In this document: positions 1-64,000 of the stretch, piece after piece
Position numbering within the stretch: the first letter of the stretch is position 1
Layout of the letters: each line of letters begins with the position of its first letter
The notes under the pieces: generated by a model
The model's input: the letters and a program-made list of their open reading frames with translations, nothing else
Databases searched by the model: none
Told to the model about the DNA's origin: nothing
Translations under genes and position numbers: made by a program
Origin: Minisyncoccota bacterium
GTDB taxonomy: Bacteria > Patescibacteriota > Minisyncoccia > Phycocordibacterales > Phycocordibacteraceae
NCBI GenBank assembly: GCA_039927695.1
Contig: JBDSUM010000007.1
Span: 11,700-75,699 of the forward strand
Length of the DNA: 64,000 nucleotides
Direction of reading: 5' to 3'

Positions 1-688
1 ATCTACGGAATCTGTGTCAGCGAATGCTAGCGAGGTTTTAGATCAAACTTTGCCAACAATTCGTTTCAGTACAACTACTGAGGATACTTTAGATGCAAAA
101 CTTGGGAATGATGCTTCATCTATACAAGACTCTTCCTCCACGACCCTAGATAGCAATGAAGTTAATATTTCTATATCTACTAGCTCAATTCAACAAGATT
201 TAAGCCCCACACTTGAAATAGCAAGTTCAACGCAAGTGCAAGCGTCTCTAGAGCTACCTGTTTTTATAAGAAAAAATATTGAGCCTGTACCAGCACCTGA
301 ACCTGCATCATTTAAAGTTCAACCAACATTGCGACTCGCTCCAATGAGTCCAGCTAATTTCCCGATCATTCCTCCTCCTGTTTTTGGAGTAATTGAAATA
401 ATTGCCACGACGTCAGCTACAACAACTATTACTGAGGCTAGTTCAACTGATGTAATACCTACTTCAGTCCCGGATACTAAAGAAGATGATAAAAGCAACT
501 TAATGCCATCGGTAGATACCCAAACTGCTACAACTACGGCATCAACATCGGATTATGTGAATGGAAATGACGAATTACCAGCACCATCAACTGATTCAAC
601 TGCAGGTTCTACCTTTCCAGATACTAGCGCTACAGTTACTAAGACAGATGACACGACTGTGCTCCTGTTGGAACCATTAACTGATTAA
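1..688 (+). CDS. Ser/Thr-rich low-complexity protein, C-terminal fragment (open at window start)
   Basis: Reading frame open from position 2; S/T/A/P-rich sequence typical of a secreted or surface protein; no catalytic motif seen. Confidence 0.45.
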   Translation, partial: STESVSANASEVLDQTLPTIRFSTTTEDTLDAKLGNDASSIQDSSSTTLDSNEVNISISTSSIQQDLSPTLEIASSTQVQASLELPVFIRKNIEPVPAPEPASFKVQPTLRLAPMSPANFPIIPPPVFGVIEIIATTSATTTITEASSTDVIPTSVPDTKEDDKSNLMPSVDTQTATTTASTSDYVNGNDELPAPSTDSTAGSTFPDTSATVTKTDDTTVLLLEPLTD

Positions 689-713
689 AATATATTGCTT
701 TGGGTTGTCGCAT

Positions 714-2033
714 TTAAGCACAGAGTTTAATTGCTTTATCGCTAAGCATAATTCTACTCCTTAAGCATCCAAGTAATTCACGCTTTTCAATATCAGCTCC
801 TTCTCGTAGAAGGTATTTTGCATAGTTCCTAATATCAATATCTCCGACCTGGATTTTGGTTTTCGTATTAGCAATAGCTTGCTGAAACTTCTTGAATCTC
901 TCTACTTCGGCCTTGATTTTTTCTTTGATGCCAATCTCGTTAATATCGATAGTATCTATGAGACCTATAAACTGCTCTATAAGATCCGTTTCATTTATAT
1001 ATCCAGACTTACAGTTCACATCCTTGCCCTTACCACAGCCGTAATAGACATGACGGTGAATATTTCCATTCTTTTGTTTCTTGAACTTCTCATCAGCTGA
1101 AATGCTTGAACCACACAGTCCGCATTCCATGAGTCGAGTGAAGGCAAATTCTTTAGTCTCCGCGCGAATGATTGAACGCGTAGTCTGTTCTTGAACTAAA
1201 TCAAATAACTCTTTCGTGATTAGCGGCTCGTGCTTCCCTTGGTACCAACGTCCTGAATTCTTAGGGTATTCAAATACTCCGTAATAGAAGGGGTTTTGAA
1301 GAAGGATATAAATATTGCTTAAACTTAGATTCTTATTCCCGGCAGCGGTCTTGAAATTAAGATCGAACTTGAGCCAGTTATATACCTTACGTCCACTCCA
1401 TTTCTCATATCCTACCTTTTCAAACATCTTCTTAATTATCATCGCTCGATCGGGATCAAGAATACTTTGGCACTTTCTGTCCAGTCGCTGTTCCTTTAAA
1501 TAGCCAGTTGGAGCACGTCCTGGCAGAAGTCCCATTTCAACCCTCGTCTTTAAACCTCTCTTTACATTAATACTCTTGTTGTCGTTTTCGAGCTTCGCTT
1601 GGCTGCAAAGAATCATTAGAAGGAACTTTTCGTTAGGGGAGTTCCTGAAATGCTGTCCGTAAGTGCGAATCTCTAACAATAGCTTCTGATCCATTAAATC
1701 TACGAGCGTCCCTAAGTCACCAGCATTCCTACTTAACCTATCTGGTGCCCAAGTAAGGACAGCATTGAATCGTCCTCTCCTAATGTCTTCGAGTAGCTCC
1801 TGATATACCGGCCGCTGTCCTGAATCTTTGGCTGAATGCGACTCTCTCCGTATATCTATTATTTCTAGATTCTCTCGCTCGGCTATCTGTAGCATTTCTT
1901 TAATCTGCGAATCTATCGAAAGGGCTTGCTTCTCGTCTGATTCGGTAGATTTGCGAGCGTACAGACAGTATTTGATTTTCTCTTCAATGATGACGGGCGA
2001 TAGCCCTATTTGAGAAGTTTCTAATCTTTGCAT
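714..2033 (-). CDS. Large serine recombinase (resolvase/integrase family)
   Basis: N-terminal resolvase motif YARKST with catalytic Ser; recombinase domain; C-terminal Cys-rich zinc ribbon (CGLCG...YYGCGKGKDVNC); 439 aa. Confidence 0.9.
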   Translation of the reverse strand: MQRLETSQIGLSPVIIEEKIKYCLYARKSTESDEKQALSIDSQIKEMLQIAERENLEIIDIRRESHSAKDSGQRPVYQELLEDIRRGRFNAVLTWAPDRLSRNAGDLGTLVDLMDQKLLLEIRTYGQHFRNSPNEKFLLMILCSQAKLENDNKSINVKRGLKTRVEMGLLPGRAPTGYLKEQRLDRKCQSILDPDRAMIIKKMFEKVGYEKWSGRKVYNWLKFDLNFKTAAGNKNLSLSNIYILLQNPFYYGVFEYPKNSGRWYQGKHEPLITKELFDLVQEQTTRSIIRAETKEFAFTRLMECGLCGSSISADEKFKKQKNGNIHRHVYYGCGKGKDVNCKSGYINETDLIEQFIGLIDTIDINEIGIKEKIKAEVERFKKFQQAIANTKTKIQVGDIDIRNYAKYLLREGADIEKRELLGCLRSRIMLSDKAIKLCA

Positions 2034-2037
2034 ATAG

Positions 2038-2340
2038 TTATTTTAATTTACGTAATGCCTCAGCTCGAAGTCTCTCCGTATCTCGAAGTACGGACAAATA
2101 TACCCTCCGACTTTTCTTTGTCCTTGGATGAGTGTTGAGCCAATCGATCAGCTCGTCTGGTACATACGTGGCGAGGGAGCTATAGGCAACTATCAGTTCT
2201 TCTATCCTCTCAAGAATTGCTCGCTTCAGATCCTTCTTGGAATTGGGGAGTAGGGAAATTCTGTTCAGACAGGCAGAGTCGGACTCCTTTGTAAACCGAT
2301 AATGGGCTGCGGTATCTAATATTTTGTCCCTGTCTTCCAC
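2038..2340 (-). CDS. Small hypothetical protein co-transcribed upstream of serine recombinase (possible directionality factor/regulator)
   Basis: 100-aa basic ORF 4 nt upstream of recombinase on same strand; no recognisable motif. Confidence 0.3.
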   Translation of the reverse strand: MEDRDKILDTAAHYRFTKESDSACLNRISLLPNSKKDLKRAILERIEELIVAYSSLATYVPDELIDWLNTHPRTKKSRRVYLSVLRDTERLRAEALRKLK

Positions 2341-2611
2341 CTATTAATTGATGCCAGACCAGGTGGTGGTGCATAGTCTATGCAAAACGAGCGATTCGTA
2401 GCATGGTCGTGGAGGGCTTAGCAGAACAACCAGACTGCGATATTATGAAGAGGTAATACGGGGCTATGTATTACATCAATATGGCCTAAACCGAGCAATT
2501 GCCCGGCATGGCCGAATAACCGCGACCAGCATAGAAAACCCGTCATCAGGGCGCTGGTCGCGTTATCAGGGGAAACTCTGATATGTCCTTCGGGACTCCT
2601 GGTGGCGGGTT

Positions 2612-3331
2612 TTGTGCTACCCACCAGAATTACAAATCGCGACCAGCAATATTATGGATAATCCATCACAGCCTTCTACGAAGGCTACTCACCTTACCCT
2701 AGGTAAAATTATTATTTGGCTTCTGAGTGTCGGACTCTTGGTTTCGGGAATAATATCCCTCTTTACTAACTTCGGCATGGGACTGACCATCATTCTGGCA
2801 AGTTTGGTGATCTTACCACCGCTGACAAAATATCTGAAAGAGAAACATAACTTCTCAATCTCTGGACCACTCAAAATAGTGCTCCTGTTCGGGATCATCA
2901 TGATAGGAGGATTTATTATTAGCCAAGGTAAGGATACGGCTCCTGCTGCTACGGAAACACGTCCATCTGCAGCATATGATGTTCCTTCTCTCCTAGGACT
3001 AAGTCTCAAAGAGCTTGAGGCGAAGCTTGGTACATCCTCATACGATACCGAACCGACAGCACAACAGCTCGCTATCGGTGGAATCGATACATGGGAGAAA
3101 AGCTGGAATAATGGTGACTACAGTCTTATGGCTACGTACGACATAAAGACCAAGAAAGTTACTGACCTCTTCCTTAGTGCAGATACGGATGCCGCATTCA
3201 AGAAATTCGAGGATACTGACAATATTCTTACAGCAGGGAATCTTTCAAAGAACGACTCTCATTACTCGGTTGAATTTGTTAAAGCAAAGAATGGTCCTGG
3301 TTACACAGGAGCAATTGTTCGCCTCAAATAA
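2612..3331 (+). CDS. Membrane protein, 2-3 N-terminal TM helices plus soluble C-terminal domain
   Basis: Hydrophobic stretches at N-terminus; no family recognised. Confidence 0.45.
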   Translation: MCYPPELQIATSNIMDNPSQPSTKATHLTLGKIIIWLLSVGLLVSGIISLFTNFGMGLTIILASLVILPPLTKYLKEKHNFSISGPLKIVLLFGIIMIGGFIISQGKDTAPAATETRPSAAYDVPSLLGLSLKELEAKLGTSSYDTEPTAQQLAIGGIDTWEKSWNNGDYSLMATYDIKTKKVTDLFLSADTDAAFKKFEDTDNILTAGNLSKNDSHYSVEFVKAKNGPGYTGAIVRLK

Positions 3332-3387
3332 CTGATTTGCTCAGAGCATAAAGATTCTCAGGTTACAGTTGAACATTCGAACTAGCT

Positions 3388-4878
3388 TTACCAGGAAAGA
3401 TCGCTCCAGTTCATGCTGTAGACACGAGGTACGCTAGGCGGATCTTGAGAGACGCTATGAACGAGGTTTGAGAATGCGTCGGCAAGGTCGTCATGCTTCT
3501 CAACTCCGAAGTGGACTATCTGCTGGATTAACTGCTCAGCTCCTTCTCGAGGGAACACGACTTTTCCGTCTCTGATTGAATTTGCCGTAAGGACAAGACG
3601 ACTTCGCTTATCGGTGGCACCAGGACGGACGGTCTTAACGTTGTGTACGCCTTCTTCCTTCAATTGTTGTGGCAGTGCTTTCTGATACGCTACATCCTCA
3701 ATAATAAAGATAGGGTATCGCTTATCCGATTCGTAGTAACTCTGTTCCAGAATCTTGCACGTATCTACTGTTTCAGGGAAGTTCAGTCGTTTGTTAATGA
3801 TCTTGGGAAGAATATACAACCGATAGCCTCTCTCAAGTTCATAGAGGAGTCCTGGTACCATGGCGGTATAGTCCGCAGTTGCGCTCTTCGAAATCGCTGG
3901 GTCTATACCAATACGCACTTCACGATACGAGGAATAACCGCTTTTGAATCGAATCGGTGGTGGTATCTCGTCGTAGTACTGGATCCATTCGCGGTAAATT
4001 GCTTGGTCGTCGGCTGGGACGATATTCAGCATATATTCGCGCTGCCAGGCGTACTCGTTTCCGGCTCGTCGCTTTTCGTTTTCAATTTCCTCCATATTTG
4101 AGTACTTACCCGGCCATAGGATTTCTCCGTCTTTTGTTACGAGTGGATACTCTTTGAACACGGCGTCGATTGTGTTTTTCTCAACGCGCTCTTTTAAACG
4201 CATAAGAAGCGAATCCTCGTGAAGTAAGTTACCGATAACAACGATACGTGTAGTGCGATCTCCGGTCGGGATAACCTCTCCAGTGAACCATTGGAAGGTC
4301 TTGTCGCGACCTTCGCGCGTCTTCGTGGAAGCGATATCCTCTACGTCGTCTCCAATGATGAGATCAGGGCGATGCTGGTTGTGACGCAAACCACGGATAC
4401 TCTGCTCACTTGAAGCTGCCGTAATGCGTGCGCCGCGCTCGGCAAATACGAGTGAGAACGAACCCCATTCGTCCGCCTCTTCTTTGAATGGCCCTAAATC
4501 ATCCTTCAACATCGAATTATTCTCTAATTCGTTTCGCAAGTTTCGCATATGCTGCTTCGCTTGGCTCTGTGTCTGACAGAGAATCAGCACGAACTTCTTC
4601 TGTTGTTTTCCGAGGATTGCCCAGATAGGATAAGAAGTTGTAATAATTGTAGACTTACTGCTTCCGCGAAACGCGACTACGAACAAGTTTCCGATGTTCT
4701 CGTCTTCAATCAATGAGATCATCTCTGACTGAAACGGAGCAGTCGCGTATTTAACGTAGTGAGCGAAGTAGAAGTGGAAGAAATACCACAGACTATTTTT
4801 AGTGATTGCTATTCGCACTGCTCGATCCTTCATCATCTTCTCTACTAGTTCCGGTGGAAGCATATTTACCTGGTTCAT
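3388..4878 (-). CDS. Phage terminase large subunit
   Basis: Walker A-like FRGSSKST; ATPase + C-terminal RNase H-like nuclease architecture; 496 aa; directly downstream of a small HTH protein. Confidence 0.85.
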   Translation of the reverse strand: MNQVNMLPPELVEKMMKDRAVRIAITKNSLWYFFHFYFAHYVKYATAPFQSEMISLIEDENIGNLFVVAFRGSSKSTIITTSYPIWAILGKQQKKFVLILCQTQSQAKQHMRNLRNELENNSMLKDDLGPFKEEADEWGSFSLVFAERGARITAASSEQSIRGLRHNQHRPDLIIGDDVEDIASTKTREGRDKTFQWFTGEVIPTGDRTTRIVVIGNLLHEDSLLMRLKERVEKNTIDAVFKEYPLVTKDGEILWPGKYSNMEEIENEKRRAGNEYAWQREYMLNIVPADDQAIYREWIQYYDEIPPPIRFKSGYSSYREVRIGIDPAISKSATADYTAMVPGLLYELERGYRLYILPKIINKRLNFPETVDTCKILEQSYYESDKRYPIFIIEDVAYQKALPQQLKEEGVHNVKTVRPGATDKRSRLVLTANSIRDGKVVFPREGAEQLIQQIVHFGVEKHDDLADAFSNLVHSVSQDPPSVPRVYSMNWSDLSW

Positions 4879-5264
4879 GTTTGGTTTTCAGTTGGTAAGT
4901 GGCCAGCAAGGCGTAACGCCTCACGTACCGTTGCTTCTTGTTCAGGATTCAGCTCTTCCTGTTTCGGTTTCATTTCAACCTCAATTTTGTCTTTGAACTT
5001 TGGGTTACGCTTGCGAAGCCAGAAGGATATGGCGTGCCAGTTCTTCTCACGAATAAGAACGAGGAGTTGGTTCTCACTCATGTCGTTTACTAACGCTTCG
5101 CCGTCAATGAGTGCGGTTTCCATTTCTTGAGCAAACTCAGGGTCATCGTTTTTCCAACGGTACACGCTGTTTCGCGACACACCGACCTTTTCACACGCAA
5201 CTTGTACAATCGGCACCTTACGAAGCTGCTCCAAGAAAGTGTCTTTTACCTTGTTCTTTTTCAT
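4875..5264 (-). CDS. Terminase small subunit-like HTH protein
   Basis: 129 aa; HTH segment VACEKVGVSRNSVYRWK; stop overlaps the start of the large terminase. Confidence 0.55.
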   Translation of the reverse strand: MKKNKVKDTFLEQLRKVPIVQVACEKVGVSRNSVYRWKNDDPEFAQEMETALIDGEALVNDMSENQLLVLIREKNWHAISFWLRKRNPKFKDKIEVEMKPKQEELNPEQEATVREALRLAGHLPTENQT

Positions 5265-6538
5265 ACGCGCTTCGCCTTATTGCCCGTCAGCTTCTCGTAT
5301 CGTTTGATGGCGAGGTCGCAGAACACTGGCTCAAGCTCAACCGCATAGACGCGACGTTTCAACTGCTCGGCCGCAATCATGGTGCTACCGGAACCTGAAA
5401 AGCTGTCGAGAATAATGTCGTTTGGTTTTGTGCAACGGCGAATCGCTTTCTCGTGAAGCTTGGGAGGCTTTGACGTTGCGTGTTCGTAGTCCTTGCCGGA
5501 CAAACGCTTAACCATCCACACGTCGAGATGGTCGAGCGTTTCTTCGATTAGATTATTGCCGGTCGTAATTTCCTTATTCAGTACCTCGTTCAGGTTCTGA
5601 ATAGACTTTGTAATATATGGCTTACCGCGCACGCCATAGACGCAAGGTTCGTAGCACTTATTGAATGCAACTGACGGCACGGGATTCTGGGAATTCTTGA
5701 GCCACAGGCAAACGCGCTTGTTCGCGATACCAAGTTCGCGGTACAGCTCCTGCATAAGGCCGATATAGATCTGGTCGCACCAGTAGAAGACGTGAGTATC
5801 AGCCTTTGCAACAGAAAGGGCAGCGATCATGGTTTTGACGATAAACTCCTTGTATTCAGCGTCGGTGCGGTTATCAAGAACGTTCCCACCATAGTTCTTC
5901 TTGCCACCAATACCGCCGTTGTAGTCGATGTTGATGTTATAGGGCGGATCGCTATATATCATGGACGCACGATCATCACCGAAAAGGCGAGTGAGAACGG
6001 CAGGGTCTGTGGAGCTTCCACAGATAAGGCGGTGTTGGCCGAGCTGAATTAAATCACCGACTTTTGTTACAGGCTCTGTTATCTTCTTAAACTCCTTTTC
6101 TTCGTCGAAGTCGTCGTCTTCAGCTTCAAGGTTCTGCGCCCACAGATCGGATAAATCGCTCTCGTCAAAGCCGCTCTCAAGGAGTAGATCAAGGTCAAAA
6201 GATTTAAGCTTCTCAAGATCCCACTCTCCACTTATGGCATTTGAAGAAATTAAATACTGCTCAAACTCTTCTTTTGTGAGCTTGCGGTTAGGTACTCGTA
6301 CATCGATTTCTTCGTCTCCGCGATCAAGTAGCTGTAGGGCTTTGAGTCTTTGATGTCCGGCGACTACAGTATTGTTGGTATCTATTGCCGGGATCTCGAC
6401 AAGGTTAAATTTCTGAAGACTCTTCTTCAGGTCTTGTAATTGCTTATTAGTAAGTTTGCGAGGGTTCGCCTCGTATGGCAGGAGAGAGCTGACTTTACGT
6501 TGCTCTGTGTGCCAGGAAAGTTTTGCGCGTATGGGCAT
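5261..6538 (-). CDS. ParB-like nuclease domain fused to N6-adenine/N4-cytosine DNA methyltransferase (beta class)
   Basis: N-terminal ParB box (VVAGHQRLKA); motif IV SDPPYN precedes motif I FSGSGST (beta-class order); typical phage ParB-MTase fusion. Confidence 0.85.
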   Translation of the reverse strand: MPIRAKLSWHTEQRKVSSLLPYEANPRKLTNKQLQDLKKSLQKFNLVEIPAIDTNNTVVAGHQRLKALQLLDRGDEEIDVRVPNRKLTKEEFEQYLISSNAISGEWDLEKLKSFDLDLLLESGFDESDLSDLWAQNLEAEDDDFDEEKEFKKITEPVTKVGDLIQLGQHRLICGSSTDPAVLTRLFGDDRASMIYSDPPYNINIDYNGGIGGKKNYGGNVLDNRTDAEYKEFIVKTMIAALSVAKADTHVFYWCDQIYIGLMQELYRELGIANKRVCLWLKNSQNPVPSVAFNKCYEPCVYGVRGKPYITKSIQNLNEVLNKEITTGNNLIEETLDHLDVWMVKRLSGKDYEHATSKPPKLHEKAIRRCTKPNDIILDSFSGSGSTMIAAEQLKRRVYAVELEPVFCDLAIKRYEKLTGNKAKRV

Positions 6539-6603
6539 GAAAGCACCATAAACAACTTCGGTGCAGTCTATGTTTCAGATAAAGAGATCCCTTATCTGTA
6601 TAG

Positions 6604-7395
6604 CTATATTTCTCCTAGTCGCTTTCGTGTTCTTGTCACGATTGTACGGATAAGGTTTGTGGTTAATTTCGGCCATTGATTCGCTAATTCTGAATATATG
6701 AACATATCGCTCGCCATCATCGGATCAGTGTGGCGTTTCTTACCATCCATTCTAAACTTTTTGTACTCTGTATATACTTGCAAATCGCGCTCCATATTCC
6801 GCCATGCCTTATTCTTTTCGATGCGATCTTTGAAGAGAAACTCTTGTTCCTTCTTAATCCAGTCCCAATGAGTTTGGAAATCCTCTTTAGTGGTGTGTGG
6901 AAATATCTCTACGAGAAGTTCCCATGTATCGTCTTTCTTTCGGCGCATACTCACCTGAAATGGGGACGTGTATAGCTCCTTTTGCCCAAAAAAGAAGTAC
7001 ATCTCCAAGAAATCCTTGAATGCCGGATTATCCTTCAATCCATAGTGGTTCAGTATTTCTCCAAATACCTGACCGTATATAGGTGGGAGGTATTCTTTAC
7101 GGAAGGATTCTAGCTCGTTGTACTCATCCAAATTGAGCATTTCTTTGCCACAAGTGATCTGCTTAGCACGCTCCTTGAACTCAGAACCATTCTCCATTTC
7201 CCCATACCGCTTCCAGAACCGATCGTTCCACTCTAGGTATTCCGAATACTTCTTGAAAGGCTCCTTAGAAATCGGACAGCCTATTTCTTTGAACCTAACC
7301 TTGAGCCAAGCCTCTTTCTTGAGGAACCACTCGTCTCTCAGTAGGGCAGCTGCTTTGTGGTAGTCCTGGTTATGTATGGTGCGACTTTTGGGCAT
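6604..7395 (-). CDS. Hypothetical protein
   Basis: 263-aa ORF in prophage-like segment; no recognised domain. Confidence 0.45.
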   Translation of the reverse strand: MPKSRTIHNQDYHKAAALLRDEWFLKKEAWLKVRFKEIGCPISKEPFKKYSEYLEWNDRFWKRYGEMENGSEFKERAKQITCGKEMLNLDEYNELESFRKEYLPPIYGQVFGEILNHYGLKDNPAFKDFLEMYFFFGQKELYTSPFQVSMRRKKDDTWELLVEIFPHTTKEDFQTHWDWIKKEQEFLFKDRIEKNKAWRNMERDLQVYTEYKKFRMDGKKRHTDPMMASDMFIYSELANQWPKLTTNLIRTIVTRTRKRLGEI

Positions 7396-7502
7396 ATGGC
7401 TAAGTATAAGACTCTCTTAGAACAAGCTGAAACTTCTTAGCTTCACATATAAACCACCCTTATTCATTATCATTAGACATTATCGGCTAAACAAGCTAAT
7501 AT

Positions 7503-7856
7503 ATGAAAAACAACATGACCTTAGGGACATTTATCAGAGGAAAGAGAGACGAGCTTGATTTATCGCTCACGGAGTTTGCCAAGCTAATTGGTAAAACAGC
7601 TCCGTTTCTATATGACATTGAATTAGATAGACGACATCCATCTGATGAAGTTCTAGATTTGATTGCACAAAACTTAAAGGTATCGCGAGTTGAATTAGAT
7701 AAGCACGATACTCGTCCTCCAACTAAAAATATTAGAACGCAAATACAAGCAGACCCGCAGTACGCTTTTGCATTTAGAAAGACAGCAGATAGTGGCTTAA
7801 GTCCAGCTGAGATAATTGCTGCAATTGAAAAGGCTCAGAAGAGTAAGCGGGGTTAA
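7503..7856 (+). CDS. XRE-family HTH transcriptional regulator
   Basis: HTH_3-like LSLTEFAKLIGKTAPFLYDIE near N-terminus; paired with downstream ImmA-like peptidase. Confidence 0.75.
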   Translation: MKNNMTLGTFIRGKRDELDLSLTEFAKLIGKTAPFLYDIELDRRHPSDEVLDLIAQNLKVSRVELDKHDTRPPTKNIRTQIQADPQYAFAFRKTADSGLSPAEIIAAIEKAQKSKRG

Positions 7857-7864
7857 CAACTTTT

Positions 7865-8557
7865 ATGAAAAATATTCGCGCATTCGAAGGTCCCCATAAA
7901 GATCGGCCTTTTTATGAGAATCACGAGATTGAGCGAATGTGTATTGAAGAGTTGAGTACATACAATCTGCTCCCAGATGAACCGTCGCCAATTCGTATCG
8001 AACGATATATAGAGAAGCGACTCGGCATTACTCCAGCTTACGAAGAGATACCATCTAACATTCTTGGATTCACAAAGTTTGGCACCGCTGGAGCAGAAGC
8101 AATCGTCGTATCACGTTCGCTTCAAGAAGACGGTACTCAATCTTCTGAGCGGCGTGTACGTACGACACTCGCCCATGAAGCTGGGCACGCGTTACTCCAT
8201 GCACATCTTTTTATGAAGCCGACGAGGAAGATGAAAGAACTTTTTGATGACGAACACACAGACATGTCGAAGGTGCTTTGCCGCGACATCGTTGAGAAGA
8301 CCTCTGAAGACGCTCCAAAGTATTCATGGTGGGAATTTCAGGCGAATGCTGCCATGGGTGCACTTCTACTACCCGAGAACCTTTTTCGTACGGCGGCCAA
8401 TCCCTTTTTTGAGTCCACGGGGCTACTCGGCGATACCCCCGTCATCACGCAAGAGGGAAGGGGTGAGCTCGAACGCTCGCTCGCAGACGTATTCGACGTA
8501 AATCCTATCGTCGTACGACATCGTGTCCAGCAGGTGTACTTCCCTAACCGTAAGTAA
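7865..8557 (+). CDS. ImmA/IrrE-family zinc metallopeptidase
   Basis: HEAGHALLH (HExxH) motif in a ~230-aa protein immediately after the XRE regulator. Confidence 0.8.
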   Translation: MKNIRAFEGPHKDRPFYENHEIERMCIEELSTYNLLPDEPSPIRIERYIEKRLGITPAYEEIPSNILGFTKFGTAGAEAIVVSRSLQEDGTQSSERRVRTTLAHEAGHALLHAHLFMKPTRKMKELFDDEHTDMSKVLCRDIVEKTSEDAPKYSWWEFQANAAMGALLLPENLFRTAANPFFESTGLLGDTPVITQEGRGELERSLADVFDVNPIVVRHRVQQVYFPNRK

Positions 8558-8589
8558 TAGGCCATATCTGTGCCGCCCTTCCACAATAC

Positions 8590-8907
8590 TTGCATCTTCG
8601 GCAAAAGAAGCTAATATTTATGATAACGCAGAGGAACCCCTCATTTAAAAGCGCCATAGATATGCCCAATTACCATGTTACGAATCCGAAAGGATCACCA
8701 GTTTGGAGAGTAGTGAAGGACAATGCTTCACGAGCATCAGCTACAGCCAGTACACAGAAGGAAGCCGAAAAGATTGCGAAGCAGATTACCCATAACGCCG
8801 GAGGAGGGGAAGTCCGAATTCATAAGCCGAACGGGGGACCGATTCGCGATAGCGATACGGTCAAGCCCGGGAATGATCCCTATCCACCAGTAGACAAGAA
8901 ACACTAA
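8590..8907 (+). CDS. DUF2188-like small protein
   Basis: MPNYHV...W.V...GA....T..EA...A...A.....GGEVRIH..NG.IRDSDT pattern; true start probably the internal Met near 8663. Confidence 0.5.
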   Translation: MHLRQKKLIFMITQRNPSFKSAIDMPNYHVTNPKGSPVWRVVKDNASRASATASTQKEAEKIAKQITHNAGGGEVRIHKPNGGPIRDSDTVKPGNDPYPPVDKKH

Positions 8908-8912
8908 AATAT

Positions 8913-9797
8913 ATGCATAACGTACCATCGTCGGTTGTCGAACCGCTCCTGCGAGGACCTTCGCCACGAAAGATCACTCAGGTTGCGCAGCTACAGAATG
9001 ATATTCAAACTCTGCTCGGCTCTACACACCATACGTTCCTTCAGGGCTCTTACAAAAATAATACGGCACCATCTGATATCAACGATGTCGATATTGTCGC
9101 TGTACGGCGAACTACGTATAGCGGCGTACATTCACCTCAACGAAACAACCAGCATGATCGTATAGCTTGGGATTCTATATTTTCTGAACTTGAAATACTT
9201 TTAGACGGACATCCAGAGTACGACTGGACTGTAGAGCGTGGAGACAAGTGTATAAAGCTCACTGGTCCGTTTAATGTCGACGTTATTCCCGCGGTCGTCT
9301 ACAGTACTCATGACGAAGATCCAATAGTGGTCTATTCAATGCGTGATGGGCGAGAAATCGTAAATCATCCCCGAACGCACTATGAGAATGGAGTCGAGAA
9401 ACACGCTTCAACAGGAGAGCTCTATAAGCCAACCGTACGTATGTTTAAGAACTGGAAACAGAATCACTACGGACAGGACAAGAGTATGGTCTCATCCTTT
9501 AAGATTGAAGCTTTGGTTAACGCAGTCGACGATGCGGAGTTCGTTGAAGATCCGGTCGCACGATTCATCCTCGTGGGTGCAAGTATCCTCGAGCTTATGA
9601 ACATGCGTTCGTTAGTACCGACGCGTATCATGAGTGTGTGCGGAAATGAGGATATTACTGAGCACTGGGATTTGGGCGCGCGACGTCAGTTCGTCGCTCA
9701 GCTATCCGAATCTGTGAATCACGCACGGCTTGCATTCTCTGCCCCGACAGCAGCGGTTGCTACACAGCATTGGAATAATGCTTTCAACGTCTACTAG
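8913..9797 (+). CDS. Pol-beta-superfamily nucleotidyltransferase, SMODS/CD-NTase-like
   Basis: GS-x9-D-x-D motif (QGSYKNNTAPSDINDVDIV) with downstream acidic residue (FNVDVIP); 294 aa, too large for a minimal MNT; next gene is a 2TM protein. Confidence 0.6.
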   Translation: MHNVPSSVVEPLLRGPSPRKITQVAQLQNDIQTLLGSTHHTFLQGSYKNNTAPSDINDVDIVAVRRTTYSGVHSPQRNNQHDRIAWDSIFSELEILLDGHPEYDWTVERGDKCIKLTGPFNVDVIPAVVYSTHDEDPIVVYSMRDGREIVNHPRTHYENGVEKHASTGELYKPTVRMFKNWKQNHYGQDKSMVSSFKIEALVNAVDDAEFVEDPVARFILVGASILELMNMRSLVPTRIMSVCGNEDITEHWDLGARRQFVAQLSESVNHARLAFSAPTAAVATQHWNNAFNVY

Positions 9798-9798
9798 T

Positions 9799-10422
9799 AT
9801 GAAGAAACATCGCACAACCTATAAGTTTTACTTGTTATTCACGCTAATCACTATTGGCCCCGCAACGTGGGTCGCTGGAAAAGTCGGAGAGATAATGTCT
9901 CTTGCGATCAACTCAAATAATCCACTGCTTGCATGGGGTGTCGTCCAACCACCTACGGTAGTGCTTGTTCTTGGTATATTCTTCCTCATCTACGAACGCT
10001 GGATTTGGAAGACTCCGCCATTCTCATGGATTCACTTCCCGTACCTTGGTGGCCGATATGAAGGCTCAGTAGTATCTAGCTACGATAACGGAGAATATCC
10101 TGTCGTGCTTGAAGTGCGACAGAGCCTACTTACAACCTTGGTTTGTCTCTACACGCCTCGGTCGGCTTCGTATAGCATTACTGCAGATGTCGGCACGAAT
10201 GAAAACGAAAATGAGTCCCTTGCTTACATTTACCGCAATACGCCTCGAACCGTAACCGATAATCTGGATATGACTTCTCATTACGGTATGGCCGTTCTGG
10301 AATATTTTGGCGATACATCTTCGCTCAAAGGTTTCTACTTCAATGACCCAAGGGATCGCGGCCGTCACGGCACTCTTGAGTGTAAGCGTGTTAGTCGTCA
10401 ACGTAAGAAGCGTTTTGAGTAA
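9799..10422 (+). CDS. Two-TM effector-like protein (SLATT-like architecture)
   Basis: ATG 1 nt after the NTase stop; two TM helices then ~110-aa soluble tail; the 9730 start in the ORF track overlaps the NTase and is rejected. Confidence 0.45.
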   Translation: MKKHRTTYKFYLLFTLITIGPATWVAGKVGEIMSLAINSNNPLLAWGVVQPPTVVLVLGIFFLIYERWIWKTPPFSWIHFPYLGGRYEGSVVSSYDNGEYPVVLEVRQSLLTTLVCLYTPRSASYSITADVGTNENENESLAYIYRNTPRTVTDNLDMTSHYGMAVLEYFGDTSSLKGFYFNDPRDRGRHGTLECKRVSRQRKKRFE

Positions 10423-10427
10423 TTAAG

Positions 10428-10835
10428 ATGAATACCGCCCCCTCGCCATTCGGACCAGATTACATAAAGCAGACGGTAGATCTGCTTACTACCGGTATTA
10501 CTCAAGCGACTGCCCATGACTATCGGATAGGATGGGATATTCTTCTCTCATTCCTCGCACACCATTGGCTCGGAACTCTTGGGGTACTGCTGGCTATCCT
10601 CGCGTATGCAGTACTTAGATATCTAATCACGGGACGATGGCGGGTACTTGGAAGTGTCCTCTATAACTATGTCTACTTTTTCATTATGTTCCTTATAGGA
10701 CTGATAGGAGGACCGGAACTTTACGCGAACGATTACTTCCCAATAATCGCTACTATTGTTTATGTAGTCTCATTCACTGTAGTTGGATTTATCCTTTTAA
10801 CTACAGGCGTACGCTCGCCATACGGAAGAAGGTGA
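10428..10835 (+). CDS. Small 3-TM membrane protein
   Basis: Three hydrophobic helices; 5 nt after the preceding gene, same operon. Confidence 0.45.
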   Translation: MNTAPSPFGPDYIKQTVDLLTTGITQATAHDYRIGWDILLSFLAHHWLGTLGVLLAILAYAVLRYLITGRWRVLGSVLYNYVYFFIMFLIGLIGGPELYANDYFPIIATIVYVVSFTVVGFILLTTGVRSPYGRR

Positions 10836-10949
10836 CAGTGCGATGTAACTATTTATGTGACACTCAAAACCTCGTTCCTGTGTCACTTTTGTAACTTTCC
10901 TAGGTGCACGAGACGCGTCGTTTTGAATTTTGAAAACTCACCAAACGGA

Positions 10950-12449
10950 CTAAGCAGGGCTTGATTCTATACGGTTCGAACTCGAGACGGCCAGCAAAGT
11001 TTCAAAATCAGCATTTTTAGGTGTTAGTGCGAGTAGGTTGTATGGGCTTTTGAATTGTATCTGCGCCATATTTCCATTTTCAATGGTCATGTTCGAAAGT
11101 AGTTTTTGAAGCATTTCTCGCTTTTCTACATCATCAACAAGCAAATACTTTTCTGCGGCTCTACTGCCTTCTATAAACACGTTTTGTATTTGTTCGAAAG
11201 TTACAGCGGCTACTCCATTTTTTGATTCAATTTCGTCTATTTGTTTCTGAAGTTCAACTCGTTTATTAGCTATCTCCTGCATCTTTTCTTGAAAGAGTTC
11301 TTTGCGGATTAAGCCAGAGCCAAAGCCATCAGTGAGACGAGATTCTGCTTCGGAAAGGGAAGCAAGTTCTTTGTTTAAGTTCTCTCGAGCAGAAGCGACA
11401 TAGTCAGTCTTTGTTTGGTAGCGAGTTTTGTATGCTTCACCGCAAATGGAAATAAGCTCCTCATCAAATTTAAGTTCAAGGAACATTTTTGAAAGGAGGG
11501 TATCTATTGCTTCAGAGCGTATGTATTTCTTTTTTTGATCACAACCCTGTTTACCGTTCGTACAATAGTAATACTGATGCCCACGCTGAGTATCGGCAGT
11601 AATGGCGCAACCACAGGATTCGCACCGAAGGTATCCTCGAGCAGAGTAGAAATTTCTTTTAGGCCGTGGGTGCTTACGAGCATGGAGGATGTCATCACAT
11701 GTATTAAAGAGCGAAACTGAAACGATAGCTTTATGTTTCCCAGGGTATACAACGCCATCTCGCTCCATGAGTCCGCAATAGAACTTATTTATAAAGAAGC
11801 GATGTATCTGATTCTTGAATACCTTTCCTCCCGTACGAGTTCGAAGACCTTCCTCATACAAGACCTCTACGATTTGTTGAAGCGTGTAGCCACCAGTCGC
11901 ATAGAGATTAAAAGCACGTACTACATACGGAGATAATTTCTTATCAATTTTGATACTCTTAGTTGCTTTATCATTTAGATATCCAAATGGTGCATGATTC
12001 GGCCATTCTCCCCGAGCTAACTTTTCTCGATTACCACGCTTCACTAGTTCGCTTAGATCACGAACGTACTGCGTAGCCATTGCTTGTTCAATACTCATGA
12101 GAAGAACATTGTCAGAAGGACTATAGTTCCGATCAAAAGTGCGGATGTTCTTTATGTTCCCATTCTGTAGAAGCCATTGAATTTGTCCGCCATCTACAGG
12201 GTTGCGAGTAAGGCGATCAACTTTCCAGCATAGAATAGCATCAGCTTTTCCTTTAGAAATATCTTTAAGCATTTGGTTAAAGATAGGGCGACCAGGTTCT
12301 TTAGCAGAACGACTTTCTCGAAGAGTGGAGACAATTTCTAATCCTTCTCGTTTAGCAACACCAATAAGTTCACGTTCTTGAGATTCAAGCGAAAGAACCT
12401 GCTTGTCTTCAGTATCAGTAGACTTACGGCAATAGAGGATGTACTTCAT
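10950..12449 (-). CDS. Large serine recombinase
   Basis: YCRKSTDTEDKQ catalytic Ser motif; recombinase domain; zinc ribbon CESCGC...YYYCTNGKQGC; coiled-coil C-terminus; 499 aa. Confidence 0.9.
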   Translation of the reverse strand: MKYILYCRKSTDTEDKQVLSLESQERELIGVAKREGLEIVSTLRESRSAKEPGRPIFNQMLKDISKGKADAILCWKVDRLTRNPVDGGQIQWLLQNGNIKNIRTFDRNYSPSDNVLLMSIEQAMATQYVRDLSELVKRGNREKLARGEWPNHAPFGYLNDKATKSIKIDKKLSPYVVRAFNLYATGGYTLQQIVEVLYEEGLRTRTGGKVFKNQIHRFFINKFYCGLMERDGVVYPGKHKAIVSVSLFNTCDDILHARKHPRPKRNFYSARGYLRCESCGCAITADTQRGHQYYYCTNGKQGCDQKKKYIRSEAIDTLLSKMFLELKFDEELISICGEAYKTRYQTKTDYVASARENLNKELASLSEAESRLTDGFGSGLIRKELFQEKMQEIANKRVELQKQIDEIESKNGVAAVTFEQIQNVFIEGSRAAEKYLLVDDVEKREMLQKLLSNMTIENGNMAQIQFKSPYNLLALTPKNADFETLLAVSSSNRIESSPA

Positions 12450-13228
12450 GGTGAGAGAATGTCTTCAAGAGGGTCGTAGTCGGGCTTAGGCAAAATGTAC
12501 GTCTTCTTAGTCATATTGCCAAGAAAGTCATGTTTCGTTTCCCATTCTTTTACAGGTTCACGTTCTAAGAACGCATACTTAAGCTGTTCAGCATGTTCTC
12601 CGCGAATAATCGTTTCTTTAGGGAACCCGTGCGATATACGAAGGAGTCTCATAGCAGTAAACATTATTTCTCCACCGCATTTGGTGAGGTATTTGGCCAG
12701 ATAACCTGCCAGTGCTGGAGAACCGTCAGTTTGGAGGACATCAACGAAACCCTCTCCCCAAAGGGTAGCCAAGGTTCTCGTTTGGCGTTCCGTCCCGTCT
12801 TGAAGTCGGCGTTTACCTTGGCGCGTATCTCCGAGATGCAATGGCACGTTAAAGAGAAGCCCATGAAAGTGGATTCGACCTCGAGGGGAGAGTTCAGGAA
12901 TAAAGAGGGATTGCGCACCAGGAAATTTACGGCGCAACCGCACTTGGAAGTCGCGTAGGGAATCGTTTGCGTATGAAGCATCGGAAGCGTCTCCAGCGAA
13001 GGTGAAGGTAGCCAGGAGCGGCACCCCAAATAGCGCAATGCCAGCATGCACCCTCCGCACACATATTTGTGCGGTTCGGCGAAGATTATCGGATCGCCTA
13101 GGTTGGTGTACAAAATCCCTCTCTCGAGGACGACGTAGCCGTACTTTGGGGGCAGGCGTTTTCTCGAATTCAGTGATTTCAACGACTTGACCATATTTCT
13201 TGAAGACAACGGGCATGTTTAAAATCAC
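12446..13228 (-). CDS. Rolling-circle replication initiator (HUH endonuclease, two-Tyr superfamily I)
   Basis: Motif 1 ATFTFAG; motif 2 HFHGLLF (HUH); motif 3 GYLAKYLTK (Y-x-x-K-Y as in phiX174 gpA / Microviridae VP4 / pC194 Rep); stop overlaps the recombinase start. Confidence 0.65.
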   Translation of the reverse strand: MILNMPVVFKKYGQVVEITEFEKTPAPKVRLRRPRERDFVHQPRRSDNLRRTAQICVRRVHAGIALFGVPLLATFTFAGDASDASYANDSLRDFQVRLRRKFPGAQSLFIPELSPRGRIHFHGLLFNVPLHLGDTRQGKRRLQDGTERQTRTLATLWGEGFVDVLQTDGSPALAGYLAKYLTKCGGEIMFTAMRLLRISHGFPKETIIRGEHAEQLKYAFLEREPVKEWETKHDFLGNMTKKTYILPKPDYDPLEDILSP

Positions 13229-13464
13229 TAACTGTGAGGGGATATCAAGTCAGGCGCTGGCGCGCCTGCCCCCTCGTCGCTTAAGCGAGCGTCGGTGTCA
13301 GGCGCAACCCCGCGCTCCCCACAAGCCGCAAAAACCGCCATGGACGAATAGAGTTCAGCAAATTGACCCAGATACTCATCTGCGGTCTCATCGCTAATCT
13401 CAAGCCCCAGACGGGCTGAGAAGTAGCGCTTAGTTCGATCAATTAAATGCTCGGTAAATTCCAT
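13228..13464 (-). CDS. Small hypothetical protein upstream of Rep in a GC-rich patch
   Basis: 78-aa ORF overlapping the Rep start by 1 nt; local GC clearly above surroundings. Confidence 0.3.
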   Translation of the reverse strand: MEFTEHLIDRTKRYFSARLGLEISDETADEYLGQFAELYSSMAVFAACGERGVAPDTDARLSDEGAGAPAPDLISPHS

Positions 13465-13800
13465 AGTGGTTTGAATGGGCGCAGTGGTGGAACTCCTCAG
13501 GAAATAGAAAACGCCCTTTTGGGGCGTAATGAATGCCTGTATTTTCGACCTAAAAGCAAAAAGCCGGCTGGTTGCCGGGCTACTCCTATATTTTTATATG
13601 CTTATTGTTGTGGTTTTTATTAGATTTCTTCTTAATTTGAATGTTTTGTTGGGTTTATTTTATTTATCTGTGCTTCCTACCAGCATATAACCAGTGCCCA
13701 AATCAAAAGGTTGCACCCCCGTGTGGTGTAATTTGACGAATAATTCGATAATACACAACTCACTCTCTTCGAAGATTAATATATGCTACGGTGAAAAGAA

Positions 13801-14208
13801 ATGAAGATTCCCCGCAGTACGATTATTGTCACACTACTAATACTTATAATTTCTTGTTATGTCCTTTACGAATTCCATTCGTGGATTTCTGGAATAGAAA
13901 ATAATCCCTCATCTGTTTCAGCCGAAGAACTTGTCTCTTATGTGTCAATCAAGGAACTAAAAACACAAATAGCTCTCGATAAATACCGAACAGAAGAAGG
14001 TGCCTATCCGAAGACATTAGCGGAACTTATACCAAGATATTTAAAAGAAATTTCCAATACTCCTGTTAAAGAAGTAAACGTATCGTATGAAAGAGTAAGC
14101 ACTACTTCATATAAGCTTTGTATGAAGCTCTCCACAGGCAGTGTCTCTTGTGGTAGCGAAAGTGCTACTATGGAAGGAAAGACTTTTAATAGCTATTCAA
14201 ATCCATGA
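13801..14208 (+). CDS. Membrane-anchored protein with GspG/pseudopilin-like C-terminal region
   Basis: N-terminal TM; QIALDKYRTEEGAYPKTLAELIPRYL resembles the conserved T2SS pseudopilin segment; no canonical prepilin cleavage motif. Confidence 0.35.
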   Translation: MKIPRSTIIVTLLILIISCYVLYEFHSWISGIENNPSSVSAEELVSYVSIKELKTQIALDKYRTEEGAYPKTLAELIPRYLKEISNTPVKEVNVSYERVSTTSYKLCMKLSTGSVSCGSESATMEGKTFNSYSNP

Positions 14209-14738
14209 AAGAATCAAGCACTTCACTCAGATTGTTCTTTGGAGCAATCGCAGTTTTATATCTCATATCATTTGGTTTCTTCAGTCTTGCTATGAGCTTT
14301 ATCGGACTCGGTGGGGAATATCTTTTCGGATCTGTGAGCGCAATAATGGGCTTTCTGGTAGGTATAATAGAAGCGATTATTTTGCTTTATTTCGCCATTA
14401 CTCTTCCCAAATACCTAAATGCAGAAAAGGTTAAATATGTGAAATGGTTCCTAATAATTTCCTTCTTGCTTGCGCTTATACCAGGAATTAGTAGTTGGGT
14501 CATGAGCCAAACAGCACCCAATATAATCAGTATTGTAGTTAGTGCGCTTGTGACCTGGTACCTATTTCATAATGTCTCCCGCCTTTCTCGGCCTGTGCCA
14601 GTAAGCGAGCCAGTGCCCGCGCAGATGGGCCCGCAGCCAACAGGCATAAAGAAAAGAATTTCTGGTGGTACGGCTTTTATTATTATCTTGGCGGTCATCG
14701 CTGTTGCAGTTATTGGGTTAATTTTTGCAGGGCAATAG
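14205..14738 (+). CDS. Polytopic membrane protein
   Basis: At least 4 hydrophobic helices; overlaps the previous stop (operon). Confidence 0.5.
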   Translation: MKESSTSLRLFFGAIAVLYLISFGFFSLAMSFIGLGGEYLFGSVSAIMGFLVGIIEAIILLYFAITLPKYLNAEKVKYVKWFLIISFLLALIPGISSWVMSQTAPNIISIVVSALVTWYLFHNVSRLSRPVPVSEPVPAQMGPQPTGIKKRISGGTAFIIILAVIAVAVIGLIFAGQ

Positions 14739-14759
14739 TTATGTTGCTGGAATCAGTAC

Positions 14760-15176
14760 CTATTTATTAAAGAGTTTCCAAAACGGTTGAGCATCAATCC
14801 ATTTTTGAGTCTCGAAATCAATATCATCTAAGTAGGACTCATTACTACTACACGATTCCCAAGAAAACATAGTAGATCGCGTATATACATTTCTTACCCA
14901 ATAGTGGCCTAGATTACTACATAGAATATTTTGATAACACGAAACTGCAATCAATATTAATGCAAGACCAATAGATGTAAAAAGCACTGATTTTAATTTA
15001 GAGAACTTCTTTTTATTCAGGTAAGCGTACAGCGAGGAGAAAATTCCAAATGCCAGAATTATTGGCCACCATTTTGCAAAATATGTTGTAGAGCCTGGCG
15101 CGCTAATGAATACAATAGCAAGAATTACTAAAAGAACTCCCGGAAGCGCTTTTAGAGGAATTTTGACCGTTTCCAT
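14760..15176 (-). CDS. Membrane protein
   Basis: 3 TM helices; convergent with the preceding genes. Confidence 0.45.
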   Translation of the reverse strand: METVKIPLKALPGVLLVILAIVFISAPGSTTYFAKWWPIILAFGIFSSLYAYLNKKKFSKLKSVLFTSIGLALILIAVSCYQNILCSNLGHYWVRNVYTRSTMFSWESCSSNESYLDDIDFETQKWIDAQPFWKLFNK

Positions 15177-15235
15177 CTAAACAATATAGCGCATCATTAT
15201 CTCAGATTTTAACTTCAATGAACAACCTACTTAAA

Positions 15236-15263
15236 TTTGTTCGAATATCGTCCCAGACGGTGC
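15236..15263 (+). repeat. Conserved intergenic repeat, copy 1
   Basis: tttgttcgaatatcgtcccagacggtgc. Confidence 0.8.
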
Positions 15264-15355
15264 TATGGTGGTGACCGCCACGCTGTTCGTCTCATATTTT
15301 AAATTCAAAAAGTGGGTATAAGAAAGCTCCACTCACACTTCTAAAAGTGATAAAT

Positions 15356-15381
15356 TAGTTCGGATATTGTCCTGGACGATC
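15356..15381 (+). repeat. Conserved intergenic repeat, copy 2 (diverged)
   Basis: tagttcggatattgtcctggacgatc; dyad kept as GTCC-TG-GAC. Confidence 0.6.
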
Positions 15382-15471
15382 TTGAATTGACTTATTCTGT
15401 ATTTAATATATAAAGTAATAGGAATTTAACCTGGTTCTTTGATAGAACCATAGCTGAGAAAGGAACCTCAA

Positions 15472-16539
15472 ATGCCCAGAATATGGACCGCTGAGGCCGT
15501 TGTCTCAGCGATTAAAACACTTCAAGATAATGGAGAGGCTCTTGATCTAACCTCAATCAACCAAGCTCACCGAAATCTACTTTGGGCTGCTACGAAATAT
15601 CATGGTACCTGGAGAAAGGCTGTTGAGGCATGTGGGATTGAATATTCATCAGTCTCACGAATTGCAATTGATCGCCAGTCCTGGGATAAGGAAAAGATAA
15701 TTGCGACACTGAAGAGTTTGTACGAACAGGGTCTTCCCTTGAATTCCAATTACGTACAGACAAAGCAACAACGTCTCTTTGGTGCTGCAACTAAATATTT
15801 CGGTGGTTGGCCTCAAACAGTGGAAGCTGCTGGTCTGAATTATGACAGGTTGCGAAAGGTAAAACTGCGCAACTGGTCCATAGAAGTAATCATTGAAGCA
15901 GTCATACATAGAGCACACTCCGAGAAATCGATAAGTGGGGCTGTTGTCTATGAAGAAGATAGAGGTCTATATCAAGCAGCTAAAAGACACTTGGGTAAAG
16001 GTGGTTGGGCTAAGGCACGAGTACTTGCAGGTTTCGCTCCAATCGATCCAGATCCCAAAAGGAAATGGACTGAAAAGAGTGTGACTGAAGAGATTCAGCG
16101 TCTTCATGCAAATGGAGTACAGCTTTACACCCAAGCCCTACAACGGAGCGAATTCAGTTATATTCTTGCAGCTGGTCGGAAAGTATTCGGAACATGGGCA
16201 TGCGCAATTGAACGCGCTAGCTTAAATTACGCTGAAATTCGAAAGGGCCGCAAGAACTTCTGGACACGTGAAGAAGTACTCCGAGGAATTAAAGGTCTTG
16301 AGGCGCAAGGTGTCCGCCTTAGTTTAAAGGAAGTAAGAGTTGGTCGTAGTGGTCTTATTGCAGCTGCGATAAAGTATTTCGGTTGCTGGAGTCAAGCGGT
16401 GGAAGCCGCAGGAATTCAGTACCGTTTACATTGCCAGACCTGGTCAACAAAAGCATGGCTGCGTCGCATGCATGTAGATGAATACAACGCGACTCTTGAA
16501 ACTTCACGAACACTTGCTAAGAAAAGGAGAATGCAATGA
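15472..16539 (+). CDS. Tandem-repeat protein (homing-endonuclease-associated-type ~50-aa repeats, no nuclease domain)
   Basis: Five repeats with core a.KYfGsW..AvEaAGi.Y (ATKYHGTWRKAVEACGIEY, ATKYFGGWPQTVEAAGLNY, AIKYFGCWSQAVEAAGIQY and two more). Confidence 0.5.
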   Translation: MPRIWTAEAVVSAIKTLQDNGEALDLTSINQAHRNLLWAATKYHGTWRKAVEACGIEYSSVSRIAIDRQSWDKEKIIATLKSLYEQGLPLNSNYVQTKQQRLFGAATKYFGGWPQTVEAAGLNYDRLRKVKLRNWSIEVIIEAVIHRAHSEKSISGAVVYEEDRGLYQAAKRHLGKGGWAKARVLAGFAPIDPDPKRKWTEKSVTEEIQRLHANGVQLYTQALQRSEFSYILAAGRKVFGTWACAIERASLNYAEIRKGRKNFWTREEVLRGIKGLEAQGVRLSLKEVRVGRSGLIAAAIKYFGCWSQAVEAAGIQYRLHCQTWSTKAWLRRMHVDEYNATLETSRTLAKKRRMQ

Positions 16540-17582
16540 GTATTTCAGCTATCACTAAGCACGGGTTCAAGTTGATTCCGGTTGCTGATATCCAAGAAAC
16601 TGTGGTGCAACTTCGCACCCATTATGCCAATGAGCCTCTTCAAGAACTGGGCAATTCTCTCGAAGATGATGGACTACTTCAGCCCATTGTCGTTGCCCCT
16701 GGTGATGAATTCAAATTCGAACTCATTATCGGCTCACGCCGTCTTCGGGCAGCACGTCATAAGGGTATGGAAGAAATTCCAGCCCTCGTGATTGAGGAGA
16801 CCAGTCCTCTGAATTATCTGCTGATTGCACTCGGCGAGAACCTTCATCGAGAAGACCTGAATCCATTTGAGGAGGCACACGCGTTCCTCCGTCTTATGAA
16901 GGATTACGGGCTTGGTGTGCAGGAAGTAGCCGTAAGAACGCATAAGGGCGAAGCGTTCGTTCGGAAGCGGATGGAATTGCTCAGTATGCCTGAGAATGTT
17001 CAGGCAATGATTGCTGAGAAGAAACTCGCCCTCCACTTCGTCCAAGCACTTGCTCGTTTGCCTACGGGTGAACAACAAGTGTATTACGCGCAGAAAGCTC
17101 TCTCTGAGGGTCTGTCAATCAGCGAGCTTCGGCAGTTGATTACAAGTGACGCGGGCGAGATGGCACCAAGAACAAAGCGGGATTTCTCCGCTGATAAAGT
17201 TCGTGTTCGTATCGATATGTTCGCTCGCTGGATGAAGCGACTCTCGGCGAACAGTGCCTTCAACAGAAGCCTCAATGCAGAAGAACGGGCTGCACTCGCG
17301 CGATCTGTCCAATCTCTGGATGGAGAGCTACGTGTTGCTCGTTCGGTGTTTGGCGAGTGGGTAGGTCGCACACCTGTGCGCTCGATCCCCAATCTGAGCA
17401 ATATCGTTGATGATCCCGATAACCATGGTGACCAGTGGTCACTGCGGCATATCGAAATGATTACCGCCAACGATCGCCCTTCTGACGATATGCTTGCAAC
17501 CAAGCTCGGCAGAAGTGTTGCTGCTATTCGTGGTATGCGATCCAAGATGCAAAGAGAAAGGAAGGATCGAAAAACCGGGTAA
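16536..17582 (+). CDS. ParB-like N-terminal domain protein
   Basis: ParB box LQPIVVAPGDEFKFELIIGSRRLRAARHKG; start overlaps the previous stop (ATGA). Confidence 0.75.
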   Translation: MSISAITKHGFKLIPVADIQETVVQLRTHYANEPLQELGNSLEDDGLLQPIVVAPGDEFKFELIIGSRRLRAARHKGMEEIPALVIEETSPLNYLLIALGENLHREDLNPFEEAHAFLRLMKDYGLGVQEVAVRTHKGEAFVRKRMELLSMPENVQAMIAEKKLALHFVQALARLPTGEQQVYYAQKALSEGLSISELRQLITSDAGEMAPRTKRDFSADKVRVRIDMFARWMKRLSANSAFNRSLNAEERAALARSVQSLDGELRVARSVFGEWVGRTPVRSIPNLSNIVDDPDNHGDQWSLRHIEMITANDRPSDDMLATKLGRSVAAIRGMRSKMQRERKDRKTG

Positions 17583-17606
17583 TACCGGAATATCGATCTC
17601 AACCTT

Positions 17607-17638
17607 AGACCCCTCCAAAAAGAGGGGTCTATTTTTTA
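17607..17638 (+). terminator. Rho-independent terminator after the ParB-like gene
   Basis: agacccctc-caaaaa-gaggggtct perfect 9-bp stem followed by attttttat. Confidence 0.8.
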
Positions 17639-17642
17639 TATA

Positions 17643-18224
17643 TTGTGTTATCCTGTTTACAGACAAGACATCAAGAGCATAGAGGTGCAAAGGGTTCTGG
17701 CCCAATACTCTATCCGCAACCTGCCTATAATCGGTAAGGTGCGAATTCCAGCCCGTAAGGGAAGATGTAACCAACCGAACAGACGGCCATCTCCCGGAGG
17801 TGGTCTTTTGTCCTTTATAAGGAGAAGTATCGTGACTGGTCATATTAAAATTATTGATCTGGAAAATGACCTTATTCCCGAGCTGGGAAATAAGAAAGAT
17901 ACCTTTCGTTCCAAGCAGGTATTTCGTTGCCCAGTATGTACATCGCTAACGAACAATATTGAAATTCGTGGCGGTTTTAAAGGTTGGCGCGCAAGCCCAT
18001 TTCCTATATGTCCGCATAGGGAACAGGAATGGCACGTCTTACTTAGAGTAAAGATTCGGCTTTCAGACCCTGCTCATCCCGTTTCTTACAGAAAGGAGCT
18101 TGAAGTTGAAATTGATTCATTAAGGTTAAACGCCAAGGATGATATATCGGGATCAGCAGATCTTTCATGTGAGAGGAAATTTCCCGCTACAAAGCTCATC
18201 ATAGAAGATAGAGGATATGACTAG
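17643..18224 (+). CDS. Hypothetical protein with Cys/His cluster (CPVC...CPH); likely shorter than the ORF
   Basis: ORF between two rho-independent terminators; possible Zn-binding residues; start uncertain (GTG near 17826 possible). Confidence 0.3.
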   Translation: MCYPVYRQDIKSIEVQRVLAQYSIRNLPIIGKVRIPARKGRCNQPNRRPSPGGGLLSFIRRSIVTGHIKIIDLENDLIPELGNKKDTFRSKQVFRCPVCTSLTNNIEIRGGFKGWRASPFPICPHREQEWHVLLRVKIRLSDPAHPVSYRKELEVEIDSLRLNAKDDISGSADLSCERKFPATKLIIEDRGYD

Positions 18225-18226
18225 TA

Positions 18227-18256
18227 CAAGGGGGTCAATTGACCCCCTTGTTTATT
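18227..18256 (+). terminator. Rho-independent terminator (perfect palindrome)
   Basis: caagggggtcaattgacccccttg followed by tttatt. Confidence 0.7.
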
Positions 18257-18270
18257 AATAGATAGCTAGA

Positions 18271-18300
18271 TTTGTTCGAATATCGTCCCAGACGGCCAGC
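18271..18300 (+). repeat. Conserved intergenic repeat, copy 3 (consensus-like)
   Basis: tttgttcgaatatcgtcccagacggccagc. Confidence 0.85.
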
Positions 18301-18303
18301 AAA

Positions 18304-19050
18304 TTGACTTATAATCTAACAAAGACAGGTGCTGCTTGGTGTCTAATAATCTTTGCTGCTTTTCTGGTATTTTCAGTAATCTTCCTAGCGTTCAGTATAG
18401 AAGATATCGAACATCTTTTTAGTATCGGCGGCTCACTCTCAATTGTAGTCGCACTCTTGGCGTATTTATATAAAAAAGAACAGGATCAAATCATCTCAAC
18501 AATTGATCAGATAACATTTTTTCGCGAAATAATAATTCCAGAGTCTGACTCAGTTAGAAAAGAAATGATTAAAAAGGATCCTCAGTTCGTAGTCTCTAGA
18601 ATAAGCCTCAAGAAACCTTCCATAGTAGAAATAAAAGAAGAGTTGCCTACAAATTTTGATAGACAATTAGAGATATTTTTTGATGCAAAAACTGCATATC
18701 CAAGTTTTATATTAGACGCAAAGATACTGGACAGACAGATTACATTACTAAACTTGCTTGAGGAATTTTCCCTCAAGGTCTTGGCTCGAGGAACAACTAG
18801 CAGTCCTGTATTAAAGGCGCTGCATAATGTGTTCGTTGAGACGGTAGAACAAAACTCTGTGGCGCTTTTGTTTGTAAGAGATTTAAAGAATACACCGCCA
18901 ACATATGAATCCATCCTTTCCCTTTATCGCGCGTGGGTAGATGGCACGACAAAAACTGTCTTGATTAAGAATCTGTATTCTGCGGGACTTATTAATAAAG
19001 AACAGAAGGATTATTTTTATACCGTTCGTCGTGAAGAAAAGGGTTTCTAG
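18304..19050 (+). CDS. Hypothetical membrane-anchored protein
   Basis: TTG start right after repeat copy 3; N-terminal TM pair. Confidence 0.4.
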   Translation: MTYNLTKTGAAWCLIIFAAFLVFSVIFLAFSIEDIEHLFSIGGSLSIVVALLAYLYKKEQDQIISTIDQITFFREIIIPESDSVRKEMIKKDPQFVVSRISLKKPSIVEIKEELPTNFDRQLEIFFDAKTAYPSFILDAKILDRQITLLNLLEEFSLKVLARGTTSSPVLKALHNVFVETVEQNSVALLFVRDLKNTPPTYESILSLYRAWVDGTTKTVLIKNLYSAGLINKEQKDYFYTVRREEKGF

Positions 19051-19074
19051 TTTTCTTAATATAAAAGATATATA

Positions 19075-19104
19075 TTTGTTCGAATACCGTCCCAGACGGC
19101 CAGC
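19075..19104 (+). repeat. Conserved intergenic repeat, copy 4
   Basis: tttgttcgaataccgtcccagacggccagc. Confidence 0.85.
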
Positions 19105-19144
19105 CAAGTTGAGATAGGTTCTGGCGTCCGAGACGCATTGATAT

Positions 19145-19193
19145 AACCAAAGGAAGAAAACCACCTCAATGAGGTGATTTTCTTCCTTTGGTT
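19145..19193 (+). terminator. Long stem-loop (possible terminator or structured RNA) after repeat copy 4
   Basis: aaccaaaggaagaaaaccacctca / tgaggtgattttcttcctttggtt; ~23-bp stem with one mismatch; 3' arm U-rich. Confidence 0.5.
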
Positions 19194-19255
19194 ACTCGAC
19201 GCTGGATCTTGTGTCGATAGTCCTGTAAGATATAGAATGTAAGTAGTTATTTTTC

Positions 19256-20941
19256 ATGAAACGAAAACCCCAAGTCATTGATTTCTTTTGTGGTGCCGGA
19301 GGCTTCTCCGAAGGCTTTCGTCAGCAAGGGTTTGAAGTCGTTATGGGTATCGATAATTGGTTGCCGGCAATAGAGACACACAACCTTAATCACAATCTTA
19401 ATGACAAGGTTAGAGACGTGCTCGAATTTGGCAACTCGCTTGAAGAAATAAATTCGCTGCCCGATACAGAGGTTATCGTGGGAAGTCCTCCTTGCGTGCT
19501 TTTCTCTCTCTCTAACAAAGGAGGTAAAGCTGATAAGACACTCGGTATTCGATTGATCGAATCCTATCTGCGTGTAATCGCTATAAAAAAGCACCAGCCA
19601 TCGTCGCAACTAAAGGCATGGTTTATGGAGAATGTTCCGAACTCTAGGAACTATATTCGTCCCACCTATACATTTAGCGAGCTGGATCTGACTGAATGGG
19701 CAAGAAATCACGGTTTTGATCCTAATCAGATTGCTCTGAACGGCTCATCAAACGGAATCGTATTAAATACAGCTGAATTTGGTGTCTCTCAAAAACGAGA
19801 ACGTTTTGTGTGTGGTGAGATCATCTCTACGGGCAAGTTCCCGAACCTAGAAAAATTTATGAGCAAGACGTATCGCAGCATTGGAGAGGTAAAAGGAAAG
19901 ATGCCTGCGCCTAATTTGCCGCTATCAAATAAATTATTTTCTGACCCTAATTATCCTTCCACATCTTTTAAGATGAAGGATATGACTGATCATTTCTATG
20001 ATTCAGGTATATATGAAATCCAGTGGAGGAATGCTCAATATCTAAAGGTAAATCATCCCTTCATGGGAAAGATGTCCTTTCCTGAAGACGAGAAGAACCC
20101 GAGCCGTACTATCATGGCAACCCGTTCAATGACCACACGAGAATCTCTAATATACAAATCAGAATATAGTCGACGAGGAGATGGGGAATACAGATTACCT
20201 ACTATACGCGAGATAGCAACTCTCATGGGTTTTCCATACTCGTATCAATTCTCAGGAGCGGAGAATACAAAATGGAGACAGGTTGGTAATGCCGTTTGTC
20301 CTCCTATGAGTTCAGCTCTTGCCAAGAGCGTAAGACTATCTATTGGATTAAGTGTAATTCCCGTTTCAAAAATTACCTTCAATTCTCTTAAGGGTAAGCT
20401 AGACAGGATTCAGAACATAAATACTTTCTCTGAAAAGAAATTTAATGATCCGCCAAAAAGGAAACTAAATGCGCGTTTCCGAAGGCATCCTTTTAAGGAT
20501 GGTAATATGACGGTTGCTTTAACGAACTTTAATCCGGTATCTCCAATCGATTCTCCTGAAGTCACAGAGTGGTATTCATCTGTATTCATGGGCTCTGGTA
20601 AAGACTTTACTATTAAAATTCTCACTAAGAGTCAATTCAAAGAAATTGCTAAATTTATTGAAGTAAATAATAAGGACTTGAGTACAAAATTTACTCAGGA
20701 ATTTAATGAAAAGTTTAAAGCTGTTATTGGTAATACTCACAAGTTTCAAGAAGCCTACGTGTTAGAAAACTCTCGCTTGCCTCATGAGCCTGGACGTTTG
20801 GTAGATGAAATTAGTGACTTCATACGCGCGTTTGATTCAACGGAAAAACACATGCAAATTCCAGATTTTCTTCCAGGAAAGAATCTGTTACCTATCCGAC
20901 AAGTCCTCGCCATGTACGCTCTCAATAGACTTGTGTCGTAA
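19256..20941 (+). CDS. DNA (cytosine-5)-methyltransferase
   Basis: Motif I FFCGAGGFSEGF; motif IV GSPPCVLFS (PC); motif VI ENV (WFMENVPN); motif VIII QKRERF; long C-terminal target-recognition region. Confidence 0.9.
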   Translation: MKRKPQVIDFFCGAGGFSEGFRQQGFEVVMGIDNWLPAIETHNLNHNLNDKVRDVLEFGNSLEEINSLPDTEVIVGSPPCVLFSLSNKGGKADKTLGIRLIESYLRVIAIKKHQPSSQLKAWFMENVPNSRNYIRPTYTFSELDLTEWARNHGFDPNQIALNGSSNGIVLNTAEFGVSQKRERFVCGEIISTGKFPNLEKFMSKTYRSIGEVKGKMPAPNLPLSNKLFSDPNYPSTSFKMKDMTDHFYDSGIYEIQWRNAQYLKVNHPFMGKMSFPEDEKNPSRTIMATRSMTTRESLIYKSEYSRRGDGEYRLPTIREIATLMGFPYSYQFSGAENTKWRQVGNAVCPPMSSALAKSVRLSIGLSVIPVSKITFNSLKGKLDRIQNINTFSEKKFNDPPKRKLNARFRRHPFKDGNMTVALTNFNPVSPIDSPEVTEWYSSVFMGSGKDFTIKILTKSQFKEIAKFIEVNNKDLSTKFTQEFNEKFKAVIGNTHKFQEAYVLENSRLPHEPGRLVDEISDFIRAFDSTEKHMQIPDFLPGKNLLPIRQVLAMYALNRLVS

Positions 20942-20985
20942 TTGACAAAAGGCTCAAATGCAGGGAATATGATGATTAAGACTGC

Positions 20986-22413
20986 ATGAACAAAGCCACT
21001 CGAAGTCAGAAGATTGGGGAAATCACTGCTGGCGAACCCTACGGCAAGCAAGATATTCTCTGGCATGGAAAGCTCGTGTCAATGAACGTATATGAGATTC
21101 CTCTCGAGTATTTGATTTACAACAGGTACAACGGACGAATTCTTAGTCGAACAAAGACTCTTGAAAAGCAGGGACGGGATATAAATCCTGAATCCGATGA
21201 GGGCAAGAAGCTCATCGAGAATCTTCTTTGGAAATCCAAGGAATCGAGAAACGATATCACTATGAAAGATATCTCCGATAAGGGTCAATTGAAGATTGGT
21301 ATTGTAACCAAAGATGGAATCGTTATCGATGGAAATCGGCGCTTGATGCTTCTTAACAGAATTAAAAAGCATCGCCACTTTAAAGCAGTAGTTCTTCCTG
21401 TCGCCCTTGAAGATGATCCTATTGAGATTGAGAAGCTGGAGACAACATACCAAATGGGTGAGGATGAGAAGCTCGGCTATAACCCAATCGAGAAGTATCT
21501 CAAAGCAAAACAAATCTATAAGAAGCTTACAGAGCAAGAAACTCACGATGATGCCATAAAGCAGATTGCTGAATGGATGGGGGAGGAAAAAGGAGTTATT
21601 GAAGACTGGCTAGAGGTAGTCAAAATGATAGATGATTATCTCGAGTATCTAAAGTACGACGGGATATACTCCATGGCTGACACTCCAAACGACGGTAAGG
21701 AAGACCTCTTCTTGTATATAAAGAAATGGCTAAATACTTTCCACGATAAAGAGTCTAATAAAGGATTCGATGGGTACAGCCAAATGGATGTAGATGATCT
21801 TAAACAAATTTCTTTTGACTATATTCGCGCTAAGATTGGAAAATCCTATGATGGAAAACAGTTTCGTTACATCGCTGATGGTCAAAAGCAGAAACATTTC
21901 TTTGGAGACAAGAAACTGTGGGCTAGTTTTAGCGAAGATCACTTTGCGGCAGTTACCCCCGCAATCGAAAAGATAGATTTTGAATATCCAATTGATTATA
22001 ACTCTGAAAATATTGAAGCATCTCTCTCAAATAGAGATGCAAAGTTCAGAGATGAGGTATTGGATGTTCTGACAAAGAATATTGAAGAACATGTGACAGA
22101 CCTCGGCTATGCTGAAGCTGCTGATAAACCTCTCAAGCTCGTAAGTAATGCGCGAAAGGCTATTGAATCTATTGATCAAAAGCACAAAGCCTTCTCAGCG
22201 CCTGAAGTCATTGAGCAGGTTGAAGAATTGATCCAGACTCTCATAGGAATGCTAAAGAAGAAGTCTCCTGAGGAAACGGTCTCTTTAGTTGCGAATCTGC
22301 TCGAATCTCTTGAATTGAATTCGGGATCGATTGACAAGGAAGGTATGCTCGAAAAGGTAAAGGAAATATCGCGTCTAGCTTATCAAATTGAGAAAGACGT
22401 TAAATCGCTGTGA
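20986..22413 (+). CDS. ParB/Srx-fold (ParB-like nuclease domain) protein
   Basis: GQLKIGIVTKDGIVIDGNRRLMLL matches the ParBc core; rest unrecognised; 475 aa. Confidence 0.55.
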   Translation: MNKATRSQKIGEITAGEPYGKQDILWHGKLVSMNVYEIPLEYLIYNRYNGRILSRTKTLEKQGRDINPESDEGKKLIENLLWKSKESRNDITMKDISDKGQLKIGIVTKDGIVIDGNRRLMLLNRIKKHRHFKAVVLPVALEDDPIEIEKLETTYQMGEDEKLGYNPIEKYLKAKQIYKKLTEQETHDDAIKQIAEWMGEEKGVIEDWLEVVKMIDDYLEYLKYDGIYSMADTPNDGKEDLFLYIKKWLNTFHDKESNKGFDGYSQMDVDDLKQISFDYIRAKIGKSYDGKQFRYIADGQKQKHFFGDKKLWASFSEDHFAAVTPAIEKIDFEYPIDYNSENIEASLSNRDAKFRDEVLDVLTKNIEEHVTDLGYAEAADKPLKLVSNARKAIESIDQKHKAFSAPEVIEQVEELIQTLIGMLKKKSPEETVSLVANLLESLELNSGSIDKEGMLEKVKEISRLAYQIEKDVKSL

Positions 22414-22425
22414 TAATGAATATTC

Positions 22426-24402
22426 ATGAGCCAATCTATAAATATTCATACAGATAACGAGAGACATAGTTTCTATTTAACAGGTAATATCCCAGAGTTA
22501 CTTGCGAATTCTAGACTGCTTTTCTCGCTCAAGAGATTACAATACACCCCTCACGAAGAGGGAATGTTAGTACCATTTGAAGATAAGACTAAAATTAAAG
22601 TTCTCCAAGAGATTCAAATGCTCATGGAGAAGTTTTCTTTCGATGTTGAACTTTCGATAGAAACCAAGAAAGATGTTTCTAGCTTTGATCGTGAGCAACA
22701 GACATTTAAGGAATTCTCAGAGAAGGCACGAGATATCCGTAACAATCGGTTCAAGGATGAACCTGAGTTAGTTGTAGACTTCGATTCCTTTCAGAAGGCA
22801 TTAAAGGATAAAATCGTACGTCCTTTATATCCTCTGCAATTATTGTCTGCTTTTCACATGGCTTTCTCGCAAAATGCTTGTAATTTTGCAGTGCCAGGTG
22901 CAGGAAAGACCTCAATTGTTTACGGTGCGTATACCTACCTAAAAAGTCTTCCTACTGATCATCCTAAACACGTCGACAAGCTTCTTGTGATTGGCCCGCT
23001 TTCATCTTTCGCGCCGTGGGAAAATGAATATGAGGCTTGTTTTGGTGAAAAGCCCACCTCGCAAAGATTGTCAGGGGACGATAAGGTTTTGCGTAATCAT
23101 AAGGAGCAACACCTTTTTTCGAGTAATCCTGCTGAACTAACCCTTATATATCATGGAGGTGTTGTTCATCTTCAAAATGAAATACTTTCTTTTCTAAAGA
23201 GAAATAAGACTATGGTGGTAGTTGACGAGGCACACCGAATTAAGAATCCTGAGGGTGTATGGGGCAAGAGCGCCGTAGAGATTTCAAAAGAAGCGGTCTC
23301 CAGAATCATTCTTAGCGGTACACCAGTTCCCAATGGCTATGAGGATTTATTTAACTTATTCCAATATCTATATCCGTATCGCTATAAGGACATACTACAT
23401 TTCCACTACGATAATTTAGTTGAAATGACCAAAACAGCTTTGCCCGATAGCGATCGAGTAAAGCAATTCATAGATAATATCTCACCTTACTTTATACGTA
23501 TTAAAAAGTCTGATCTTAAATTGCCTCCAGTTAAGGAGAATAACGTAATGGTTGATATGGATTCTCACCAAAGAGAAATCTATGATTTTATTGAGACAAA
23601 ATACATACGTTCCTTTGAAAATAGTAATACGGCGGCAGCAAAAGATGTCTTAAATAAAGCGAAATTAATTCGTTTAAGACAGGCAGCTACAAATCCCTCT
23701 CTGCTCCTTAAGCCCATAGTAGAAACCCTCTATGCTGACGACTACGAATCAAGAATCTCTATAGGCGGACGTATGCCTGAAGAATTTCAAGATGATTCAG
23801 AGATACTCTCAAAGATATATAACTATCAGAAGGTAGAGACCCCTAAGAAATTCTATGAAATTAAGAAGTTGTTAGAAGAAAAAATCCTTGCAGGTAATGG
23901 TAAGGCAATTATTTGGACGATATTCATACAGAATGCCAAACAACTTCAAGAGTATCTAATGGAGAATGGTATTCCGATTCGTCTACTTATTGGAGAGGTT
24001 GAACAATCAGAGAGGGAGGTAATTATCACAAAATTCAATGATCCGAATGACAGTGATTTTCAGGTAATCATCGCAAACCCATTTGCCGTGTCAGAGTCTA
24101 TATCTCTGCATAAGGGATGTCACAACGCTATTTACATGGAGCGTGATTATAACTGTTCTAACTTCCTTCAATCAAAAGATCGTATACACCGATATGGCCT
24201 AGCGGACAATCAAGAGACTAATTATTACTATTTCTTATCACAAGATTCTATTGATGGAGTCATTCACGATAAATTAGAGGAGAAGGTCAAGAGAATGGAA
24301 AGAATTATCGATGAAGAAATACCACTTTTCGCTCGACTTAATGACTCTGACGAAACAGATTTGATAACAGCTCTTATAGACGATTATGCTAAAAGAGCTT
24401 GA
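22426..24402 (+). CDS. SNF2-family helicase/translocase
   Basis: Motif I PGAGKT; motif II DEAHRIKN; motif III LSGTPVPNGYEDLFNLFQYL; helicase-C motif VI SKDRIHRYG. Confidence 0.85.
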   Translation: MSQSINIHTDNERHSFYLTGNIPELLANSRLLFSLKRLQYTPHEEGMLVPFEDKTKIKVLQEIQMLMEKFSFDVELSIETKKDVSSFDREQQTFKEFSEKARDIRNNRFKDEPELVVDFDSFQKALKDKIVRPLYPLQLLSAFHMAFSQNACNFAVPGAGKTSIVYGAYTYLKSLPTDHPKHVDKLLVIGPLSSFAPWENEYEACFGEKPTSQRLSGDDKVLRNHKEQHLFSSNPAELTLIYHGGVVHLQNEILSFLKRNKTMVVVDEAHRIKNPEGVWGKSAVEISKEAVSRIILSGTPVPNGYEDLFNLFQYLYPYRYKDILHFHYDNLVEMTKTALPDSDRVKQFIDNISPYFIRIKKSDLKLPPVKENNVMVDMDSHQREIYDFIETKYIRSFENSNTAAAKDVLNKAKLIRLRQAATNPSLLLKPIVETLYADDYESRISIGGRMPEEFQDDSEILSKIYNYQKVETPKKFYEIKKLLEEKILAGNGKAIIWTIFIQNAKQLQEYLMENGIPIRLLIGEVEQSEREVIITKFNDPNDSDFQVIIANPFAVSESISLHKGCHNAIYMERDYNCSNFLQSKDRIHRYGLADNQETNYYYFLSQDSIDGVIHDKLEEKVKRMERIIDEEIPLFARLNDSDETDLITALIDDYAKRA

Positions 24403-25360
24403 GCAATATGAGAACCTTGGCACGCCAGCGTTCTTTGCAGAGTTATTTAACCAACTCCACGGAGCAGAACTCCCTTGGACGTCTAGCCACGTAAGAGGTT
24501 ATTTTTATAACAGGATTGTAGATGACAATTCTGTCTTTGATGGCTGTCTTACCTTAGTTGAAGCCATTGGTGCAGTGACCATCGATAGCGGTGGAAACAT
24601 CACACTAAACCCTTCTTTGGTGCCAATGCTCGTAAACGAGAGATACCTTGCGAACAAGTTACTTGAGATGCTATTGGCTGTAGTAAAGGAAGATGAAATT
24701 TTTCATGAAATATTCTGTCCCAAGAATCTCTCATACGACATTATATATAAACTGATTCAAATTGATGGTTCAGCTTTTCGATTCCGCTATGCTAGTTTTA
24801 GGCAATTGCTGGTAAGTTTTGAATTCTTATACCCTCATCCTGAGAAGAGCATCAGAAAATATATAGTTAATTCAAGGTATAAGAAGCTGTTTGATCAACA
24901 GATTTTACCTGAAATACGTCAGCGTAAACTTGGCATTGAAGAACTCGAGGCTCTTCTAGAAAGGAAACAAATCTATGGAGAACAGGCAGAATCATATGCC
25001 CTCGAATATGAAAGAAAAAGATTGGCCAAACATTCAAGTTTGGGCAATGTTGAATTGATTTCTGGATATGATGTCGCCGCAGGATATGATTTGATCTCCT
25101 ACGAAGATGAATCTTCAACAGAGCTCGATCGGTTTATAGAAGTAAAATCCTTTTCAGGTACTCCAAGCTTTCATTGGTCACGCAATGAAATAGATGTCTC
25201 AAGACTAAAAGGGAAGAGATATTTCCTCTATTTAATAAATAGAGACGAAATGGCAAATTCAACCTATGTTCCTACAATCATACAGAATCCCTACGATGAA
25301 GTATTGTCGGATGATAGTTGGACGAAGCGTGTAGATAGTTATTTTATAATTAAGAACTAG
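24386..25360 (+). CDS. DUF3883-like (predicted PD-(D/E)xK nuclease-related) C-terminal domain protein
   Basis: GYDLISYEDESSTELDRFIEVKS resembles the DUF3883 core; overlaps the SNF2 stop (operon). Confidence 0.45.
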   Translation: MLKELEQYENLGTPAFFAELFNQLHGAELPWTSSHVRGYFYNRIVDDNSVFDGCLTLVEAIGAVTIDSGGNITLNPSLVPMLVNERYLANKLLEMLLAVVKEDEIFHEIFCPKNLSYDIIYKLIQIDGSAFRFRYASFRQLLVSFEFLYPHPEKSIRKYIVNSRYKKLFDQQILPEIRQRKLGIEELEALLERKQIYGEQAESYALEYERKRLAKHSSLGNVELISGYDVAAGYDLISYEDESSTELDRFIEVKSFSGTPSFHWSRNEIDVSRLKGKRYFLYLINRDEMANSTYVPTIIQNPYDEVLSDDSWTKRVDSYFIIKN

Positions 25361-25606
25361 GTCTTAGTGATACCACTTTTTCCTTCAGTTCAATTTTCCC
25401 GCGTAGACAACCGAGCAGTTCTCTTTTCTCCATATCTTTTCCTTCGCGTAATAGATACTTTGCATAAGCTCTTATATCAATCTCCTGAACGTGTTTATCA
25501 GATAAGGCCATATCAGCTATGCTAGGGCTAAAAATGGGACGCCAATCCTTAATGGGGAGGCGTGTCCCATTTGTCTCATTTTGCGATAAGCGTATAGTTT
25601 GGCTAT

Positions 25607-25888
25607 ATGGATGAACAGAAGATTATTGATGATTTAACTTCGCAAGGGTACGACAAGGTCTGGCCTTATGAAGCTGAACCTGGAGAAGTAGACGAGGAAC
25701 ATGAACATGACTTTGATACTCATCTCGTCGTTCTAAGAGGACAGATCTCAATAACTTCTTTAATTGATGGGGTGGTTACGAACATGTCTCATAGTACGGG
25801 GAGCAATATATTTATCGCTCGAAATACACCTCATGCGGCTAAAGTGAGTGCAGAGGGTTGTCGCTACATTGTTGCTGAAAAGCACTAG
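25607..25888 (+). CDS. Small cupin-fold protein
   Basis: 93 aa; His/Glu-containing beta-strand segment typical of cupin_2; weak. Confidence 0.35.
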   Translation: MDEQKIIDDLTSQGYDKVWPYEAEPGEVDEEHEHDFDTHLVVLRGQISITSLIDGVVTNMSHSTGSNIFIARNTPHAAKVSAEGCRYIVAEKH

Positions 25889-25955
25889 TCCGAGACGGGT
25901 CAAATTCAGAAGATAAAATTCGCTCAGAAAGCCTTGTGGGGCTTGGCGGGAGAAA

Positions 25956-25977
25956 GTTCGAATCCCAGACAGCCAGC
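25956..25977 (+). repeat. Conserved intergenic repeat, copy 5 (internal 6-nt deletion)
   Basis: gttcgaatcccagacagccagc. Confidence 0.55.
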
Positions 25978-26059
25978 ATTTTAGAAAAGTATCGAAGGAC
26001 CTAGAGGGGTCGGTTTGGGACTAAGTGCTTTAGAGTGAATTTTCTATATAATTCTAGTT

Positions 26060-28768
26060 ATGAATAGACTGGATAGTGAAATACTAACGATCGATACAGC
26101 CATCTGTGAAAATATCGATAAATTCCACGCCTCAGAAAGAGGTCTTTTGTCGCAGAATATCTTGGCTCAGCTTAGGAATTTTGTTGAGCATATCGCCCTA
26201 AAAGAAGAATCAAACGGACAAGACATTGATTTTACATTTGAAGATTTAAAGAACGCGCCTAATAGAATACAACCGAAGGGATCGCTGGCATACTTGAGGA
26301 GATTTCATAATTTTTTACAAGGAGTGGCCTCACACTATACGCAGAGCAAAGAAAACTCAGAACGCCTAATGCTGAAATACTATGAGTATTTAATCAGGAT
26401 TAAATCCCGTCTTAAGAACACCTATGGCTTAGAGGTGCTAAGTAATATTGATAAGTTCCCAACAAATACGGATCCTGCCTTGCAGGAATATTACGAAAAG
26501 ATAGTGGAGAAAATCGAACGCCCAACAAAAGCGAGAAGGGTCAGTCCTTATAGTGATCGGTACTATATCCAGAAGATCAAACCATTTTTTGTTAAGCACG
26601 AAATATACTACGAAGTCACTTTTACAATTGCGAGCGCTCAAGTTAGTAAATTTGATAGAGTCATCGCTTTTACCAAGCTAGATATTTCCGATAATTACGC
26701 CGTTAAACTTTCCGTAATACATGACGATATTGAGGTCTTGGGCAAAAAGATGCCTATTCACATCATTGATAAATGGGAGGTTTCTGTTCGACCTTGCGAG
26801 CTTAACAACTTTAGTCGCATTTTGGGTGAGAATGTAGATATTCAATCAAAGAGTACGGAATACAAAAACCTGATGAGTTTTTTGACAGAGACTAGTCTAA
26901 GTTTCGTTGAGCTTATCGATCTCTCTGATGATTACTATGATGCTGCGAAAAGCCGTATCGCTCAGGGGGTACAAGCAATACACTTCCTAACTGTCTTAGA
27001 TAAGGCAAAGGCCTTGGTTAGGGGTAATGAAGTTGGTACTAACGTGGTGAGATATTTACTGCGATCTTTAAACAATAGGATTATAAAGCTACAACGAAGT
27101 CGCTATGGCGGGTACAAACTTCGAGAAGATTTAGGCTTCAATCTTGGATGTAAGCCGTTCGATACAATGCCTTTCAACTCCTCACTGATAGGACACAACC
27201 CAAAGATTTCAGATGTTTTTGAGTGTATTAGTGCAGCAGATCGAGAGCATGAACTTTTTGCAAGACTAATTAAGGACAATACAGAAAATAAAGGAAAACT
27301 ATATACGCCTGTAGAAGGTTTACCTCAGACAAAGGAAGAGATTGCAGAGCTAGTCGCTACTTACAACGCTGAGCTTTACTACAAGCACACACATCGCAAG
27401 TTAGAAAACTTTAGAGATTTTATTTATATAAACGGTTATGAAAAAGATACTTTAGACATAATTAAAAGACTCAAAGAGTTGTCATCAGGTGGGATAAACA
27501 ACTATTCGAATTCTGTAGATTCGTGGCTGAAGTCGTCCGCATATCAAATTGACTGCGAAGATAAGGAAAGGATTCTAAGACAGATGTTTACAGATTCTGA
27601 AGTGGCATTGATATACGGTGCAGCTGGTACTGGAAAATCAACGTTGATAAACCACATATCAAACTTTTTCAACGAGAATCAGAAGCTCTACTTAGCCAAT
27701 ACCAATCCCGCCATTGATAACTTGAAGAGAAAAGTTAACGCATCAAATAGCACCTTTCAGACGGTTGCTAAATTCCTATCGCATCGAAATACCGAAACAG
27801 AATTCGATCTCCTTATTATTGATGAGTGCAGCACCGTTAGTAATAAAGATATGATTGATGTTTTGAATAAGGCAAAGTTTAAATCCCTTATATTGGTTGG
27901 TGATGTATTCCAGATAGAATCGATAATATTTGGAAACTGGTTTAATGTTGCAAGATCCTTTGTGCCAAAAACGGCGGTATCCGAACTAACAGTTCCTTAT
28001 CGGACTACGAATCAAGAACTGATTAAATTTTGGAACAGAGTTAGAAATCTTGAAGACAATATTCTTGAAAGCATGACGAGGAATGGTTATACCACCGTCT
28101 TAAATGAATCCATTTTTGAGACCCTAGAGGACGATGAAATTATTCTCTGTTTAAATTACGACGGTCTGTACGGCATAAACAATTTAAACAAGTTTCTTCA
28201 GGGTAGTAATGAAAATGTTCTTGTGCATTGGGGCATACAAACTTACAAGATTGGTGACCCTGTTCTCTTTAACGAAACAGATCGATTTGCGCCAATAATC
28301 TATAACAACCTAAAAGGCCGAATTGTTGGTATAGATAAATCTGAAGATCAGATCCAATTTGATATTGAGATAGATAAGGCAATAAATGAATTGCAAGCAT
28401 CAGGCTATGATTTTGAATTGGTCGGGAGTGCTGCAAACGGGAATTCAGTAGTCAGATTCTTGGTTAGCAAGCAAGGAGACACGGACGAAGATGATGAGCC
28501 GCTAGATTCAGTGGTCCCATTTCAAGTCGCCTATGCTGTGTCAATTCATAAGGCTCAAGGTCTAGAATACGGTTCTGTGAAGGTTGTGATTACGAATGAA
28601 AGCGAAGAGATGATCACTCATAACATTTTTTACACAGCCATAACTAGAGCTAAGGAGAAACTTAAAATATATTGGACGCCTGAAGCAGAGAAAAAAGTAT
28701 TAAGTGGTTTTAAGAAGCTAGATGCGACAGAAGATGTCGGACTTCTGTCCTCGAAGCTCACCTCATAA
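26060..28768 (+). CDS. SF1 helicase (RecD/Pif1-like, AAA_30 + UvrD_C_2) with ~500-aa uncharacterised N-terminal domain
   Basis: Walker A GAAGTGKST; Walker B LLIIDECS; VGDVFQ motif III; C-terminal VSIHKAQGLEYGSV...FYTAITRAKEKL. Confidence 0.8.
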   Translation: MNRLDSEILTIDTAICENIDKFHASERGLLSQNILAQLRNFVEHIALKEESNGQDIDFTFEDLKNAPNRIQPKGSLAYLRRFHNFLQGVASHYTQSKENSERLMLKYYEYLIRIKSRLKNTYGLEVLSNIDKFPTNTDPALQEYYEKIVEKIERPTKARRVSPYSDRYYIQKIKPFFVKHEIYYEVTFTIASAQVSKFDRVIAFTKLDISDNYAVKLSVIHDDIEVLGKKMPIHIIDKWEVSVRPCELNNFSRILGENVDIQSKSTEYKNLMSFLTETSLSFVELIDLSDDYYDAAKSRIAQGVQAIHFLTVLDKAKALVRGNEVGTNVVRYLLRSLNNRIIKLQRSRYGGYKLREDLGFNLGCKPFDTMPFNSSLIGHNPKISDVFECISAADREHELFARLIKDNTENKGKLYTPVEGLPQTKEEIAELVATYNAELYYKHTHRKLENFRDFIYINGYEKDTLDIIKRLKELSSGGINNYSNSVDSWLKSSAYQIDCEDKERILRQMFTDSEVALIYGAAGTGKSTLINHISNFFNENQKLYLANTNPAIDNLKRKVNASNSTFQTVAKFLSHRNTETEFDLLIIDECSTVSNKDMIDVLNKAKFKSLILVGDVFQIESIIFGNWFNVARSFVPKTAVSELTVPYRTTNQELIKFWNRVRNLEDNILESMTRNGYTTVLNESIFETLEDDEIILCLNYDGLYGINNLNKFLQGSNENVLVHWGIQTYKIGDPVLFNETDRFAPIIYNNLKGRIVGIDKSEDQIQFDIEIDKAINELQASGYDFELVGSAANGNSVVRFLVSKQGDTDEDDEPLDSVVPFQVAYAVSIHKAQGLEYGSVKVVITNESEEMITHNIFYTAITRAKEKLKIYWTPEAEKKVLSGFKKLDATEDVGLLSSKLTS

Positions 28769-28787
28769 GAAGTAGTTCCTGGGGTCA

Positions 28788-30110
28788 TTAAATTATATCC
28801 ACACGTTTGTTGTTTAGGACTATTTTACTCTTCAGACACGTCAATAAATCTCGCTTCTCAAACATCGATCCTTCGGTCAGAAGATACTTTGCATAGTTCC
28901 TGATGTCGGCTTCCTTTGCATAATAGATTTCTTCGGCTTTGCCCATGATGCCGGAGTGGAACTTCTTGTGCCGTTCAATCTCGGCCTCCAGTTTCTTCTT
29001 GATGCCTGAATGATCAAGGTCGACTTGGTCGATGATTTCTGTTAGTTGGTTGATGAGAATCTTCTCTTCGATATACCCCTCCTTGCAATTGATGTCTTTG
29101 GATCGGGTGCAGCCGTAGTAAATATACTTTGCAATTGAACCGTCCTTGAGGTTTTTAAACTTCTCCTGGGCAGTTACGCCTGAACCGCACGCTCCGCAGG
29201 AGAGGAGTCGAGTAAAGGCAAACTCCTTGTTCTTATTTGGCGCGCGGATTTGAAGATGGAGTTGTTTCTGGACGGCATCGAATAATTCCTTAGATATGAG
29301 CGGTGCATGCTTTCCCTGGAACCATCGTCCGCTTGTTTTCGGATACTCAAACGAACCGTGATAGAAGTGGTTGGCCAGAATAACGTAGACATTGCTCAAA
29401 GTGAGAGGCTTTCCGGTTCTTGTGACGAACTTAATATCCTTGAGCCACCTGTATACCTTACGGCCACTCCATCCCTCGTTCGCTACTTTCTGGAAGAGTT
29501 CCTTGATAATCGGTGCTCGGTCGGGATCTATGAACACGACACCCTTCTGATCCTTATTCTTGGAGTTGAGGTATCCAGTTGGCGCTACTGACGGCCAGAG
29601 ACCCATTTCGCATTTGGTCTTGAGGCCGCGCTTTACGTTAATACTCTTGTTGTCGTTCTCAAGCTTGGCTTGGGAGCCAAGAATCATGAGGAGAAACTTC
29701 TCGTTCGGATTGTTGGTGAAGCGTTGGCTGTAGGTACGGATTTCTATGAGTTTCTTCTGATCGAGGAGGTCTACTACTGCACCGAGGTCTCCCGCATTTC
29801 GAGCTAGGCGGTCAGGATGCCAGACGAGGATGCCGTTAAACTTTCCCTCGCGGATATCGAGAAGCAGTTTGTTGTATACCGGTCGCTGTCCGGCATCCTT
29901 TGCGGAATGTGACTCTCGATACATATCCACCACGTTCAACCCATCTCGCTGAGCTACGGCCAACATCTCGTTTAGTTGGGAATCTATGGAGAGTGCCTGC
30001 TTCTCTTCAGCTTCGCTCGATTTACGGGCGTACAGGCAATACCTGACGGGTTCCTGCTCCTGGAGGCCGGGAATAGTTATATTCGCTCCATATGCTGTTG
30101 CGGTTTCCAT
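28788..30110 (-). CDS. Large serine recombinase (paralogue of 714..2033)
   Basis: YCLYARKSSEAEEKQ catalytic motif; roughly three-quarters identical by eye to the 714..2033 protein over the catalytic domain; zinc ribbon CGACGSG...YYGCTRSKDINC. Confidence 0.9.
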   Translation of the reverse strand: METATAYGANITIPGLQEQEPVRYCLYARKSSEAEEKQALSIDSQLNEMLAVAQRDGLNVVDMYRESHSAKDAGQRPVYNKLLLDIREGKFNGILVWHPDRLARNAGDLGAVVDLLDQKKLIEIRTYSQRFTNNPNEKFLLMILGSQAKLENDNKSINVKRGLKTKCEMGLWPSVAPTGYLNSKNKDQKGVVFIDPDRAPIIKELFQKVANEGWSGRKVYRWLKDIKFVTRTGKPLTLSNVYVILANHFYHGSFEYPKTSGRWFQGKHAPLISKELFDAVQKQLHLQIRAPNKNKEFAFTRLLSCGACGSGVTAQEKFKNLKDGSIAKYIYYGCTRSKDINCKEGYIEEKILINQLTEIIDQVDLDHSGIKKKLEAEIERHKKFHSGIMGKAEEIYYAKEADIRNYAKYLLTEGSMFEKRDLLTCLKSKIVLNNKRVDII

Positions 30111-30302
30111 ACGACACGAACATACCGGACACGGCTACGAAGTCTAGTGCATAACGACTTACGGAGCAGAAGGGTGGAAGAGTCAACGACTATACAAGTT
30201 CGGAGAATGAAGCTAAGGTACGGACGTTCGCTAAGAATGCTTATTTCTGTCATAATTTACCCGTATAAGGCTTGGGTAAGAAAGATTGAGCCGAATAACT
30301 TT

Positions 30303-31478
30303 ATGGAAAATAAATCTCAAAATAAAGGTCTAACTGCAGCAAAGAAGGCAAAGAACGATGAGTTTTATACTCAGCTTGTTGATATTGAAAAAGAGCTGAA
30401 GCACTACAAAAGCCAATTTCGCGGAAAGGTTGTCTACTGCAACTGCGACGACCCTTTTGAAAGCAACTTCTTTAAATACTTCGCTGGTAATTTTAACGCA
30501 CTTGGACTAAAACAGTTGATTGCGACTAGTTACAAACCATCTCCAATTGCCAATACCCAACTCGGGCTCTTTGGTAACAGCACGGTGTTAGCAACGACTA
30601 AAGGTCGTCAAAAAGTAACTGCCAATAAATTCATTATCAATGAGGTTGACGATATTGACGGTGACGGTGCTTTTGACTTGCGTGATATTGCTGAGCAGCT
30701 TAAGGCTAATAAAAATAATGAATGGTCACCGTTAGATGGTGAGGGAGATTTTAGAAGTGCAGAAAGTATAGAATTGCTCAAGCAAGCTGACATTGTAGTG
30801 ACCAATCCACCTTTTTCACTCTTTCGTGAATACGTTGCACAGCTAATGGAGTATAAAAAGAAGTTTTTGATTCTTGGCGATCAGAACGCTATTACCTACA
30901 AGGAAACCTTTAGCTATATCAAAGAGGACAAATTGTGGCTTGGTTATGACAATGGTGGCACAAAGTGGTTTCAGGTCCCGATGGATTACGACATACCAAC
31001 AGAATCAAGAAAGAAAATTGAGAACGAGGTGAAGTACTTCAGTATGGGAAGAATTATGTGGTTTACGAACCTTGATACCACTAAGCGGCATGAGGAACTG
31101 ACATTGTATAAAAAGTATTCTAAAGCAGAATACCCAAAGTACGACAATTACGACGCAATAAACATTGATAAAGTTTCCGACATTCCAGCAGATTACGATG
31201 GCGTAATGGGTGTGCCAATTACTTTTTTAGATAAATACAGCCCTGAACAGTTTGAGATTATTGGTATTACTAAGAAATTGGGATTCCATTTGAGGACACG
31301 CGTCTACCCCAATCAAACACAGGTCAGTGCCGACGGAGTACGGAGTGTGGTCTCGAAATTGAACGATGGCGCTACGATAAAGCTTTCCAAGGCTCCAGTT
31401 GGCAAGACGTATTATATTGTCGGTGATGAGTTTTTTGTCCAACTCTATGCGCGTGTCTTAATTAAAAGAAAAAACTAA
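30303..31478 (+). CDS. N6-adenine DNA methyltransferase, EcoRI-methylase-like family
   Basis: N-terminal KKAKNDEFYTQ...KVVYCNCDDPF block; NPPF motif IV (IVVTNPPFSL); ORF-track N-terminal extension overlapping the recombinase is rejected. Confidence 0.7.
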   Translation: MENKSQNKGLTAAKKAKNDEFYTQLVDIEKELKHYKSQFRGKVVYCNCDDPFESNFFKYFAGNFNALGLKQLIATSYKPSPIANTQLGLFGNSTVLATTKGRQKVTANKFIINEVDDIDGDGAFDLRDIAEQLKANKNNEWSPLDGEGDFRSAESIELLKQADIVVTNPPFSLFREYVAQLMEYKKKFLILGDQNAITYKETFSYIKEDKLWLGYDNGGTKWFQVPMDYDIPTESRKKIENEVKYFSMGRIMWFTNLDTTKRHEELTLYKKYSKAEYPKYDNYDAINIDKVSDIPADYDGVMGVPITFLDKYSPEQFEIIGITKKLGFHLRTRVYPNQTQVSADGVRSVVSKLNDGATIKLSKAPVGKTYYIVGDEFFVQLYARVLIKRKN

Positions 31479-31479
31479 T

Positions 31480-32583
31480 ATGAAAATAGAACTACATAAA
31501 ATCAAAGTGCGTGAAGTGGTCGATGGCTACAAAGATAGTCACGAGGAAGGCGTCGTGGCGTATGGCGGCAAACTTGATGTTCGTCCAAAATATCAGCGCG
31601 AATTCGTCTACAAAGACAAGCAACGTGATGCGGTTATCGATACTGTCAGACAAGGATTTCCTCTTAACGTTATGTACTGGGTACAAAGTGGAGAAGGCAG
31701 TTTTGAGGTGCTAGATGGACAACAGCGAACAATCAGTATTGGTCAATATGTAAACGGAGATTTCTCAGTTGATTTCAGTGGACGAACAGCAATGTTCCAT
31801 AACCTCACCAAAGAAGAACAGGAGCAGATTCTCAACTATGAGTTGATGATCTATTTTTGTGAAGGAACCGATAAAGAAAAGCTCGATTGGTTCAAGATTA
31901 TTAACATCGCTGGAGAGCGTCTTACGGATCAGGAATTACGCAACGCCGTCTACACCGGCCCATGGCTTTCAGATGCGAAACTCAAGTTCAGCAAATCCAA
32001 TTGTGCCGCGTATCTTTTGGCGAACGACGGTGGTGCATTACTTACTGGCTCACCAATTCGGCAAGAATATTTGGAAACTGCACTGGACTGGATAAATAAC
32101 GCCGAAGTTGCTGAGTATATGGCAAAACATCAGCACGACAAAAACGCTAACGAATTATGGGAGTATTTTCAAAATGTAGCTGAGTGGGTACGGAAAACAT
32201 TTCCCAATTACCGCAAAGAGATGGCGAATGTTAATTGGGGTGAGTTGTATAACGAATTTAAGGATAGGAAGCTTGACGCTAAAAATCTAGAATCCGAAGT
32301 TGCAGAATTGATGCAGGATGAGGACGTAACAAAGAAATCAGGTATTTACCCTTACACACTCACTAGGCAAGAACGGCATCTTTCGATACGCGCTTTCAAC
32401 GATAAGATGAAGCGTGAAGCTTATGAGAGACAGAAGGGTATCTGCGTAAAGTGTGGAAAGCACTTTGAAATCGAAGAGATGGAAGCGGATCATATAACCC
32501 CATGGCACGAGGGTGGTAAAACGACAGCACAAAATTGTCAGATGCTGTGCAAGCAAGATAATCGAACCAAGTCAGATAAGTAA
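31480..32583 (+). CDS. DUF262 (ParB-like, DGQQR) + C-terminal HNH nuclease; GmrSD-like type IV restriction enzyme family
   Basis: YQREFVY...[12 protein letters not shown]262 signature; C-terminal CVKCGK...[32 protein letters not shown] motif. Confidence 0.8.
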
Positions 32584-32588
32584 CATCT

Positions 32589-33866
32589 ATGAATGAGATT
32601 ATCTGCCCACACTGCAAAAAGGCTTTCAAAATAGACGAGGCAGGTTTTGCCGATATCTTAAAGCAAGTTCGCGACCATGAGTTTGAGAATGAACTTCATG
32701 AGCGTGCGGAGTTATTTGAGAAGGATAAGGAAAGCGCGGTCAAACTTGCGGAAGCTAATCTCAAGAACACACTACAAGCAGATCTCGCAAGAAAGGAGGC
32801 TGAGCTAGTTCAGTTGGAGGCGAATAAGGATCGCGAACTTGCCGAGCTTGAAGCAAAAAAAGAAGCAGAGATTGCTGAGGTGAAATCAAAGATAAGTAAT
32901 GCAGATCTCGAGAAGAAACTTGCCGTCACTGAAGCGGTAAATAAGATTGAGAAAGAACGTGATGAACTTGCTGGTGAGCTAAAAATTAAAGATACGGAGA
33001 AGCAATTGCTCGAGACATCTCTAAAAGATAAATACGCAACTGAGCTTAAGACCAAGGACGACATCATTAAGATGAAAGACGAAGAAATTGCTCTTCGTAA
33101 GGACATGAAGGTAAAACTCTCAACCAAAATGGTTGGCGAAACACTAGAGCAGCACTGTGAGACTGAGTTTAATAAGCTCCGTGCGACTGGTTTTCAAAAC
33201 GCATATTTCGAAAAAGATAATGATTCGACGAGCGGCAGTAAGGGTGACTACATATACCGTGAGACTGACGAATCTGGAAACGAGATTATATCCATCATGT
33301 TCGAAATGAAGAACGAAGGTGATGAGACTGCTACCAAGAAAAAGAACGAAGATTTCTTAAAGGAACTTGATAAGGATCGTACCGAGAAAAAGTGTGAGTA
33401 CGCCGTTCTCGTTACACTTTTGGAGTCGGAGAATGAACTGTACAACACTGGAATTGTTGATGTATCTCACAAATATCCAAAAATGTATGTGGTTCGTCCG
33501 CAATTTTTCATTCCTATAATCACGTTACTACGTAACGCAGCTATGAACTCGCTTAAATATAAAGCCGAGCTTGCTGTAGTAAAGAATCAAAATATCGACA
33601 TCACCAACTTTGAGGAAAATATAAGTAAGTTCAAAGAGGCGTTTGGTAAAAACTATCAACTTGCTTCTAGTAAATTTAAGACAGCAATCGAAGAGATAGA
33701 TAAAACTATCGATCATCTTCAGAAAACTAAAGACGCACTCCTGTCTTCTGAAAACAATCTTCGACTTGCTAATAATAAAGCAGAGGATTTGACGATCAAA
33801 AAGCTTACGAGAGGAAACCCTACAATGCAGGCAAAGTTTGACGAGCTTCCTGATGCGGACAAATAG
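32589..33866 (+). CDS. DUF2130-family coiled-coil protein
   Basis: N-terminal [23 protein letters not shown] then a long coiled-coil; architecture as in DUF2130. Confidence 0.55.
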
Positions 33867-33935
33867 CTAAACTTGCTCCGTTGCTTTTGAAATAGGGGAT
33901 AACTCTATTACGACCTTTCTGCAAAGGAAGCTAAG

Positions 33936-34295
33936 TTACTCATACGCCGACTTCGGCGCAAATATGGCATCAATCCTTTCATCCTCTTCGTCACCAATCT
34001 TGCGCTTATGTGTTTTTCTAGCAGTCTCGCCATCTCCTCTATATGGCGGCGGCTTTCCATCCCTATATTCCCAGATCATTTTGATCATCTGCTGGTCTCC
34101 CTTAAGAGCCATTTGGACGATTCTTTCAATCATCAGCTTCTCTATAGTCTTCCGGTCTTTGCCTTCTCCAACCGTCTGCTGGAGAACCTCCAAAATGACG
34201 GTCTTCATGTTCTTTGATCCTGGCGGCCGTCCATTCAGATTTCGCCTTGGATCATAGCCGGACCGGAAGGGTTTTAACGTATGTGGGTTACTCAT
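33936..34295 (-). CDS. DUF5681-like phage-associated small protein
   Basis: N-terminal FRSGYDPRRNLNGRPPGSKN resembles the GxSGNPxGRPxGxxN motif. Confidence 0.4.
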   Translation of the reverse strand: MSNPHTLKPFRSGYDPRRNLNGRPPGSKNMKTVILEVLQQTVGEGKDRKTIEKLMIERIVQMALKGDQQMIKMIWEYRDGKPPPYRGDGETARKTHKRKIGDEEDERIDAIFAPKSAYE

Positions 34296-34598
34296 GCCGA
34301 TAACAATATCGGCTGTTTTCGTATTAACTATAGGAATTACTTTACGCAGTAAAAATCACAGTTAAAAAGGGAGAAAACGGTGACCCGAAACCGGCTTCTT
34401 CACCGTATTTTTCCCGTATTAACGGTCAGGAGTAGGACGACCTAGAGCCGTTAGTCTCGCAGCAAAATATTCGCTAGAATACCCTTACAACAGCTCATGT
34501 CAGTCGGTACCAGACTAAGCATCGCAGCCAACTCGTGCTAGGTTATCGCGCTCGAGACGCGTCGGTAAATTTCGTCTAAAAGTGATAGCATGTAGATA

Positions 34599-35321
34599 AT
34601 GAATGTTGATATTGAACAAATCCGAACATTGTTGAGAGTCAATGGATTAGATGAACAAAGTTCAGATACGCAAATATCTAGTATTTTGCAACAAGCAGGA
34701 TATGCCCCCGATCAGCAAGAAGCAGCTCTGCGTCTATTAAAGCAAGGTCAAGCACCTTCGTTATTATCCAGTGCTGAAGCGCGTCCTAATCCACCCCATT
34801 CAATAAGTATCCCTGCTCTTCAAAAGCAGGACCGGGTCGTGAGTTGGCTTAGAGTTTACTATATTCTACTTGTTGTATACCTCATTGCATTTACCATTGT
34901 TACGTTAGGGTTCGGTCCACTTCTGATACAAGGGTATTTTCTCGAATCACTCATTGTAATTACTTTCCTATTCGTAATCAGTTTATGTTTACCAACAGTT
35001 CGTAGACACAAGAAGCAAACCTTCTTCTTCCTTCTAACATTCATCTTTGCCGCTTCACCATTATTTCTCATACTAAAGCCTGCGATTGGACTATCCAATA
35101 TCCCTCTTTTTATTAAGGTCAGCGGCATGGAGTCGAAAGCTAGCAAAGGGGATCTATTAATGTGGCAAAAACGGTATAAAGAAGATGAAGCCACAGGATA
35201 TTTTGAAACCCATCCAGGAAGTAAATTTGATGAGACGTTAAGAATTAAAGAATCCAGAGACAAATATTGCGCTGACTCTTTTAGCAAAGGCGATTCTGAC
35301 TACAAAAGCTTGTGTCAGTAA
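34599..35321 (+). CDS. Polytopic membrane protein
   Basis: 3-4 TM helices in the central region. Confidence 0.45.
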   Translation: MNVDIEQIRTLLRVNGLDEQSSDTQISSILQQAGYAPDQQEAALRLLKQGQAPSLLSSAEARPNPPHSISIPALQKQDRVVSWLRVYYILLVVYLIAFTIVTLGFGPLLIQGYFLESLIVITFLFVISLCLPTVRRHKKQTFFFLLTFIFAASPLFLILKPAIGLSNIPLFIKVSGMESKASKGDLLMWQKRYKEDEATGYFETHPGSKFDETLRIKESRDKYCADSFSKGDSDYKSLCQ

Positions 35322-35362
35322 GCTGAAACATCACTCTTAAAAAGTTTTCTTTATTAATAGCC

Positions 35363-35389
35363 GTTTGAATACCGTCTCAGACGGCCAGC
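35363..35389 (+). repeat. Conserved intergenic repeat, copy 6
   Basis: gtttgaataccgtctcagacggccagc; dyad CGTC-TCA-GACG. Confidence 0.8.
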
Positions 35390-35414
35390 CAGATTGTTTG
35401 ATAGAATAATCGAC

Positions 35415-35888
35415 ATGCGATACGTTGCGCTTTTGCGAGGGATCATGCCAATGAATCCCAATATGAAGAGCGAGAAGCTCAAGGAATTTTTCGAGGATAT
35501 TGGTTTTAAAAATGTACACACAGTCATTGCTAGTGGCAATGTGATATTTGATTCACCGACCACCGACGTTCTTTCGCTTGAAGTCAAGATAGAGAAGGAA
35601 TTACCAAAGAAATTGAAATTCCAAAGTTCGACCTTCATCAGGAGCTATGACGAGCTCAAAAAGCTTACAAGCAAAGATCCATTTAGAGGAGTAAAGGATG
35701 AAAAACCAAATTATTCGGTGGTTACCTTTAAAAAGAGTCCGCGCAAGGAGGTGTGTACCGTTATCGATTTAAATAAAAGCAGTGGCACTGAGATGATGCG
35801 TATGCTTGAGAAAGAACACGGCAAGGAAATTACTACTCGCACATGGAAGACCGTCAATCGTATCTTGAAGAAGATGGAATCTGTGTAG
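35415..35888 (+). CDS. DUF1697-family protein
   Basis: MRYVALLRGIMPMNPNMKSEKLKEFFEDIGFKNV matches the DUF1697 N-terminus; ORF-track start 35394 probably too early. Confidence 0.55.
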   Translation: MRYVALLRGIMPMNPNMKSEKLKEFFEDIGFKNVHTVIASGNVIFDSPTTDVLSLEVKIEKELPKKLKFQSSTFIRSYDELKKLTSKDPFRGVKDEKPNYSVVTFKKSPRKEVCTVIDLNKSSGTEMMRMLEKEHGKEITTRTWKTVNRILKKMESV

Positions 35889-35890
35889 AA

Positions 35891-35920
35891 GTTGTTGAAA
35901 TATCGTCTGAGACGGTCAAC
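35891..35920 (+). repeat. Conserved intergenic repeat, copy 7
   Basis: gttgttgaaatatcgtctgagacggtcaac; dyad CGTC-TGA-GACG. Confidence 0.75.
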
Positions 35921-36138
35921 TCATATATCCTTAGAATATATGACATGAAAATCTAGAAGCATATTCTTTGGGATTGTTGCGGCGCTTACCATACTGGGTA
36001 CGGCATGGTCGACGAAAGGTACTGAAAACCAGAACGCATGGCTCTGGGTATTTAGTGCGTGGCTAGTTTTCACGGCGGCTTTCGAGGCATACTTCAATTG
36101 GAGTAATAGGAGTAAGAAAGTAGAGAGATAAGTAAACA

Positions 36139-36166
36139 GGTTTGGATATCGTCCCAGACTTCCAGC
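36139..36166 (+). repeat. Conserved intergenic repeat, copy 8
   Basis: ggtttggatatcgtcccagacttccagc. Confidence 0.75.
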
Positions 36167-36191
36167 TCGTATTTGTGTCATAATTCTGCTA

Positions 36192-36446
36192 ATGAAGATT
36201 CTTGTTTCAATAGTTCTTCTGCTCTTGGGGATGTCCATGCTGGTATGGAGTAAGAGATTTACTTTCTTTAGTTACTGGTCGAGGCACCTAGGTGAGTTCG
36301 GGGTATTCGGTATGAAAGATTCTTTTCCAGACCTTCCCGGTTGGGAAAGTAAACGGATCCGAAAGACTTATGCAGTCTTAAACCTAGCCCTAGGTATAGG
36401 ATTTATCATTTCTGCAGTACTCATATATCTTAGCGATTTCAGATAA
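36192..36446 (+). CDS. Small 2-TM membrane protein
   Basis: 84 aa with two hydrophobic helices; preceded by repeat copy 8. Confidence 0.4.
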   Translation: MKILVSIVLLLLGMSMLVWSKRFTFFSYWSRHLGEFGVFGMKDSFPDLPGWESKRIRKTYAVLNLALGIGFIISAVLIYLSDFR

Positions 36447-36450
36447 TAGT

Positions 36451-36478
36451 GGTTCCAATGTCGTACCAGGCTTCCAGC
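36451..36478 (+). repeat. Conserved intergenic repeat, copy 9
   Basis: ggttccaatgtcgtaccaggcttccagc. Confidence 0.6.
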
Positions 36479-36498
36479 TCGTTTGATATACTTTCCAT

Positions 36499-36954
36499 AT
36501 GAAGGCAGAAAAATCAATTCTAGTGAGAATGGACAATATGGGCATTGTGGTGGAATCACTCGATGCTGTCATCTCTTTTTTCGAGGAACTCGGACTTAAG
36601 CTCGAGGGGAGAGCTGTTATTGAAGGGACATGGGCTGGGCGTGTTACTGGATTAGGTGATCAGAAGGTGGAGATTGCGATGATGGCCACGCCTGACAATC
36701 ATAGTCGACTCGAACTCTCGCAATTTATACATCCAGCCCTAGTTTCTGATCATCGTAATGCTCCAGTAAATGCTTTGGGATATTTACGAACAATGTTCAC
36801 CGTAAGTGATATTGATGAGACACTAGAGCGACTCCAGAAGCGTGGTGCAACCTTAGTTGGCGAGGTTGTTCAATATGAGAACTCATACCGACTCTGTTAT
36901 ATTCGAGGGCCAGAAGGGCTACTCATTGGATTGGCTGAGGAGCTAAAGACCTAA
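36499..36954 (+). CDS. VOC/glyoxalase-family protein
   Basis: 151 aa with a paired beta-alpha-beta-beta-beta pattern and His/Glu metal ligands typical of glyoxalase/bleomycin-resistance proteins. Confidence 0.6.
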   Translation: MKAEKSILVRMDNMGIVVESLDAVISFFEELGLKLEGRAVIEGTWAGRVTGLGDQKVEIAMMATPDNHSRLELSQFIHPALVSDHRNAPVNALGYLRTMFTVSDIDETLERLQKRGATLVGEVVQYENSYRLCYIRGPEGLLIGLAEELKT

Positions 36955-36955
36955 T

Positions 36956-36990
36956 TAGTTCGGCTCCCACATCGTACCAGAATCCCAACC
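36956..36990 (+). repeat. Conserved intergenic repeat, copy 10 (5-nt insertion)
   Basis: tagttcggctcccacatcgtaccagaatcccaacc. Confidence 0.5.
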
Positions 36991-37058
36991 ATTGACATAT
37001 GTATATATTAATACTATAAATCCTTCAGACGCATTTCGCGTTCATTGGGAGATTTCTC

Positions 37059-37472
37059 ATGGGTAAGTACCGCATCCCAGCTGCTCTTTTCGGCTGGTTC
37101 ATCATCATCGTGAACCTTTCCATTGCATTCGTGCCCGGTCTCAGCAATTTTCTGGTGCATGTCACCATCGAGACGTCACTCGTCTGGCGACTGCTCTTTT
37201 CGGCCTATGTCATTGCGGGGCTCGTTGCTCTCACGGGCGTAATGCTTCCGTTCTCGGATGCGAAGCCGCTTCAGAGCTTTGCAACTGCGAGCTCTATCGG
37301 CTGGCCTCTCGCCTGGATATGCGTCGCTCCGTATGACGGCACTGCCACCTGGAGCCTTACCGCTGTCATGTTCTTCGCGGCGTGGTCATTTACCGCTGCG
37401 GTCTGCATGGCGCGCAATTTGCCACCATTCAAGTTTCGGTTTGAATGGCCGGTGCGGCTCGGTCTCGCTTGA
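37059..37472 (+). CDS. Membrane protein (4 TM)
   Basis: Hydrophobic throughout; preceded by repeat copy 10. Confidence 0.45.
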   Translation: MGKYRIPAALFGWFIIIVNLSIAFVPGLSNFLVHVTIETSLVWRLLFSAYVIAGLVALTGVMLPFSDAKPLQSFATASSIGWPLAWICVAPYDGTATWSLTAVMFFAAWSFTAAVCMARNLPPFKFRFEWPVRLGLA

Positions 37473-37532
37473 GTCGACACCTTACAAGCCCGATTTCGCT
37501 TTTGCGGGGTCGGGCCTCATTTTGTATGCAAA

Positions 37533-37562
37533 ATTGTTCGAATACTGTCTCAGGCCCTCGGC
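37533..37562 (+). repeat. Conserved intergenic repeat, copy 11
   Basis: attgttcgaatactgtctcaggccctcggc. Confidence 0.7.
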
Positions 37563-37628
37563 AAAATTATTTAAGCGTAAATCGCCACATCAATTCATGT
37601 TGATTTACTGCATGCTACGATATAAACA

Positions 37629-38405
37629 ATGGAAGAAGTGATACATAAGAACTTGTTCACAAAAGTAACTCCACTTTCTAAATATCTCGCGATGATACTT
37701 TTTATTGCGATGCCTTTTATTGGCGGATGGGTTGGGTATACATATGCTCCTCGGAAAATAGTTGAAATCGAAAAAGTAGTTTATCAAAAGGATACAAATG
37801 ATTCCTTTGTATTGCCGGAAGAAGCCAAAAACTGGGGACTTTGTGAGCCGACTTCCGCTGTTACTCAAGTTAGTAGAAGTTGGAGTAATCTTGGAAAGAT
37901 TGGATTAGGATTCCAAAAGATTGATGACCAATGGAACAGGCTATTTGTTCCTTTCTATGATTATAAAGTAAAGGGGTATTGCATGAATTATCCCAATACG
38001 TGGAAGATCGCTCCTGCTGGCGTAGAGAATCTAGCGATTTCGTTTAACCGAGATACAAATTCTACAGCCACACCCGAATTTTATTTTGAAGTGGTTAGTT
38101 CAGATTTGCCCTTGGAGAGTTCTGATAAGTTGGTTTATCGATATGAAGAGTCCTCCTCACCACTTGTAGGAATTAACGAGGTAATTGTATCAAAAGAAAT
38201 CAAACACATCGGAGATAAAGATGCACTTGTATTAATAACAAATGAAGGTAATACTGCCTACCTTCGTATATTCGTAAAAGACGAAAGTAAGTTCTACATG
38301 TTAGAGAAATCTTTTCCTTCACCCGAATTCTACACTTCTATCTATGCAGATTTCTTGGCAACCGCATTCGAGATGATCTCTTCCATCCGTCCATTGGGAA
38401 AATAA
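37629..38405 (+). CDS. Hypothetical secreted/membrane-anchored protein
   Basis: N-terminal TM/signal-like segment; no family recognised; preceded by repeat copy 11. Confidence 0.45.
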   Translation: MEEVIHKNLFTKVTPLSKYLAMILFIAMPFIGGWVGYTYAPRKIVEIEKVVYQKDTNDSFVLPEEAKNWGLCEPTSAVTQVSRSWSNLGKIGLGFQKIDDQWNRLFVPFYDYKVKGYCMNYPNTWKIAPAGVENLAISFNRDTNSTATPEFYFEVVSSDLPLESSDKLVYRYEESSSPLVGINEVIVSKEIKHIGDKDALVLITNEGNTAYLRIFVKDESKFYMLEKSFPSPEFYTSIYADFLATAFEMISSIRPLGK

Positions 38406-38418
38406 CACTTTAGCAAGT

Positions 38419-38449
38419 ATTGTTTGAATATCGTCCCAGACTCCCAGTC
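38419..38449 (+). repeat. Conserved intergenic repeat, copy 12
   Basis: attgtttgaatatcgtcccagactcccagtc. Confidence 0.8.
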
Positions 38450-38492
38450 AATATCTTATAGCGCAAGGTGATGTAATCAGTATACTTATCAA

Positions 38493-38963
38493 ATGATTAA
38501 GATCAGTTTTGTACGAATCTCACCGACGCATCATCGTTTCTCATATGAACGAGAGAACGGATCAGGCGAGTCTATTGAATTGGAAACGAAAACGTATTTG
38601 CTGCATGATTTTGTGCACTTCTGTGTGGAGAGCGAAGCTCAACTGACTGGAGGTTTTTATGGACAGCTTGCGCAAGGAAGTACATTTGCTGATTTGGTCG
38701 GCACGCCCAACTCCGAACTTTCTGGTATGGGGCTCGATGTAGAAAGGGTGGTAGGGGCACTAACGGGTGTAGTTCAGGGAAGAATTACACCAGATGCGCT
38801 TTTGGATGGCTTGAAGAATCTGTATCAGGCATATGGCAAACCCATACCTGGGTGGGTGAATCAAGAATATATCGCTCAGGTCTCTGAGCGATATCGAAAG
38901 CTAAATGGGCAATGGAATTCTCTCCGATTTGGTGAGCGACTGGATTTAGTTTTCGGGAAATAA
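38493..38963 (+). CDS. Hypothetical protein
   Basis: 156-aa ORF preceded by repeat copy 12 and followed by copy 13. Confidence 0.45.
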   Translation: MIKISFVRISPTHHRFSYERENGSGESIELETKTYLLHDFVHFCVESEAQLTGGFYGQLAQGSTFADLVGTPNSELSGMGLDVERVVGALTGVVQGRITPDALLDGLKNLYQAYGKPIPGWVNQEYIAQVSERYRKLNGQWNSLRFGERLDLVFGK

Positions 38964-38993
38964 AGTTTCCACGTCGTACGAAATACCCAGCTC
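38964..38993 (+). repeat. Conserved intergenic repeat, copy 13 (degenerate)
   Basis: agtttccacgtcgtacgaaatacccagctc. Confidence 0.4.
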
Positions 38994-38998
38994 AACTT

Positions 38999-39853
38999 GT
39001 GTGCCATAATGTGTATATGAAATTCCTCCATGATCTGCGAGCAGCGGTTTATTCTCCTAATTTCCTAGCCCACTTTAAGAATCGAACCTTTAATCAGGCG
39101 GTACTTTTTATTTTCGTACTTGTTCTTATACAGACTTTGATCACAGAAGTGATAGTTCTTACTAGAGTTGTTAATCCATTTATAACGTTCACTTCCGGTA
39201 ATTTCATCAAGCAATACTATCCTGAAGATCTCGATGTCACTGTTACTGATGGTTTAGTTGCTACAAATCAAGCCAACCCATATCTTATTGCAAATCCTGA
39301 TGTAAGAGCTGGTACAGCCACGGGTACTGTTTTCTCTAATATCGTAGTAATTGATACCCAAGCGACAGATACGATTTCTGCACTGCACAGGTACAACACC
39401 TACGTATTAGTGACGCATGATTCTGTAGCATCAGAAAATGGTCCTGATGGAGAGATACGTGTGATACCTCTCAAGAATATAAAGAATCTCCATCTCACTC
39501 AACCTCTGGTACAAGAATATTTTACAAAAGCGATTCCATACATATATGGAGTTGGAATATTGGGAATAATTCTTTTGCCACTATTAGTTGCTGCTTTCTC
39601 ACTTGGTTACTATTTATTCATTCTTTTGGGTCTTGCCTTAATAACTTGGTTCATAGCTAGACTTCGAAAGGTAGATGCAGGGTATAAAAAATCATACATA
39701 CTTTCTGGATATCTTCTTGCGCTACCTATTCTCACTGATTTGGTTCTGGATCTTATCATTCCAGGAAGTCGATTCGTACTCATAGCCGTAATATTCGTAC
39801 TCATAGCCATTCTAAATGTTAAGCAGGAGAAAGATATAATCCAGGCTACATAA
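38999..39853 (+). CDS. Polytopic membrane protein
   Basis: Several TM helices in the C-terminal half. Confidence 0.45.
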   Translation: MCHNVYMKFLHDLRAAVYSPNFLAHFKNRTFNQAVLFIFVLVLIQTLITEVIVLTRVVNPFITFTSGNFIKQYYPEDLDVTVTDGLVATNQANPYLIANPDVRAGTATGTVFSNIVVIDTQATDTISALHRYNTYVLVTHDSVASENGPDGEIRVIPLKNIKNLHLTQPLVQEYFTKAIPYIYGVGILGIILLPLLVAAFSLGYYLFILLGLALITWFIARLRKVDAGYKKSYILSGYLLALPILTDLVLDLIIPGSRFVLIAVIFVLIAILNVKQEKDIIQAT

Positions 39854-39862
39854 GTTCAGATT

Positions 39863-40849
39863 ATGAAAATTGCTAGTCAGGATTTGGAACAGAAGATACT
39901 AACGACCCTCGCGGAGAAGGGTTTCTCTAATGAGGATGCGCAAAGTATCACCGACTACCTTATGTGGGCAGAAAAGTCTGGCATTAAGACACAGGGAATT
40001 ATAAAGATGACTGGCACCGAGCCACTTCAAAATATTCAGCCTAAACATGAAATCAGAATAGAGCGAGATACAAAACTCTCGCAGCTCATAAATGGCGGTG
40101 CGCACCCCGCTCCGTTGGTCAGCCAAAAAGCAACTGATGTAGTTATAGAAAAAGCCAAAGAACATGGTTTCGGTATCGTTGGTGTACGAAACACTTTCTC
40201 TAGCAACGGAGCGCAAGGGTTCTATGCCGAGAAGATTGCTGAACAAGATTTAATAGGAATCGTTTGCAGTCGTTCTCCCGCCGCAACGACTGGTTTCGAC
40301 AGTATTGATCCACTATGGGGTACGAATCCTATTGGTTTTGGATTCCCAACGGAGGGTGAGCCGCTTGTATTTGATATGGCCACATCAGCCATGACATTCT
40401 ATGGCCTTATTCTTGCAAAGGCTCGTGGTGAAAAGATCCCAGACAATATGGCAATCGATAGTGAGGGTAATCCTACGAATGATCCTGCATCTGCGATGGA
40501 TGGTGCGATTCTTCCATTCGATAGGGGATACAAAGGTGCAGGATTAGGTATGGTTATAGAAATGCTTGCAGGTCCTCTAACTAATTCTGCCTGGATCGAT
40601 AACAAGGCCTTCACTGAAGAATGGGGCTCATTATTCATTGCCATTGATCCGAATCTACTAGTAGATACCGTTGTCTTTAAGAAAAATGCCACAGATCTTG
40701 TATCTAAGATTAAATCTTCAAGAAGGAAACAGGGTACAAGTGCAATTCGCCTCCCAGGTGAGCGTGCTGCCGAAAGTAGAAAAGAGGTTGAATTATCCGG
40801 AATGGTTGAAGTTGAAGAGGCTATCATGAAGGAATTAGGATATCTATAA
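39863..40849 (+). CDS. Malate/L-lactate dehydrogenase family 2 (Ldh_2) oxidoreductase
   Basis: Ldh_2-like N-terminus (EQKILTTLAEKGFSNEDAQSITDYLMWAEKSGIKTQGI) and length 328 aa. Confidence 0.65.
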   Translation: MKIASQDLEQKILTTLAEKGFSNEDAQSITDYLMWAEKSGIKTQGIIKMTGTEPLQNIQPKHEIRIERDTKLSQLINGGAHPAPLVSQKATDVVIEKAKEHGFGIVGVRNTFSSNGAQGFYAEKIAEQDLIGIVCSRSPAATTGFDSIDPLWGTNPIGFGFPTEGEPLVFDMATSAMTFYGLILAKARGEKIPDNMAIDSEGNPTNDPASAMDGAILPFDRGYKGAGLGMVIEMLAGPLTNSAWIDNKAFTEEWGSLFIAIDPNLLVDTVVFKKNATDLVSKIKSSRRKQGTSAIRLPGERAAESRKEVELSGMVEVEEAIMKELGYL

Positions 40850-40951
40850 AATATGAAGCTATATAGATTTACCCTGCTAAAGATCAAATAACTCTTTTAG
40901 AGGCGATTCGCTACATTCATATTGAATGTTTCAAGTTAGCCACCTTTTTCT

Positions 40952-41389
40952 TTGAGGCTGGGATGTTTCTGTTATATTTTAAGCATGCTAAAAACAAGGA
41001 CTCGTATATGGTGGTCGACAGCTGTGCTACTAGCGTTTATTTCTGTGGCAGGTCTATGCGCTCATGCGCTCGGCTGGTACCAAGAGTATTGGTTTGCCGA
41101 TGTTATTCTCCATACTCTCTCTGGGGGAATGTTTGGCCTTTTCTGGCTCGGACTTACGTATAAGGAAGAGTATAAGTCGAAGTTAATCTTTATACTTACC
41201 ATAACAATGGCTGGAGTATTCGGAAGCTATTTTTGGGAACTATGGGAGTTTGGTGGTGCGTACATTTTGCCGGGAATAGCGATAGCGTATCTACCGGATC
41301 TGGCTGACACCCTCAGTGACATTGCTTGCGGTATGTGTGGCGCTCTGATAGTTGGTGTTATGTATTTCCTACAGACCAGCAAACGTTAA
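40952..41389 (+). CDS. Membrane protein (4 TM)
   Basis: Hydrophobic profile only. Confidence 0.4.
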   Translation: MRLGCFCYILSMLKTRTRIWWSTAVLLAFISVAGLCAHALGWYQEYWFADVILHTLSGGMFGLFWLGLTYKEEYKSKLIFILTITMAGVFGSYFWELWEFGGAYILPGIAIAYLPDLADTLSDIACGMCGALIVGVMYFLQTSKR

Positions 41390-41414
41390 ACGAAGATACT
41401 AAATTTGTTCTAAT

Positions 41415-41999
41415 ATGACCGAGAAGGAAGTTTCAGAAAAGCCTATTCGTCCCTTTGCGACGGCACAGGTATGGCGCGCCTGGCTTGAAAAGAATCAAGC
41501 GAAGCCAGAGGGTATGTGGCTGCGTATCTATAAGAAAGACTCGGCGAAAAAGACCGTCACTCATCTTGAAGCGCTCGACGAAGCCCTTTGCTACGGATGG
41601 ATAGACGGGCAGAGGAAAGCGTATGACACTGAATCGTTCTTGCAGAAGTTCACGCCTCGTCGATCAAAGAGTCTGTGGTCGAAGCGTAATCGTGAGAATG
41701 TCATGCGTCTTATCAAAGAAAGACGCATGACCGCTGCTGGCCTAGCTGAAATCGACGCTGCTAAAAAGGATGGCCGATGGGAGCAGGCATATGACGCTGG
41801 CAGTACTATGCAAGTGCCGGCAGATTTCCTCGCTGCACTGAAGAAAGATAAGAAGGCATACGAGTTTTTTAAGACTCTGAATAAGGCTAATACCTATGCT
41901 ATTGCCTGGCGTCTACAAACTGCCAGGAAGCCAGAGACTCGAATGAAACGTATGGAGGCACTGCTAGCTCTCATGAAAGAAGGAAGGAAACTGCATTAA
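41415..41999 (+). CDS. YdeI/OmpD-associated (OmdA) family protein
   Basis: WRAWLEKN...GWIDGQRKAYDTESFLQKFTPRRSKSLWSKRNRENVMRLI pattern. Confidence 0.55.
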   Translation: MTEKEVSEKPIRPFATAQVWRAWLEKNQAKPEGMWLRIYKKDSAKKTVTHLEALDEALCYGWIDGQRKAYDTESFLQKFTPRRSKSLWSKRNRENVMRLIKERRMTAAGLAEIDAAKKDGRWEQAYDAGSTMQVPADFLAALKKDKKAYEFFKTLNKANTYAIAWRLQTARKPETRMKRMEALLALMKEGRKLH

Positions 42000-42022
42000 T
42001 TATTCGGTCGTTGCTTGCTCAG

Positions 42023-42049
42023 ATTTGTTCGGATATTGTCTTAGTCAAC
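42023..42049 (+). repeat. Conserved intergenic repeat, copy 14 (last copy; array ends here)
   Basis: atttgttcggatattgtcttagtcaac. Confidence 0.6.
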
Positions 42050-42058
42050 TCTCAAACC

Positions 42059-42748
42059 TTATATAACCTCTATTTCATGCACTTTCTTTGATACGAAGCT
42101 GTAAAATTGAGCCGGCCGATGTTTGTCACCCGATCGCTTGTAAGGAGATTCTTTAAGAACATCCAATTTCAGTATTTTCTTACGGAAATTACGCTTATCA
42201 AGACCTGCTTTCAAAATGCATTCATAGGCTACTTCAAGTTCTGTAAGAGTGAACTCCTCAGGCATAAGCTTGGAGATGAGAGTGGTATACGTGAGGCGAG
42301 AGCGTAGGCGCTTGGTACCAACCGAAAGTATCTCATCATGATCATAGGCTAACTTCGTAGCACGTGTGACCGGTACCCATTTAGAATCATCCGTGTCTTC
42401 TTGTTCTGGAGTTGATAATGCCTCCCAGGGGACTAGCGCTAGGTAGGCAACAGCAACGACTCTGCCGCGAGGATCTCTGTCTACTTTACTAAATGTAAAG
42501 AGTTGCTCTACATATATTTTCCTTGGATCGATATGTGATTTTTCTTTCAAATGTCGCAATGCTGCTATCTCAGCAGTTTCTGATGGATGAACAAGTCCAC
42601 CGGGCAATCCCCAGGCATTTTGATAGTAGGGAGGTCGATGTATGGCAACGAGACGAACAAACAGTTGTTTGTCGCGAACCGTAAACAATGTGGTATCAGT
42701 CGATAGAACTGCAAATCGCAACTCACTATTTTTAGGTACCTTATTCAT
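42059..42748 (-). CDS. nrtR: NrtR-like regulator (Nudix domain + C-terminal winged helix)
   Basis: Degenerate Nudix box GGLVHPSETAEIAALRHLKEKSH; C-terminal FTLTELEVAYECILKAGLDKRNFRKKILKL matches the NrtR wHTH; adjacent to NAD salvage genes. Confidence 0.6.
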   Translation of the reverse strand: MNKVPKNSELRFAVLSTDTTLFTVRDKQLFVRLVAIHRPPYYQNAWGLPGGLVHPSETAEIAALRHLKEKSHIDPRKIYVEQLFTFSKVDRDPRGRVVAVAYLALVPWEALSTPEQEDTDDSKWVPVTRATKLAYDHDEILSVGTKRLRSRLTYTTLISKLMPEEFTLTELEVAYECILKAGLDKRNFRKKILKLDVLKESPYKRSGDKHRPAQFYSFVSKKVHEIEVI

Positions 42749-42800
42749 ATAGATATAATAGTCATACTCTCACTATTCTCCAATTAAGGTTGGTCGCTAA

Positions 42801-42835
42801 GGATAAAAAGAAGTCGGCTGTGTCAAAGCCGACTC
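42801..42835 (-). terminator. Rho-independent terminator downstream of the ADP-ribosylglycohydrolase gene (minus strand)
   Basis: agtcggct-gtgtcaaa-agccgact stem; on the minus strand it is followed by ttcttttttatcc. Confidence 0.7.
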
Positions 42836-42853
42836 CACTACTGACGAGTCTGG

Positions 42854-43798
42854 TTACGAATGATTTCTTTCGTAGAGAAGATCTGCCAGCTCTTTCATGC
42901 GTTCGCCGCCGCGCAGCACAGATATCCATTCGGCTGGGATTCCCTCGATACCATAGGTGGCGCCGAGCAGTGCTCCTGCAACAGCGGCATAAGTGTCAGT
43001 ATCGCCGCCGAGCGCGATAACTGCGCTTATGCCTTCCTCGAAGGAGGATGTCGTGAGCAGTGCCCATAACGCAGCTTGTAACGTAAGCACTGCGTTACCT
43101 CGATCAGGGAAGTTCTTCGGAATGATCGGCTGAACCGTCAGATCTTGAAGCTGATGAGCAAGCGACCAATCGTCGGTATGCGATACCCCATGTGCAACTG
43201 CATAGCGAATGTCGCCACCGTTTAGCAATGCATCAAGGATATGTACGAACACGACGCAGGATTCCATTGCCGTTTCATGCCGATGGGTGACATGCGATGA
43301 ATTGCGCACAGAAGAGTCGATATTCACCATATCGGTATCGTGGAAGAAAAGAGCAAGTGGCGCACTGCGCATCAAACTCCCATTCGTGACTCTCAGCGGC
43401 AGATCCTTCAGATCCAGAGACTCCGCATAGGTTTCAGCGGCAAGAGTCTCGCGCGTTGTACCGCCGAAGCCTTTAACAACTCCATCCCAGAGAAAACTTT
43501 TACCCTGAAGTGCCGTACTCTTGAATCTGCGATATTGATCTTCCAGATCGATGCAGCCACATTCGACCAAGCTTTCTGCAAGCGCGGCCGTTAGTTCCGA
43601 ATCATCGGTAGGGCGTCCAGCAGGGAAGATGCCGTCCACACCCCAAGGGTCAGGGTAGGCAAACGGAACAAGTCCGCCGCGTTTGGCGTAGTCGGCGAGA
43701 ACGGTTTCTGAGAACCATGTCTCATAGGGAGCGCCTAACGCGTCCCCGGCCAATACGCCGACGAGGGTACCTTGATAGCGGTTGCGAAGATGTGTCAT
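42854..43798 (-). CDS. ADP-ribosylglycohydrolase-family protein
   Basis: GVLAGDALGAPYE N-terminal motif and later Asp-rich metal-binding segments. Confidence 0.8.
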   Translation of the reverse strand: MTHLRNRYQGTLVGVLAGDALGAPYETWFSETVLADYAKRGGLVPFAYPDPWGVDGIFPAGRPTDDSELTAALAESLVECGCIDLEDQYRRFKSTALQGKSFLWDGVVKGFGGTTRETLAAETYAESLDLKDLPLRVTNGSLMRSAPLALFFHDTDMVNIDSSVRNSSHVTHRHETAMESCVVFVHILDALLNGGDIRYAVAHGVSHTDDWSLAHQLQDLTVQPIIPKNFPDRGNAVLTLQAALWALLTTSSFEEGISAVIALGGDTDTYAAVAGALLGATYGIEGIPAEWISVLRGGERMKELADLLYERNHS

Positions 43799-43899
43799 TT
43801 CGGTGCCTTTCGAGTTAATCCTCCTACACCTTACTTTCCCCGTTGCTTATTGTCAAACATACACGATGTCCACAGCTCTCACGTATCTTATTGACACAA

Positions 43900-43922
43900 C
43901 TTAGTGTGTAATATACACTAAG
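43900..43922. promoter_or_regulatory. Imperfect 23-bp palindrome overlapping a sigma70-like promoter in the divergent nrtR/ARH <-> pnuC-nadR intergenic region; candidate NrtR operator
   Basis: cttagtgtgtaatatacactaag; TTGACA at 43892-43897 immediately upstream. Confidence 0.4.
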
Positions 43923-43946
43923 TAAATAGAAGTAAAGGAAACTGCC

Positions 43947-44627
43947 ATGAAAACGAAACATACCCAAACACTCCACGTTCTTTCCCTCATCGGTTCAGTG
44001 GCACTTACCTTTGCTTCGTGGCGGGGTCTCGTACCTATAAGTCTTACCGAAGTATTCGGCTTCATAAGTGGGGGACTGTGCGTCTGGCTTACGGTAAAGC
44101 AGAATATCTGGAACTGGCCAATTGGCATAGTAAATAATATCTTCTTTATTATCTTGTTTTGGCAGTCACATCTGTACGCTGATATGGCGTTACAAGTTGT
44201 ATACATCGTACTCAGTATTCTTGGTTGGTACTGGTGGGTGCGTGGCGGGGTGGGTAATACAAGTCTTACCGTGTCGCGAATAGGGATTCGTACTGTATTG
44301 GTACTTACTCTAATTGGTGTTGTAACAATGTATGGTATGACGCTCTACTTGCGAACCGTGCAGGACGCAGCCCCATTCTTAGATGCTCTTACCACCGTAA
44401 TGAGCCTTATAGCTCAGTACCTTCTCACTAAGAAGAAGATTGAAAATTGGTACCTTTGGATGACCGCTGATGTGATCTATGTCTGGCTCTATTGCTTTAA
44501 GCATCTTTATTTGACTGGCTTCCTCTACGCTATCTTCTTCGCGATGTGTATAGCCGGGGTTATAGCGTGGCGTCGTTCAATGAAACTTACCAATAAAGAG
44601 GCAGTCCTCACCGCCCACCATGTTTAA
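43947..44627 (+). CDS. pnuC: Nicotinamide riboside transporter PnuC
   Basis: 7-TM profile with PnuC-like W-rich segments (NIWNWPIG, GWYWW); followed by nadR. Confidence 0.7.
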   Translation: MKTKHTQTLHVLSLIGSVALTFASWRGLVPISLTEVFGFISGGLCVWLTVKQNIWNWPIGIVNNIFFIILFWQSHLYADMALQVVYIVLSILGWYWWVRGGVGNTSLTVSRIGIRTVLVLTLIGVVTMYGMTLYLRTVQDAAPFLDALTTVMSLIAQYLLTKKKIENWYLWMTADVIYVWLYCFKHLYLTGFLYAIFFAMCIAGVIAWRRSMKLTNKEAVLTAHHV

Positions 44628-45594
44628 GCGCGGAGTAGTCATTGGTAAGTTCTACCCGCCTCATTGTGGCCATAAGTACCTTATTGATACGGCTCGTAGT
44701 CAGTGCGAACAGCTCACGGTGATCCTCTGTTGGAAGAAAGGTCAGGAAATATCAGGAGTGGAGCGAGCGCGTTGGATTCAGCACATTCATCCGGATGTTC
44801 AGGTAAAGCTTCTGGATGACGATCGCCTCGGTGAGGATGACTCTAAGGCGTGGGCGGAGAACACGCTCGCCGTACTCGGATTTACTCCTGATGCGGTGTT
44901 TACGTCAGAAGCATACGGCGATCCGTATGCTTCCTTTATGGGCACGGTACATGTGCTCGTTGATAAGGAAAGAACGTATATTCCCATCTCAGGAACAATG
45001 GTGCGGAGTGATCCGATGAAATACGCTGAATTTCTCGAGCCAATCGTTCGAGCATACTTTGCTAAAAGAGTATGCGTGCTTGGTGCTGAATCTACAGGGA
45101 CGACAACGCTCTCGAAAGAACTCGCCGCTCACTATAAAACGGTATGGGTTCCTGAATATGGTCGTCTATATTCTGAAGGAAAGTTCTACGCAGATAAGAA
45201 CGCAGAGTGGAGGAGCGATGAATTTGTAACAATAGCAAAGGCTCAATGCGATCTAGAGGACACGCTCGCAGAAGCTTCTAATGGATTAGTTATTTGTGAT
45301 ACTGATGCTTTTGCTACCAGTCTTTGGCATGAGCGTTATATGGGAACTCGATCAAAAGAGGTCGAAGACATTGCTGCGCGTAGAAACTATACCTTGTACA
45401 TACTTACCGGTGATGAGATTCCCTTCGAACAAGACGGGCTTCGAGATGGCGAACATATACGTCATGGAATGCATAAGCGATTCATTGAACGACTTGAAGA
45501 AGAGAAGAAGAGTTATATTCTTGTATCTGGAAGTAAAGAGCAGCGACTCAAGAAGGCAATTACTGAAATCAATAAGGCAATATCTGCGAATTGA
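44620..45594 (+). CDS. nadR: NadR-type NMN adenylyltransferase / ribosylnicotinamide kinase (no HTH domain)
   Basis: Cytidylyltransferase motif GKFYPPHCGH; second domain has a P-loop-like GAESTGTTT (Lys to Thr at the usual GK[ST] position). Confidence 0.7.
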   Translation: MFKRGVVIGKFYPPHCGHKYLIDTARSQCEQLTVILCWKKGQEISGVERARWIQHIHPDVQVKLLDDDRLGEDDSKAWAENTLAVLGFTPDAVFTSEAYGDPYASFMGTVHVLVDKERTYIPISGTMVRSDPMKYAEFLEPIVRAYFAKRVCVLGAESTGTTTLSKELAAHYKTVWVPEYGRLYSEGKFYADKNAEWRSDEFVTIAKAQCDLEDTLAEASNGLVICDTDAFATSLWHERYMGTRSKEVEDIAARRNYTLYILTGDEIPFEQDGLRDGEHIRHGMHKRFIERLEEEKKSYILVSGSKEQRLKKAITEINKAISAN

Positions 45595-46067
45595 AACGCG
45601 TTAGAATAGAGCGTATGGGAAAGTACGTCATCGTCTGTATTTTAGAGGCGGAATTCCCGCAGGAATTCCAATATGTTGATTGGCCATCGCACACTACATT
45701 ACTGCGCCCCTTTACTACAGATACCTCAAGTCAAAAACTCGCTGAAACACTGCAAAGTATTTGCGAGCAACACCACGCTTTGACTACGGAAGGGAAATCG
45801 AGGGAGTTATTCGGACCAGCATCTGACGTTCCGGTTATAGAACTTGTGAATACTCCAGAGCTTCAAAAACTCCACGATGATATTAGAACGGCATACATTC
45901 AAGAAATAGAATTTACCGCACCGCAATATCCAGACTTTAGACCTCACGTAACAGAAAATAATGGAAAGGGTGTTGAAGTTGGAGAGTCGGTGAAGATATC
46001 GTCACTTTCATTAGTTGAGCTAACCCTAGAGTCTCACAATGTACTTAATACTTTTCTGTTACAGTAA
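45591..46067 (+). CDS. 2H phosphoesterase (LigT-like) family protein
   Basis: Two H-x-T motifs (HTTLL and RPHVT) ~80 aa apart; overlaps the nadR stop. Confidence 0.55.
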   Translation: MKRVRIERMGKYVIVCILEAEFPQEFQYVDWPSHTTLLRPFTTDTSSQKLAETLQSICEQHHALTTEGKSRELFGPASDVPVIELVNTPELQKLHDDIRTAYIQEIEFTAPQYPDFRPHVTENNGKGVEVGESVKISSLSLVELTLESHNVLNTFLLQ

Positions 46068-46099
46068 TGGCGAGGAACTTTTAATAATAGAAATCAAGT

Positions 46100-46534
46100 A
46101 TGGAAAATAATGAATTGATTGTTACTAGAGTCTTCGATGCTCAGCCTGAAGCCGTTTGGAATGCTTGGACTACACCAGAATTAATTGCTCAGTGGTTTGC
46201 GCCGGGAGTTGTTATGGATGTACGCGAACTTGATGTACGAAAGGGTGGTCACTTCAGATTCGCAGACCCTAACGATACGACGTCAGGCGAATATACCGGA
46301 ACCTATATCACCGTTGAGCCTCTCAAAGAACTCTCTTTCAGTGTCATAGATTTCTCTGAAACTGAGGATCCTGCAGGTGTATCAGCTGGGTTCAGAGTAG
46401 TGTTTGAGGAAGTGGGCGAGCAAGCGAAGATAACGCTCACCTCAATTCCACCTGAAAACTCGTTCGACAAAAGGACGTTCGATGCTTGGACAGGCTGCTT
46501 CGACAGATTGGCTGACGTTATAAAATCCCACTAG
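46100..46534 (+). CDS. SRPBCC/AHSA1-like family protein
   Basis: IVTRVFDAQPEAVWNAWTTPELIAQWFAP N-terminus typical of the AHSA1/SRPBCC fold. Confidence 0.6.
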   Translation: MENNELIVTRVFDAQPEAVWNAWTTPELIAQWFAPGVVMDVRELDVRKGGHFRFADPNDTTSGEYTGTYITVEPLKELSFSVIDFSETEDPAGVSAGFRVVFEEVGEQAKITLTSIPPENSFDKRTFDAWTGCFDRLADVIKSH

Positions 46535-46555
46535 TATTACGTTAATGTATTTTAT

Positions 46556-46858
46556 ATGGCGACAATGAAAATGAGTATAGATCACGAATTGTCTGAGGCA
46601 GAGGCGTTGAAGCGCATCAAGAAACTGCTCGGAGAGACAAAGAAACAATACGGTGACATGGTCACCGATCTTAAAGAAAAGTGGCAAGGGAACAAGGGAA
46701 ACTTTAGCTTTGCAGCAAGAGGGTACACTATTTCAGGCACTATGGTAGTTAGCGCTGGCAAAGTACTGCTCGAGGGAGAACTTCCGTGGACACTTAATCT
46801 GATGCGAGGCAGGATTGAAAAGATAATTAAAGAGCGTGCGAAGGTGCTTTTGAAATAA
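46556..46858 (+). CDS. Small polyhydroxyalkanoic-acid-system-like (PHA_gran_rgn) protein
   Basis: ~100 aa; EAEALKRIKKLLGETKKQYGDMV...W.GN...F..RGYTISG pattern; weak. Confidence 0.35.
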   Translation: MATMKMSIDHELSEAEALKRIKKLLGETKKQYGDMVTDLKEKWQGNKGNFSFAARGYTISGTMVVSAGKVLLEGELPWTLNLMRGRIEKIIKERAKVLLK

Positions 46859-46893
46859 GCAGATCAAGTTATTTACATAAGAATTTATTATCT

Positions 46894-47562
46894 ATGATCG
46901 TTATTAAAAATCTGCGTGCTGAAGTACTTGGTGAACCTATCTTTGAGAAGGTTAACCTCGTCATACATACAGGCGAACGCGTCGGTATGCTTGGCTCACG
47001 AGCAAGCGACGTCACTACGTTCCTACGCATTCTCGCTGGAGAAGAAGATATGGACGCTGGTACCGTTTCAACAGAAGGTGAGCGCGTACTGTATGTTTCT
47101 TCAGAAATGATTCAAAGCACCGAGTCTATGGCAAAGTTGCATCATTCAAGACCAACAATGCTTTTGCTTGATGTTGTTGATGCAGATGCGAAAGGAACAG
47201 AAGTCATCAAGCAATTCATGGGAAGTTATCGAGGTGGAATCATCATAGCGACAAATGACACACAGCTTATGCTTGCTGCAAAAGTCACGCGTGTAATTGA
47301 GATACATGCTTCAACGCAGGCGATAAGTTCATACACAGGAAACTACACAGAGTATTTGGTTGAGCGTGAGAAGAACCTGGCGCGTATGAACGAAGCGTAC
47401 GATAAGCAACAAAAGGAGAAGCGAAGACTTGAAGAGTGGCTAGCCAAGAAACGCCTCGAAACTATGACTGATCGTTCACCTGAGAAGGGCGCGACTATTC
47501 GAACAAAAGCCAAATATCTCCAACGCGAGATTCTTGATAAAGAGATACAAAAACCAGACTAA
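46894..47562 (+). CDS. Degenerate ABC-F-like ATPase fragment (Walker A and B destroyed)
   Basis: ABC NBD-like layout: [23 protein letters not shown] in place of GxxGxGKST; LLLDVVDAD in place of LLLDEPTNHLD; KR-rich coiled-coil linker as in ABC-F; single NBD only. Confidence 0.4.
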
Positions 47563-47566
47563 TCTC

Positions 47567-47923
47567 ATGCTTAAACATAATCTTTACGCAACAAGCGTCG
47601 CAAGAGTATATCCATACTATATTGCCAAGGCAGAGAGAAAGGGTCGCACAAAAGCTGAAGTCGATGAAATCATTCGATGGTTTACCGGATACACTCAGAA
47701 ACAATTTGAAGCCGAATTGAAAAAAGAGACTGACTTCCAGACTTTCTACACGAAGGCGCCAAAGATGAATCCTGCGCGCTCCCTCATTACCGGAATGATC
47801 TGTGGCATACGAGTGGAGGAAATCGAAGATCCCCTTATGAGGGAAATCCGCTATTTAGATAAGCTGATTGATGAATTAGGAAAAGGTAAGTCGATGGAAA
47901 AGATCAAGCGTGAAATAGCATAA
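47567..47923 (+). CDS. DUF2200-family protein
   Basis: [32 protein letters not shown]...[35 protein letters not shown]. Confidence 0.5.
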
Positions 47924-48014
47924 TTATTATTTGAGAGAAACTGATTTTATTGCCTTTTACTGAATTAAAAGTACTATCAATCCTGGCCCTGAACACCAAG
48001 GAAGGAACATTGAA

Positions 48015-49445
48015 ATGCTAAATCTATCGCTCCCTGGAAACCCTCGGTATCAGCCGAAGGATCTGCAATCGTGCTTCGGATACGACAACCTGTACAGGAC
48101 TGTCGCCGAAGTCGAAATCGCAACGATGAGGACATTGGCTGAAATCGGAGTCATTTCCGAAGCCGAAATTGCTACGCTAACGCCTGCAATCGAGCAGGAG
48201 CTTCTCGACATTACGACGACTGAAGTCGATGACGTGGAGCGTACCATAACCAAGCATGACATTCGTGCTTGGGTGCGTATCGCTCAAACCAAAGTGAATC
48301 CAGGGCTCAGGCGCTGGATTCACGTTCCACTCACGAGCTATGACGTGCTCGACACTGCTCGAACTCTACAATTCGTTCGTGGACATGAAGTGGTCAAGAA
48401 ACTCACCGATAAAGTGATCGGTCACTTCGTTGAGCAGGTCAACCTCTTCGGATCTCAACCACAAATCGGCCGAACTCATGGACAGCACGCATTGCCGATT
48501 ACCGTCGGATTCTGGTTCGCCACGATCCTCAGTCGTATCCTCACCAATATCCAAAGCGCTAACAACGCTGCAGAGAAATTGGTGGGGAAAATATCTGGAG
48601 CTGTCGGCGTATATAACGCTCAAGTCGGCCTCGGCATCACTGCTCTCTGCGGGGAAAAGACTTTCGAAGAGCGCGTGCTTGAAAAGCTCGGTCTCAAGCC
48701 GGCACTGATCAGCACACAGATTCTCCCGCCCGAACCGCTTGCTGACTATCTGTTTGCATGCGTGAAGCTCTCGTCATCGTTCGGTCAATTCGGACGTGAC
48801 GGCAGGCATCTTATGCGAACGGAAATTGCAGAGCTCGGCGAACCCTTTGAAAAGGGACAGGTCGGGTCATCGACCATGGCTCATAAGAGGAATCCGATTA
48901 ACTTTGAAAACCTCGAAGGAACGTGGATGAAGACTAAGGGCGAGCTTAGCAAGGTGCTCGATACCATGATTAGCGAGCATCAACGCGACTTGGTTGGAAG
49001 TTCGATTGCTCGGGATTTCCCGACTATCGTCGTAAACGTGGTCAGCCAGTTGAATACCTTGCTGCGAGAAGCAGGCGGGAAGCCGTTCATATCTCGCATC
49101 TCGGTCGATGAAGTTGCGCTCAAGCGCAACTTTGAAACTCAGGGCGATGCTATTCTTGCCGAACCGATTTACATTGCCCTGCAGATGGCTGGTTACAACG
49201 GTGATGCTCATGAATTGGTTAATCACGTGGCGATGCCGCACTCAAAGTTTCTCAACGTCTCGCTTCTAAAAGCTACGAAGTTTGCGCTCGAGAAAGAGCT
49301 CGATTATGAGCTGATGAACCAGATCTGGAGTGCTATTCCACCTGACACTCTTCTAATGTTGGAGAGCCCGGAAACGTACGTCGGTGCTGCCGGAGAGAAG
49401 GCGAGTGAAGTGGCAAAAGCCGCCGAAGCCTATCTCAATAGCTAG
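48015..49445 (+). CDS. purB: Adenylosuccinate lyase (fumarate lyase superfamily)
   Basis: IHVPLTSYDVLDTA, GKISGAVGVYNA and signature GSSTMAHKRNPINFE. Confidence 0.75.
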   Translation: MLNLSLPGNPRYQPKDLQSCFGYDNLYRTVAEVEIATMRTLAEIGVISEAEIATLTPAIEQELLDITTTEVDDVERTITKHDIRAWVRIAQTKVNPGLRRWIHVPLTSYDVLDTARTLQFVRGHEVVKKLTDKVIGHFVEQVNLFGSQPQIGRTHGQHALPITVGFWFATILSRILTNIQSANNAAEKLVGKISGAVGVYNAQVGLGITALCGEKTFEERVLEKLGLKPALISTQILPPEPLADYLFACVKLSSSFGQFGRDGRHLMRTEIAELGEPFEKGQVGSSTMAHKRNPINFENLEGTWMKTKGELSKVLDTMISEHQRDLVGSSIARDFPTIVVNVVSQLNTLLREAGGKPFISRISVDEVALKRNFETQGDAILAEPIYIALQMAGYNGDAHELVNHVAMPHSKFLNVSLLKATKFALEKELDYELMNQIWSAIPPDTLLMLESPETYVGAAGEKASEVAKAAEAYLNS

Positions 49446-49475
49446 CGACTTCGACCACGTTTTAAAATACGAGAC

Positions 49476-49506
49476 CTGTTCAGGAAACTGAACAGGTTTT
49501 TTATTT
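49476..49506 (+). terminator. Rho-independent terminator after purB
   Basis: cctgttcag-gaaa-ctgaacagg followed by ttttttattt. Confidence 0.85.
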
Positions 49507-49522
49507 GTGCACGTTAATGAGC

Positions 49523-50590
49523 TTACGTAATTAGTCTGCAGTATCGTCCGATTAGACGACCAAAGCGAGATTGGTTTTGGAACTCGCATGTAGAGAATGA
49601 TATTTGCTTGAGGTTTGCATTCCATTTCTTTATTACTTCTTGGACCTCTTTTATTAAGTCCGCGTCACGTGTAGTCATGTTAAGTTCGTGATTGAAAATA
49701 AGGCTCAATCCATCAAGATTAGTTGATCCAAAGGTCATCCAGACACCGTCAACAATAACTATCTTTGCATGAATCATGTGAGGCGCGTATTGCAATATCA
49801 AACCTTTCTTAAGGAATTTCTTCATATAACTTTCGCGCGCTAGATCTGCAATATGGTGATCAGTACGTTGAGGAGTAAGGAGTGTTATAGAGAGTCCTTC
49901 CGACAATCGACGATTAAGAACACGTCGTAGCTTTGTTGGTGGGGCAAAATAGGGTGTTACTAACATTACTGATTCTGATGCACGCATAATGGCATGACAT
50001 ATTTCCTCATAACAAAAGCGATTTCCAATTCCAGGAGCATTCCCGCTTATATGGTTGGATGCATCTATAGTGGTAAGCGGTGCTAAGAGAGAAGTTTTAT
50101 CCTCAAGGCGTAGTAACTGATTTCTAAATTCTTTATTCAAAACATCGGCAATGTCCTCGCTCTCGAAACGAACCATCAAGTCATCCCAATCTCGAAAGCG
50201 CTCACCGACAACTACACCACCTATCCAGCTAATACGGCGATCAACAAGTAGAAGCTTGCGATGATCCCTTAATAGAAGACGTGCAGGATTAATAACGTTA
50301 TAACCACCTAGATTCTTATAGTAGAAAATCTTTCCTCCAGCATCAGTAAAAAGATTATGGAGAGCGTTATTTTTAAAAAGCTCAAATGATCCCAGGGCAT
50401 CTACTATGCATCGCACCTCAACGCCTTGCTGCTGTTTGTGGATTAACGCATCAATAAAGCGTCGCCCGATGCCTCCATCGTCGAAATCTTCCATGATGTA
50501 CTGCTCCATGAGAATTGAACTTGTTGCACGTTCAATATCCTCGAGTTGCGCCTCCCAGACTTCGTGAACTTTATGAAATACGGAAAACAT
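49523..50590 (-). CDS. Phospholipase D / cardiolipin synthase-like protein (two HKD motifs, no TM)
   Basis: HKD 1 DHRKLLLVD...GG.N; HKD 2 HAKIVIVDGVWMTFGSTNLD. Confidence 0.8.
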   Translation of the reverse strand: MFSVFHKVHEVWEAQLEDIERATSSILMEQYIMEDFDDGGIGRRFIDALIHKQQQGVEVRCIVDALGSFELFKNNALHNLFTDAGGKIFYYKNLGGYNVINPARLLLRDHRKLLLVDRRISWIGGVVVGERFRDWDDLMVRFESEDIADVLNKEFRNQLLRLEDKTSLLAPLTTIDASNHISGNAPGIGNRFCYEEICHAIMRASESVMLVTPYFAPPTKLRRVLNRRLSEGLSITLLTPQRTDHHIADLARESYMKKFLKKGLILQYAPHMIHAKIVIVDGVWMTFGSTNLDGLSLIFNHELNMTTRDADLIKEVQEVIKKWNANLKQISFSTCEFQNQSRFGRLIGRYCRLIT

Positions 50591-50699
50591 ATCTAGTATT
50601 GATTAGTATACTCTTCATATGGAAACAGCATATTGCCATACAAAATCGTCGATAGAAGGAACATACGTGACTCCTGCGTTTCCGTGTTTTAATTAACAC

Positions 50700-51824
50700 A
50701 TGCAGACGCCTCGATATGAATACAATCGATCAAGACTCAATGAGCGATTGGAGGAACTGAAATCGCTCTCGACACCTTTTGGATTGACTGTGCGGTATGC
50801 ACTAAAAGCCAACCCTCACCCAGAGATCATTTCACTAGTGAGTGGGGCGGGGATTAGTTTCGATGCAAGTTCGAGCTACGAAGCCGCAGAGTTATTGGCG
50901 CAAGGAATTCCTGGCGATCGAATATCGCTTTCTTCACAACAGTCAGCACATAACCTCCCGGAACTACTTTCTGGAGGTGTGTTGTATATTGCAGCATCGC
51001 TTAATCAGTTACGCCAATTCTTAGCAGTTTCTGGAAAGCCACCAACGGTGGGTCTTCGCGTCAATCCGGACATGGGATACGGGCACAATAATCGCACAAG
51101 CACGGGTGGTCCGAATTCAAGCTTTGGTATCTGGCACGAATACTTACCGGAAGCGTTGGAGCTTGCCAAGGCGAGTGGTGTGATCGTCGACCGCCTTCAT
51201 ATTCATGTGGGCTCTGGGGCAGACCCAAGCGTGTGGGGGAAGGTAATGGAACGAGCGCTAACTATTGTTGAATTAATGCCGGACGTATTGTCACTCAATA
51301 TTGGTGGCGGATACAAAGTGCATCGCTATGGAGACGAAAAAGAATCTAGCCTGACTGATATCGTTGCAGAGTTCTCACGACATCTAATTTCTTTCAATGA
51401 ACGTACCGGTAGAAAGATACACCTTGAACTTGAGCCAGGAACATATTTGATTGCACATGCAGGTACACTCGTTGCTTCTGTAGATGACATTATTGATACT
51501 GGTTCAGCTGGTTATACATTTCTTAAGCTCAATACAGGAATGAATGATTTTCTTCGCAGCACACTCTATGGTGCGCAACATGAGATAGAGGTAGTGAATG
51601 ACGAAACAGAGACAGCTGACTATGTCGTCGTCGGTCACAACTGTGAATCGGGCGATTTGCTAACACCAGTCAATGGTAATCCAGAAGAAATCGAGCCTCG
51701 TACTCTAAAGAAGGCACATATAGGTGATGAGGTACGCATCAAAGATGCTGGCGCATACTGCGCCAGCATGCGAGCAAAAGGTTACAACTCCTTCCCAGAG
51801 GCGGTTGAGATTTTTGTGGATTAA
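50700..51824 (+). CDS. PLP-dependent Orn/DAP/Arg decarboxylase family 2 enzyme (diaminopimelate decarboxylase-like)
   Basis: YALKAN PLP-lysine motif; NIGGGY; EPGTYL; GHNCESGD active-site Cys. Confidence 0.8.
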   Translation: MQTPRYEYNRSRLNERLEELKSLSTPFGLTVRYALKANPHPEIISLVSGAGISFDASSSYEAAELLAQGIPGDRISLSSQQSAHNLPELLSGGVLYIAASLNQLRQFLAVSGKPPTVGLRVNPDMGYGHNNRTSTGGPNSSFGIWHEYLPEALELAKASGVIVDRLHIHVGSGADPSVWGKVMERALTIVELMPDVLSLNIGGGYKVHRYGDEKESSLTDIVAEFSRHLISFNERTGRKIHLELEPGTYLIAHAGTLVASVDDIIDTGSAGYTFLKLNTGMNDFLRSTLYGAQHEIEVVNDETETADYVVVGHNCESGDLLTPVNGNPEEIEPRTLKKAHIGDEVRIKDAGAYCASMRAKGYNSFPEAVEIFVD

Positions 51825-51879
51825 TCGAATCTGATTCGCGTAAGATTGTGTTGGTTGCCAATACGCTATACTTCAGATA

Positions 51880-52587
51880 ATGGACTTACTACGAGGCGAT
51901 ACTGACTTGGAAGCCTTGAACAAAGAGCTTAATGACCCAGGAGCCCTTGTTGAATACATGAGACCCTATGACAAGTATGCGGTCTCGATGCTTCCGTATC
52001 TGTTGGGAGGATTTCTCGTATGGTCGGGAAATCTTGTATATGGACGTGAACCTTCATATCTAAAATTTCGGGCAGTGGAAGTAATAGCGCGCGTGCCATA
52101 CCACTCGTGGGCATCGGCTGCGTATACGCTTCTAACGCTCTGTTATACAAATGAGAAAAAATCATTGCAGCTTTCAAATATTTCAAAATATGCGAGTCAT
52201 GCGCAAGATAACGAAACCATGCACGTCATTGTTGTTTCTCAGTTAGCGAGAGCAGAGGAGCGAGCGGGATTGTTGCGCCATACGCTCATTCCGATGATAT
52301 TCGCATTCTTCTATTTCTGGTGGTCGTACGTCTTATATCTGATTAACCCTCGGTATTCGTATGAACTAAACTATTTATTTGAGAGTCATGCATTTCAGCA
52401 GTACGATCGATTTCTTGAAACGCGAGGAGAAGAGTTGAAAAAGAAAAGTGCCGAGTGTGAATTTCTTACCTGGTATGGGCGTTATCCACGGAATCAATAT
52501 GAATTATTCCTATCCATACGTAACGATGAAATTATTCATCGCAATACCTCAATCAAAGAAATTGAAGTATGCCGTGCATCTGCATAG
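51880..52587 (+). CDS. Alternative oxidase (AOX/PTOX-like di-iron carboxylate protein)
   Basis: Four iron-ligand motifs in order: VEVIARVPYH, NETMHV (NERMHL-like), FESHAFQQY (E..H), RNDEIIHRN (RADE..H). Confidence 0.6.
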   Translation: MDLLRGDTDLEALNKELNDPGALVEYMRPYDKYAVSMLPYLLGGFLVWSGNLVYGREPSYLKFRAVEVIARVPYHSWASAAYTLLTLCYTNEKKSLQLSNISKYASHAQDNETMHVIVVSQLARAEERAGLLRHTLIPMIFAFFYFWWSYVLYLINPRYSYELNYLFESHAFQQYDRFLETRGEELKKKSAECEFLTWYGRYPRNQYELFLSIRNDEIIHRNTSIKEIEVCRASA

Positions 52588-52719
52588 ATACGACTCTTCC
52601 GCCATTCACTTTGTTACCGTGATGGCAGATTGTATTCACTATTCCTTCATGAAAGGATAGATATTTGCAACCTTTTATCCACAGGGGTCTATCGTGCTTT
52701 CTTTGCTATAGTTTTGGTA

Positions 52720-55700
52720 ATGAAGCAATCTCGGGGTGCAGGCGTTCTTGTAGCAACGTTATTTCTTGCGATCATTCTCTTGATGCCATCGCCCTCGTTT
52801 GCCGCATCTTTCACACAAAATCTTTCACTAGGGTCCACAGGAGCACAAGTTCTTCAATTGCAGGAGATTCTTACCACTCTCGGTTTCTATACCGGTCCTC
52901 AAACAGGATATTTTGGTCAACTCACAAAAATAGCTGTTACTGAATTCCAAAAGGCATACGGTCTTCCTCAGGTAGGACAAGTGGGGCCTCAAACACGCGC
53001 AACGCTTAATGGACAGGGGGGTGGTGTCGCCGTGCCAACGACGCCTTCCACATCTTCAAACTTAGCGCTTATCATTACGCGTCAGCTTTCACTTGGTGCT
53101 ACTGGCGCTGACGTGTCAGCGCTCCAGCAGTTCCTTAAAAATCTCGGCTTCTATACGTTCCCAACTATTACTGGCTATTTTGGTCCGGTGACCGCACAAG
53201 CTGTCTCCGCTTTCCAGTCTGCACATGGTCTTGCACCTGTAGGTGAAGTTGGTCCTCTGACGCGTGCAATTATTGCCGCGATGAGTTCTTCTGCTTCCAC
53301 AGGTACTTCAGGCAGCTCTAATACTACAACCACCACAACGACCACTAGCACCAGTGGCAGTTCTAGTTCTAGCGATGGTGGGGGAGGAGGTCACTACGGC
53401 CCTTCGACGTCTGCTCAAACAGATACAACTCCACCCGTTGTATCTTCTGTTGCTTCTTCAACAGCACAGACAACTGCTGCAATTACTTGGACAACTGATG
53501 AAAGTGCAACGTCTCAGGTTGAGTACGGTACCACCACTTCATATGGCTCTCTCACCACACTCGATTCTGCGCTCGTAACCTCCCACAATGTAAATATCAC
53601 CGGGCTCTCTGCAGCAACGGATTACCACTACCGTGTTCGTTCGGCTGATTCAACGGGAAATACGACAACAGATAGCGACCACATTTTTACTACAACCGCA
53701 GTACCTGATACCACACCACCTGCTCGTTCTGCAGGTGCTCCTTCTGGCATTCTCGCTCTCAATACCACTACCACCACAATCTCTCTCACCACGAATGAGG
53801 CAGCGACTTGTAAATACTCTACGAACTCAGGAGTTACATATGCTTTGATGCCGTCTACGTTTAGTACTACTGGAGGGACGTCCCACTCACAAAATATTAC
53901 GGGTCTCACAAACGGTACACCCTACGTCTATTACGTAAAATGTCAGGATCTTTCTACGAATGCCAATGTGAATGACTACGCTATATCTTTCTCTGTTGCC
54001 GCTGATTCCACAGTGCCCGTTGTTTCTATAACTGCTCCGATTAATAATGATGTCGTTACGGGAAATTCAGTCTCTCTCACCGCAACTTCAACCGATGACG
54101 TATCTGTGTCAGGCGTGCAATTCTTGCTCGATGGCTCAAATCTTGGATCGGAAGACACCTCTTCTCCGTATGCTATTACTTGGGACACTACCGGAAGCGT
54201 AGATGGTACTCACGCACTCAGTGCCACGGCCCGCGATGGAGCAGGGAATGTCGGTACTTCAACTATCGTCTCAGTGCGGGTCGACAATACAGCACCGGTT
54301 GTCTCGAGCACGACGGCAACAGGCATAACGACAACAGGTGCAAATATCACCTGGACGACTAATGAAAGTGCAACATCTCAAGTCATATACGGTGCTACCA
54401 CGTCATATGGCGCAACAACCACCCTCGCTGACACAAGTCCACGCGTGACGAGTCATACTGTTTCGCTTTCCGGGCTTACATCTTCAACCCTGTACCACTA
54501 TCGTGTTCTTTCGACAGACAGTACCAACCACACAACCGTGGGAAGCGACAATACGTTCACAACCTCCGCAGTTGTAGCTGCTCCTGCGGTCACTACATCG
54601 GCTGCTTCAAGCATTACTACTACCAGCGCGATTTTGAATGGAAACATTACCAATACTAACAACGCGTCCTCAACAGCTCGTGGTTTTGTATATGGTCTCA
54701 CCACGTCCTACACGGCAACTACTACCGAAGCAGGTACCTTTGGCACTGGAACATTCGCAACCACTACTTCAGGTCTCACACCTTCCACTCTGTATCACTT
54801 CAGTGCATATGCGACGAACTCTGCGGGCACTGGATTTGGTTCAGATCAGACATTTACCACGAGTGCGCTCGCTGCTCCCGTTATTTCTGCCATAGCTTCT
54901 TCAACTTCAGCGACTACCGCAACCATTACCTGGACCACTGATCAGAATGCTTCGTCGACTGTGAACTACGGCACAACCTCTGCGTATGGCACAGCGTCTA
55001 CTTCAGCGAGTTTGGTCACGAGTCACTCTATTAGTCTTACCGGTCTCGCTGCCTCTACGACGTATCACTTCCAAGTGGGAGGAGCAAACTCAGCGGGCAC
55101 GGTCTCTACCTCAAGTGATAAGACATTCACTACAACGGTGGCTCCTGATGTTACGCCTCCCGTTATTTCAGCTATTTCTTCAGGAACGCCGGACTTCACG
55201 ATAGCAACCACAACCTGGACGACTAACGAGCTTTCGACATCGCAGCTGGTGTATGGAACAACGACAGCGTATGGCGCAACCACGACTCTCGACAGCACGC
55301 TTGTTACCAGTCACTCGGTGATACTCACCGGCCTCACTGCTTCTACGACGTACCACTTCATGATCCGTTCTAGTGACGCTGCAGCAAACCTCGCGACATC
55401 GAGTGATCAAACCTTTGATACTGCAAGCAGTACGAGCATAGCGGGTCTCTATAACTACAATGCAGCGTATCTCGCAAACTGGCGTACCGCGCGAAATGCT
55501 GCCAAAGCAGGTACCGCAGACGCACTCGTGTCATACGCTCCTGGTGACAGTACTACGGCTGGTACAGGAACGGTCAAATCTACTAACGTGGTAAACGATA
55601 CAGCGAATAAGCTGTTGGCGCTTGGTTTCCCAGCTTCTAACGAAGGCTTCTACGGTTCCCATGGATCGGTATCTCCTTCATCACTTGATCCAAACTTGGT

Positions 55701-56511
55701 AATTGGTTCTGGATGGAATTTCATTACCTCACAGTTAACCTATAGCGGTAGATTGTTCAGTCAGGACACTGCAACGGCGACAACTACGCTTAAGTACACT
55801 CCGTACACAACAGTAGATACGTGGGACATCTACTACCTCCTTAGCGCAGGCGCAGGAACATTCACGGTAAGCACAAACGGTGGGGCAGTCGTTGCAACCA
55901 CAAGTGAAGCAAATGGTTCGACCGTAATGGCAAAGATGACTGTTACCGTTCCATCGGGTACTCAGCAGTTGGTGATTACTCCTATATCGGGAACCGGTAT
56001 TGTCTATATTCAGGGTGCCGTTGGGCGAGTCGCTGCAACAAAGCAAATTACGTTCATAAACGGAGGTATAGGAGGTGCAACCGGTGCTACCTGGTCTACA
56101 AACACAAGTGCATATACGGCACGTCCGCAACTCCGCTACCTGGCTCCGAAGCTAACGATCATTAACCTTACGATTAATGACTGGAACGCAACCACAAGTA
56201 CCTCAACGTACACTACCCAGATTCAAAACCTCATTAATGATGGAAAGATCTCAGGAGATGTTCTATTGATGAGCGGTAACCCATCTAACCCATCTGGTTA
56301 TGCAAGCGTTTCGCAGCAACAAACCTATATCGATATAATCAAATCCCTAGCAGTATCGAATAACTGCGCCATGATTGATCTTACAAGCCGATGGGGATCG
56401 TATGCGGTAAAGTCTGCACTGACACCGTCCTGGTATTTTGACAGCCTTCATCCGAGTGCCACTGGCTACAATGATATTGCAACAGCCGTAGCGGGAGTGC
56501 TTGCTCTGTAG
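52720..56511 (+). CDS. Large secreted multidomain protein: signal peptide, 2x peptidoglycan-binding domain, S/T-rich linker, ~6 Fn3/PKD-like repeats, Ig-like domain, C-terminal SGNH/GDSL hydrolase
   Basis: Signal peptide MKQSRGAGVLVATLFLAIILLMPSPSFA; PG_binding_1 repeats (LSLGSTGAQVLQLQEILTTLGFYTG; LSLGATGADVSALQQFLKNLGFYTF); repeated ...TW.T.E..TSQV.YGTT..YG......LVTSH...LTGL...T.YH.R.. units; C-terminal GDS (YAPGDSTTAG), GGIGG, NDW and DSLHPS blocks. Confidence 0.75.
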   Translation: MKQSRGAGVLVATLFLAIILLMPSPSFAASFTQNLSLGSTGAQVLQLQEILTTLGFYTGPQTGYFGQLTKIAVTEFQKAYGLPQVGQVGPQTRATLNGQGGGVAVPTTPSTSSNLALIITRQLSLGATGADVSALQQFLKNLGFYTFPTITGYFGPVTAQAVSAFQSAHGLAPVGEVGPLTRAIIAAMSSSASTGTSGSSNTTTTTTTTSTSGSSSSSDGGGGGHYGPSTSAQTDTTPPVVSSVASSTAQTTAAITWTTDESATSQVEYGTTTSYGSLTTLDSALVTSHNVNITGLSAATDYHYRVRSADSTGNTTTDSDHIFTTTAVPDTTPPARSAGAPSGILALNTTTTTISLTTNEAATCKYSTNSGVTYALMPSTFSTTGGTSHSQNITGLTNGTPYVYYVKCQDLSTNANVNDYAISFSVAADSTVPVVSITAPINNDVVTGNSVSLTATSTDDVSVSGVQFLLDGSNLGSEDTSSPYAITWDTTGSVDGTHALSATARDGAGNVGTSTIVSVRVDNTAPVVSSTTATGITTTGANITWTTNESATSQVIYGATTSYGATTTLADTSPRVTSHTVSLSGLTSSTLYHYRVLSTDSTNHTTVGSDNTFTTSAVVAAPAVTTSAASSITTTSAILNGNITNTNNASSTARGFVYGLTTSYTATTTEAGTFGTGTFATTTSGLTPSTLYHFSAYATNSAGTGFGSDQTFTTSALAAPVISAIASSTSATTATITWTTDQNASSTVNYGTTSAYGTASTSASLVTSHSISLTGLAASTTYHFQVGGANSAGTVSTSSDKTFTTTVAPDVTPPVISAISSGTPDFTIATTTWTTNELSTSQLVYGTTTAYGATTTLDSTLVTSHSVILTGLTASTTYHFMIRSSDAAANLATSSDQTFDTASSTSIAGLYNYNAAYLANWRTARNAAKAGTADALVSYAPGDSTTAGTGTVKSTNVVNDTANKLLALGFPASNEGFYGSHGSVSPSSLDPNLVIGSGWNFITSQLTYSGRLFSQDTATATTTLKYTPYTTVDTWDIYYLLSAGAGTFTVSTNGGAVVATTSEANGSTVMAKMTVTVPSGTQQLVITPISGTGIVYIQGAVGRVAATKQITFINGGIGGATGATWSTNTSAYTARPQLRYLAPKLTIINLTINDWNATTSTSTYTTQIQNLINDGKISGDVLLMSGNPSNPSGYASVSQQQTYIDIIKSLAVSNNCAMIDLTSRWGSYAVKSALTPSWYFDSLHPSATGYNDIATAVAGVLAL

Positions 56512-56529
56512 GTATATCCTCATCTTCGT

Positions 56530-57135
56530 TTGATGGAATTTGTAACGCATTTTCATATATTCCTTACTTTACTTTTTAGCCTGATTTGGGTTGGCATTAC
56601 CGCATATCTTCGGCTGAAGAAAAAGAAGAGTTACGTATACCTCCTATTCTTCACACTATTCTATGTGTATCTCTTTAAGGTTCTGGATTACACCTTATTC
56701 CAATATCAATCACTGCTTTTCCTAAAGCATTTTATGCCAAACCTTATTCTGCGAGGACAAGAAGCAGGGAAGGCTTTAAATCTCATTCCTCTCGCTACCC
56801 TCACTCTCGCAGATCTCAAAACATCACTTTTAAATATTCTGTTACTTGTTCCTTTTGGGTTCGGATTGCCATTCATTATGGATTCCCGTATGAAGAAAGT
56901 AATTATCATTGGAGCTCTCTTTAGTATCGGCATCGAACTCCTGCAGCTGATAACCGGAATCATGGGAAAGATGACATTCCGAGTCGCTGACATCAATGAT
57001 GTGATATTTAATATTGTTGGCGCCGTCGTTGGCTATGCTCTATTCCTTGTATTCATGTATTTGTTTCACCGCATATTTCCGAATGGGAAGGCAATAACGA
57101 ATCCAATCTTGCGATATATTGCTGAACGAGGGTAG
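56530..57135 (+). CDS. VanZ-like family membrane protein
   Basis: 4 TM helices plus VanZ-like LLVPFGFGLPF segment. Confidence 0.55.
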   Translation: MMEFVTHFHIFLTLLFSLIWVGITAYLRLKKKKSYVYLLFFTLFYVYLFKVLDYTLFQYQSLLFLKHFMPNLILRGQEAGKALNLIPLATLTLADLKTSLLNILLLVPFGFGLPFIMDSRMKKVIIIGALFSIGIELLQLITGIMGKMTFRVADINDVIFNIVGAVVGYALFLVFMYLFHRIFPNGKAITNPILRYIAERG

Positions 57136-57159
57136 ATGACCTTGTGATAGTATTTCTAC

Positions 57160-57804
57160 ATGAAGAAGCTCTATTTCGTTCGACACGCCGAGAGCGAAGG
57201 GAATATAAGTGCAGTTCAGCAAGGCCCAGATACGCCGTTGTCAGAGCAAGGTTTTGAGCAAGCTATGCGTATTGCTGAGCGGTTTAGGGATATTGGAATC
57301 GACCGCGTAATCTCAAGTCCACAGACACGAGCAAAATATACTGCAGAGGCAATCTCTAGCGTTATAAAGATAGAAAAAGATATCGAATATTCAGAATTAC
57401 TCATAGAGAGAAAGAGACCATCAGTAGTCATAGGAATGAACAGAAACAGCTCAGAGTTTGCTGCAATTGAAGACTTGATACGGGATAATTTTCACACACT
57501 TGAATGGAAGCATTCTGATGAAGAAAATTTCCTCGATCTAAAAGCTCGAGCGGCAAAACTTCTCGAGTACTCAGAATCTTTAGAGGAAGAAAATATTCTT
57601 ATGGTTTCGCACGGTGTTTTCATTACTATGGTGACTGCGTATTCTATTTTTGGTGAAGCCTTAACTTCACAAGAATACTGGACACTATTTGCAGGCACCG
57701 AACATAGTAATACTGGTATAACAGTAATAAAACAGTCAAAGTTTAAGAATGATCCAATTCGATGGAAGCTTCTTACCTGGAACGATCATGCTCATCTCGG
57801 ATAA
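57160..57804 (+). CDS. Histidine phosphatase (phosphoglycerate mutase family) protein
   Basis: N-terminal LYFVRHAESEGN (RHG catalytic motif); later HG. Confidence 0.75.
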   Translation: MKKLYFVRHAESEGNISAVQQGPDTPLSEQGFEQAMRIAERFRDIGIDRVISSPQTRAKYTAEAISSVIKIEKDIEYSELLIERKRPSVVIGMNRNSSEFAAIEDLIRDNFHTLEWKHSDEENFLDLKARAAKLLEYSESLEEENILMVSHGVFITMVTAYSIFGEALTSQEYWTLFAGTEHSNTGITVIKQSKFKNDPIRWKLLTWNDHAHLG

Positions 57805-57810
57805 CTTTTT

Positions 57811-58806
57811 ATGTCACTCGAACAACCTAATTCCTATAACAAACTACCTGCTGGGCATGAAGCAGTGATTCAGTATCGTCCAAAGTTTATTGCACGAGGA
57901 GGAGACCATCTTGTATATGAAACAGAAGGTCACCCCGATACGGTAATTAAAGCTTCAACGTTTAAGTTAAAAGATATCTTGATGGATAACGCAGAGCGAG
58001 GACAACCACTCGATGATATCTCTGACGAAATGCGTTCTGCTTTGGAGCAGGAATTAGAAGAAAAGAACGCTCAGATACGCTTATACCGAGAATACTTTGG
58101 AGCTAAGCACACTCTTTCAGAACGGCGATACCTTATGCAAGTGCCCATCTCACCGGAAATTATTGAAGAGATATATAAAAAAGATTGGACATATCGCGTA
58201 CCACCTCAGGGTATTGAGAATATTCAGAGCGCCTGGACGGCCGCGGTAATACAGAAAAAGGCACCACAAATTTCTGATCCAAACCATCTTCAATTTTCCT
58301 TTGGAGGTTTTGTTGAAGAACGTACAGTGAAGCCAGATTCAAACGAATACGCAAAACTCAATGATGCTTTTCTTGGTAAGGAAACAATTACACCCGAAGA
58401 CTTAGAACTCTTCTTTAAGATTCAAGACAATCCTGAAATTCACGCTCTGTCTGATCTTCTTGCTAAGGCGGAAGCAGAACCTGCACTGAAAGAAGCAATT
58501 AAAGATTTTATAGGAAAATCTATTATATTTGCTAATGAGACAGGAAATATTTTAGCGTTAGCAGGGGAAGACAACGTGATTCTGTATCCCCAAGATGATA
58601 CCTGGAGTTTTCTCTTGGTTGACGCCATACCTTTGTATAATCAACCGTTATACCAAGAAGCAAAAGAAATACTTATTCGTGAACGAAAGGGAGAAGTGTT
58701 GAATAAGGAAGAGACGGGCTTTTTAACGAGAGGCTATAACTTTGTAAGAACCATGAATGGTCTTGCCGCAGCGCTCGGAATGACGGAAAGATTGCAGCTT
58801 CCGTAA
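57811..58806 (+). CDS. Hypothetical protein
   Basis: 331-aa ORF; start 7 nt after the previous stop; no motif recognised. Confidence 0.45.
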   Translation: MSLEQPNSYNKLPAGHEAVIQYRPKFIARGGDHLVYETEGHPDTVIKASTFKLKDILMDNAERGQPLDDISDEMRSALEQELEEKNAQIRLYREYFGAKHTLSERRYLMQVPISPEIIEEIYKKDWTYRVPPQGIENIQSAWTAAVIQKKAPQISDPNHLQFSFGGFVEERTVKPDSNEYAKLNDAFLGKETITPEDLELFFKIQDNPEIHALSDLLAKAEAEPALKEAIKDFIGKSIIFANETGNILALAGEDNVILYPQDDTWSFLLVDAIPLYNQPLYQEAKEILIRERKGEVLNKEETGFLTRGYNFVRTMNGLAAALGMTERLQLP

Positions 58807-58843
58807 GACTTTTACCGACTAAACAATTTGTTACAATTTACAT

Positions 58844-59197
58844 ATGGAAAAGAAAACAGGCGGATGCCAATGCAAGAAACTGCAGTATGAAGCGGAGATA
58901 GATCTTACGCAGCCAGTAATCGAGTGTAACTGCTCTATATGCCAAGGGAAGGGTATGCTCCTAGCTTTTATCCCAGAAGAGAAGATGACTGTCTTGTCTG
59001 GAGAAGAATTACTTACTGAATATCGATTCAATACAGGAAATATTGCTCATCTATTCTGTAGCGTGTGTGGTGTTCAAGCGTTTGCACGTGCGACTAGTCC
59101 TGCAGGAGAACCAACCTATGCAGTTAATGTGCGCACTATCGATGGTATTGATTTAGACTTACTAAACCGTATGCCGTTCGATGGTAGAAGCAGATAA
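58844..59197 (+). CDS. GFA (glutathione-dependent formaldehyde-activating)/CENP-V-like Cys-rich protein
   Basis: CQC...CNCSIC...CSVCG cysteine pattern in 117 aa. Confidence 0.6.
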   Translation: MEKKTGGCQCKKLQYEAEIDLTQPVIECNCSICQGKGMLLAFIPEEKMTVLSGEELLTEYRFNTGNIAHLFCSVCGVQAFARATSPAGEPTYAVNVRTIDGIDLDLLNRMPFDGRSR

Positions 59198-59210
59198 TTA
59201 TATTTATTGT

Positions 59211-60113
59211 ATGCAAAAAATAGTCCCACACCTCTGGTTTGATACACAGGCTAAAGAAGCGGCAGAGTTCTATGTCTCGGCATTCGAGAACTCTAAGATT
59301 ACGACTGATAAAACACTGAAGGATACACCGTCAGGAGATACACAGCTCGTTGGTTTTGACCTCGCAGGATATTCATTCATGGCGATAAGTGCAGGACCTA
59401 TCTTCACGCTTAATCCGTCAATATCGTTCATGGTGAACTTTGATCCTTCGCGTGATGAGAAGGCACAAGAACATCTAGAGCAATTGTGGGCAAAGCTATC
59501 TGAAGGCGGCAAGACGCTCATGCCGCTGCAGGAGTATCCGTTTAGTAAGCTGTATGGCTGGACCAATGATACGTTCGGTGTGTCGTGGCAGCTTATGCTC
59601 ACGAATCCTGAAGGAGAAGAACGTCCATTCATTATTCCATCGCTCATGTTTACACAAGGCGTCAATGGAAAGAGCGAGGAAGCCACTAACTTCTATATTG
59701 AAACATTCAAGAACGCACGGCGCGGTACTATTATGCACTACCCAGCTGGGAGCGACCCTGCTATGGAAGGAAAAGTCATGTTCACTGACTTCCAATTAGA
59801 AGGGCAGTGGTTCACGGCAATGGACGGTGGCTTAGCACACGACTTTGTTTTTAACGAAGCCCTATCGCTCGTTGTTAAGTGTGATTCTCAAGAAGAGATT
59901 GATTACTACTGGGAGAAGCTCTCAGCAGTTCCTGAATCAGAACAATGTGGCTGGCTCAAAGATGCATATGGTGTGTCGTGGCAGATCACTCCAAGTCGAA
60001 TGGATGACATGATGCGTGAAGGTACTCCTGAGCAAATTGCGCGCGTTACACAAGCATTTCTTAAAATGAAGAAGTTCGATTTGGCTGCTCTCGAGGAAGC
60101 GTATCAAGGCTAA
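59211..60113 (+). CDS. Tandem PhnB-like VOC (3-demethylubiquinone-9 3-methyltransferase domain) protein
   Basis: KIVPHLWFDTQAKEAAEFYVSAF N-terminus; a second half with a similar pattern; ORF-track start 59181 trimmed to the Met at 59211. Confidence 0.55.
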   Translation: MQKIVPHLWFDTQAKEAAEFYVSAFENSKITTDKTLKDTPSGDTQLVGFDLAGYSFMAISAGPIFTLNPSISFMVNFDPSRDEKAQEHLEQLWAKLSEGGKTLMPLQEYPFSKLYGWTNDTFGVSWQLMLTNPEGEERPFIIPSLMFTQGVNGKSEEATNFYIETFKNARRGTIMHYPAGSDPAMEGKVMFTDFQLEGQWFTAMDGGLAHDFVFNEALSLVVKCDSQEEIDYYWEKLSAVPESEQCGWLKDAYGVSWQITPSRMDDMMREGTPEQIARVTQAFLKMKKFDLAALEEAYQG

Positions 60114-60126
60114 GTAGAAGGAAACA

Positions 60127-60169
60127 ACTCAATTAATAAAGAAAAGACCCATCGCAGTGCGATAGGTCT
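60127..60169 (-). terminator. Stem-loop between convergent genes (terminator for the minus-strand SixA-like gene, possibly bidirectional)
   Basis: aagacccatcgc-agt-gcgataggtctt stem; T-rich tract on the minus-strand side. Confidence 0.5.
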
Positions 60170-60194
60170 TAAGGTTTCGGTAGCCGTGGTGCGG

Positions 60195-60866
60195 CTAGTC
60201 GAAGAGTTCGAAGGTTGCTGGCACCATCCTAGTGGTGTCGAAGGTAACGAGGAACGCGCCGGCTTCGACCATGTTGAGGCCGTCGAGGAACGCCGAGACT
60301 TCCTCGGTGTATGGGGAGACCGTCTCGGTTCCCTCATACAACATGACGTCTACGAGACCCTCCACAGCCAGCGGTGTGAAAACCGCGTGGCCGGCGACGA
60401 GAATTGTTTTATCATCGCCACTAGTTATGCGTTCAGCAATCGTGATGCCGGCCTCGCTGCCCAACCTCTCGACCGGGCTATCCTTCCAACCGGTTTTATG
60501 TCGTTGGTTAAGCTCGTGCTCCTTATACGCCGACGGGGGTGCATAGGCGAGGTCGGAGAAAAGCTTCCCCAAGATTTCGCCATCCCTCCCTTCGGGTGTG
60601 AATAGTTCATCGAGGAGTGTGAAGTCACGGCGTGATTTGCATGTGACTAATTCAAGCGTCTCGATCACTCGCTCTGCGATTGAACAGAAGAGATGGTCGA
60701 AGGTGATCCCTTCGAGGGTCTTGCGTCGACGTTCGGCCTGGCTGTAGCCAAGCTGGCTGAGTCCGCGGTGGATATCATCCTCCCGCAATGTGCCAATAGG
60801 TGGCACAGCATTGGCATGACGCAGTCCGATTACTTGTATGATGGCCATGAGGCTCCCTCTTTTCAA
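60195..60866 (-). CDS. SixA-like histidine phosphatase
   Basis: IQVIGLRHANAVP (RH motif) N-terminus; ~220 aa; second conserved His later. Confidence 0.55.
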   Translation of the reverse strand: MKRGSLMAIIQVIGLRHANAVPPIGTLREDDIHRGLSQLGYSQAERRRKTLEGITFDHLFCSIAERVIETLELVTCKSRRDFTLLDELFTPEGRDGEILGKLFSDLAYAPPSAYKEHELNQRHKTGWKDSPVERLGSEAGITIAERITSGDDKTILVAGHAVFTPLAVEGLVDVMLYEGTETVSPYTEEVSAFLDGLNMVEAGAFLVTFDTTRMVPATFELFD

Positions 60867-60992
60867 GTTACAATGGCTTCCGTCGCATGACGGAAGATGA
60901 CTATAATATGACAGAATACATATGTATTGTCAAATTACTCTAATATGCCATACTCAGTTGCATCAAGCATGCTTTAATTATAAAAAGCGTAT

Positions 60993-63900
60993 ATGGAGCT
61001 ACTTAAACCCTTCAACCAGATAGGCAAGGACGATGCCGCGATTGCCGGTGGGAAAGGTGCTTCTTTGGGTGAGATGACCCAAGCCGGTATACCAGTTCCT
61101 CCGGGCTTTGTCATTCTTGCTGACGCATTCGAACGCTTTATCATAGAGACCAATCTAACGATTGAGATTGATTCAATCTTAAGCAAAGTCGATCACCGGG
61201 AAATGCATACGGTTGAGCACGCATCGGAAACCATTCAAGGTTTAATTCTAAACGTAGAGATGCCTGCCGATCTAAAAGAAGAGATCGAGAAGTCATTCAA
61301 AGAACTCAATACAGAATTTGTTGCTGTTCGTTCAAGTGCTACAGCCGAAGACGGAGTAGAGGCTGCGTGGGCAGGACAACTTGATACTTTTTTAAATACC
61401 ACTGAAGAAACATTACTCGAGAATGTCCGTGAATGCTGGGCTTCTCTTTTTACACCACGTGCAATCTTCTATCGTTTCGAGAAGGGAATGAACCTTCAAA
61501 AGATTTCCGTGGCAGTTGTAGTGCAAAAGATGGTTAATAGCGATACCGCAGGTATCGCCTTTTCTGTTCATCCGGTAACTGAAGATCACAATCAAATGAT
61601 TATCGAAGCAGGTTTTGGTCTTGGCGAAGCGGTAGTCTCCGGACAAGTTACACCTGATAGCTACATAGTTACCAAAGAGCCACGAACAATCATTGAAAAG
61701 AATATTAGTGAGCAAGCACAAGGTTTGTACCGTAAAGCGGGCGGTGGCAACGAATGGAAAGAAATTTCAAAGGAAAAGGGTAGTTCACAAGTATTAACAG
61801 ATCAACAAATCCTTTCACTGGCAGAAATTCTTATTACCATTGAGAACCACTATGGCTTTCCCGTAGACACCGAGTGGGCAATGGAGAATGGTGAACTGTA
61901 CATCGTACAGAGCCGTCCGATTACGACGCTTTCAAATAATGTACCAGTAAAGGATTCCATAGTTAGAACTTTCTTGAAGGAAGTCAAGAACGACAAACTT
62001 ACCCTCATAGAAGCTGATTTTATTCCTGCGTTTATTGTTATCGATTGGCTTAACTACTATGACCAAGATGATTCGCTCAAAGATATTTATCCATTCTTTT
62101 ATTACAAGAATGGAGCGTCATCAAAAGTCTATTTAAATCTCACCAAATACCATGCAGTCGCCAAAATGATGCTTGGCCGGTATCTCGATGGCAAACTTGA
62201 TTTGAATGAATGGACGCAGCGATTCGTTGCCATTGAGAGACGCATAAATAAGTCGTATTTAGCTTATTTTAACGATCCAAAGACAGACGAAAAGAGTCTC
62301 TTGAGCCGTTTAGCAGAAGCTGACGAATTACTTCGAGAGATGGTTTCCCTAACGCTTTTCCTCGATATGTTTGATCGTTCAAATGTTGAGGACGTACTCC
62401 AGGAAAGGGATCTTCATATGCAATTGCAGAATATATGGGAAACCTCCGAGTTACAAGATTTCTCATCATTTGATCTGAAGAACAAAGAAGATATTTTGGA
62501 TGCTATAGCGAATAAAGAACAAAGCCTGTTGCAATATGTTTTCGCTAACTACACCTCAGTGCCTTCAGTCCACGAAGTAGAAAAGATAGTGAATGCCTAT
62601 AACATCGAAGAGCTATCAAAAGAAGTTTCTAACGCTAAAGAGAAGATTCAGAAAAATACTCTGCTAAAACAAGAAGCTAGACTAAAACTTAGTCCGAAAG
62701 AACAGGTCATACTTGCCTTTATTGATTGGGCTTCAGCGCTACGTGATCAACGTAAGGCATTGATGAATAAATGTGACGTGCTTCTCTTTAATCTCACAAG
62801 TGATCTATATAAGGTGTGGGATATTGATTCAACTCTTGTTCCTGACTCATTTGTTCTTGATACCTTGAAAGGTAAAGAACACGTACTTTCGCTGGTCGAG
62901 AGTATTAAAGGCCGTAAGAAAAAGATGGCACTTATTTACTACGGTAAGGATCGCTACGTAGAAGACGATAGTTTCCAGGATAACGATCTCATTGAACTCG
63001 ATACTCACTATCTTAATCAGAATAAATTAGAAGATCAGAACTTGATTAAAGGTGAGTCAGCATGCCGAGGTGTTGTGCGAGGAATAGTAAAGGTAATTAC
63101 AACTCAATCTGAGTTCGGGAAGCTCAAGGAAGGGGAGATTCTTGTAACAGGAATGACTCGTCCAGAATTCGTGCCACTTATGAAGCTTGCTTCAGCAATT
63201 GTTACAGATGAAGGTGGTATCACCTCACATGCGGCTATCGTATCTCGTGAGCTAAATAAACCCTGTGTAATTGGCACAAAGATTGCCACTCATATTTTGA
63301 AAGATGGTGACGAGGTAGAAGTGGATGCAAATAACGGCGTAATACGTATTTTAAAGAGCGACAGCACTTGGCTTAGTCACAAAGACTACATCCTAACATT
63401 CGAAGGGAAGGGCTTGCGTACATTACTCACCGAAATCGTCGGTGCAGGATACGTCCCGCTAGAATCAGTGATCTCCTACCAAGACGAAACATATAAGCAA
63501 TATTACTCACGCAAGCACATCGCAGAGATGAGTGAAATTGGAAAAGTATTCTTTGCTGATCCTAACGCCACACAAGACACCATCAGCGCACTCGAGAAGG
63601 AGTTTGAGAGTACGTCGGTTTTCTTTGAGAAGTTCAAGAGTGACGCACCTATTTCAGAAACTGATATTCAAACGCTCTTTGCTGTGTTCGTACGAATGAA
63701 TAAGCTCTATGGTAAATTCGACTTTGCCTATACTGATGCAGCCTATGAATTCTTGAGCGATAATCCTGTCGTTAAACAGAATCTAGATCTGGTTGAAGCT
63801 CACAAGAATCAATTGCGAGAAGAATACAATAAGATTCTTTTTGAAACAGGCAGCTTGTTCACACTCCTACTGGACAAGCTTTCAGCACAGTTTGGAGTTC

Positions 63901-64000
63901 CTGTTGATGATTTGCAGTGGTATTTGAGTACAGACCTCTTGAGCCTTTACAGTACAGGTCCACTCTCTAAAGAAAAACTTGATGGCCGTAAGCGTGGAAT
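60993..64000 (+). CDS. PEP-utilising enzyme (PEP synthase / pyruvate-water dikinase family), 5' partial running off the window
   Basis: PPDK_N start MELLKPFNQIGKDDAAIAGGKGASLGEMTQAGIPVPPGF...VRSSATAEDG; phospho-His mobile domain GGITSHAAIVSRELNKPCVIGT near 63.2 kb; no listed + strand ORF ends in this interval, consistent with one frame open to 64000. Confidence 0.7.
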   Translation, partial: MELLKPFNQIGKDDAAIAGGKGASLGEMTQAGIPVPPGFVILADAFERFIIETNLTIEIDSILSKVDHREMHTVEHASETIQGLILNVEMPADLKEEIEKSFKELNTEFVAVRSSATAEDGVEAAWAGQLDTFLNTTEETLLENVRECWASLFTPRAIFYRFEKGMNLQKISVAVVVQKMVNSDTAGIAFSVHPVTEDHNQMIIEAGFGLGEAVVSGQVTPDSYIVTKEPRTIIEKNISEQAQGLYRKAGGGNEWKEISKEKGSSQVLTDQQILSLAEILITIENHYGFPVDTEWAMENGELYIVQSRPITTLSNNVPVKDSIVRTFLKEVKNDKLTLIEADFIPAFIVIDWLNYYDQDDSLKDIYPFFYYKNGASSKVYLNLTKYHAVAKMMLGRYLDGKLDLNEWTQRFVAIERRINKSYLAYFNDPKTDEKSLLSRLAEADELLREMVSLTLFLDMFDRSNVEDVLQERDLHMQLQNIWETSELQDFSSFDLKNKEDILDAIANKEQSLLQYVFANYTSVPSVHEVEKIVNAYNIEELSKEVSNAKEKIQKNTLLKQEARLKLSPKEQVILAFIDWASALRDQRKALMNKCDVLLFNLTSDLYKVWDIDSTLVPDSFVLDTLKGKEHVLSLVESIKGRKKKMALIYYGKDRYVEDDSFQDNDLIELDTHYLNQNKLEDQNLIKGESACRGVVRGIVKVITTQSEFGKLKEGEILVTGMTRPEFVPLMKLASAIVTDEGGITSHAAIVSRELNKPCVIGTKIATHILKDGDEVEVDANNGVIRILKSDSTWLSHKDYILTFEGKGLRTLLTEIVGAGYVPLESVISYQDETYKQYYSRKHIAEMSEIGKVFFADPNATQDTISALEKEFESTSVFFEKFKSDAPISETDIQTLFAVFVRMNKLYGKFDFAYTDAAYEFLSDNPVVKQNLDLVEAHKNQLREEYNKILFETGSLFTLLLDKLSAQFGVPVDDLQWYLSTDLLSLYSTGPLSKEKLDGRKRG

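Follow-up and report, generated by a model that had tools for sequence, protein, structure and literature searches.

A 27-nt repeat family anchored at tRNA-Gln probably represents attP-type half-sites of large serine recombinase elements in Patescibacteria

The window, which is the entire 64,000-nt stretch of DNA analysed here, contains 42 kb of an island that extends at least about 7 kb (7.4 kb) past its left edge, and harbors three recombinase genes and one recombinase remnant. LSR1 (714..2033, - strand) is the large serine recombinase (LSR) belonging to a second type of element, which runs from about 0.7 to 11 kb and also carries a LOOT RNA, a conserved 496-aa gene, an N6/N4 methylase and CBASS. 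The far end of this element is a conserved noncoding module of about 100 nt (10896..10996, + strand), as indicated by synteny with the compared stretch L103, where this element type also ends in the module. The module itself ends in a tRNA-Gln-like 3' end, recurs in L038, L040, L069 and L085, and shows homology to L020 and L008 that stops exactly at ...CCAGC; it had no Rfam match, and its consensus structure was weak. With its 3' end, the LSR2 gene (10950..12449, - strand) spans the left junction of the next element. It encodes Pfam Resolvase, Recombinase and Zn_ribbon_recom domains, and the protein has more than 2300 homologues at E<=1e-30, a distant PDB match in the SPbeta integrase and an NCBI entry as [quoted passage not shown]. 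Adjoining it on the upstream side is a gene for a G2P-like Rep protein of the rolling-circle type (12446..13228, - strand; Pfam PF23343), of a kind found paired with LSR2-family genes. LSR3 (28788..30110, - strand) shares 61% identity with LSR1 and 33% with LSR2, and a tblastn match (57% over 56 aa) identified the C-terminal remnant of an LSR1/3-like recombinase gene at 25365..25532 on the - strand.

The genes of the island are punctuated by short sites, all on the + strand, which we registered to the 27-nt core GTTCGAATATCGTCCCAGACGGCCAGC and for which mismatches were counted against that core. Sites of this form are referred to as P-type, and sites with the spacing of a tRNA as B-type. The leftmost is a B-type site, GGTTCGAACTCGAGACGGCCAGC (10973-10995), which terminates the noncoding module and is the left-hand junction of the LSR2 element. 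Rightward from the LSR2-Rep element, the first P-type site (15239..15265), 27 nt long, is canonical to position 22 and divergent after it, and is presumed to be the right end of that element. A degenerate P-type site with nine mismatches, followed by ATTGACTT, lies at 15358..15384 (nhmmer E=1.6e-6), a canonical site without mismatches at 18274..18300 closes a unit of an HNH-repeat protein, a ParB-like protein and a small ORF, and a site with one mismatch at 19078..19104 closes a one-gene unit. At 25955..25977, a B-type site corresponds to a tRNA-Gln 3' fragment with true tRNA spacing; downstream of it lies a segment with a helicase, LSR3, a methylase, GmrSD and DUF2130, and the sequence with which this segment begins (TTTTAG..AGTATCGAAGGACC) comes after a B-type site in L004 as well. 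At 34477..34556, where the public assembly breaks, lie two sites that are hybrids or remnants, one with ...TAGTCTCGCAGC abutting AAAATATT and the other with ...GTCGGTACCAGAC-TAAGCATCGCAGC abutting CAACTCGTGCTAGG.

The sites then become regularly spaced, with eight in 3.6 kb. P-type sites close the unit of a 240-aa ORF (35363..35389, three mismatches), a DUF1697 unit (35894..35920, six mismatches), a 246-nt unit without a + strand gene (36140..36166, four mismatches) and an 84-aa unit (36452..36478, six mismatches, intermediate to a second subfamily), whereas degenerate sites of that second subfamily close a Glyoxalase/VOC unit (36963..36989) and a 156-aa unit (38965..38991). Between these two lie a P-type site with eight mismatches (37536..37562), which has a terminator-like hairpin shortly upstream (37488-37515), and one with four mismatches that closes a 258-aa unit (38422..38448). 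The last P-type site (42027..42053), degenerate with 10 mismatches (nhmmer E=1.6e-6), closes a DUF1189-Ldh_2-DUF2238-OmdA unit and is followed by an NrtR gene, the 55% identical orthologue of which lies only about 6 kb from tRNA-Gln in L104.

A sequence-only reading of the window had listed 14 copies of the repeat, and all 14 proved to be members of the family, which a repeat search also recovered. The 30-mer occurs exactly at 18271 and with one mismatch at 19075, compared to none in shuffled sequences; a profile made from the copies gave 10 strong + strand matches (E 4e-11 to 2e-6) and weaker ones at 36445 and 25956, and allowing up to six mismatches to the 27-nt core gave 14 matches versus none in shuffles. 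The copies at 36956 (register 36963) and 38964 belong to the second subfamily, GTTCCCACGTCGTACCAGACGGTCAGC, which is clear in other genomes, whereas the copy at 25956 represents another form, AGTTCGAATCCCAGACAGCCAGC, which is shorter and has the spacing of a true tRNA. Every copy is on the + strand and intergenic, as that reading had stated. The gap to the end of the previous + strand gene is 1-66 nt for most of them and 251-619 nt at 15239, 15358 and 36140; the next + strand gene begins 20-271 nt downstream. The proposed confinement of the family to 15.2-42 kb does not stand, as at least two sites exist beyond the listed 14, namely the tRNA-spaced copy at 10973-10995 and the hybrid remnants at about 34.5 kb.

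The repeat family is not special to this genome. An exact-pattern scan located the 27-nt core in 87 public stretches, 29 from genomes and 58 from metagenomes, and returned zero matches in viral contigs. All 28 genome records with a lineage in the title are Patescibacteria, while the metagenome contigs of the scan carry no organism names. A tRNA-Gln gene is in view in 29 stretches, where without exception it lies upstream of the copies and shares their strand, and in each of them the array begins at the tRNA-Gln 3' end, with the core genes FtsX, PyrG, MetK and DUF1761 upstream of the tRNA. At the head of each array stands an intact tRNA, after the last base of which the insert starts. Copies are co-oriented within each stretch, and contigs of 0.2-0.7 Mb contain sites in no more than one or two short stretches. 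Across the compared stretches the arrays are thus evidently anchored at tRNA-Gln, an anchor that had escaped the sequence-only reading together with the origin of the element as a modified copy of the tRNA-Gln end; the window genome's own tRNA-Gln is absent from the window and from the linked assembly contig.

The relationship to the tRNA is apparent from the anatomy of the site. In a logo of 136 distinct copies, each of positions 1-27 carries 0.9-1.9 bits with a sharp drop at position 28, and an A is found six bases upstream of position 1 in 121 of the copies. The last 15 nt of the element are in register with tRNA-Gln positions 60-74, and the T-loop-like motif GTTCGAAT lies 5 bp further out in the element than in the tRNA, a shift that is clear in the alignments. 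Displacement by 5 bp of the motif for the zinc-ribbon domain distinguishes attP from attB of large serine recombinases (Rutherford et al. 2013, PMC3783163), and the outward shift of GTTCGAAT matches this published half-site signature, so the element reads as attP-type. A conserved right half-site was not found: the logo loses its information from position 28 onward, and the sequences that follow the tRNA are heterogeneous. The tRNA end and the sites can differ, as in L006, where the tRNA ends ...TCCTAGTCCCGCAGC and the sites end ...CCCAGACGGCCAGC, and L047 contains a 15-nt fragment with tRNA spacing. The element is not a hairpin. A short dyad with preserved arms and a variable centre had been described; however, the centre CCA is nearly invariant (126 of the 136 distinct copies) and the outer dyad position varies without compensation, which removes the argument that the arms are kept while the centre is free.

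Homologous single-gene units in different genomes share sequence only from after the left site through the right site, placing the unit boundaries, as far as such comparisons tell, at P sites. Such units recur with different neighbours and, in the single case of units X and Y, in an order that differs between two genomes. Shared units are 45-88% identical. Unit starts of the same kinds follow the tRNA 3' end and P sites, and L047 and L049, which are 98% identical over their shared region, show recent change, as they differ in the DNA inserted at the tRNA end. Spacing can be regular elsewhere as well, with three sites in 1.2 kb in L076. The cargo is very diverse; the 759 ORFs from the 87 stretches and the window form few clusters and include VOC, DUF2200, SDR, serine hydrolase and P-type ATPase proteins. 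Neither a tyrosine recombinase nor any serine recombinase other than large ones was found among these ORFs. The 87 stretches contain only recombinase remnants (L032, L090 and L093), and in most genomes the unit adjoining the tRNA lacks a recombinase.

Elements consisting of Rep and a recombinase of the LSR2 family were found to abut a tRNA or tRNA-like end in eight independent contexts. What the recombinase gene overlaps with its 3' end is an intact tRNA-Gln (L095/096, L097, L102, L104 and L106-108), the tRNA-Gln 3' end at a contig edge (L105), tRNA-Trp (L100/101) or the tRNA-like module (the window and L103). Immediately upstream of the LSR2-family gene, a Rep gene of the PF23343 family was called in L095-L103 and in L105-L107 but not in L104; L108, where the corresponding stretch is unannotated, is left out of this count. 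The far end is visible in five elements (L095/096, L097, L105, L100/101 and L103) and is formed in each by one P-type site, at a distance of 6-7.4 kb from the junction, an arrangement with the recombinase end at the tRNA and the P site opposite that appears consistently in these five independent elements. The 3' end of the P site also co-varies with the target: the tRNA-Trp element has TTTCGAAT-CTCGT-CCCACAGGGCCCGC compared to a tRNA end of ...TCCTAGTAGGCCCGC, and in L103 both element ends finish in GCCCGC. One P site in L024 leads into the beginning of an LSR2-type element, a junction that is forbidden by the simple rule.

We consider it probable that the 27-nt element is the attP-type half-site of LSR elements that target the tRNA-Gln 3' end in the ultra-small Patescibacteria. 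The suggestion of a cassette-boundary recombination site, possibly for the co-resident large serine recombinases, is supported by comparative evidence, namely the recurring units, the occurrence of only large serine recombinases near the arrays and the five complete LSR2-family elements. The recombinase would bind and cut P sites, reading a proximal motif, TCCnAGnCnnnCAGC, equivalent to tRNA positions 60-74, and the distal T-loop motif GTTCGAAT with the A six bases upstream of it. The two motifs are contiguous in the tRNA, which would serve as attB, and are separated in the element by a conserved 5-bp spacer, nTCGT, by which the LSR would tell attP from attB. Incoming DNA would be placed directly after ...CAGC of the tRNA, with an exact crossover point presumably within the last 4-7 shared bases, and the P half-site would land at the opposite end of the insert. 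Successive insertions, whether at the tRNA or at the tRNA-like ends of other inserts, would move older units outward and would yield a co-oriented array in which a P site terminates every unit. Units without a recombinase gene may have been moved in trans, or left behind when a Rep-LSR core excised via a nearer P site. The island is most likely a long, variable, gene-cassette-like structure built by insertions at tRNA-Gln.

Several observations stand against the attP-type reading. Classical LSR sites have two recognisable half-sites, compared to one here. A tRNA with an earlier insert is formally an attL, a substrate that classical LSRs accept only together with a directionality factor. The L024 junction and the absence of the window genome's tRNA-Gln from the DNA in view count against the reading as well. 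Few recombinase genes accompany the arrays, the P site at 15239 provides no clean attR, and neither a free circular form nor an episomal attP was found.

One possibility refines the attP-type reading and does not exclude it. In an integron-like platform, the tRNA-Gln 3' end would act as attI and the P site as attC, and units consisting of a gene and its terminal P site would be mobile in trans by LSR. The recurrence of P-bounded single-gene units with different neighbours and order, the very regular spacing in L076 and the window, the diversity of the cargo and the usual lack of a recombinase in the tRNA-adjoining unit are consistent with it. However, unit starts show no conserved partner half-site, so a circular unit would hold only half a classical attP; the identity of shared units falls short of near-identity and does not demonstrate recent transfer, and the same pattern would result if units rode as Rep-LSR cargo and then stayed behind. 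We therefore regard this refinement as tentative. It is unlikely that the sites are displaced tRNA-Gln 3' ends left by integrases, typically tyrosine recombinases, whose crossover falls within the tRNA and which bring a replacement end with them. Islands with scattered partial tRNAs, such as the tycheposon islands, are well known, and the true tRNA-spaced fragments at 25955, at 10973 and in L047 fit this view, but the abundant form has a 5-bp insertion found in no tRNA, the sites in L006 differ from the resident tRNA end, the same sequence extends across distant Patescibacteria lineages, the head tRNA is intact with the insert after its last base, and a tyrosine recombinase is missing from the 759 ORFs.

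We give little credence to the sites serving mainly as homology anchors at which RecA would exchange, delete and shuffle units once DNA has been taken up, in place of site-specific recombination. Direct identical 27-mers can support deletion and exchange, and some sites are hybrid or truncated (15239, about 34.5 kb and L004 4828), which suggests irregular events. Nevertheless, 27 bp is marginal for RecA, and such a role explains neither the tRNA mimicry with its 5-bp shift, nor the co-variation with the tRNA-Trp target, nor the constant position of the recombinase gene at the tRNA junction. The alternative offered by the sequence-only reading, a promoter or operator that binds a regulator or acts as an upstream promoter element of the downstream gene, is highly improbable. 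Although a subset of copies has TTGACT and a -10 box, or an extended -10 box, at a fixed distance, TTGAC occurs at +3 in only 9 of 136 copies, and a promoter scan of 34.5-42.1 kb gave fewer matches than shuffles. The site is inherited with the upstream gene and not with the downstream one, the left sites of c43 belong to different subfamilies while the downstream gene is the same, the tRNA 3' end takes the equivalent position, and each contig has only one or two short stretches of sites.

Among known systems, the sites of serine integrases (A118/LI, Bxb1, phiC31, SPbeta) share with those described here the Resolvase, Recombinase and zinc-ribbon domains, the recombinase at one junction, a host-type half-site on one flank with an element-type half-site on the other, and common proximal and distal motifs with the distal one displaced by 5 bp in the element-type site (model of PMC3783163). 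Here, however, the target is a tRNA gene 3' end that seems to be reused regardless of the DNA on its right, a single conserved half-site is visible, and the recombinases are at most 27% identical to phage integrases. The tycheposon islands of Prochlorococcus grow at the tRNA-proximal end by repeated integration, mostly with tyrosine recombinases as integrases and in a minority with large serine recombinases (bioRxiv 10.1101/2020.12.28.424599). They similarly combine scattered partial tRNAs, degenerate elements, and defence and niche cargo; however, their partial tRNAs are plain, whereas here a modified tRNA end with a 5-bp spacer is dominant and the small units are very regular. In the SCC islands of staphylococci, the CcrAB large serine recombinases act at the 3' end of rlmH/orfX, with serial insertion at the end of one conserved gene, tandem units separated by short direct repeats, and recombinase-less units presumably moved in trans, as here, although host phylum, target gene, repeat and recombinase family differ and our units are often single genes. 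The ssrA-specific islands of Dehalococcoides likewise lie in tandem, separated by direct repeats, and use a serine recombinase that targets a small RNA gene at its 3' end; those repeats are copies of the ssrA 3' end itself, and phylum and target differ. An integron was rejected, as there is no tyrosine recombinase, no attC-type folded palindrome with paired inverted repeats and no integrase beside the insertion point, and the units are not uniformly promoterless, some having their own promoter-like and terminator-like signals. Nevertheless, the arrays resemble those built by IntI at attI and attC in being co-oriented series of mostly single, diverse accessory genes, each unit ending in a recombination site and recurring in different contexts, with a fixed insertion point at the array head.

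The repeated intergenic sequence of the window forms a single family. A search with the 30-mer form of the element found an exact copy at 18271 and one with a single mismatch at 19075, compared with 0 matches in shuffled sequence. A profile built from the copies recovered ten strong plus-strand copies and two weaker ones, and independent repeat finding returned the same family. In the register of the 27-nt core GTTCGAATATCGTCCCAGACGGCCAGC, sites lie on the plus strand at 15239, 15358, 18274, 19078, 35363, 35894, 36140, 36452, 36963, 37536, 38422, 38965 and 42027, and a shorter form, a fragment of the tRNA-spaced (B-type) version, lies at 25955, also on the plus strand. With six or fewer mismatches allowed, the window held 14 matches versus none in shuffles. 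All window sites are intergenic and on the plus strand, and profile search, repeat finding and shuffles agree with the sequence-only reading, which had grouped its copies into one such family. Its placement of every copy 0–60 nt after a stop codon holds for most sites (1–66 nt from the upstream plus-strand gene end) but not for 15239, 15358 and 36140, where the distance is 251–619 nt. Likewise, its listed copies all belong to the family, but a site at 10973–10995 and hybrid remnants near 34.5 kb had been overlooked. The two weakest listed copies, at 36956 and 38964, represent a second subfamily, GTTCCCACGTCGTACCAGACGGTCAGC, which is clear in other genomes.

A sequence logo of 136 distinct copies carries 0.9–1.9 bits at each of positions 1–27 and collapses at position 28, and an A is found six bases 5′ of position 1 in 121 of the 136. 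Conservation covers an asymmetric block of 27 nt, or 33 nt with the upstream A, and does not extend into the flanks. Its final 15 nt (TCCCAGACGGCCAGC) are in register with tRNA-Gln positions 60–74, which comprise the 3′ strands of the T and acceptor stems together with G73 and C74 (e.g. TCCAAGTCTGGCAGC). The T-loop–like GTTCGAAT of the element is displaced outward by 5 nt relative to the tRNA, with the conserved spacer nTCGT in between, and when the T-loop motifs are aligned the conserved upstream A corresponds to A47 of the tRNA. This spacer-bearing form is referred to as the P-type site. The sequence-only reading had described a dyad, CGTC-N3-GACG, with preserved arms and a variable centre. 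The larger sample contradicts this, as the CCA centre is kept in 126 of 136 copies, outer position 21 varies in 37 of 136 with its partner unchanged, and the inner dyad pair is broken in the second subfamily. The absence of compensatory change and the invariant centre indicate that the dyad is a by-product of sequence conservation and rule out an RNA hairpin or symmetric operator.

Some matches depart from this pattern. Three sites (15239–15265 and ~34530–34556 in the window, and 4828–4892 in L004; L-numbers denote the other sequence stretches compared) match the P-type only to position 20–22 (...CCAGACGG) and then continue into unrelated sequence, which is suggestive of a second breakpoint lying ~5 nt within the site. 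A minus-strand match at 4005–4031, with 14 nt identical to the element core (GAATATCGTCCCAG), lies within the conserved 496-aa gene of the LSR1-type element and is probably due to chance.

The element has a narrow distribution. Scanning one genome per species with GTTYGAATAYCGTCYCAGAC gave 36 matches in 29 stretches, and a pattern of this information content was estimated to give about nine chance matches across all bacteria. Every record with a lineage in its title (28 of 28) came from Patescibacteria (Paceibacterota/Parcubacteria, Saccharibacteria, Adlerbacteria). Metagenome contigs contributed 58 further stretches, and viral contigs scanned with the element pattern gave no match. Contigs of 0.2–0.74 Mb contained matches in just one or two short stretches each and genomes of Patescibacteria of this kind are ~1 Mb, which argues that each genome has the element at no more than one or two loci. 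Copies are co-oriented within every stretch and often spaced by 0.3–2 kb; the one or two stretches per contig and the uniform orientation rule out a REP/BIME or other genome-wide dispersed repeat.

In 29 of the 87 stretches, the copies are preceded on their own strand by a tRNA-Gln gene (CTG or TTG anticodon); across all 87, such a gene was never seen downstream or on the opposite strand. The few other tRNAs are part of the core context. Upstream of tRNA-Gln are genes for FtsX, CTP synthase (PyrG), SAM synthetase (MetK) with its riboswitch, and DUF1761; a recombinase gene adjoining the tRNA was considered and rejected on the basis of these neighbors. A 331-aa protein without a Pfam match is encoded near tRNA-Gln in some lineages only. 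The upstream tRNA-Gln and the core genes beyond it indicate that arrays begin at the tRNA-Gln 3′ end beside core genes, and an island starting at the tRNA 3′ end between conserved core flanks was found in the 29 stretches and in L095, L097, L102 and L104–L108. The window itself contains no tRNA or tmRNA, and tRNA-Gln is also absent from the 7.4 kb to its left.

Sequences 3′ of P sites fall into recurrent kinds, beginning AATTGACTTTT..., TCG..., CAACTYGTGCTAGG... or AAAGTCGAAAATCAGCG..., and these kinds are also found directly after the final base of intact tRNA-Gln genes, so the tRNA end and the P site are equivalent junctions. Units of one gene recur as homologs in different genomes, bounded by P sites and set among unrelated neighbors; examples are four pairs of stretches, named by ORF cluster (c9, L049/L055; c98, L075/L079; c43, L006/L022; c33, L040/L090). 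In these pairs, similarity sets in just past the left site, continues across the gene and the right site, and ends directly beyond; the c43 pair has left sites of different subfamilies and the same downstream gene. These limits and the c43 mismatch define the unit as a start, one or more genes and a P site. Unit order also varies, with units X-Y in L004 versus Y-Z-X in contig JALHML010000012, which shows that deletion alone is insufficient. The sequence-only reading had looked to presence/absence or order polymorphism between strains as a sign of cassette mobility; across the genomes compared, neighbors differ in the four unit pairs and order differs in the X-Y arrangement. L047 and L049 are 98% identical over a shared 695 nt, but one has additional DNA with a P site inserted between tRNA and first unit.

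Several further observations concern unit boundaries. At the tRNA-Gln end of L047 (2923–3131, compared with L049 4621–4694), a 15-nt copy of the tRNA end, then ~190 nt of unknown sequence and a P-type site come before the first unit, which points to a further, putative element type crossing over inside the T arm. A 1.3-kb difference between two related contigs, L044 (622/624) and L062 (2950–4248), was set aside, being an intein- or intron-like insertion inside a coding region and unrelated to the sites. A decay gradient away from the tRNA was also rejected, as it is visible in the window and absent from other arrays. One recurrent unit start, CA(A/G)(C/G)T(T/C)G..CTAGGTTAT(C/T)GCG..CGAGACGCGTCG, is found at 19105–19145 and 34557–34600 in the window, at 406–450 in L028, and in L040, L071 and L082. 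It also occurs, reverse-complemented, at the start of assembly contig L033; the public assembly breaks at this CTAGGTTAT/CGAGACGCGTCG repeat.

Recombinase genes are rare in the arrays. The 759 ORFs of the window and the 87 stretches included no recurrent recombinase and no dominant gene cluster, cluster representatives being ordinary accessory enzymes. In the same ORFs, phmmer with an XerD sequence found no tyrosine recombinase, and the only serine recombinases were a remnant in L032 and the three large ones of the window, all on the minus strand (LSR1, 714–2033; LSR2, 10950–12449; LSR3, 28788–30110). Most arrays have no recombinase gene. LSR1 and LSR2 contain Resolvase, Recombinase and zinc-ribbon domains and LSR3 contains Resolvase and Recombinase; no conserved junction was recognized past the stop codons of LSR1 and LSR3, where their attachment sites were sought. 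LSR2 has more than 2300 homologs. A G2P-type Rep gene precedes the LSR2-family gene in every context with an annotated upstream stretch except L104, where none was called.

The 3′ end of the LSR2-family gene overlaps the junction in eight contexts. It lies over an intact tRNA-Gln in L095/096, L097, L102, L104 and L106–108, over the tRNA-Gln 3′ end at a contig edge in L105, over tRNA-Trp in L100/101, and over the tRNA-like end of a conserved 100-nt module in the window and L103. Where the far end of the element is in view, it consists of a single P-type site 6–7.4 kb away. The target ends and far-end sites are, respectively, ...TCCTAGTTCCGCAGC and GTTCGGATCTCGTCCCAGACTCCCAGC for tRNA-Gln in L095, ...TCCAGGTCCCGCAGT and GTTCCAACATCGTTCCAGACGTCCAGC for tRNA-Gln in L097, ...TCCTAGTCCCGCAGC and GTTCGGATATCGTCCCAGACGGCCAGC for tRNA-Gln in L105, ...TCCTAGTAGGCCCGC and TTTCGAATCTCGTCCCACAGGGCCCGC for tRNA-Trp in L100, and ...GAGACAGCCCGC and GTTCGGATTTCGTCCCACACTGCCCGC for the module in L103. 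Across these five pairs, the terminal bases of the far-end site track the target and the T-loop motif and 5-bp spacer stay constant. Partner sites share 4–7 terminal bases (CAGC, GCCCGC, GGCCCGC), which could hold the crossover, and no conserved right half-site was seen in the logo of 136 copies or in the sequences past tRNA and P sites. The tRNA-Trp element of L100/L101 encodes an LSR2 relative (61% identical) at the tRNA (L100 11452–11523), with its matching far-end site at 4694–4720 and no small-unit array behind it. A search for a free circular form with a joined attP gave no viral-contig match, and every LSR2-family contig examined was the integrated form.

The window can be read as a composite of such parts. 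An LSR1-type element at ~0.7–11 kb, syntenic with L103, carries LSR1, a LOOT RNA, the conserved 496-aa gene, an N6/N4 methylase and CBASS, and ends in the module at 10896–10996. The LSR2-Rep element runs from 10997 to ~15.2 kb, the next P site rightward being 15239. Two units with canonical closing sites (15.4–18.3 and 18.3–19.1 kb) are followed by a segment with C5 methylase, SNF2 and NOV_C (19.1–25.9 kb) that contains a recombinase remnant (25365–25532) and is closed by the B-type fragment at 25955. A segment with helicase, LSR3, methylase, GmrSD and DUF2130 (26.0–34.5 kb) precedes nine units of mostly single small genes (34.5–42.05 kb), each closed by a progressively degenerate site, and NrtR and core genes lie beyond 42.05 kb. 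In L104, an NrtR ortholog (55% identical) is just ~6 kb from tRNA-Gln, consistent with shared flanks enclosing an island that varies greatly in size. To the left of the window, the public assembly contig extends for 7.4 kb and opens with a unit start. A 2023-aa SpvB/RHS-repeat protein of the same island (L033 12376–18447) is encoded there on the plus strand (window orientation), from 5.0 kb to 11 bp before the window begins.

The LOOT RNA (RF03000), the only match in an Rfam scan of the window, is at 2483–2597 on the plus strand, and further copies are in L095 (7733–7849), L097 (7863–7981), L103 (19454–19573) and L026 (6082–6204). It adjoins LSR1 in the window and L103, lies inside the Rep-LSR elements of L095 and L097, and may be an element-encoded regulatory RNA; we know of no function assigned to it. 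The ~100-nt noncoding module at 10896–10996 also occurs in L008, L020, L038, L040, L069, L085 and L103. Its 5′ part begins with GC(A/T)CGAGACGCGTCG, the CGAGACGCGTCG core being shared with the recurrent unit start, and a pseudo-tRNA-Gln 3′ end closes it. LSR1-type elements have the module as their far end, and in two genomes it is where LSR2-type elements land; as a structured RNA it gave no Rfam match and weak consensus folding. The LSR1-type element carries as cargo the CBASS pair at 8913–10422 (a CD-NTase C-terminal-domain protein with a Cap15 effector), and L103 has a different SMODS-type system in the same place. Four tandem diverged ~140-nt repeats at 53432–55359, spaced by 285–870 nt, most likely encode repeated domains of a large surface protein.

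Three other explanations of the sites were weighed. The promoter or operator alternative of the sequence-only reading is unlikely, as TTGAC occurs at +3 in just 9 of 136 copies, a promoter scan of 34.5–42.1 kb gave fewer matches than shuffles, and the P site travels with the upstream gene. A terminator-like hairpin was found within 80 nt upstream of 21 of 135 copies, compared with 6 in control windows. Promoter or terminator coupling is seen in a minority of copies only. Plain partial-tRNA scars do exist, at 25955 and in L047, but leave the dominant spacer-bearing form unexplained. Homologous recombination between repeats may have added deletions and shuffling, but mimicry of the tRNA, co-variation of paired sites and the position of the recombinase gene are not accounted for in this way.

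Site-specific recombination by large serine recombinases probably accounts for these features. From the LI integrase structure, attP was proposed to differ from attB by a 5-bp outward shift of the distal (zinc-ribbon) motif (PMC3783163). The tRNA-Gln and tRNA-Trp ends and their far-end sites share a proximal motif, with the distal motif 5 bp further out in the element-type site. The elements thus show the arrangement that large serine integrases produce, one junction holding a putative host-type half-site and the opposite one a putative element-type half-site. A joined attP would read as a P site followed by the element start, e.g. GTTCGAATATCGTCCCAGACGGCCAGCAAAGTTTCAAAATCAGC. The tRNA-Gln 3′ end seems to be re-used whatever adjoins it on the right. 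In L024, a P site is joined to the start of an LSR2-type element, a junction forbidden under a simple attP × attB rule. The small units might be moved in trans as cassettes, or might arrive as cargo and remain when the Rep-LSR core excises via a nearer P site; both mechanisms fit, and we do not choose between them.

Patescibacteria have tiny genomes with few recognized mobile elements, and to our knowledge their acquisition of accessory and defense genes is poorly understood. Our results point to one conserved hotspot, the tRNA-Gln 3′ end, and to one conserved 27-bp site that organizes much of the variable gene content at that hotspot, including in the window an island of more than 42 kb with restriction-modification, CBASS, GmrSD and toxin genes. 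A phylum-wide, integron-like gene-capture platform is a tentative proposal that we regard as somewhat less probable than its negation. Under it, the tRNA-Gln 3′ end would be the fixed insertion point, a 27-bp tRNA-mimicking half-site would close each cassette, and the recombinases of small rolling-circle (Rep-LSR) elements, needing just the left half-site of each partner, would move recombinase-less, often single-gene cassettes in trans. If the small units do move themselves, the cassette-array principle would have been invented a second time, independently. The site pairs offer a naturally occurring attB/attP set that differs cleanly by a 5-bp spacer and includes a tRNA-Trp variant, making the half-site model of serine integrases directly testable with new enzymes, and may be a source of new integrases targeting a near-universal tRNA sequence.

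The literature searched contained no description of this system, although such absence is not proof that it is undescribed. The arrays resemble integrons in their co-oriented look and in units of one ORF plus a terminal site that recur across contexts, a resemblance in architecture only. Unlike attC sites, which are imperfect palindromes of 57–141 nt (R''-L''/L'-R') that fold as single strands, the site is an asymmetric 27 nt. Membership among integrons was rejected, with core genes rather than an integrase by the insertion site and no attC structure; the doubt already voiced on this point was well placed, as the called window genes of ~0–48 kb include no tyrosine recombinase (no Phage_integrase match) and the 27-nt block is not an attC. 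Large serine integrase elements share the recombinase gene at the element end and the 5-bp half-site shift, with the sites here putative; their sites are expected to have two pseudo-symmetric half-sites around a central dinucleotide identical in both partners, and one conserved half is visible here. Known serine-integrase elements and tRNA-proximal additive islands work in a similar way, and SCC composite islands have a similar array appearance. As far as the compared genomes indicate, what is unusual is a putative tRNA-mimicking half-site conserved superphylum-wide, together with a very regular cassette-like array.

What the first reader, a model, noticed from the sequence alone, without database searches (positions are those of the whole stretch)
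19075..25977. Candidate novel defence operon between two repeat copies: C5 cytosine MTase + ParB-like protein + SNF2 helicase + DUF3883-like protein
Four co-directional, tightly spaced or overlapping genes at 19256-25360. The set is a full-motif C5-MTase, a 475-aa protein with a ParBc-type DGNRR core, an SNF2 translocase with DEAH, and a DUF3883-like predicted nuclease-fold protein. The combination (modification enzyme + translocase + putative nuclease + ParB/Srx-fold NTPase/nuclease-like protein) is reminiscent of DISARM (SNF2 DrmD, MTase). It lacks DUF1998/DrmA/DrmC, and I cannot match it to any named system (DISARM, BREX, Dnd, Ssp, Dpd, Druantia, Zorya, Hachiman). The unit, together with a small cupin gene, is exactly bracketed by repeat copies 4 and 5 and a long stem-loop. 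This suggests it moves as a cassette.
Basis: partly seen in the sequence, partly recalled or inferred. Interest (0 to 1): 0.8.

Follow-up and report, generated by a model that had tools for sequence, protein, structure and literature searches.

The report
AbiR-like methylase–ParB–SNF2–nuclease defence operon
This is a real, intact four-gene operon (a DNA cytosine methylase, a ParB-fold protein, an SNF2 motor and a nuclease) that is kept together in at least 80 species across more than ten phyla; it is most likely an unnamed anti-phage system related to the poorly understood lactococcal AbiR system.

Summary
The four genes are present as described and all look intact. They are a full-motif C5 methyltransferase with a ~200-aa extra C-terminal domain, a ParB/Srx-fold protein, an SNF2 ATPase, and a winged-helix + PD-(D/E)xK (NOV_C/DUF3883) nuclease. 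No Pfam, NCBIfam or PADLOC model assigns them to a named system.

The order MTase–ParB-like–SNF2–effector recurs in 80 species-representative genomes, from Patescibacteria to a Methanolobus archaeon. Flanks vary, and the cupin gene and the repeats are not conserved with it.

Three comparative signals point to methylation-gated defence:
- A Vsr gene is adjacent in 29/80 loci.
- The effector's C-terminal domain is swapped for TIR in some loci, or the whole gene is replaced by a Sau3AI/MutH-like nuclease.
- Distant ParB-like+SNF2 pairs sit beside Type II and Type III R-M genes and on Firmicute plasmids.

These plasmid trios (sigma70-like + ParB-like + SNF2) match the published description of lactococcal AbiR. 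AbiR needs an R-M methylase and is toxic without it.

So the operon is a new variant of an AbiR-like, R-M-like kind, not DISARM. The "cassette bracketed by repeats" idea is not supported: the unit shared with the closest relative is 19199–25343.

The parts
19199..19255 (+). Conserved 5' leader / probable promoter of the operon. This is the left edge of the DNA shared with the closest relative.
   Evidence: blastn of L002 against the window aligns 19199-25343 at 71% identity. The stretch CTGGATCTTGTGTCG and an A/T-rich -10-like box are shared.
19256..20941 (+). C5 cytosine DNA methyltransferase, 561 aa. The catalytic core is aa 1-360. A system-specific C-terminal domain (aa ~365-561) has no library match.
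   Evidence: PF00145 E 1.3e-35 and all motifs in the translation. The full length including the C-terminal domain is conserved in 62/74 loci directly upstream of the ParB-like gene. No Pfam hit for aa 361-561 even at E<=5. In-frame MTase-CTD::ParB-like fusions occur in P0243 and L082.
20986..22413 (+). ParB/Srx-fold protein, 475 aa: an N-terminal ParB-like NTP-binding/nuclease-type domain with invariant DGNRR, a helical middle part and a low-confidence helical tail.
22426..24402 (+). SNF2-family ATPase/translocase, 658 aa, with a ~150-aa N-terminal domain that shows no conserved nuclease motif.
   Evidence: PF00176 + PF00271. PDB sequence hits are SMARCA5, CHD1L, ISWI, DDM1 and Sulfolobus Rad54-like. 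It lies directly downstream of the ParB-like gene in 76/77 loci. It is 32% identical over 545 aa (E 1e-84) to the SNF2 of the E. faecalis plasmid trio. N-terminal domain homology: hhalign probability 95.5%.
24386..25360 (+). Effector, 324 aa: an N-terminal winged-helix adaptor region (aa 1-~190) plus a C-terminal PD-(D/E)xK nuclease (NOV_C/DUF3883). It overlaps the SNF2 gene by 17 nt.
19144..19194 (+). Long hairpin just outside the conserved unit (context only). It is probably a terminator or insulator of the upstream gene.
   Evidence: 25-nt arms, 96% complementary. It lies outside the DNA shared with L002, which has an unrelated hairpin at the equivalent place.

Best explanation
This is a four-component anti-phage/anti-plasmid system of the R-M-like kind. 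It is built around the same ParB-like + SNF2 pair that, by architecture, defines lactococcal AbiR.

Proposed working:
1. The C5 methyltransferase marks the host's own DNA at its target motif. The enzyme is shown intact; in-vivo activity is inferred from the frequent Vsr companion gene.
2. The ParB/Srx-fold protein acts as a nucleotide-dependent DNA-binding switch or loader. It works with, and may be physically tied to, the methylase through the methylase's extra C-terminal domain. This step is inferred from rare in-frame fusions.
3. The SNF2 motor translocates on double-stranded DNA that lacks the mark (inferred).
4. The motor delivers or activates the last protein. That protein docks through its winged-helix N-terminal region and cuts DNA with its PD-(D/E)xK domain (nuclease fold and catalytic residues shown; activity inferred).

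In sister operons the same adaptor carries a TIR domain instead, or the gene is replaced by a Sau3AI/MutH-like nuclease. The output is therefore a swappable effector. Without the methylase the system is expected to be toxic to its host, as was reported for AbiR.
For: 1. Operon structure and intact catalytic motifs in all four proteins.
2. Co-conservation in order across 80 GTDB species representatives from many phyla and one archaeon. SNF2 is present in 76/77 loci, the adaptor-bearing fourth gene in 70/74, the long MTase directly upstream in 62/74, and all four in 57/70. No other flanking gene is conserved. This pattern is typical of horizontally moving defence modules.
3. Where the long MTase is missing, another C5 MTase is adjacent (L015, L044, L046, L048, L049, L068, L069, Javan191).
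4. A Vsr (T:G mismatch endonuclease) gene is adjacent in 29/80 loci. From established knowledge, Vsr is the usual companion of active m5C methylases, as with Dcm-Vsr.
5. Effector swapping on a shared adaptor: NOV_C or TIR; replacement by a MutH/Sau3AI-like nuclease; PLD fused to the SNF2 on an Exiguobacterium plasmid.
6. A ParB-like+SNF2 pair lies directly behind a Type III R-M on a L. lactis plasmid. In 52 Enterococcus plasmids it sits in sigma70-like + ParB-like + SNF2 trios. These are homologous to the window proteins at E 4e-21 and 1e-84.
7. Published AbiR has a sigma70-like protein, a ParB-like protein (best PDB match 5K5D, the same as here) and a nuclease/SNF2 protein. It needs the LlaKR2I methylase and is toxic without it (PMC13064643).
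8. The window is a defence-island context: PDC-S53, GmrSD-HNH, an EcoRI-like MTase and serine recombinases.
Against: - There is no experiment on this operon or any close homologue.
The link to AbiR therefore rests on architecture, a shared top structural match, and homology to plasmid trios that fit the published description.
- No name 'AbiR' appeared among homologues, and PADLOC has no matching model.
- The sigma70-like AbiR component is absent here.
- The methylase, including most of its target-recognition region, is unusually well conserved across phyla, unlike the diversifying specificity of classical R-M.
- The role of the ParB-like protein is pure inference.
- Related ParB + methylase + SNF2 domain sets are also used by phages and plasmids for counter-defence (PMC5512222).
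Confidence: 0.68

Rival explanations
1. Two independent things lie side by side: a Type II-like R-M pair (C5 methylase + NOV_C nuclease) and a separate, generic ParB-like+SNF2 add-on that merely tends to sit next to R-M genes. Under this reading they do not form one machine.
For: The ParB-like+SNF2 pair occurs next to quite different R-M modules: Sau3AI-like, Type III and BanI/DpnII-like. It also occurs without an obvious nuclease gene in E. faecalis plasmids. DUF3883 proteins are treated as Type II REases in one REBASE-based survey (PMC10609329).
Against: - The fourth gene overlaps the SNF2 stop codon and follows it in 70/74 loci.
- Its adaptor region is kept when the catalytic domain is changed to TIR, which makes no sense for a stand-alone restriction enzyme.
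- The methylase has a system-specific C-terminal domain, and it is fused in frame to the ParB-like protein in two cases.
- AbiR itself is toxic without the methylase.
Confidence: 0.14
2. It is a mobile-element establishment or counter-defence module. The methylase, ParB-like protein and SNF2 helicase would protect incoming element DNA from the recipient's restriction, like the P1 Dar proteins or the polyvalent proteins of conjugative elements.
For: - ParB-superfamily, DNA methylase and SWI2/SNF2 domains are hubs of polyvalent proteins of phages and conjugative elements (PMC5512222).
- The SNF2 matches phrog_62 (E 2e-69) and the MTase matches phrog_116.
- Distant pairs sit on conjugative or mobilizable plasmids.
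- Serine recombinases flank the unit here and in L002.
Against: - Flanks in 80 genomes are mostly ordinary chromosomal genes; no conjugation or virion genes are among the commonest neighbour families.
- Only 5 weak or partial hits in 50,697 phage records. The best one is at the edge of a predicted prophage.
- TIR and nuclease effectors, and a Vsr companion, fit host defence rather than protection of incoming DNA.
- AbiR is an experimentally shown phage-resistance system.
Confidence: 0.1
3. It is a housekeeping epigenetic or repair module: SNF2-assisted cytosine methylation with a ParB-type DNA organiser, comparable to eukaryotic DDM1/LSH working with DNMT enzymes.
For: The best PDB sequence matches of the SNF2 include DDM1 and LSH. 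The best matches of the methylase's motif IX-X region are DNMT1.
Against: The distribution is patchy and crosses phyla, with variable flanks. The fourth gene is always a toxic-type effector, either a nuclease or TIR. The PDB matches reflect only the general SNF2 and C5-MTase cores.
Confidence: 0.04

Closest known systems
AbiR of Lactococcus lactis plasmid pKR223 (Twomey 2000; Yang 2006; re-analysed in PMC13064643)
   Same: - A ParB-fold protein, with the same best PDB match 5K5D over ~200 residues.
- It is followed by an SNF2-family ATPase.
- There is a functional tie to a DNA methylase of an R-M system, and AbiR is reported to be toxic without it.
- The window's ParB-like and SNF2 proteins are homologous (E 4e-21 and 1e-84) to plasmid sigma70-like + ParB-like + SNF2 trios that fit the AbiR description.
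- CPR and Petrimonas variants of the present system sit next to a Sau3AI/MutH-like nuclease + C5 MTase pair. From my own memory, not verified here, that is the type of LlaKR2I.
   Different: - There is no sigma70-like component.
- The methylase is dedicated and in the operon, with an extra C-terminal domain, rather than borrowed from a neighbouring R-M.
- The nuclease is a separate winged-helix + NOV_C protein. AbiRc is described as having an N-terminal nuclease-like domain, whereas the window SNF2's N-terminal domain has no conserved catalytic motif.
- Direct sequence comparison with AbiR itself could not be done.
Hma / Type-1 BREX-related (BR) systems (HmaA SNF2+DUF3883 nuclease, HmaB N6-methylase, HmaC DUF499 ATPase)
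   Same: The combination of SNF2 ATPase, DUF3883/NOV_C PD-(D/E)xK nuclease, a DNA methylase and one further NTPase-type component. The proposed logic is R-M-like (PMC11232893, PMC12839542).
   Different: - SNF2 and nuclease are separate genes here.
- The methylase is C5, not DUF1156 N6.
- The third component is ParB/Srx-fold, not a DUF499 AAA+ ATPase.
- No HmaA hit is among the 25 best of 27 PADLOC matches.
DISARM
   Same: An SNF2 helicase plus a (C5) methylase in one defence operon.
   Different: There is no DrmA helicase, no DrmB (DUF1998) and no DrmC (PLD). The SNF2 scores 55 bits against the DrmD equivalog, whose cut-off is 610.
Type III restriction-modification
   Same: Methylase + SF2 ATPase + PD-(D/E)xK nuclease, with ATP-dependent action on unmodified DNA. 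One distant ParB-like+SNF2 pair sits directly behind a Type III R-M.
   Different: The methylase is C5 rather than N6/N4 Mod. The motor is SNF2 rather than Res-type, and the nuclease is a separate protein. There is an additional ParB-fold protein, and some variants carry TIR effectors.

Membership tests
AbiR (lactococcal) | ParB-like protein (AbiRb/AbiRii) | tested here: inconclusive
   The fold and the top PDB match (5k5d) are the same as published for AbiRii. The window protein is homologous to the ParB-like protein of plasmid trios with AbiR architecture, E 4e-21.
AbiR (lactococcal) | SNF2-type ATPase with N-terminal nuclease-like domain (AbiRc/AbiRiii) | tested here: inconclusive
   The SNF2 core and the N-terminal region are homologous to the plasmid-trio SNF2 (E 1e-84; hhalign 95.5%). 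No conserved nuclease motif is seen in the window-type N-terminal domain. The nuclease is a separate gene here.
AbiR (lactococcal) | Sigma70-like protein (AbiRa/AbiRi) | tested here: not met
   No such gene lies in the window operon or next to the pair in the 80 loci. It is present in the E. faecalis trio.
AbiR (lactococcal) | Requires a cognate R-M methylase; toxic without it | not testable with these tools
   This is an experimental property (PMC13064643). Genomic linkage to a C5 MTase is near-universal here.
DISARM | DrmA helicase + DrmB (DUF1998) core | tested here: not met
   There are no DUF1998 or DrmA/B hits in the four proteins or their neighbours. The only DrmA hit is at the Helicase_C level, E 7e-7.
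DISARM | DrmD-type SNF2 protein | tested here: not met
   NF038317 scores 55.3 bits against a cut-off of 610. The protein is 658 aa and the model about 1020 positions.
Hma / Type-1 BR | HmaA: SNF2 fused to a DUF3883 nuclease | tested here: not met
   Both domains are present but on two proteins. No HmaA model is among the listed PADLOC hits.
Hma / Type-1 BR | HmaB DUF1156 N6-methylase and HmaC DUF499 ATPase | tested here: not met
   The methylase is PF00145 C5 type. There is no DUF499; the extra protein has a ParB/Srx fold.
Type III R-M | Mod (N6A/N4C methylase with TRD) + Res (Res-type SF2 helicase fused to a nuclease) | tested here: not met
   The methylase is C5, the motor is SNF2 and the nuclease is on a separate protein.
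PD-T4-1 | Single-gene DUF3883 system matching the full-length profile | tested here: not met
   Only the C-terminal domain matches (profile positions 227-349 of 383, E 1.6e-13). The gene is embedded in a four-gene operon.
Zorya | ZorA/ZorB membrane motor with ZorD SNF2-Mrr | tested here: not met
   Only SNF2-core matches to ZorD profiles, covering 244 of 1071 positions. There are no ZorA/B genes nearby.
   The repeat is absent from the 81 other loci. The DNA shared with the closest relative is 19199-25343, which lies inside the repeats and excludes the cupin gene.

The most novel reading that the evidence does not exclude
A widespread, unnamed family of methylation-gated immune systems. A ParB/Srx-fold NTPase and an SNF2 motor form a portable sensing/translocating core. 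This core plugs into different DNA-methylation modules (a dedicated C5 MTase, Type II R-M or Type III R-M). Through a winged-helix adaptor it drives interchangeable effectors: a PD-(D/E)xK nuclease, TIR, a MutH-like nuclease or PLD. The TIR variants would mean that 'unmethylated DNA' can be coupled to an abortive-infection output rather than to cleavage. AbiR, unexplained since 2000, would be one branch of this family.
Probability: 0.5. Interest if true: 0.75.

Novelty: new variant of a known kind. Interest (0 to 1): 0.6.

Why it matters
- It would give a mechanism-ready, four-gene model for the long-unexplained AbiR type of phage resistance.
- It shows that this type is not a lactococcal curiosity. 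It is spread across Patescibacteria, Bacteroidota, Campylobacterota, Acidobacteriota, Proteobacteria, Firmicutes and an archaeon.
- It adds a ParB/Srx-fold protein, better known from chromosome partition and CTP-gated DNA clamps, to the set of components that read self versus non-self DNA.
- The nuclease/TIR swap on a shared adaptor offers a natural experiment on how R-M-like sensing can be wired to different outputs.
- Current annotation tools (PADLOC v2, NCBIfam, Pfam) miss the system, so it is under-counted in defence-system censuses, notably in CPR bacteria.

Tried and rejected
- Megablast of 19000-26000 against plasmids and phages found no match.
- Pfam, NCBIfam, PADLOC and PHROGs on the ParB-like protein gave no significant hit. 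The same was true for the MTase C-terminal domain, the effector N-terminal region and the SNF2 N-terminal domain even at E<=5.
- A PDB sequence search with the ParB-like profile found nothing meaningful.
- No tRNA is in the window, so the tRNA-att idea for the repeat has no support. Rfam has no family for the repeat or the hairpin.
I rebuilt the alignment from database hits.
- The primary AbiR papers (PMC1426540, PMC110594) are not held. pKR223 is not among the PLSDB records hit. The last homologue search returned no protein named AbiR. PADLOC gave no AbiR-type hit for the plasmid trios. Direct AbiR homology therefore remains untested.
- Literature searches for the four-domain combination found no description of this operon.
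- A DISARM, Zorya, Dpd or BREX helicase assignment was rejected. The hits cover only the SNF2 core and lie far below the curated cut-offs.


Full report
**The observation.**
The window comes from a Candidatus Paceibacterota MAG, according to the source's name for the identical protein. Four + strand ORFs lie at 19256-20941, 20986-22413, 22426-24402 and 24386-25360. The gaps are 44 and 12 nt, and the last two genes overlap by 17 nt.

- **Gene 1** is a C5 cytosine methyltransferase (PF00145, E 1.3e-35). All catalytic motifs can be read in the translation. It also has about 200 extra C-terminal residues with no library match.
- **Gene 2** has no hit in Pfam, NCBIfam, PADLOC or PHROGs.
  - The DGNRR motif is invariant.
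  - A sub-threshold ddrB-ParB Pfam hit covers it.
- **Gene 3** is an SNF2 ATPase with intact helicase motifs.
- **Gene 4** carries NOV_C/DUF3883.
  - Its model (pLDDT 84) shows winged-helix domains followed by a PD-(D/E)xK fold like Hjc, I-Ssp6803I, RecU and NhoI.
  - D235, E252 and K254 are conserved.

The repeat at 19076-19104, a degenerate copy at 25957-25977 and the 25-bp-arm hairpin at 19144-19194 are all real.

**Is it a unit?**
A scan of one genome per GTDB species with the ParB-like alignment returned 80 loci. tblastn with the window proteins shows the same order, MTase–ParB-like–SNF2–fourth gene, in nearly all of them. Identities are 28-64% (MTase), 37-80% (ParB-like), 43-81% (SNF2) and 26-66% (fourth gene).

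Counting only loci with enough sequence:

| Feature | Loci |
|---|---|
| SNF2 follows the ParB-like gene | 76/77 |
| Fourth gene with the same N-terminal region follows the SNF2 | 70/74 |
| Long-form methylase directly upstream | 62/74 |
| All four in order | 57/70 |

The hosts include Patescibacteria, Bacteroidota, Campylobacterota, Acidobacteriota, Verrucomicrobiota, Proteobacteria, Erysipelotrichaceae, Chloroflexota, Spirochaetota, Melainabacteria, Caldisericota and the archaeon Methanolobus.

Nothing else is conserved around the unit. The cupin gene and the neighbouring PDC-S53 helicase are not. The ParB-like family is sizeable: 1387 clusters at 50% identity with E<=1e-3, and 193 with E<=1e-30.

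**What the variants say.**
- **A C5 methylase is nearly always there.** Where the long methylase is absent, another C5 methylase is next door.
  - It is downstream together with a MutH/Sau3AI-like nuclease in L046 and L048 (where that nuclease replaces the NOV_C gene) and in L015.
  - It is on the opposite strand in L044, L049, L069 and the S. equi Javan191 record.
  - It is a short form upstream in L068.
- **A Vsr gene is adjacent in 29 of 80 loci**. From established knowledge, Vsr repairs the T:G mismatches that arise from 5-methylcytosine deamination and accompanies active C5 methylases. This is indirect evidence that the enzyme methylates host DNA.
- **The effector is swappable.** Six of 67 fourth genes carry a TIR (or SEFIR) domain instead of NOV_C. 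They keep the same N-terminal region (hhalign probability 99.3%, E 1e-20 over 180 columns). Those loci still have the methylase.
- **Rare in-frame fusions** join the methylase C-terminal half to the ParB-like protein (P0243, L082).
- **The methylase is strikingly conserved,** including much of its variable region. Only aa ~200-240 and parts of the C-terminal domain vary.

**Distant relatives and the link to AbiR.**
tblastn of the ParB-like protein against plasmids and phages found distant relatives, always followed by an SNF2 gene.

| Record | Arrangement |
|---|---|
| 52 Enterococcus plasmids | the E. faecalis record examined (pQZ076-2) has 864-aa sigma70-region-4 protein + 405-aa ParB-like + 620-aa SNF2; the other records were not inspected |
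| A L. lactis conjugative plasmid | the pair directly behind a Type III R-M |
| An Exiguobacterium plasmid | SNF2 carries an N-terminal PLD nuclease domain |
| S. equi Javan191 record | ParB-like–SNF2–NOV_C next to a C5 methylase and a BanI/DpnII-like fragment |

The window proteins align with the E. faecalis pair at E 4e-21 (ParB-like, 33% over 197 aa, motifs kept) and at E 1e-84 (SNF2, 32% over 545 aa).

A 2026 review of lactococcal Abi systems (PMC13064643) describes AbiR as follows:
- AbiRi is sigma70-like.
- AbiRii is ParB-like, with best structural match 5K5D over 196 residues.
- AbiRiii has an N-terminal restriction-endonuclease-like domain and a C-terminal SNF2-type ATPase.
- AbiR needs the methylase of the adjacent LlaKR2I R-M system, is toxic without it, and reduces phage DNA replication.

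That architecture is the one seen in the Enterococcus trio. The same PDB entry is the best match of my ParB-like model. From my own memory, not verified here, LlaKR2I is a Sau3AI isoschizomer with a C5 methylase. If so, it would match the MutH/Sau3AI-like + C5 MTase pairs next to the CPR and Petrimonas variants.

I could not obtain the AbiR sequences. The primary papers are not held. No homologue bears the name, and PADLOC has no matching model. The AbiR relationship is therefore well supported by architecture and by transitive homology, but it is not proven.

**How it most likely works.**
- *Shown:* an intact C5 methylase, a ParB/Srx fold with its conserved arginine motif, an SNF2 motor and a PD-(D/E)xK nuclease lie in one tightly coupled operon. 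The four co-occur across phyla. A C5 methylase is near-obligatorily present. Effector domains are exchanged on a common adaptor.
- *Inferred:*
  1. The methylase marks self DNA.
  2. The ParB-like protein is a nucleotide-dependent DNA-binding switch that works with the methylase.
  3. The SNF2 motor acts on unmarked DNA.
  4. The winged-helix adaptor couples the motor to the effector, which cuts DNA or, in TIR variants, presumably destroys NAD+.
  5. By analogy with AbiR, removing the methylase should be toxic.

I put 0.68 on this overall reading. The individual roles of the ParB-like protein and of the methylase's extra domain are much less certain.

**Rivals.**
- *A plain Type II R-M next to an independent ParB–SNF2 add-on (0.14).* This is weakened by the overlap and constant adjacency of the fourth gene, by retention of the adaptor in TIR variants, and by the methylase::ParB-like fusions.
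- *A mobile-element counter-defence module (0.10).*
  - For it: ParB, methylase and SNF2 domains are hubs of phage and plasmid polyvalent proteins (PMC5512222), and the proteins hit PHROGs.
  - Against it: the flanks are mostly chromosomal, phage records barely contain it, and the effectors are of the host-defence type.
- *A housekeeping epigenetic module (0.04).* This does not fit the patchy distribution or the toxic effectors.

**The cassette idea.**
The element GTTCGAATAYCGTCCCAGACGGYCAGC occurs about ten times in this contig. It is always on the + strand and just upstream of a + strand gene. The exact core is absent from the 81 other loci that carry the system. It is present, with sharp borders and unrelated flanks, in 41 metagenome contigs.

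DNA similarity to the closest relative (L002, 71%) runs from 19199 to 25343 only. It starts after the hairpin and ends at the stop codon region of the fourth gene.

In L002 the unit is followed at once by a large serine recombinase. That recombinase is 52-54% identical to two of the three in this window. The system probably does travel on serine-recombinase elements in CPR bacteria, but the repeats are not its borders and the cupin gene is not part of it.

**Comparison with known systems and novelty.**
The system fails the defining features of DISARM, Hma/BR type 1, Type III R-M, PD-T4-1 and Zorya (see the membership table). Its nearest experimentally known relative is AbiR. It differs from AbiR in lacking the sigma70-like protein, in having its own methylase with an extra domain, and in having a separate adaptor-nuclease.

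I rate it a new variant of a known kind (methylation-linked, motor-plus-nuclease defence; the AbiR branch). It is not in the libraries or papers I could search.

Interest is 0.6. New defence operons are common. This one stands out because it ties an unexplained 25-year-old system to a broad family, brings a ParB-fold protein into self/non-self reading, and shows nuclease/TIR swapping on an R-M-like sensor.

Noticed in passing
window 15237, 18272, 19076, 25957 (degenerate), 35361, 35892, 36138, 36450, 37534, 38420 (all + strand): A 27-29-nt element, GTTCGAATAYCGTCCCAGACGGYCAGC, stands just upstream of about ten different + strand genes. Its exact 21-mer core occurs in 41 metagenome contigs with sharp borders and unrelated flanks (up to 3 copies per contig), and in no viral contig. 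It has no Rfam family. Its layout loosely recalls a tRNA 3' half (TTCGAAT ... CCA), but there is no tRNA in the window. It could be an att-site remnant of serine-recombinase elements or a shared promoter/operator; this is unresolved.
   Followed up: partly
window 26060-28768 (+): A 902-aa SF1 helicase-type protein matches the PADLOC candidate single-gene defence system PDC-S53 over its full length (1307 bits).
   Followed up: no
window 714-2033 (-), 10950-12449 (-), 28788-30110 (-): There are three large serine recombinases (Resolvase + Recombinase + Zn ribbon; best NCBIfam match CcrB-like). The closest relative of the operon (L002) has a 52-54% identical recombinase directly after the fourth gene. 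This suggests the region is a mosaic of serine-recombinase-borne islands.
   Followed up: partly
window 29976-33866 (+): An EcoRI-like adenine methylase (PF13651, E 7e-137), a GmrSD_N+HNH protein and a DUF2130 protein lie in a row. This may be another modification-linked defence module.
   Followed up: no
window 15472-17582 (+): An HNH_repeat protein overlaps a canonical ParB_N + HTH_ParB protein and is preceded by a copy of the repeat. It is distinct from the ParB-like protein of the operon.
   Followed up: no
window 2483-2597 (+): LOOT RNA (Rfam RF03000) at 69.8 bits, above its gathering score of 46.4.
   Followed up: no
window 25350-25511 (-) and 25607-25888 (+): A small 53-aa minus-strand ORF and a 93-aa cupin-like ORF (below the Pfam threshold) lie between the operon and the next repeat. 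Neither is conserved with the operon elsewhere.
   Followed up: partly
window 52630-56511 (+), repeats at 53482-55291: A 1293-aa protein contains four ~82-nt-core direct repeats that encode a repeated domain (62-77% identical copies).
   Followed up: no
L085 (E. faecalis pQZ076-2) 3309-8984; 52 Enterococcus plasmid records: A sigma70-like + ParB-like + SNF2 trio was inspected in E. faecalis pQZ076-2. The ParB-like gene is >=99% identical in 41 of the Enterococcus plasmid records hit. All three genes are annotated as hypothetical or generic. By architecture this is an unrecognised AbiR homologue in a clinical species.
   Followed up: partly
L056 (Patescibacteria group chromosome OY782392.1): tblastn finds all four genes, but no long ORFs are called with table 11. 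This suggests an alternative genetic code (UGA recoded) in that host.
   Followed up: no

Follow-up and report, generated by a model that had tools for sequence, protein, structure and literature searches.

The gene at positions 26060–28768 (+ strand) of the window, the 64,000-nucleotide stretch of DNA analysed here, encodes a RecD2-type helicase preceded by an additional N-terminal module, and by its sequence it is a member of PDC-S53, a widespread family catalogued earlier as a phage-defence candidate. Our leading reading, to which we incline without great confidence, is that the PDC-S53 protein is a single-gene candidate defence, directed at phages or other replicons that invade the cell.

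The helicase gene belongs to the PDC-S53 family

The original prediction described a 902-amino acid SF1 helicase standing next to a serine recombinase. Indeed, the ORF is complete, starts with ATG and encodes 902 amino acids, and a large serine recombinase gene (28788–30110, − strand; 440 amino acids; Pfam Resolvase, Recombinase and Zn_ribbon_recom) converges on it, 19 nt from its 3′ end. In a scan for promoters and terminators around the helicase gene, sites were no more common than expected by chance.

In a PADLOC run, which had been suggested as a check, the protein matched the PDC-S53 profile PDLC05035 over its full length (E = 0, 1307 bits; residues 1–900 against profile positions 1–894 of 900). 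The same profile also matched each of 47 diverse sequences selected for domain 1, the N-terminal domain described below. PDC-S53 is a single-gene phage defence candidate of PADLOC (Payne et al., bioRxiv 10.1101/2024.01.29.577857), and such candidates are defined by being embedded in type I restriction-modification (R-M), BREX or DISARM loci. We found in the literature, including supplements, no report of an activity test or a function for PDC-S53 or a renamed equivalent, and no published dissection of its domains.

The C-terminal half is a RecD2-type motor

Residues ∼501–880 (27560–28699, + strand) form an SF1B helicase core of the RecD2/RecD/Pif1/Dda type, based on Pfam (AAA_30, Viral_helicase1 and UvrD_C_2) and Foldseek. 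The Walker A motif (27617–27643) is intact, as are Walker B and motifs III, V and VI, and all of the motifs previously quoted for this half are present in the translation: GAAGTGKST (residues 520–528), IIDECS (586–591), VGDVFQ (613–618), IHKAQGLEY (829–837) and TRAKEKL (862–868). Across 109 diverse homologs, K526, D588, D615, R648 and R863 are invariant, and E589 and Q618 are invariant or near-invariant. With the full model, Foldseek searches of the PDB returned RecD2 (3gpl, E 5.9e-19) and RecD (6sjb, E 1.9e-17), as well as Pif1 and Dda; similarly, phmmer matches to PDB sequences were to RecD2, RecD and Pif1 only, all of them in the C-terminal half.

Between the motor and the N-terminal domains lies a linker or N-terminal accessory region (residues ∼381–500; 27200–27559, + strand) that aligns with the RecD2 model ahead of the motor core, and the alignment to the RecD2 model TIGR01448 spans residues 395–770 (profile positions 205–623). 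Searches of the full protein against Pfam, NCBIfam and PHROGs yielded helicase families only, with the Pfam matches limited to residues ∼502–677 and 824–873.

Structure prediction resolves the N-terminal half into three domains

The N-terminal 500 residues had been described as unrecognised. Pfam is indeed silent there (no match within residues 1–500), but this half of the protein is no longer featureless because structure prediction yields three folds: a helical bundle with a possibly HEPN-like fold (domain 1, residues 1–153; 26060–26518, + strand), a five-stranded beta domain resembling an OB-fold (domain 2, residues ∼160–241; 26537–26782, + strand) and a helical or winged-helix-like domain (domain 3, residues ∼245–380; 26792–27199, + strand). 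The search of predicted structures for nuclease or sensor folds, which the original prediction had advised, revealed no recognised nuclease class; a PD-(D/E)xK or Vsr nuclease was found neither by Pfam nor in the predicted structure. Judging from these models, the N-terminal half possibly joins an RNase-like (HEPN-like) bundle to a winged helix and an OB-fold that would bind DNA.

In domain 1, R39, H92 and Y107 are invariant in the family and S91 and R102 are near-invariant, in sequences down to ∼30% identity, which argues for a specific catalytic or ligand-binding site rather than a mere scaffold. Domain 2 has conserved aromatic and basic residues together with a glutamate (Y169, Y184, E185, K197 and Y213), and the region of domain 3 retains the motifs SIRPCE (242–247) and GCIPFDxMPF (363–372). 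The canonical HEPN motif, Rx4-6H, is not conserved in domain 1: its expected position, the beginning of core helix 4, is taken by R102-x4-Y107 with no histidine, while R39-x4-H44 sits in helix 2 and its histidine is retained in 40 of the 109 homologs. A variant HEPN site may be built on the invariant H92.

Profile searches at permissive thresholds detected neither HEPN nor any other recurrent family for residues 1–158 (a profile of these residues against PDB sequences; family members against Pfam and PADLOC), and Foldseek returned nothing significant for the N-terminal model in the PDB. We also searched for alternative architectures with residues 1–490; the best 150 of 923 representatives all had the ∼900-residue layout or were fragments, and this uniformity thus offers no clue from domain shuffling.

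PDC-S53 is sporadic and lies among defence genes

At least 573 species genomes, out of about 186,000, carry PDC-S53; CPR bacteria and one DPANN archaeon are among them, and the sporadic distribution is of the kind produced by horizontal transfer. Homologs border type I R-M operons or lie within them, and they also adjoin genes of Lamassu, PARIS, Septu and SoFic, which bears out the accessory, defence-rich setting that had been proposed. At one locus (L006) the order is hsdS, PDC-S53 gene, hsdR, and at another (L066) HsdR flanks the homolog on both sides. The copy in the window is not embedded in such a locus; it has a four-gene operon (MTase/SNF2/NOV_C) on one side and the serine recombinase, accompanied by a type II R-M system, on the other.

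An all-vs-all clustering of the ±4 neighbours at 80 loci identified no obligate partner, with no family present in more than 10 loci, in agreement with the earlier description of the protein as an SF1(B) helicase that stands alone and carries a large additional N-terminal module. Copies in two phages are accompanied by an HTH gene and a phage-specific gene for a 278-residue protein; the latter was missing at every other locus inspected (L001–L006 and the window), and we rejected both as conserved partners, regarding them as a lineage-specific cassette.

In the window the gene is part of a mobile cassette

The helicase gene in the window is a mobile cassette, composed of a D1-like element, the helicase gene and the 3′-terminal part of a serine recombinase gene, within an accessory array. 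This array is indeed delimited by repeats, as was first proposed: the D1 repeat matches at 7 places with ≤3 mismatches, where 0 were expected, and copies at 19076 and 35361 bracket a 16-kb block that contains the helicase gene. A degenerate intergenic copy of D1 (GTTCGAATCCCAGACAGCCAGCA; 25956–25978, + strand) lies ∼80 nt 5′ of the start codon. A related, degenerate element is also found upstream of a 91%-identical homolog in another genome (L009), the only such relative in the other loci fetched, none of which has an exact D1 copy.

The block common to the two genomes (26047–28892, + strand; 9988–12833 in L009) has 86% nucleotide identity and includes the helicase gene and the final ∼35 codons of the convergent recombinase gene. 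It stops at the D4 repeat; the sequences that flank it in the window and in L009 are unrelated. A remnant of another serine recombinase gene, its final 56 codons (25365–25532, − strand; 48% amino acid identity), contains a copy of D4 at 25440–25466. Recombinases 54–64% identical to the product of 28788–30110 are found near the helicase gene in five Patescibacteria loci, in varying position and orientation; we therefore rejected the recombinase as a functional partner and regard it as a mobile-element neighbour that recurs in Patescibacteria only.

Possible functions of PDC-S53

In the mechanism that we propose, the OB/winged-helix module and the motor would load onto single-stranded DNA in replication or recombination intermediates. 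Translocation, driven by ATP and inferred to run 5′→3′, would then disrupt these intermediates directly, or alternatively would switch on the N-terminal bundle as an effector, perhaps a variant HEPN RNase in which the invariant H92 acts with R102/Y107 and R39. The outcome would be growth arrest or failed phage replication. A bolder version, which we consider quite improbable, is that PDC-S53 is a ‘translocating sensor-effector’, in which the RecD2-type motor and OB-fold would read single-stranded replication intermediates of the invader and thereby activate a non-canonical HEPN-type RNase (H92/R102/Y107/R39), leading to abortive infection. This machine would be kept nearly unchanged across Patescibacteria, DPANN archaea, Firmicutes and Proteobacteria, and in Patescibacteria large serine recombinases would shuffle it as a discrete cassette (D1 element, gene, recombinase 3′-end site), forming an integron-like system of defence-gene cassettes in ultra-small genomes.

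If the protein does act in defence, the helicase may be its sole effector, with immunity arising from unwinding or stripping of phage replication or recombination intermediates and with N-terminal domains that are non-catalytic (nucleic-acid-binding, oligomerisation or autoinhibitory). We regard this as rather unlikely. The loss of Rx4-6H and the silence of sequence profiles with respect to HEPN are consistent with it, as HEPN domains without the motif may serve as binding domains according to the HEPN census; moreover, OB-folds and winged helices act as binding modules, and Dna2/RecD-type architectures place OB domains before an SF1B motor. The constancy of R39, H92 and Y107, and nearly of S91 and R102, in distant homologs argues against it. 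Also fairly unlikely is that PDC-S53 is a non-immune Dda/RecD2-like helicase for replication, recombination or repair of mobile elements and prophages, which hitch-hikes in defence islands since these are built from mobile elements. The match to PHROG 325 ‘Dda-like helicase’ over residues 4–879 favours such a role, while being uninformative on the N-terminal function; so do a copy in a C. beijerinckii integrative element that carries replication genes, the recombinases or integrases close by in 13 of 80 loci, and the strong sequence conservation, which suits an enzyme doing housekeeping-type work for the element. Full-length copies also occur in two temperate phages near primase, polymerase and exonuclease genes. 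However, these are the only two among 50,697 phage records, and both appear moron-like, each within a cassette of three genes that has an HTH regulator of its own, runs antisense to the replication genes and has R-M genes on its flanks; furthermore, many copies are chromosomal, embedded in type I R-M operons or attached to them, without replication genes of an element.

A relaxase or replication domain in the N-terminus, which would have pointed to a plasmid or conjugative function, was looked for. Weak NCBIfam matches to TraA_Ti, TraA and TraI might suggest a conjugative relaxase-helicase (TraA/TraI/MobA-like) or a plasmid replication protein, but they are confined to the helicase core (residues 468–652) at 18–57 bits, compared to cut-offs of 590–1317, which effectively refutes the relaxase-helicase; Pfam finds no relaxase or Rep domain, the N-terminal folds are of other kinds, and conjugation genes are present in none of the contexts examined, so that this origin is scarcely credible. 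Only slightly more plausible, and still very improbable, is that the gene is the housekeeping RecD2 orthologue of its genome: RecD2 provides the best NCBIfam and PDB matches, yet the TIGR01448 score is 129.2 bits against an equivalog cut-off of 500, the N-terminal 400 residues are different and family-specific, and the distribution is sporadic and the transfer cassette-like.

Few defences are recognised in CPR bacteria and DPANN archaea. If PDC-S53, until now a database name only, truly confers immunity as we favour, it would be among the more widespread single-gene helicase defences; if it does not, it is a mobile-element helicase and an ordinary finding. The domain dissection (HEPN-like bundle with R39/H92/Y107, OB-fold, winged helix and RecD2 motor) offers specific residues to mutate and a mechanism that can be put to the test.

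Comparison with known systems

The window protein shows no structural difference from PDC-S53 as defined in PADLOC. Nhi, Hhe and Hna share its concept, a single polypeptide with an SF1 helicase and an additional N-terminal module in defence contexts. The suggested likeness to Nhi did not hold at the level of family, as no Nhi family is among the 13 PADLOC matches at E ≤ 0.01 and no nuclease Pfam domain is present; similarly, we rejected Hhe, whose model matches inside the helicase (E 0.0017; 15.8 bits, cut-off 2000). Domain 1 differs from HEPN RNases (HepT/SO_3166, Csx1, Csm6 and AbiV/AF0298-type variants) in having no profile link, no Foldseek support and no Rx4-6H.

DARNA is a HEPN tRNase activated by single-stranded DNA that phage SSB presents (bioRxiv 10.64898/2026.02.22.705581). 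It resembles the proposed mechanism in joining ssDNA sensing and a HEPN effector in one protein, a functional analogy without evidence of homology, but it has a Pds5-like helical C-terminal domain and neither helicase nor OB-fold. Dna2 similarly carries an OB-fold and additional domains before an SF1B motor. Foldseek alignments to it were weak over the whole length of the full model (E ∼4e-10) and marginal for the N-terminal model (E 0.06), with TM-scores of 0.2–0.25, and the PDC-S53 protein lacks both the PD-(D/E)xK nuclease and the Fe-S cluster domain; we therefore rejected membership in Dna2. Relative to RecD2 and RecD (D. radiodurans RecD2, PDB 3gpl/3e1s; E. coli RecD), the motor fold and motifs are the same, but PDC-S53 has in addition an N-terminal module of ∼400 residues that is specific to the family, and its gene is sporadic and mobile, not a housekeeping one.

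Identity and distribution of the helicase family

The 902-codon ORF at 26060..28768 (+) is confirmed as first described; it has an ATG start, and its translation contains every SF1 motif that had been quoted: GAAGTGKST (aa 520–528), IIDECS (aa 586–591), VGDVFQ (aa 613–618), IHKAQGLEY (aa 829–837) and TRAKEKL (aa 862–868). As judged from the sequence, the SF1B ATPase/helicase motifs are intact. Pfam matches fall in the C-terminal half (Viral_helicase1, AAA_30 and AAA_19 at ∼aa 502–677; UvrD_C_2 at aa 824–869), and there is no Pfam match within aa 1–500. The PADLOC search that had been proposed matched the protein end to end with PDLC05035, ‘PDC-S53’ (1307 bits; aa 1–900 against positions 1–894 of the 900 in the profile). 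By this match, the protein is no orphan but adds one more member to a candidate defence family that is already in the catalogue. Domain, model and fold searches ruled out a relaxase, Nhi, Hhe, Dna2 and a housekeeping RecD2 as its identity, and the suggested analogy to Nhi-like nuclease-helicases found no support. At 129 bits, its sequence stays below the 500-bit cut-off of the RecD2 equivalog model, and the protein is therefore not a RecD2 orthologue.

A word-indexed search returned 4144 relatives. The best 120 of these are 59–100% identical and 897–951 aa long, barring one 800-aa entry, and the sources named among them are Paceibacterota, Moraniibacteriota, Magasanikbacteria, Kaiserbacteria, Peregrinibacteria, Virgibacillus and Clostridium beijerinckii; the nearest homologs are from a ‘Saccharibacteria’ MAG (91%) and a Paceibacterota MAG (79%), from which the window would probably belong to a Patescibacteria genome. 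When one genome was scanned for each species, at least 573 PDC-S53 loci were found, and the best 80, at ≥50% identity, come from Patescibacteria, Gamma-, Alpha- and Epsilon-proteobacteria, Desulfobacterota, Bacteroidota, Bacillota, Actinomycetota, Elusimicrobia, Synergistota, Melainabacteria, Mycoplasmataceae and one Nanoarchaeota MAG. Such high identity with so patchy a distribution indicates horizontal transfer of PDC-S53. When aa 1–490 alone were used as query in an exhaustive search, 923 representative clusters were obtained; all of the 150 clusters listed are either ∼900-aa proteins with the same layout or shorter, fragment-like matches, and the joining of N-terminal module to helicase is thus a fixed architecture.

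Predicted folds of the N-terminal half

The full-length AF2 model (pLDDT 80.7, pTM 0.78) finds its best PDB matches in RecD2 (3gpl, E 5.9e-19), RecD in RecBCD, Pif1 and Dda, which identifies the motor (aa 501–880) as SF1B. Within aa 1–500, where a structure check had been called for, the predicted folds are assigned as a HEPN-like bundle (domain 1, aa 1–153), a five-stranded OB-like barrel (aa ∼160–241), a helical, winged-helix-like region (aa ∼245–380) and a RecD2-N-like linker (aa ∼381–500). The helical bundle matches, in order, Csx1-Crn2 8y7f (9.3 over 113 residues), the HEPN toxins 8xdj and 5yep (8.6), YutE (8.0), HI0074 (7.9), TTHA0636 (7.8), Csm6 (7.2), AbiA (7.2) and HepT 7ae2 (6.8). 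OB-fold matches are to PriB, SSB, RPA, MCM-N, RecO and Rim1 (7.0–7.7), and winged-helix matches are to ScpB (8.2) and Roquin ROQ (7.5).

The evidence on whether domain 1 is a HEPN domain is divided. A profile of aa 1–158 found no HEPN protein among PDB sequences, and its members matched none of the HEPN families of Pfam or PADLOC. R39-N-F-V-E-H44 looks canonical in this protein, but just 40 of 109 homologs keep H44 and the motif falls in helix 2, not in the last core helix, which counts against HEPN. However, R39, H92 and Y107 are invariant in a 47-sequence alignment of domain 1 (kept in 107–108 of the 109 homologs), S91 and R102 are nearly so, and R102-x4-Y107 occupies the canonical motif position, at the start of helix 97–122, with H92 ten residues upstream. 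Just this pattern, in which the motif lacks His and a second conserved His is N-terminal to it, is given for AbiV and AF0298 in the HEPN census, which also lists independent fusions of HEPN with SF1 helicases in R-M settings (PMC3710099). We therefore call domain 1 HEPN-like, possibly with a variant active site, rather than a member of HEPN.

Movement of the helicase gene as a cassette

Three large serine recombinases are encoded in the window, at 714–2033 (−), 10950–12449 (−) and 28788..30110 (−), together with a diverged C-terminal remnant (25365–25532, −). The third, a CcrB-like protein of 440 aa (Resolvase, Recombinase and Zn_ribbon_recom), lies 19 nt downstream of the helicase gene and is convergent with it. 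The 27-nt D4 repeat (798, 25440, 28869 and 36473) lies within recombinase 3′ ends, including that of the remnant, and encodes YAKYLLxEG. The ∼30-nt D1 repeat, TTGTTCGAATAyCGTCCCAGACGGCCAGC, is found at 15237, 18272, 19076, 35361, 35892, 36138, 36450, 37534 and 38420, in each case intergenic and on the + strand, with an inverted copy at 4003–4027; its 20-nt core has 7 matches with up to 3 mismatches where 0 are expected. The helicase block lies between the copies at 19076 and 35361, which confirms the repeat-delimited array noted at first, and a degenerate copy (25956–25978) lies ∼80 nt 5′ of the helicase ATG. D1 contains a short hairpin, CCGTC-CCA-GACGG, closely precedes many accessory ORFs of the + strand, and could serve as a site of cassette junction or recombination or else in regulation. 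A GTTCGAATCC core within D1 resembles a tRNA T-arm, but the window has no tRNA genes.

The region 26047–28892 is colinear with a homolog locus (L009) at 86% nucleotide identity, spanning the helicase gene and the 3′-terminal ∼35 codons of the recombinase gene that converges on it. The shared block stops exactly at D4 (28869–28895), beyond which the flanks are unrelated, and a recombination site may lie here, inside the recombinase 3′ end. The L009 homolog is likewise preceded by a degenerate D1 relative; no exact copy of D1 was found in the other loci examined. In Patescibacteria loci, recombinases 54–64% identical to the convergent one of the window occur near the helicase in varying position and orientation. 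Taken together, the block ends, the repeats, the remnant and the variable recombinases show, at the sequence level, a mobile cassette within an accessory array rich in recombinases. The convergent recombinase is a neighbour related to mobility and not a functional partner of the helicase.

Neighbourhoods, phage copies and proposed function

All-versus-all clustering of four genes on either side at 80 loci identified no conserved neighbour, as no gene family occurs in more than 10 loci. Large serine recombinases and HsdR are each present at 10, HsdM at 7, ABC-F ATPases at 5, and HsdS, Schlafen/AlbA_2, ParB-MTase and tyrosine integrases at 4 each. Type I R-M genes are found within ±4 genes at 13 of the 80 loci, typically in the order hsdR-hsdM-hsdS-helicase on a single strand (L024, L079), and a recombinase or integrase at another 13. 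One homolog is flanked by hsdS and hsdR (L006), and two have Vsr/PLD/PemK genes on one side and type I R-M on the other (L003, L004). PADLOC matches among 144 directly adjoining ORFs include specificity and restriction subunits of type I systems, LmuB, SoFic, AriA, PtuA, MADS and type II R-M components. The C. beijerinckii copy is inside a prophage- or satellite-like element, and L002 and L009 are in metabolic neighbourhoods. The gene stands alone, is mobile and sporadic in its distribution, and often has genes of defence and of mobile elements around it.

The main rival reading, a helicase for replication or recombination of mobile elements, draws on a PHROG ‘Dda-like’ match and on phage copies near replication genes. 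However, full-length copies are rare in phages: among 50,697 phage records only 2 have one, those of Erysipelothrix phage phi1605 (L007) and Terrisporobacter phage TPDSL_ph1 (L008), both ∼48% identical. In both phages the helicase gene lies in the middle of the same three-gene cassette (L007, 6146–10009; L008, 6146–10013), between the genes for a 278-aa protein and an HTH_26 regulator; the cassette is oriented moron-like, transcribed against the adjoining replication genes with R-M genes alongside. The chromosomal copies appended to R-M also speak against this rival, which we consider improbable. The 278-aa protein, 83% identical between the phages and without a Pfam match, was not found at the other loci examined, and the cassette may be a lineage-specific multi-gene variant.

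The family match and the defence-gene neighbourhoods give the suggested defence role partial support, the Nhi analogy and the functional tie to the recombinase find none, and we lean towards PDC-S53 being a real defence system. An OB-containing N-terminal module with a few invariant polar residues is fused invariably to the motor. PDC-S53 might load through its OB/winged-helix module and motor onto ssDNA of invading replicons, translocate 5′→3′ like RecD2, and then either dismantle replication or recombination intermediates directly or activate the N-terminal bundle as an RNase-type effector; that the bundle is a catalytic RNase is rather doubtful. DARNA, a single protein coupling ssDNA sensing to a HEPN effector, is a precedent but not a homolog.

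The PDC systems are 145 ‘phage defence candidates’ in PADLOC, drawn from genes that lie inside type I R-M, BREX or DISARM loci (Payne et al., bioRxiv 10.1101/2024.01.29.577857). No mention of PDC-S53 was found in the literature searched, and it is not among the PDCs assayed in the published testing studies found; in one of these, E. coli was protected by 4 of 8 PDC/HEC candidates. Two results have no counterpart in that literature: the dissection of the N-terminal half into folds, and the evidence for cassette-wise movement in Patescibacteria. The gene is a concrete candidate for experimental testing, though an unsurprising one to specialists.

Other loci in the window

A tightly packed operon at 19256–25360 (+) encodes a 561-aa C5 cytosine MTase, a 475-aa protein with no match in Pfam, PADLOC, NCBIfam or PHROGs, a 658-aa ZorD/DrmD/DpdE-like SNF2 helicase and a 324-aa NOV_C/DUF3883 protein matching TmtA and PD-T4-1. 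By its gene content this operon resembles a multi-gene defence system, either R-M-like or novel. Another operon (29976/30237–31478, 31480–32583 and 32589–33866, +) encodes an EcoRI-like adenine MTase, a DUF2130 protein and, between them, a GmrSD_N+HNH protein that a type II REase model of PADLOC matches at E 1.6e-146. Its 500-aa TTG-start ORF at 29976, which overlaps the recombinase gene, is probably over-extended; in the public gene call it has 413 aa and starts at ∼30237.

At the start of the accessory array (15472–17582, +), a 355-aa HNH_repeat protein precedes a 348-aa ParB_N/HTH_ParB protein; ParB-N6_N4 MTase fusions recur beside homologs (4 of 80 loci). The 1293-aa product of 52630–56511 (+) is probably a cell-surface enzyme, with PG_binding_1, repeated FN3/purple-acid-phosphatase-N-like domains and, at its C terminus, a GDSL lipase domain; its gene contains 82-nt DNA repeats at 53482, 54346, 54925 and 55210. 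A match to the Rfam LOOT RNA (RF03000; 69.8 bits, E 4.6e-11, over the gathering score) lies at 2483–2597 (+), between a small ORF and a 239-aa ORF, with a serine recombinase nearby.
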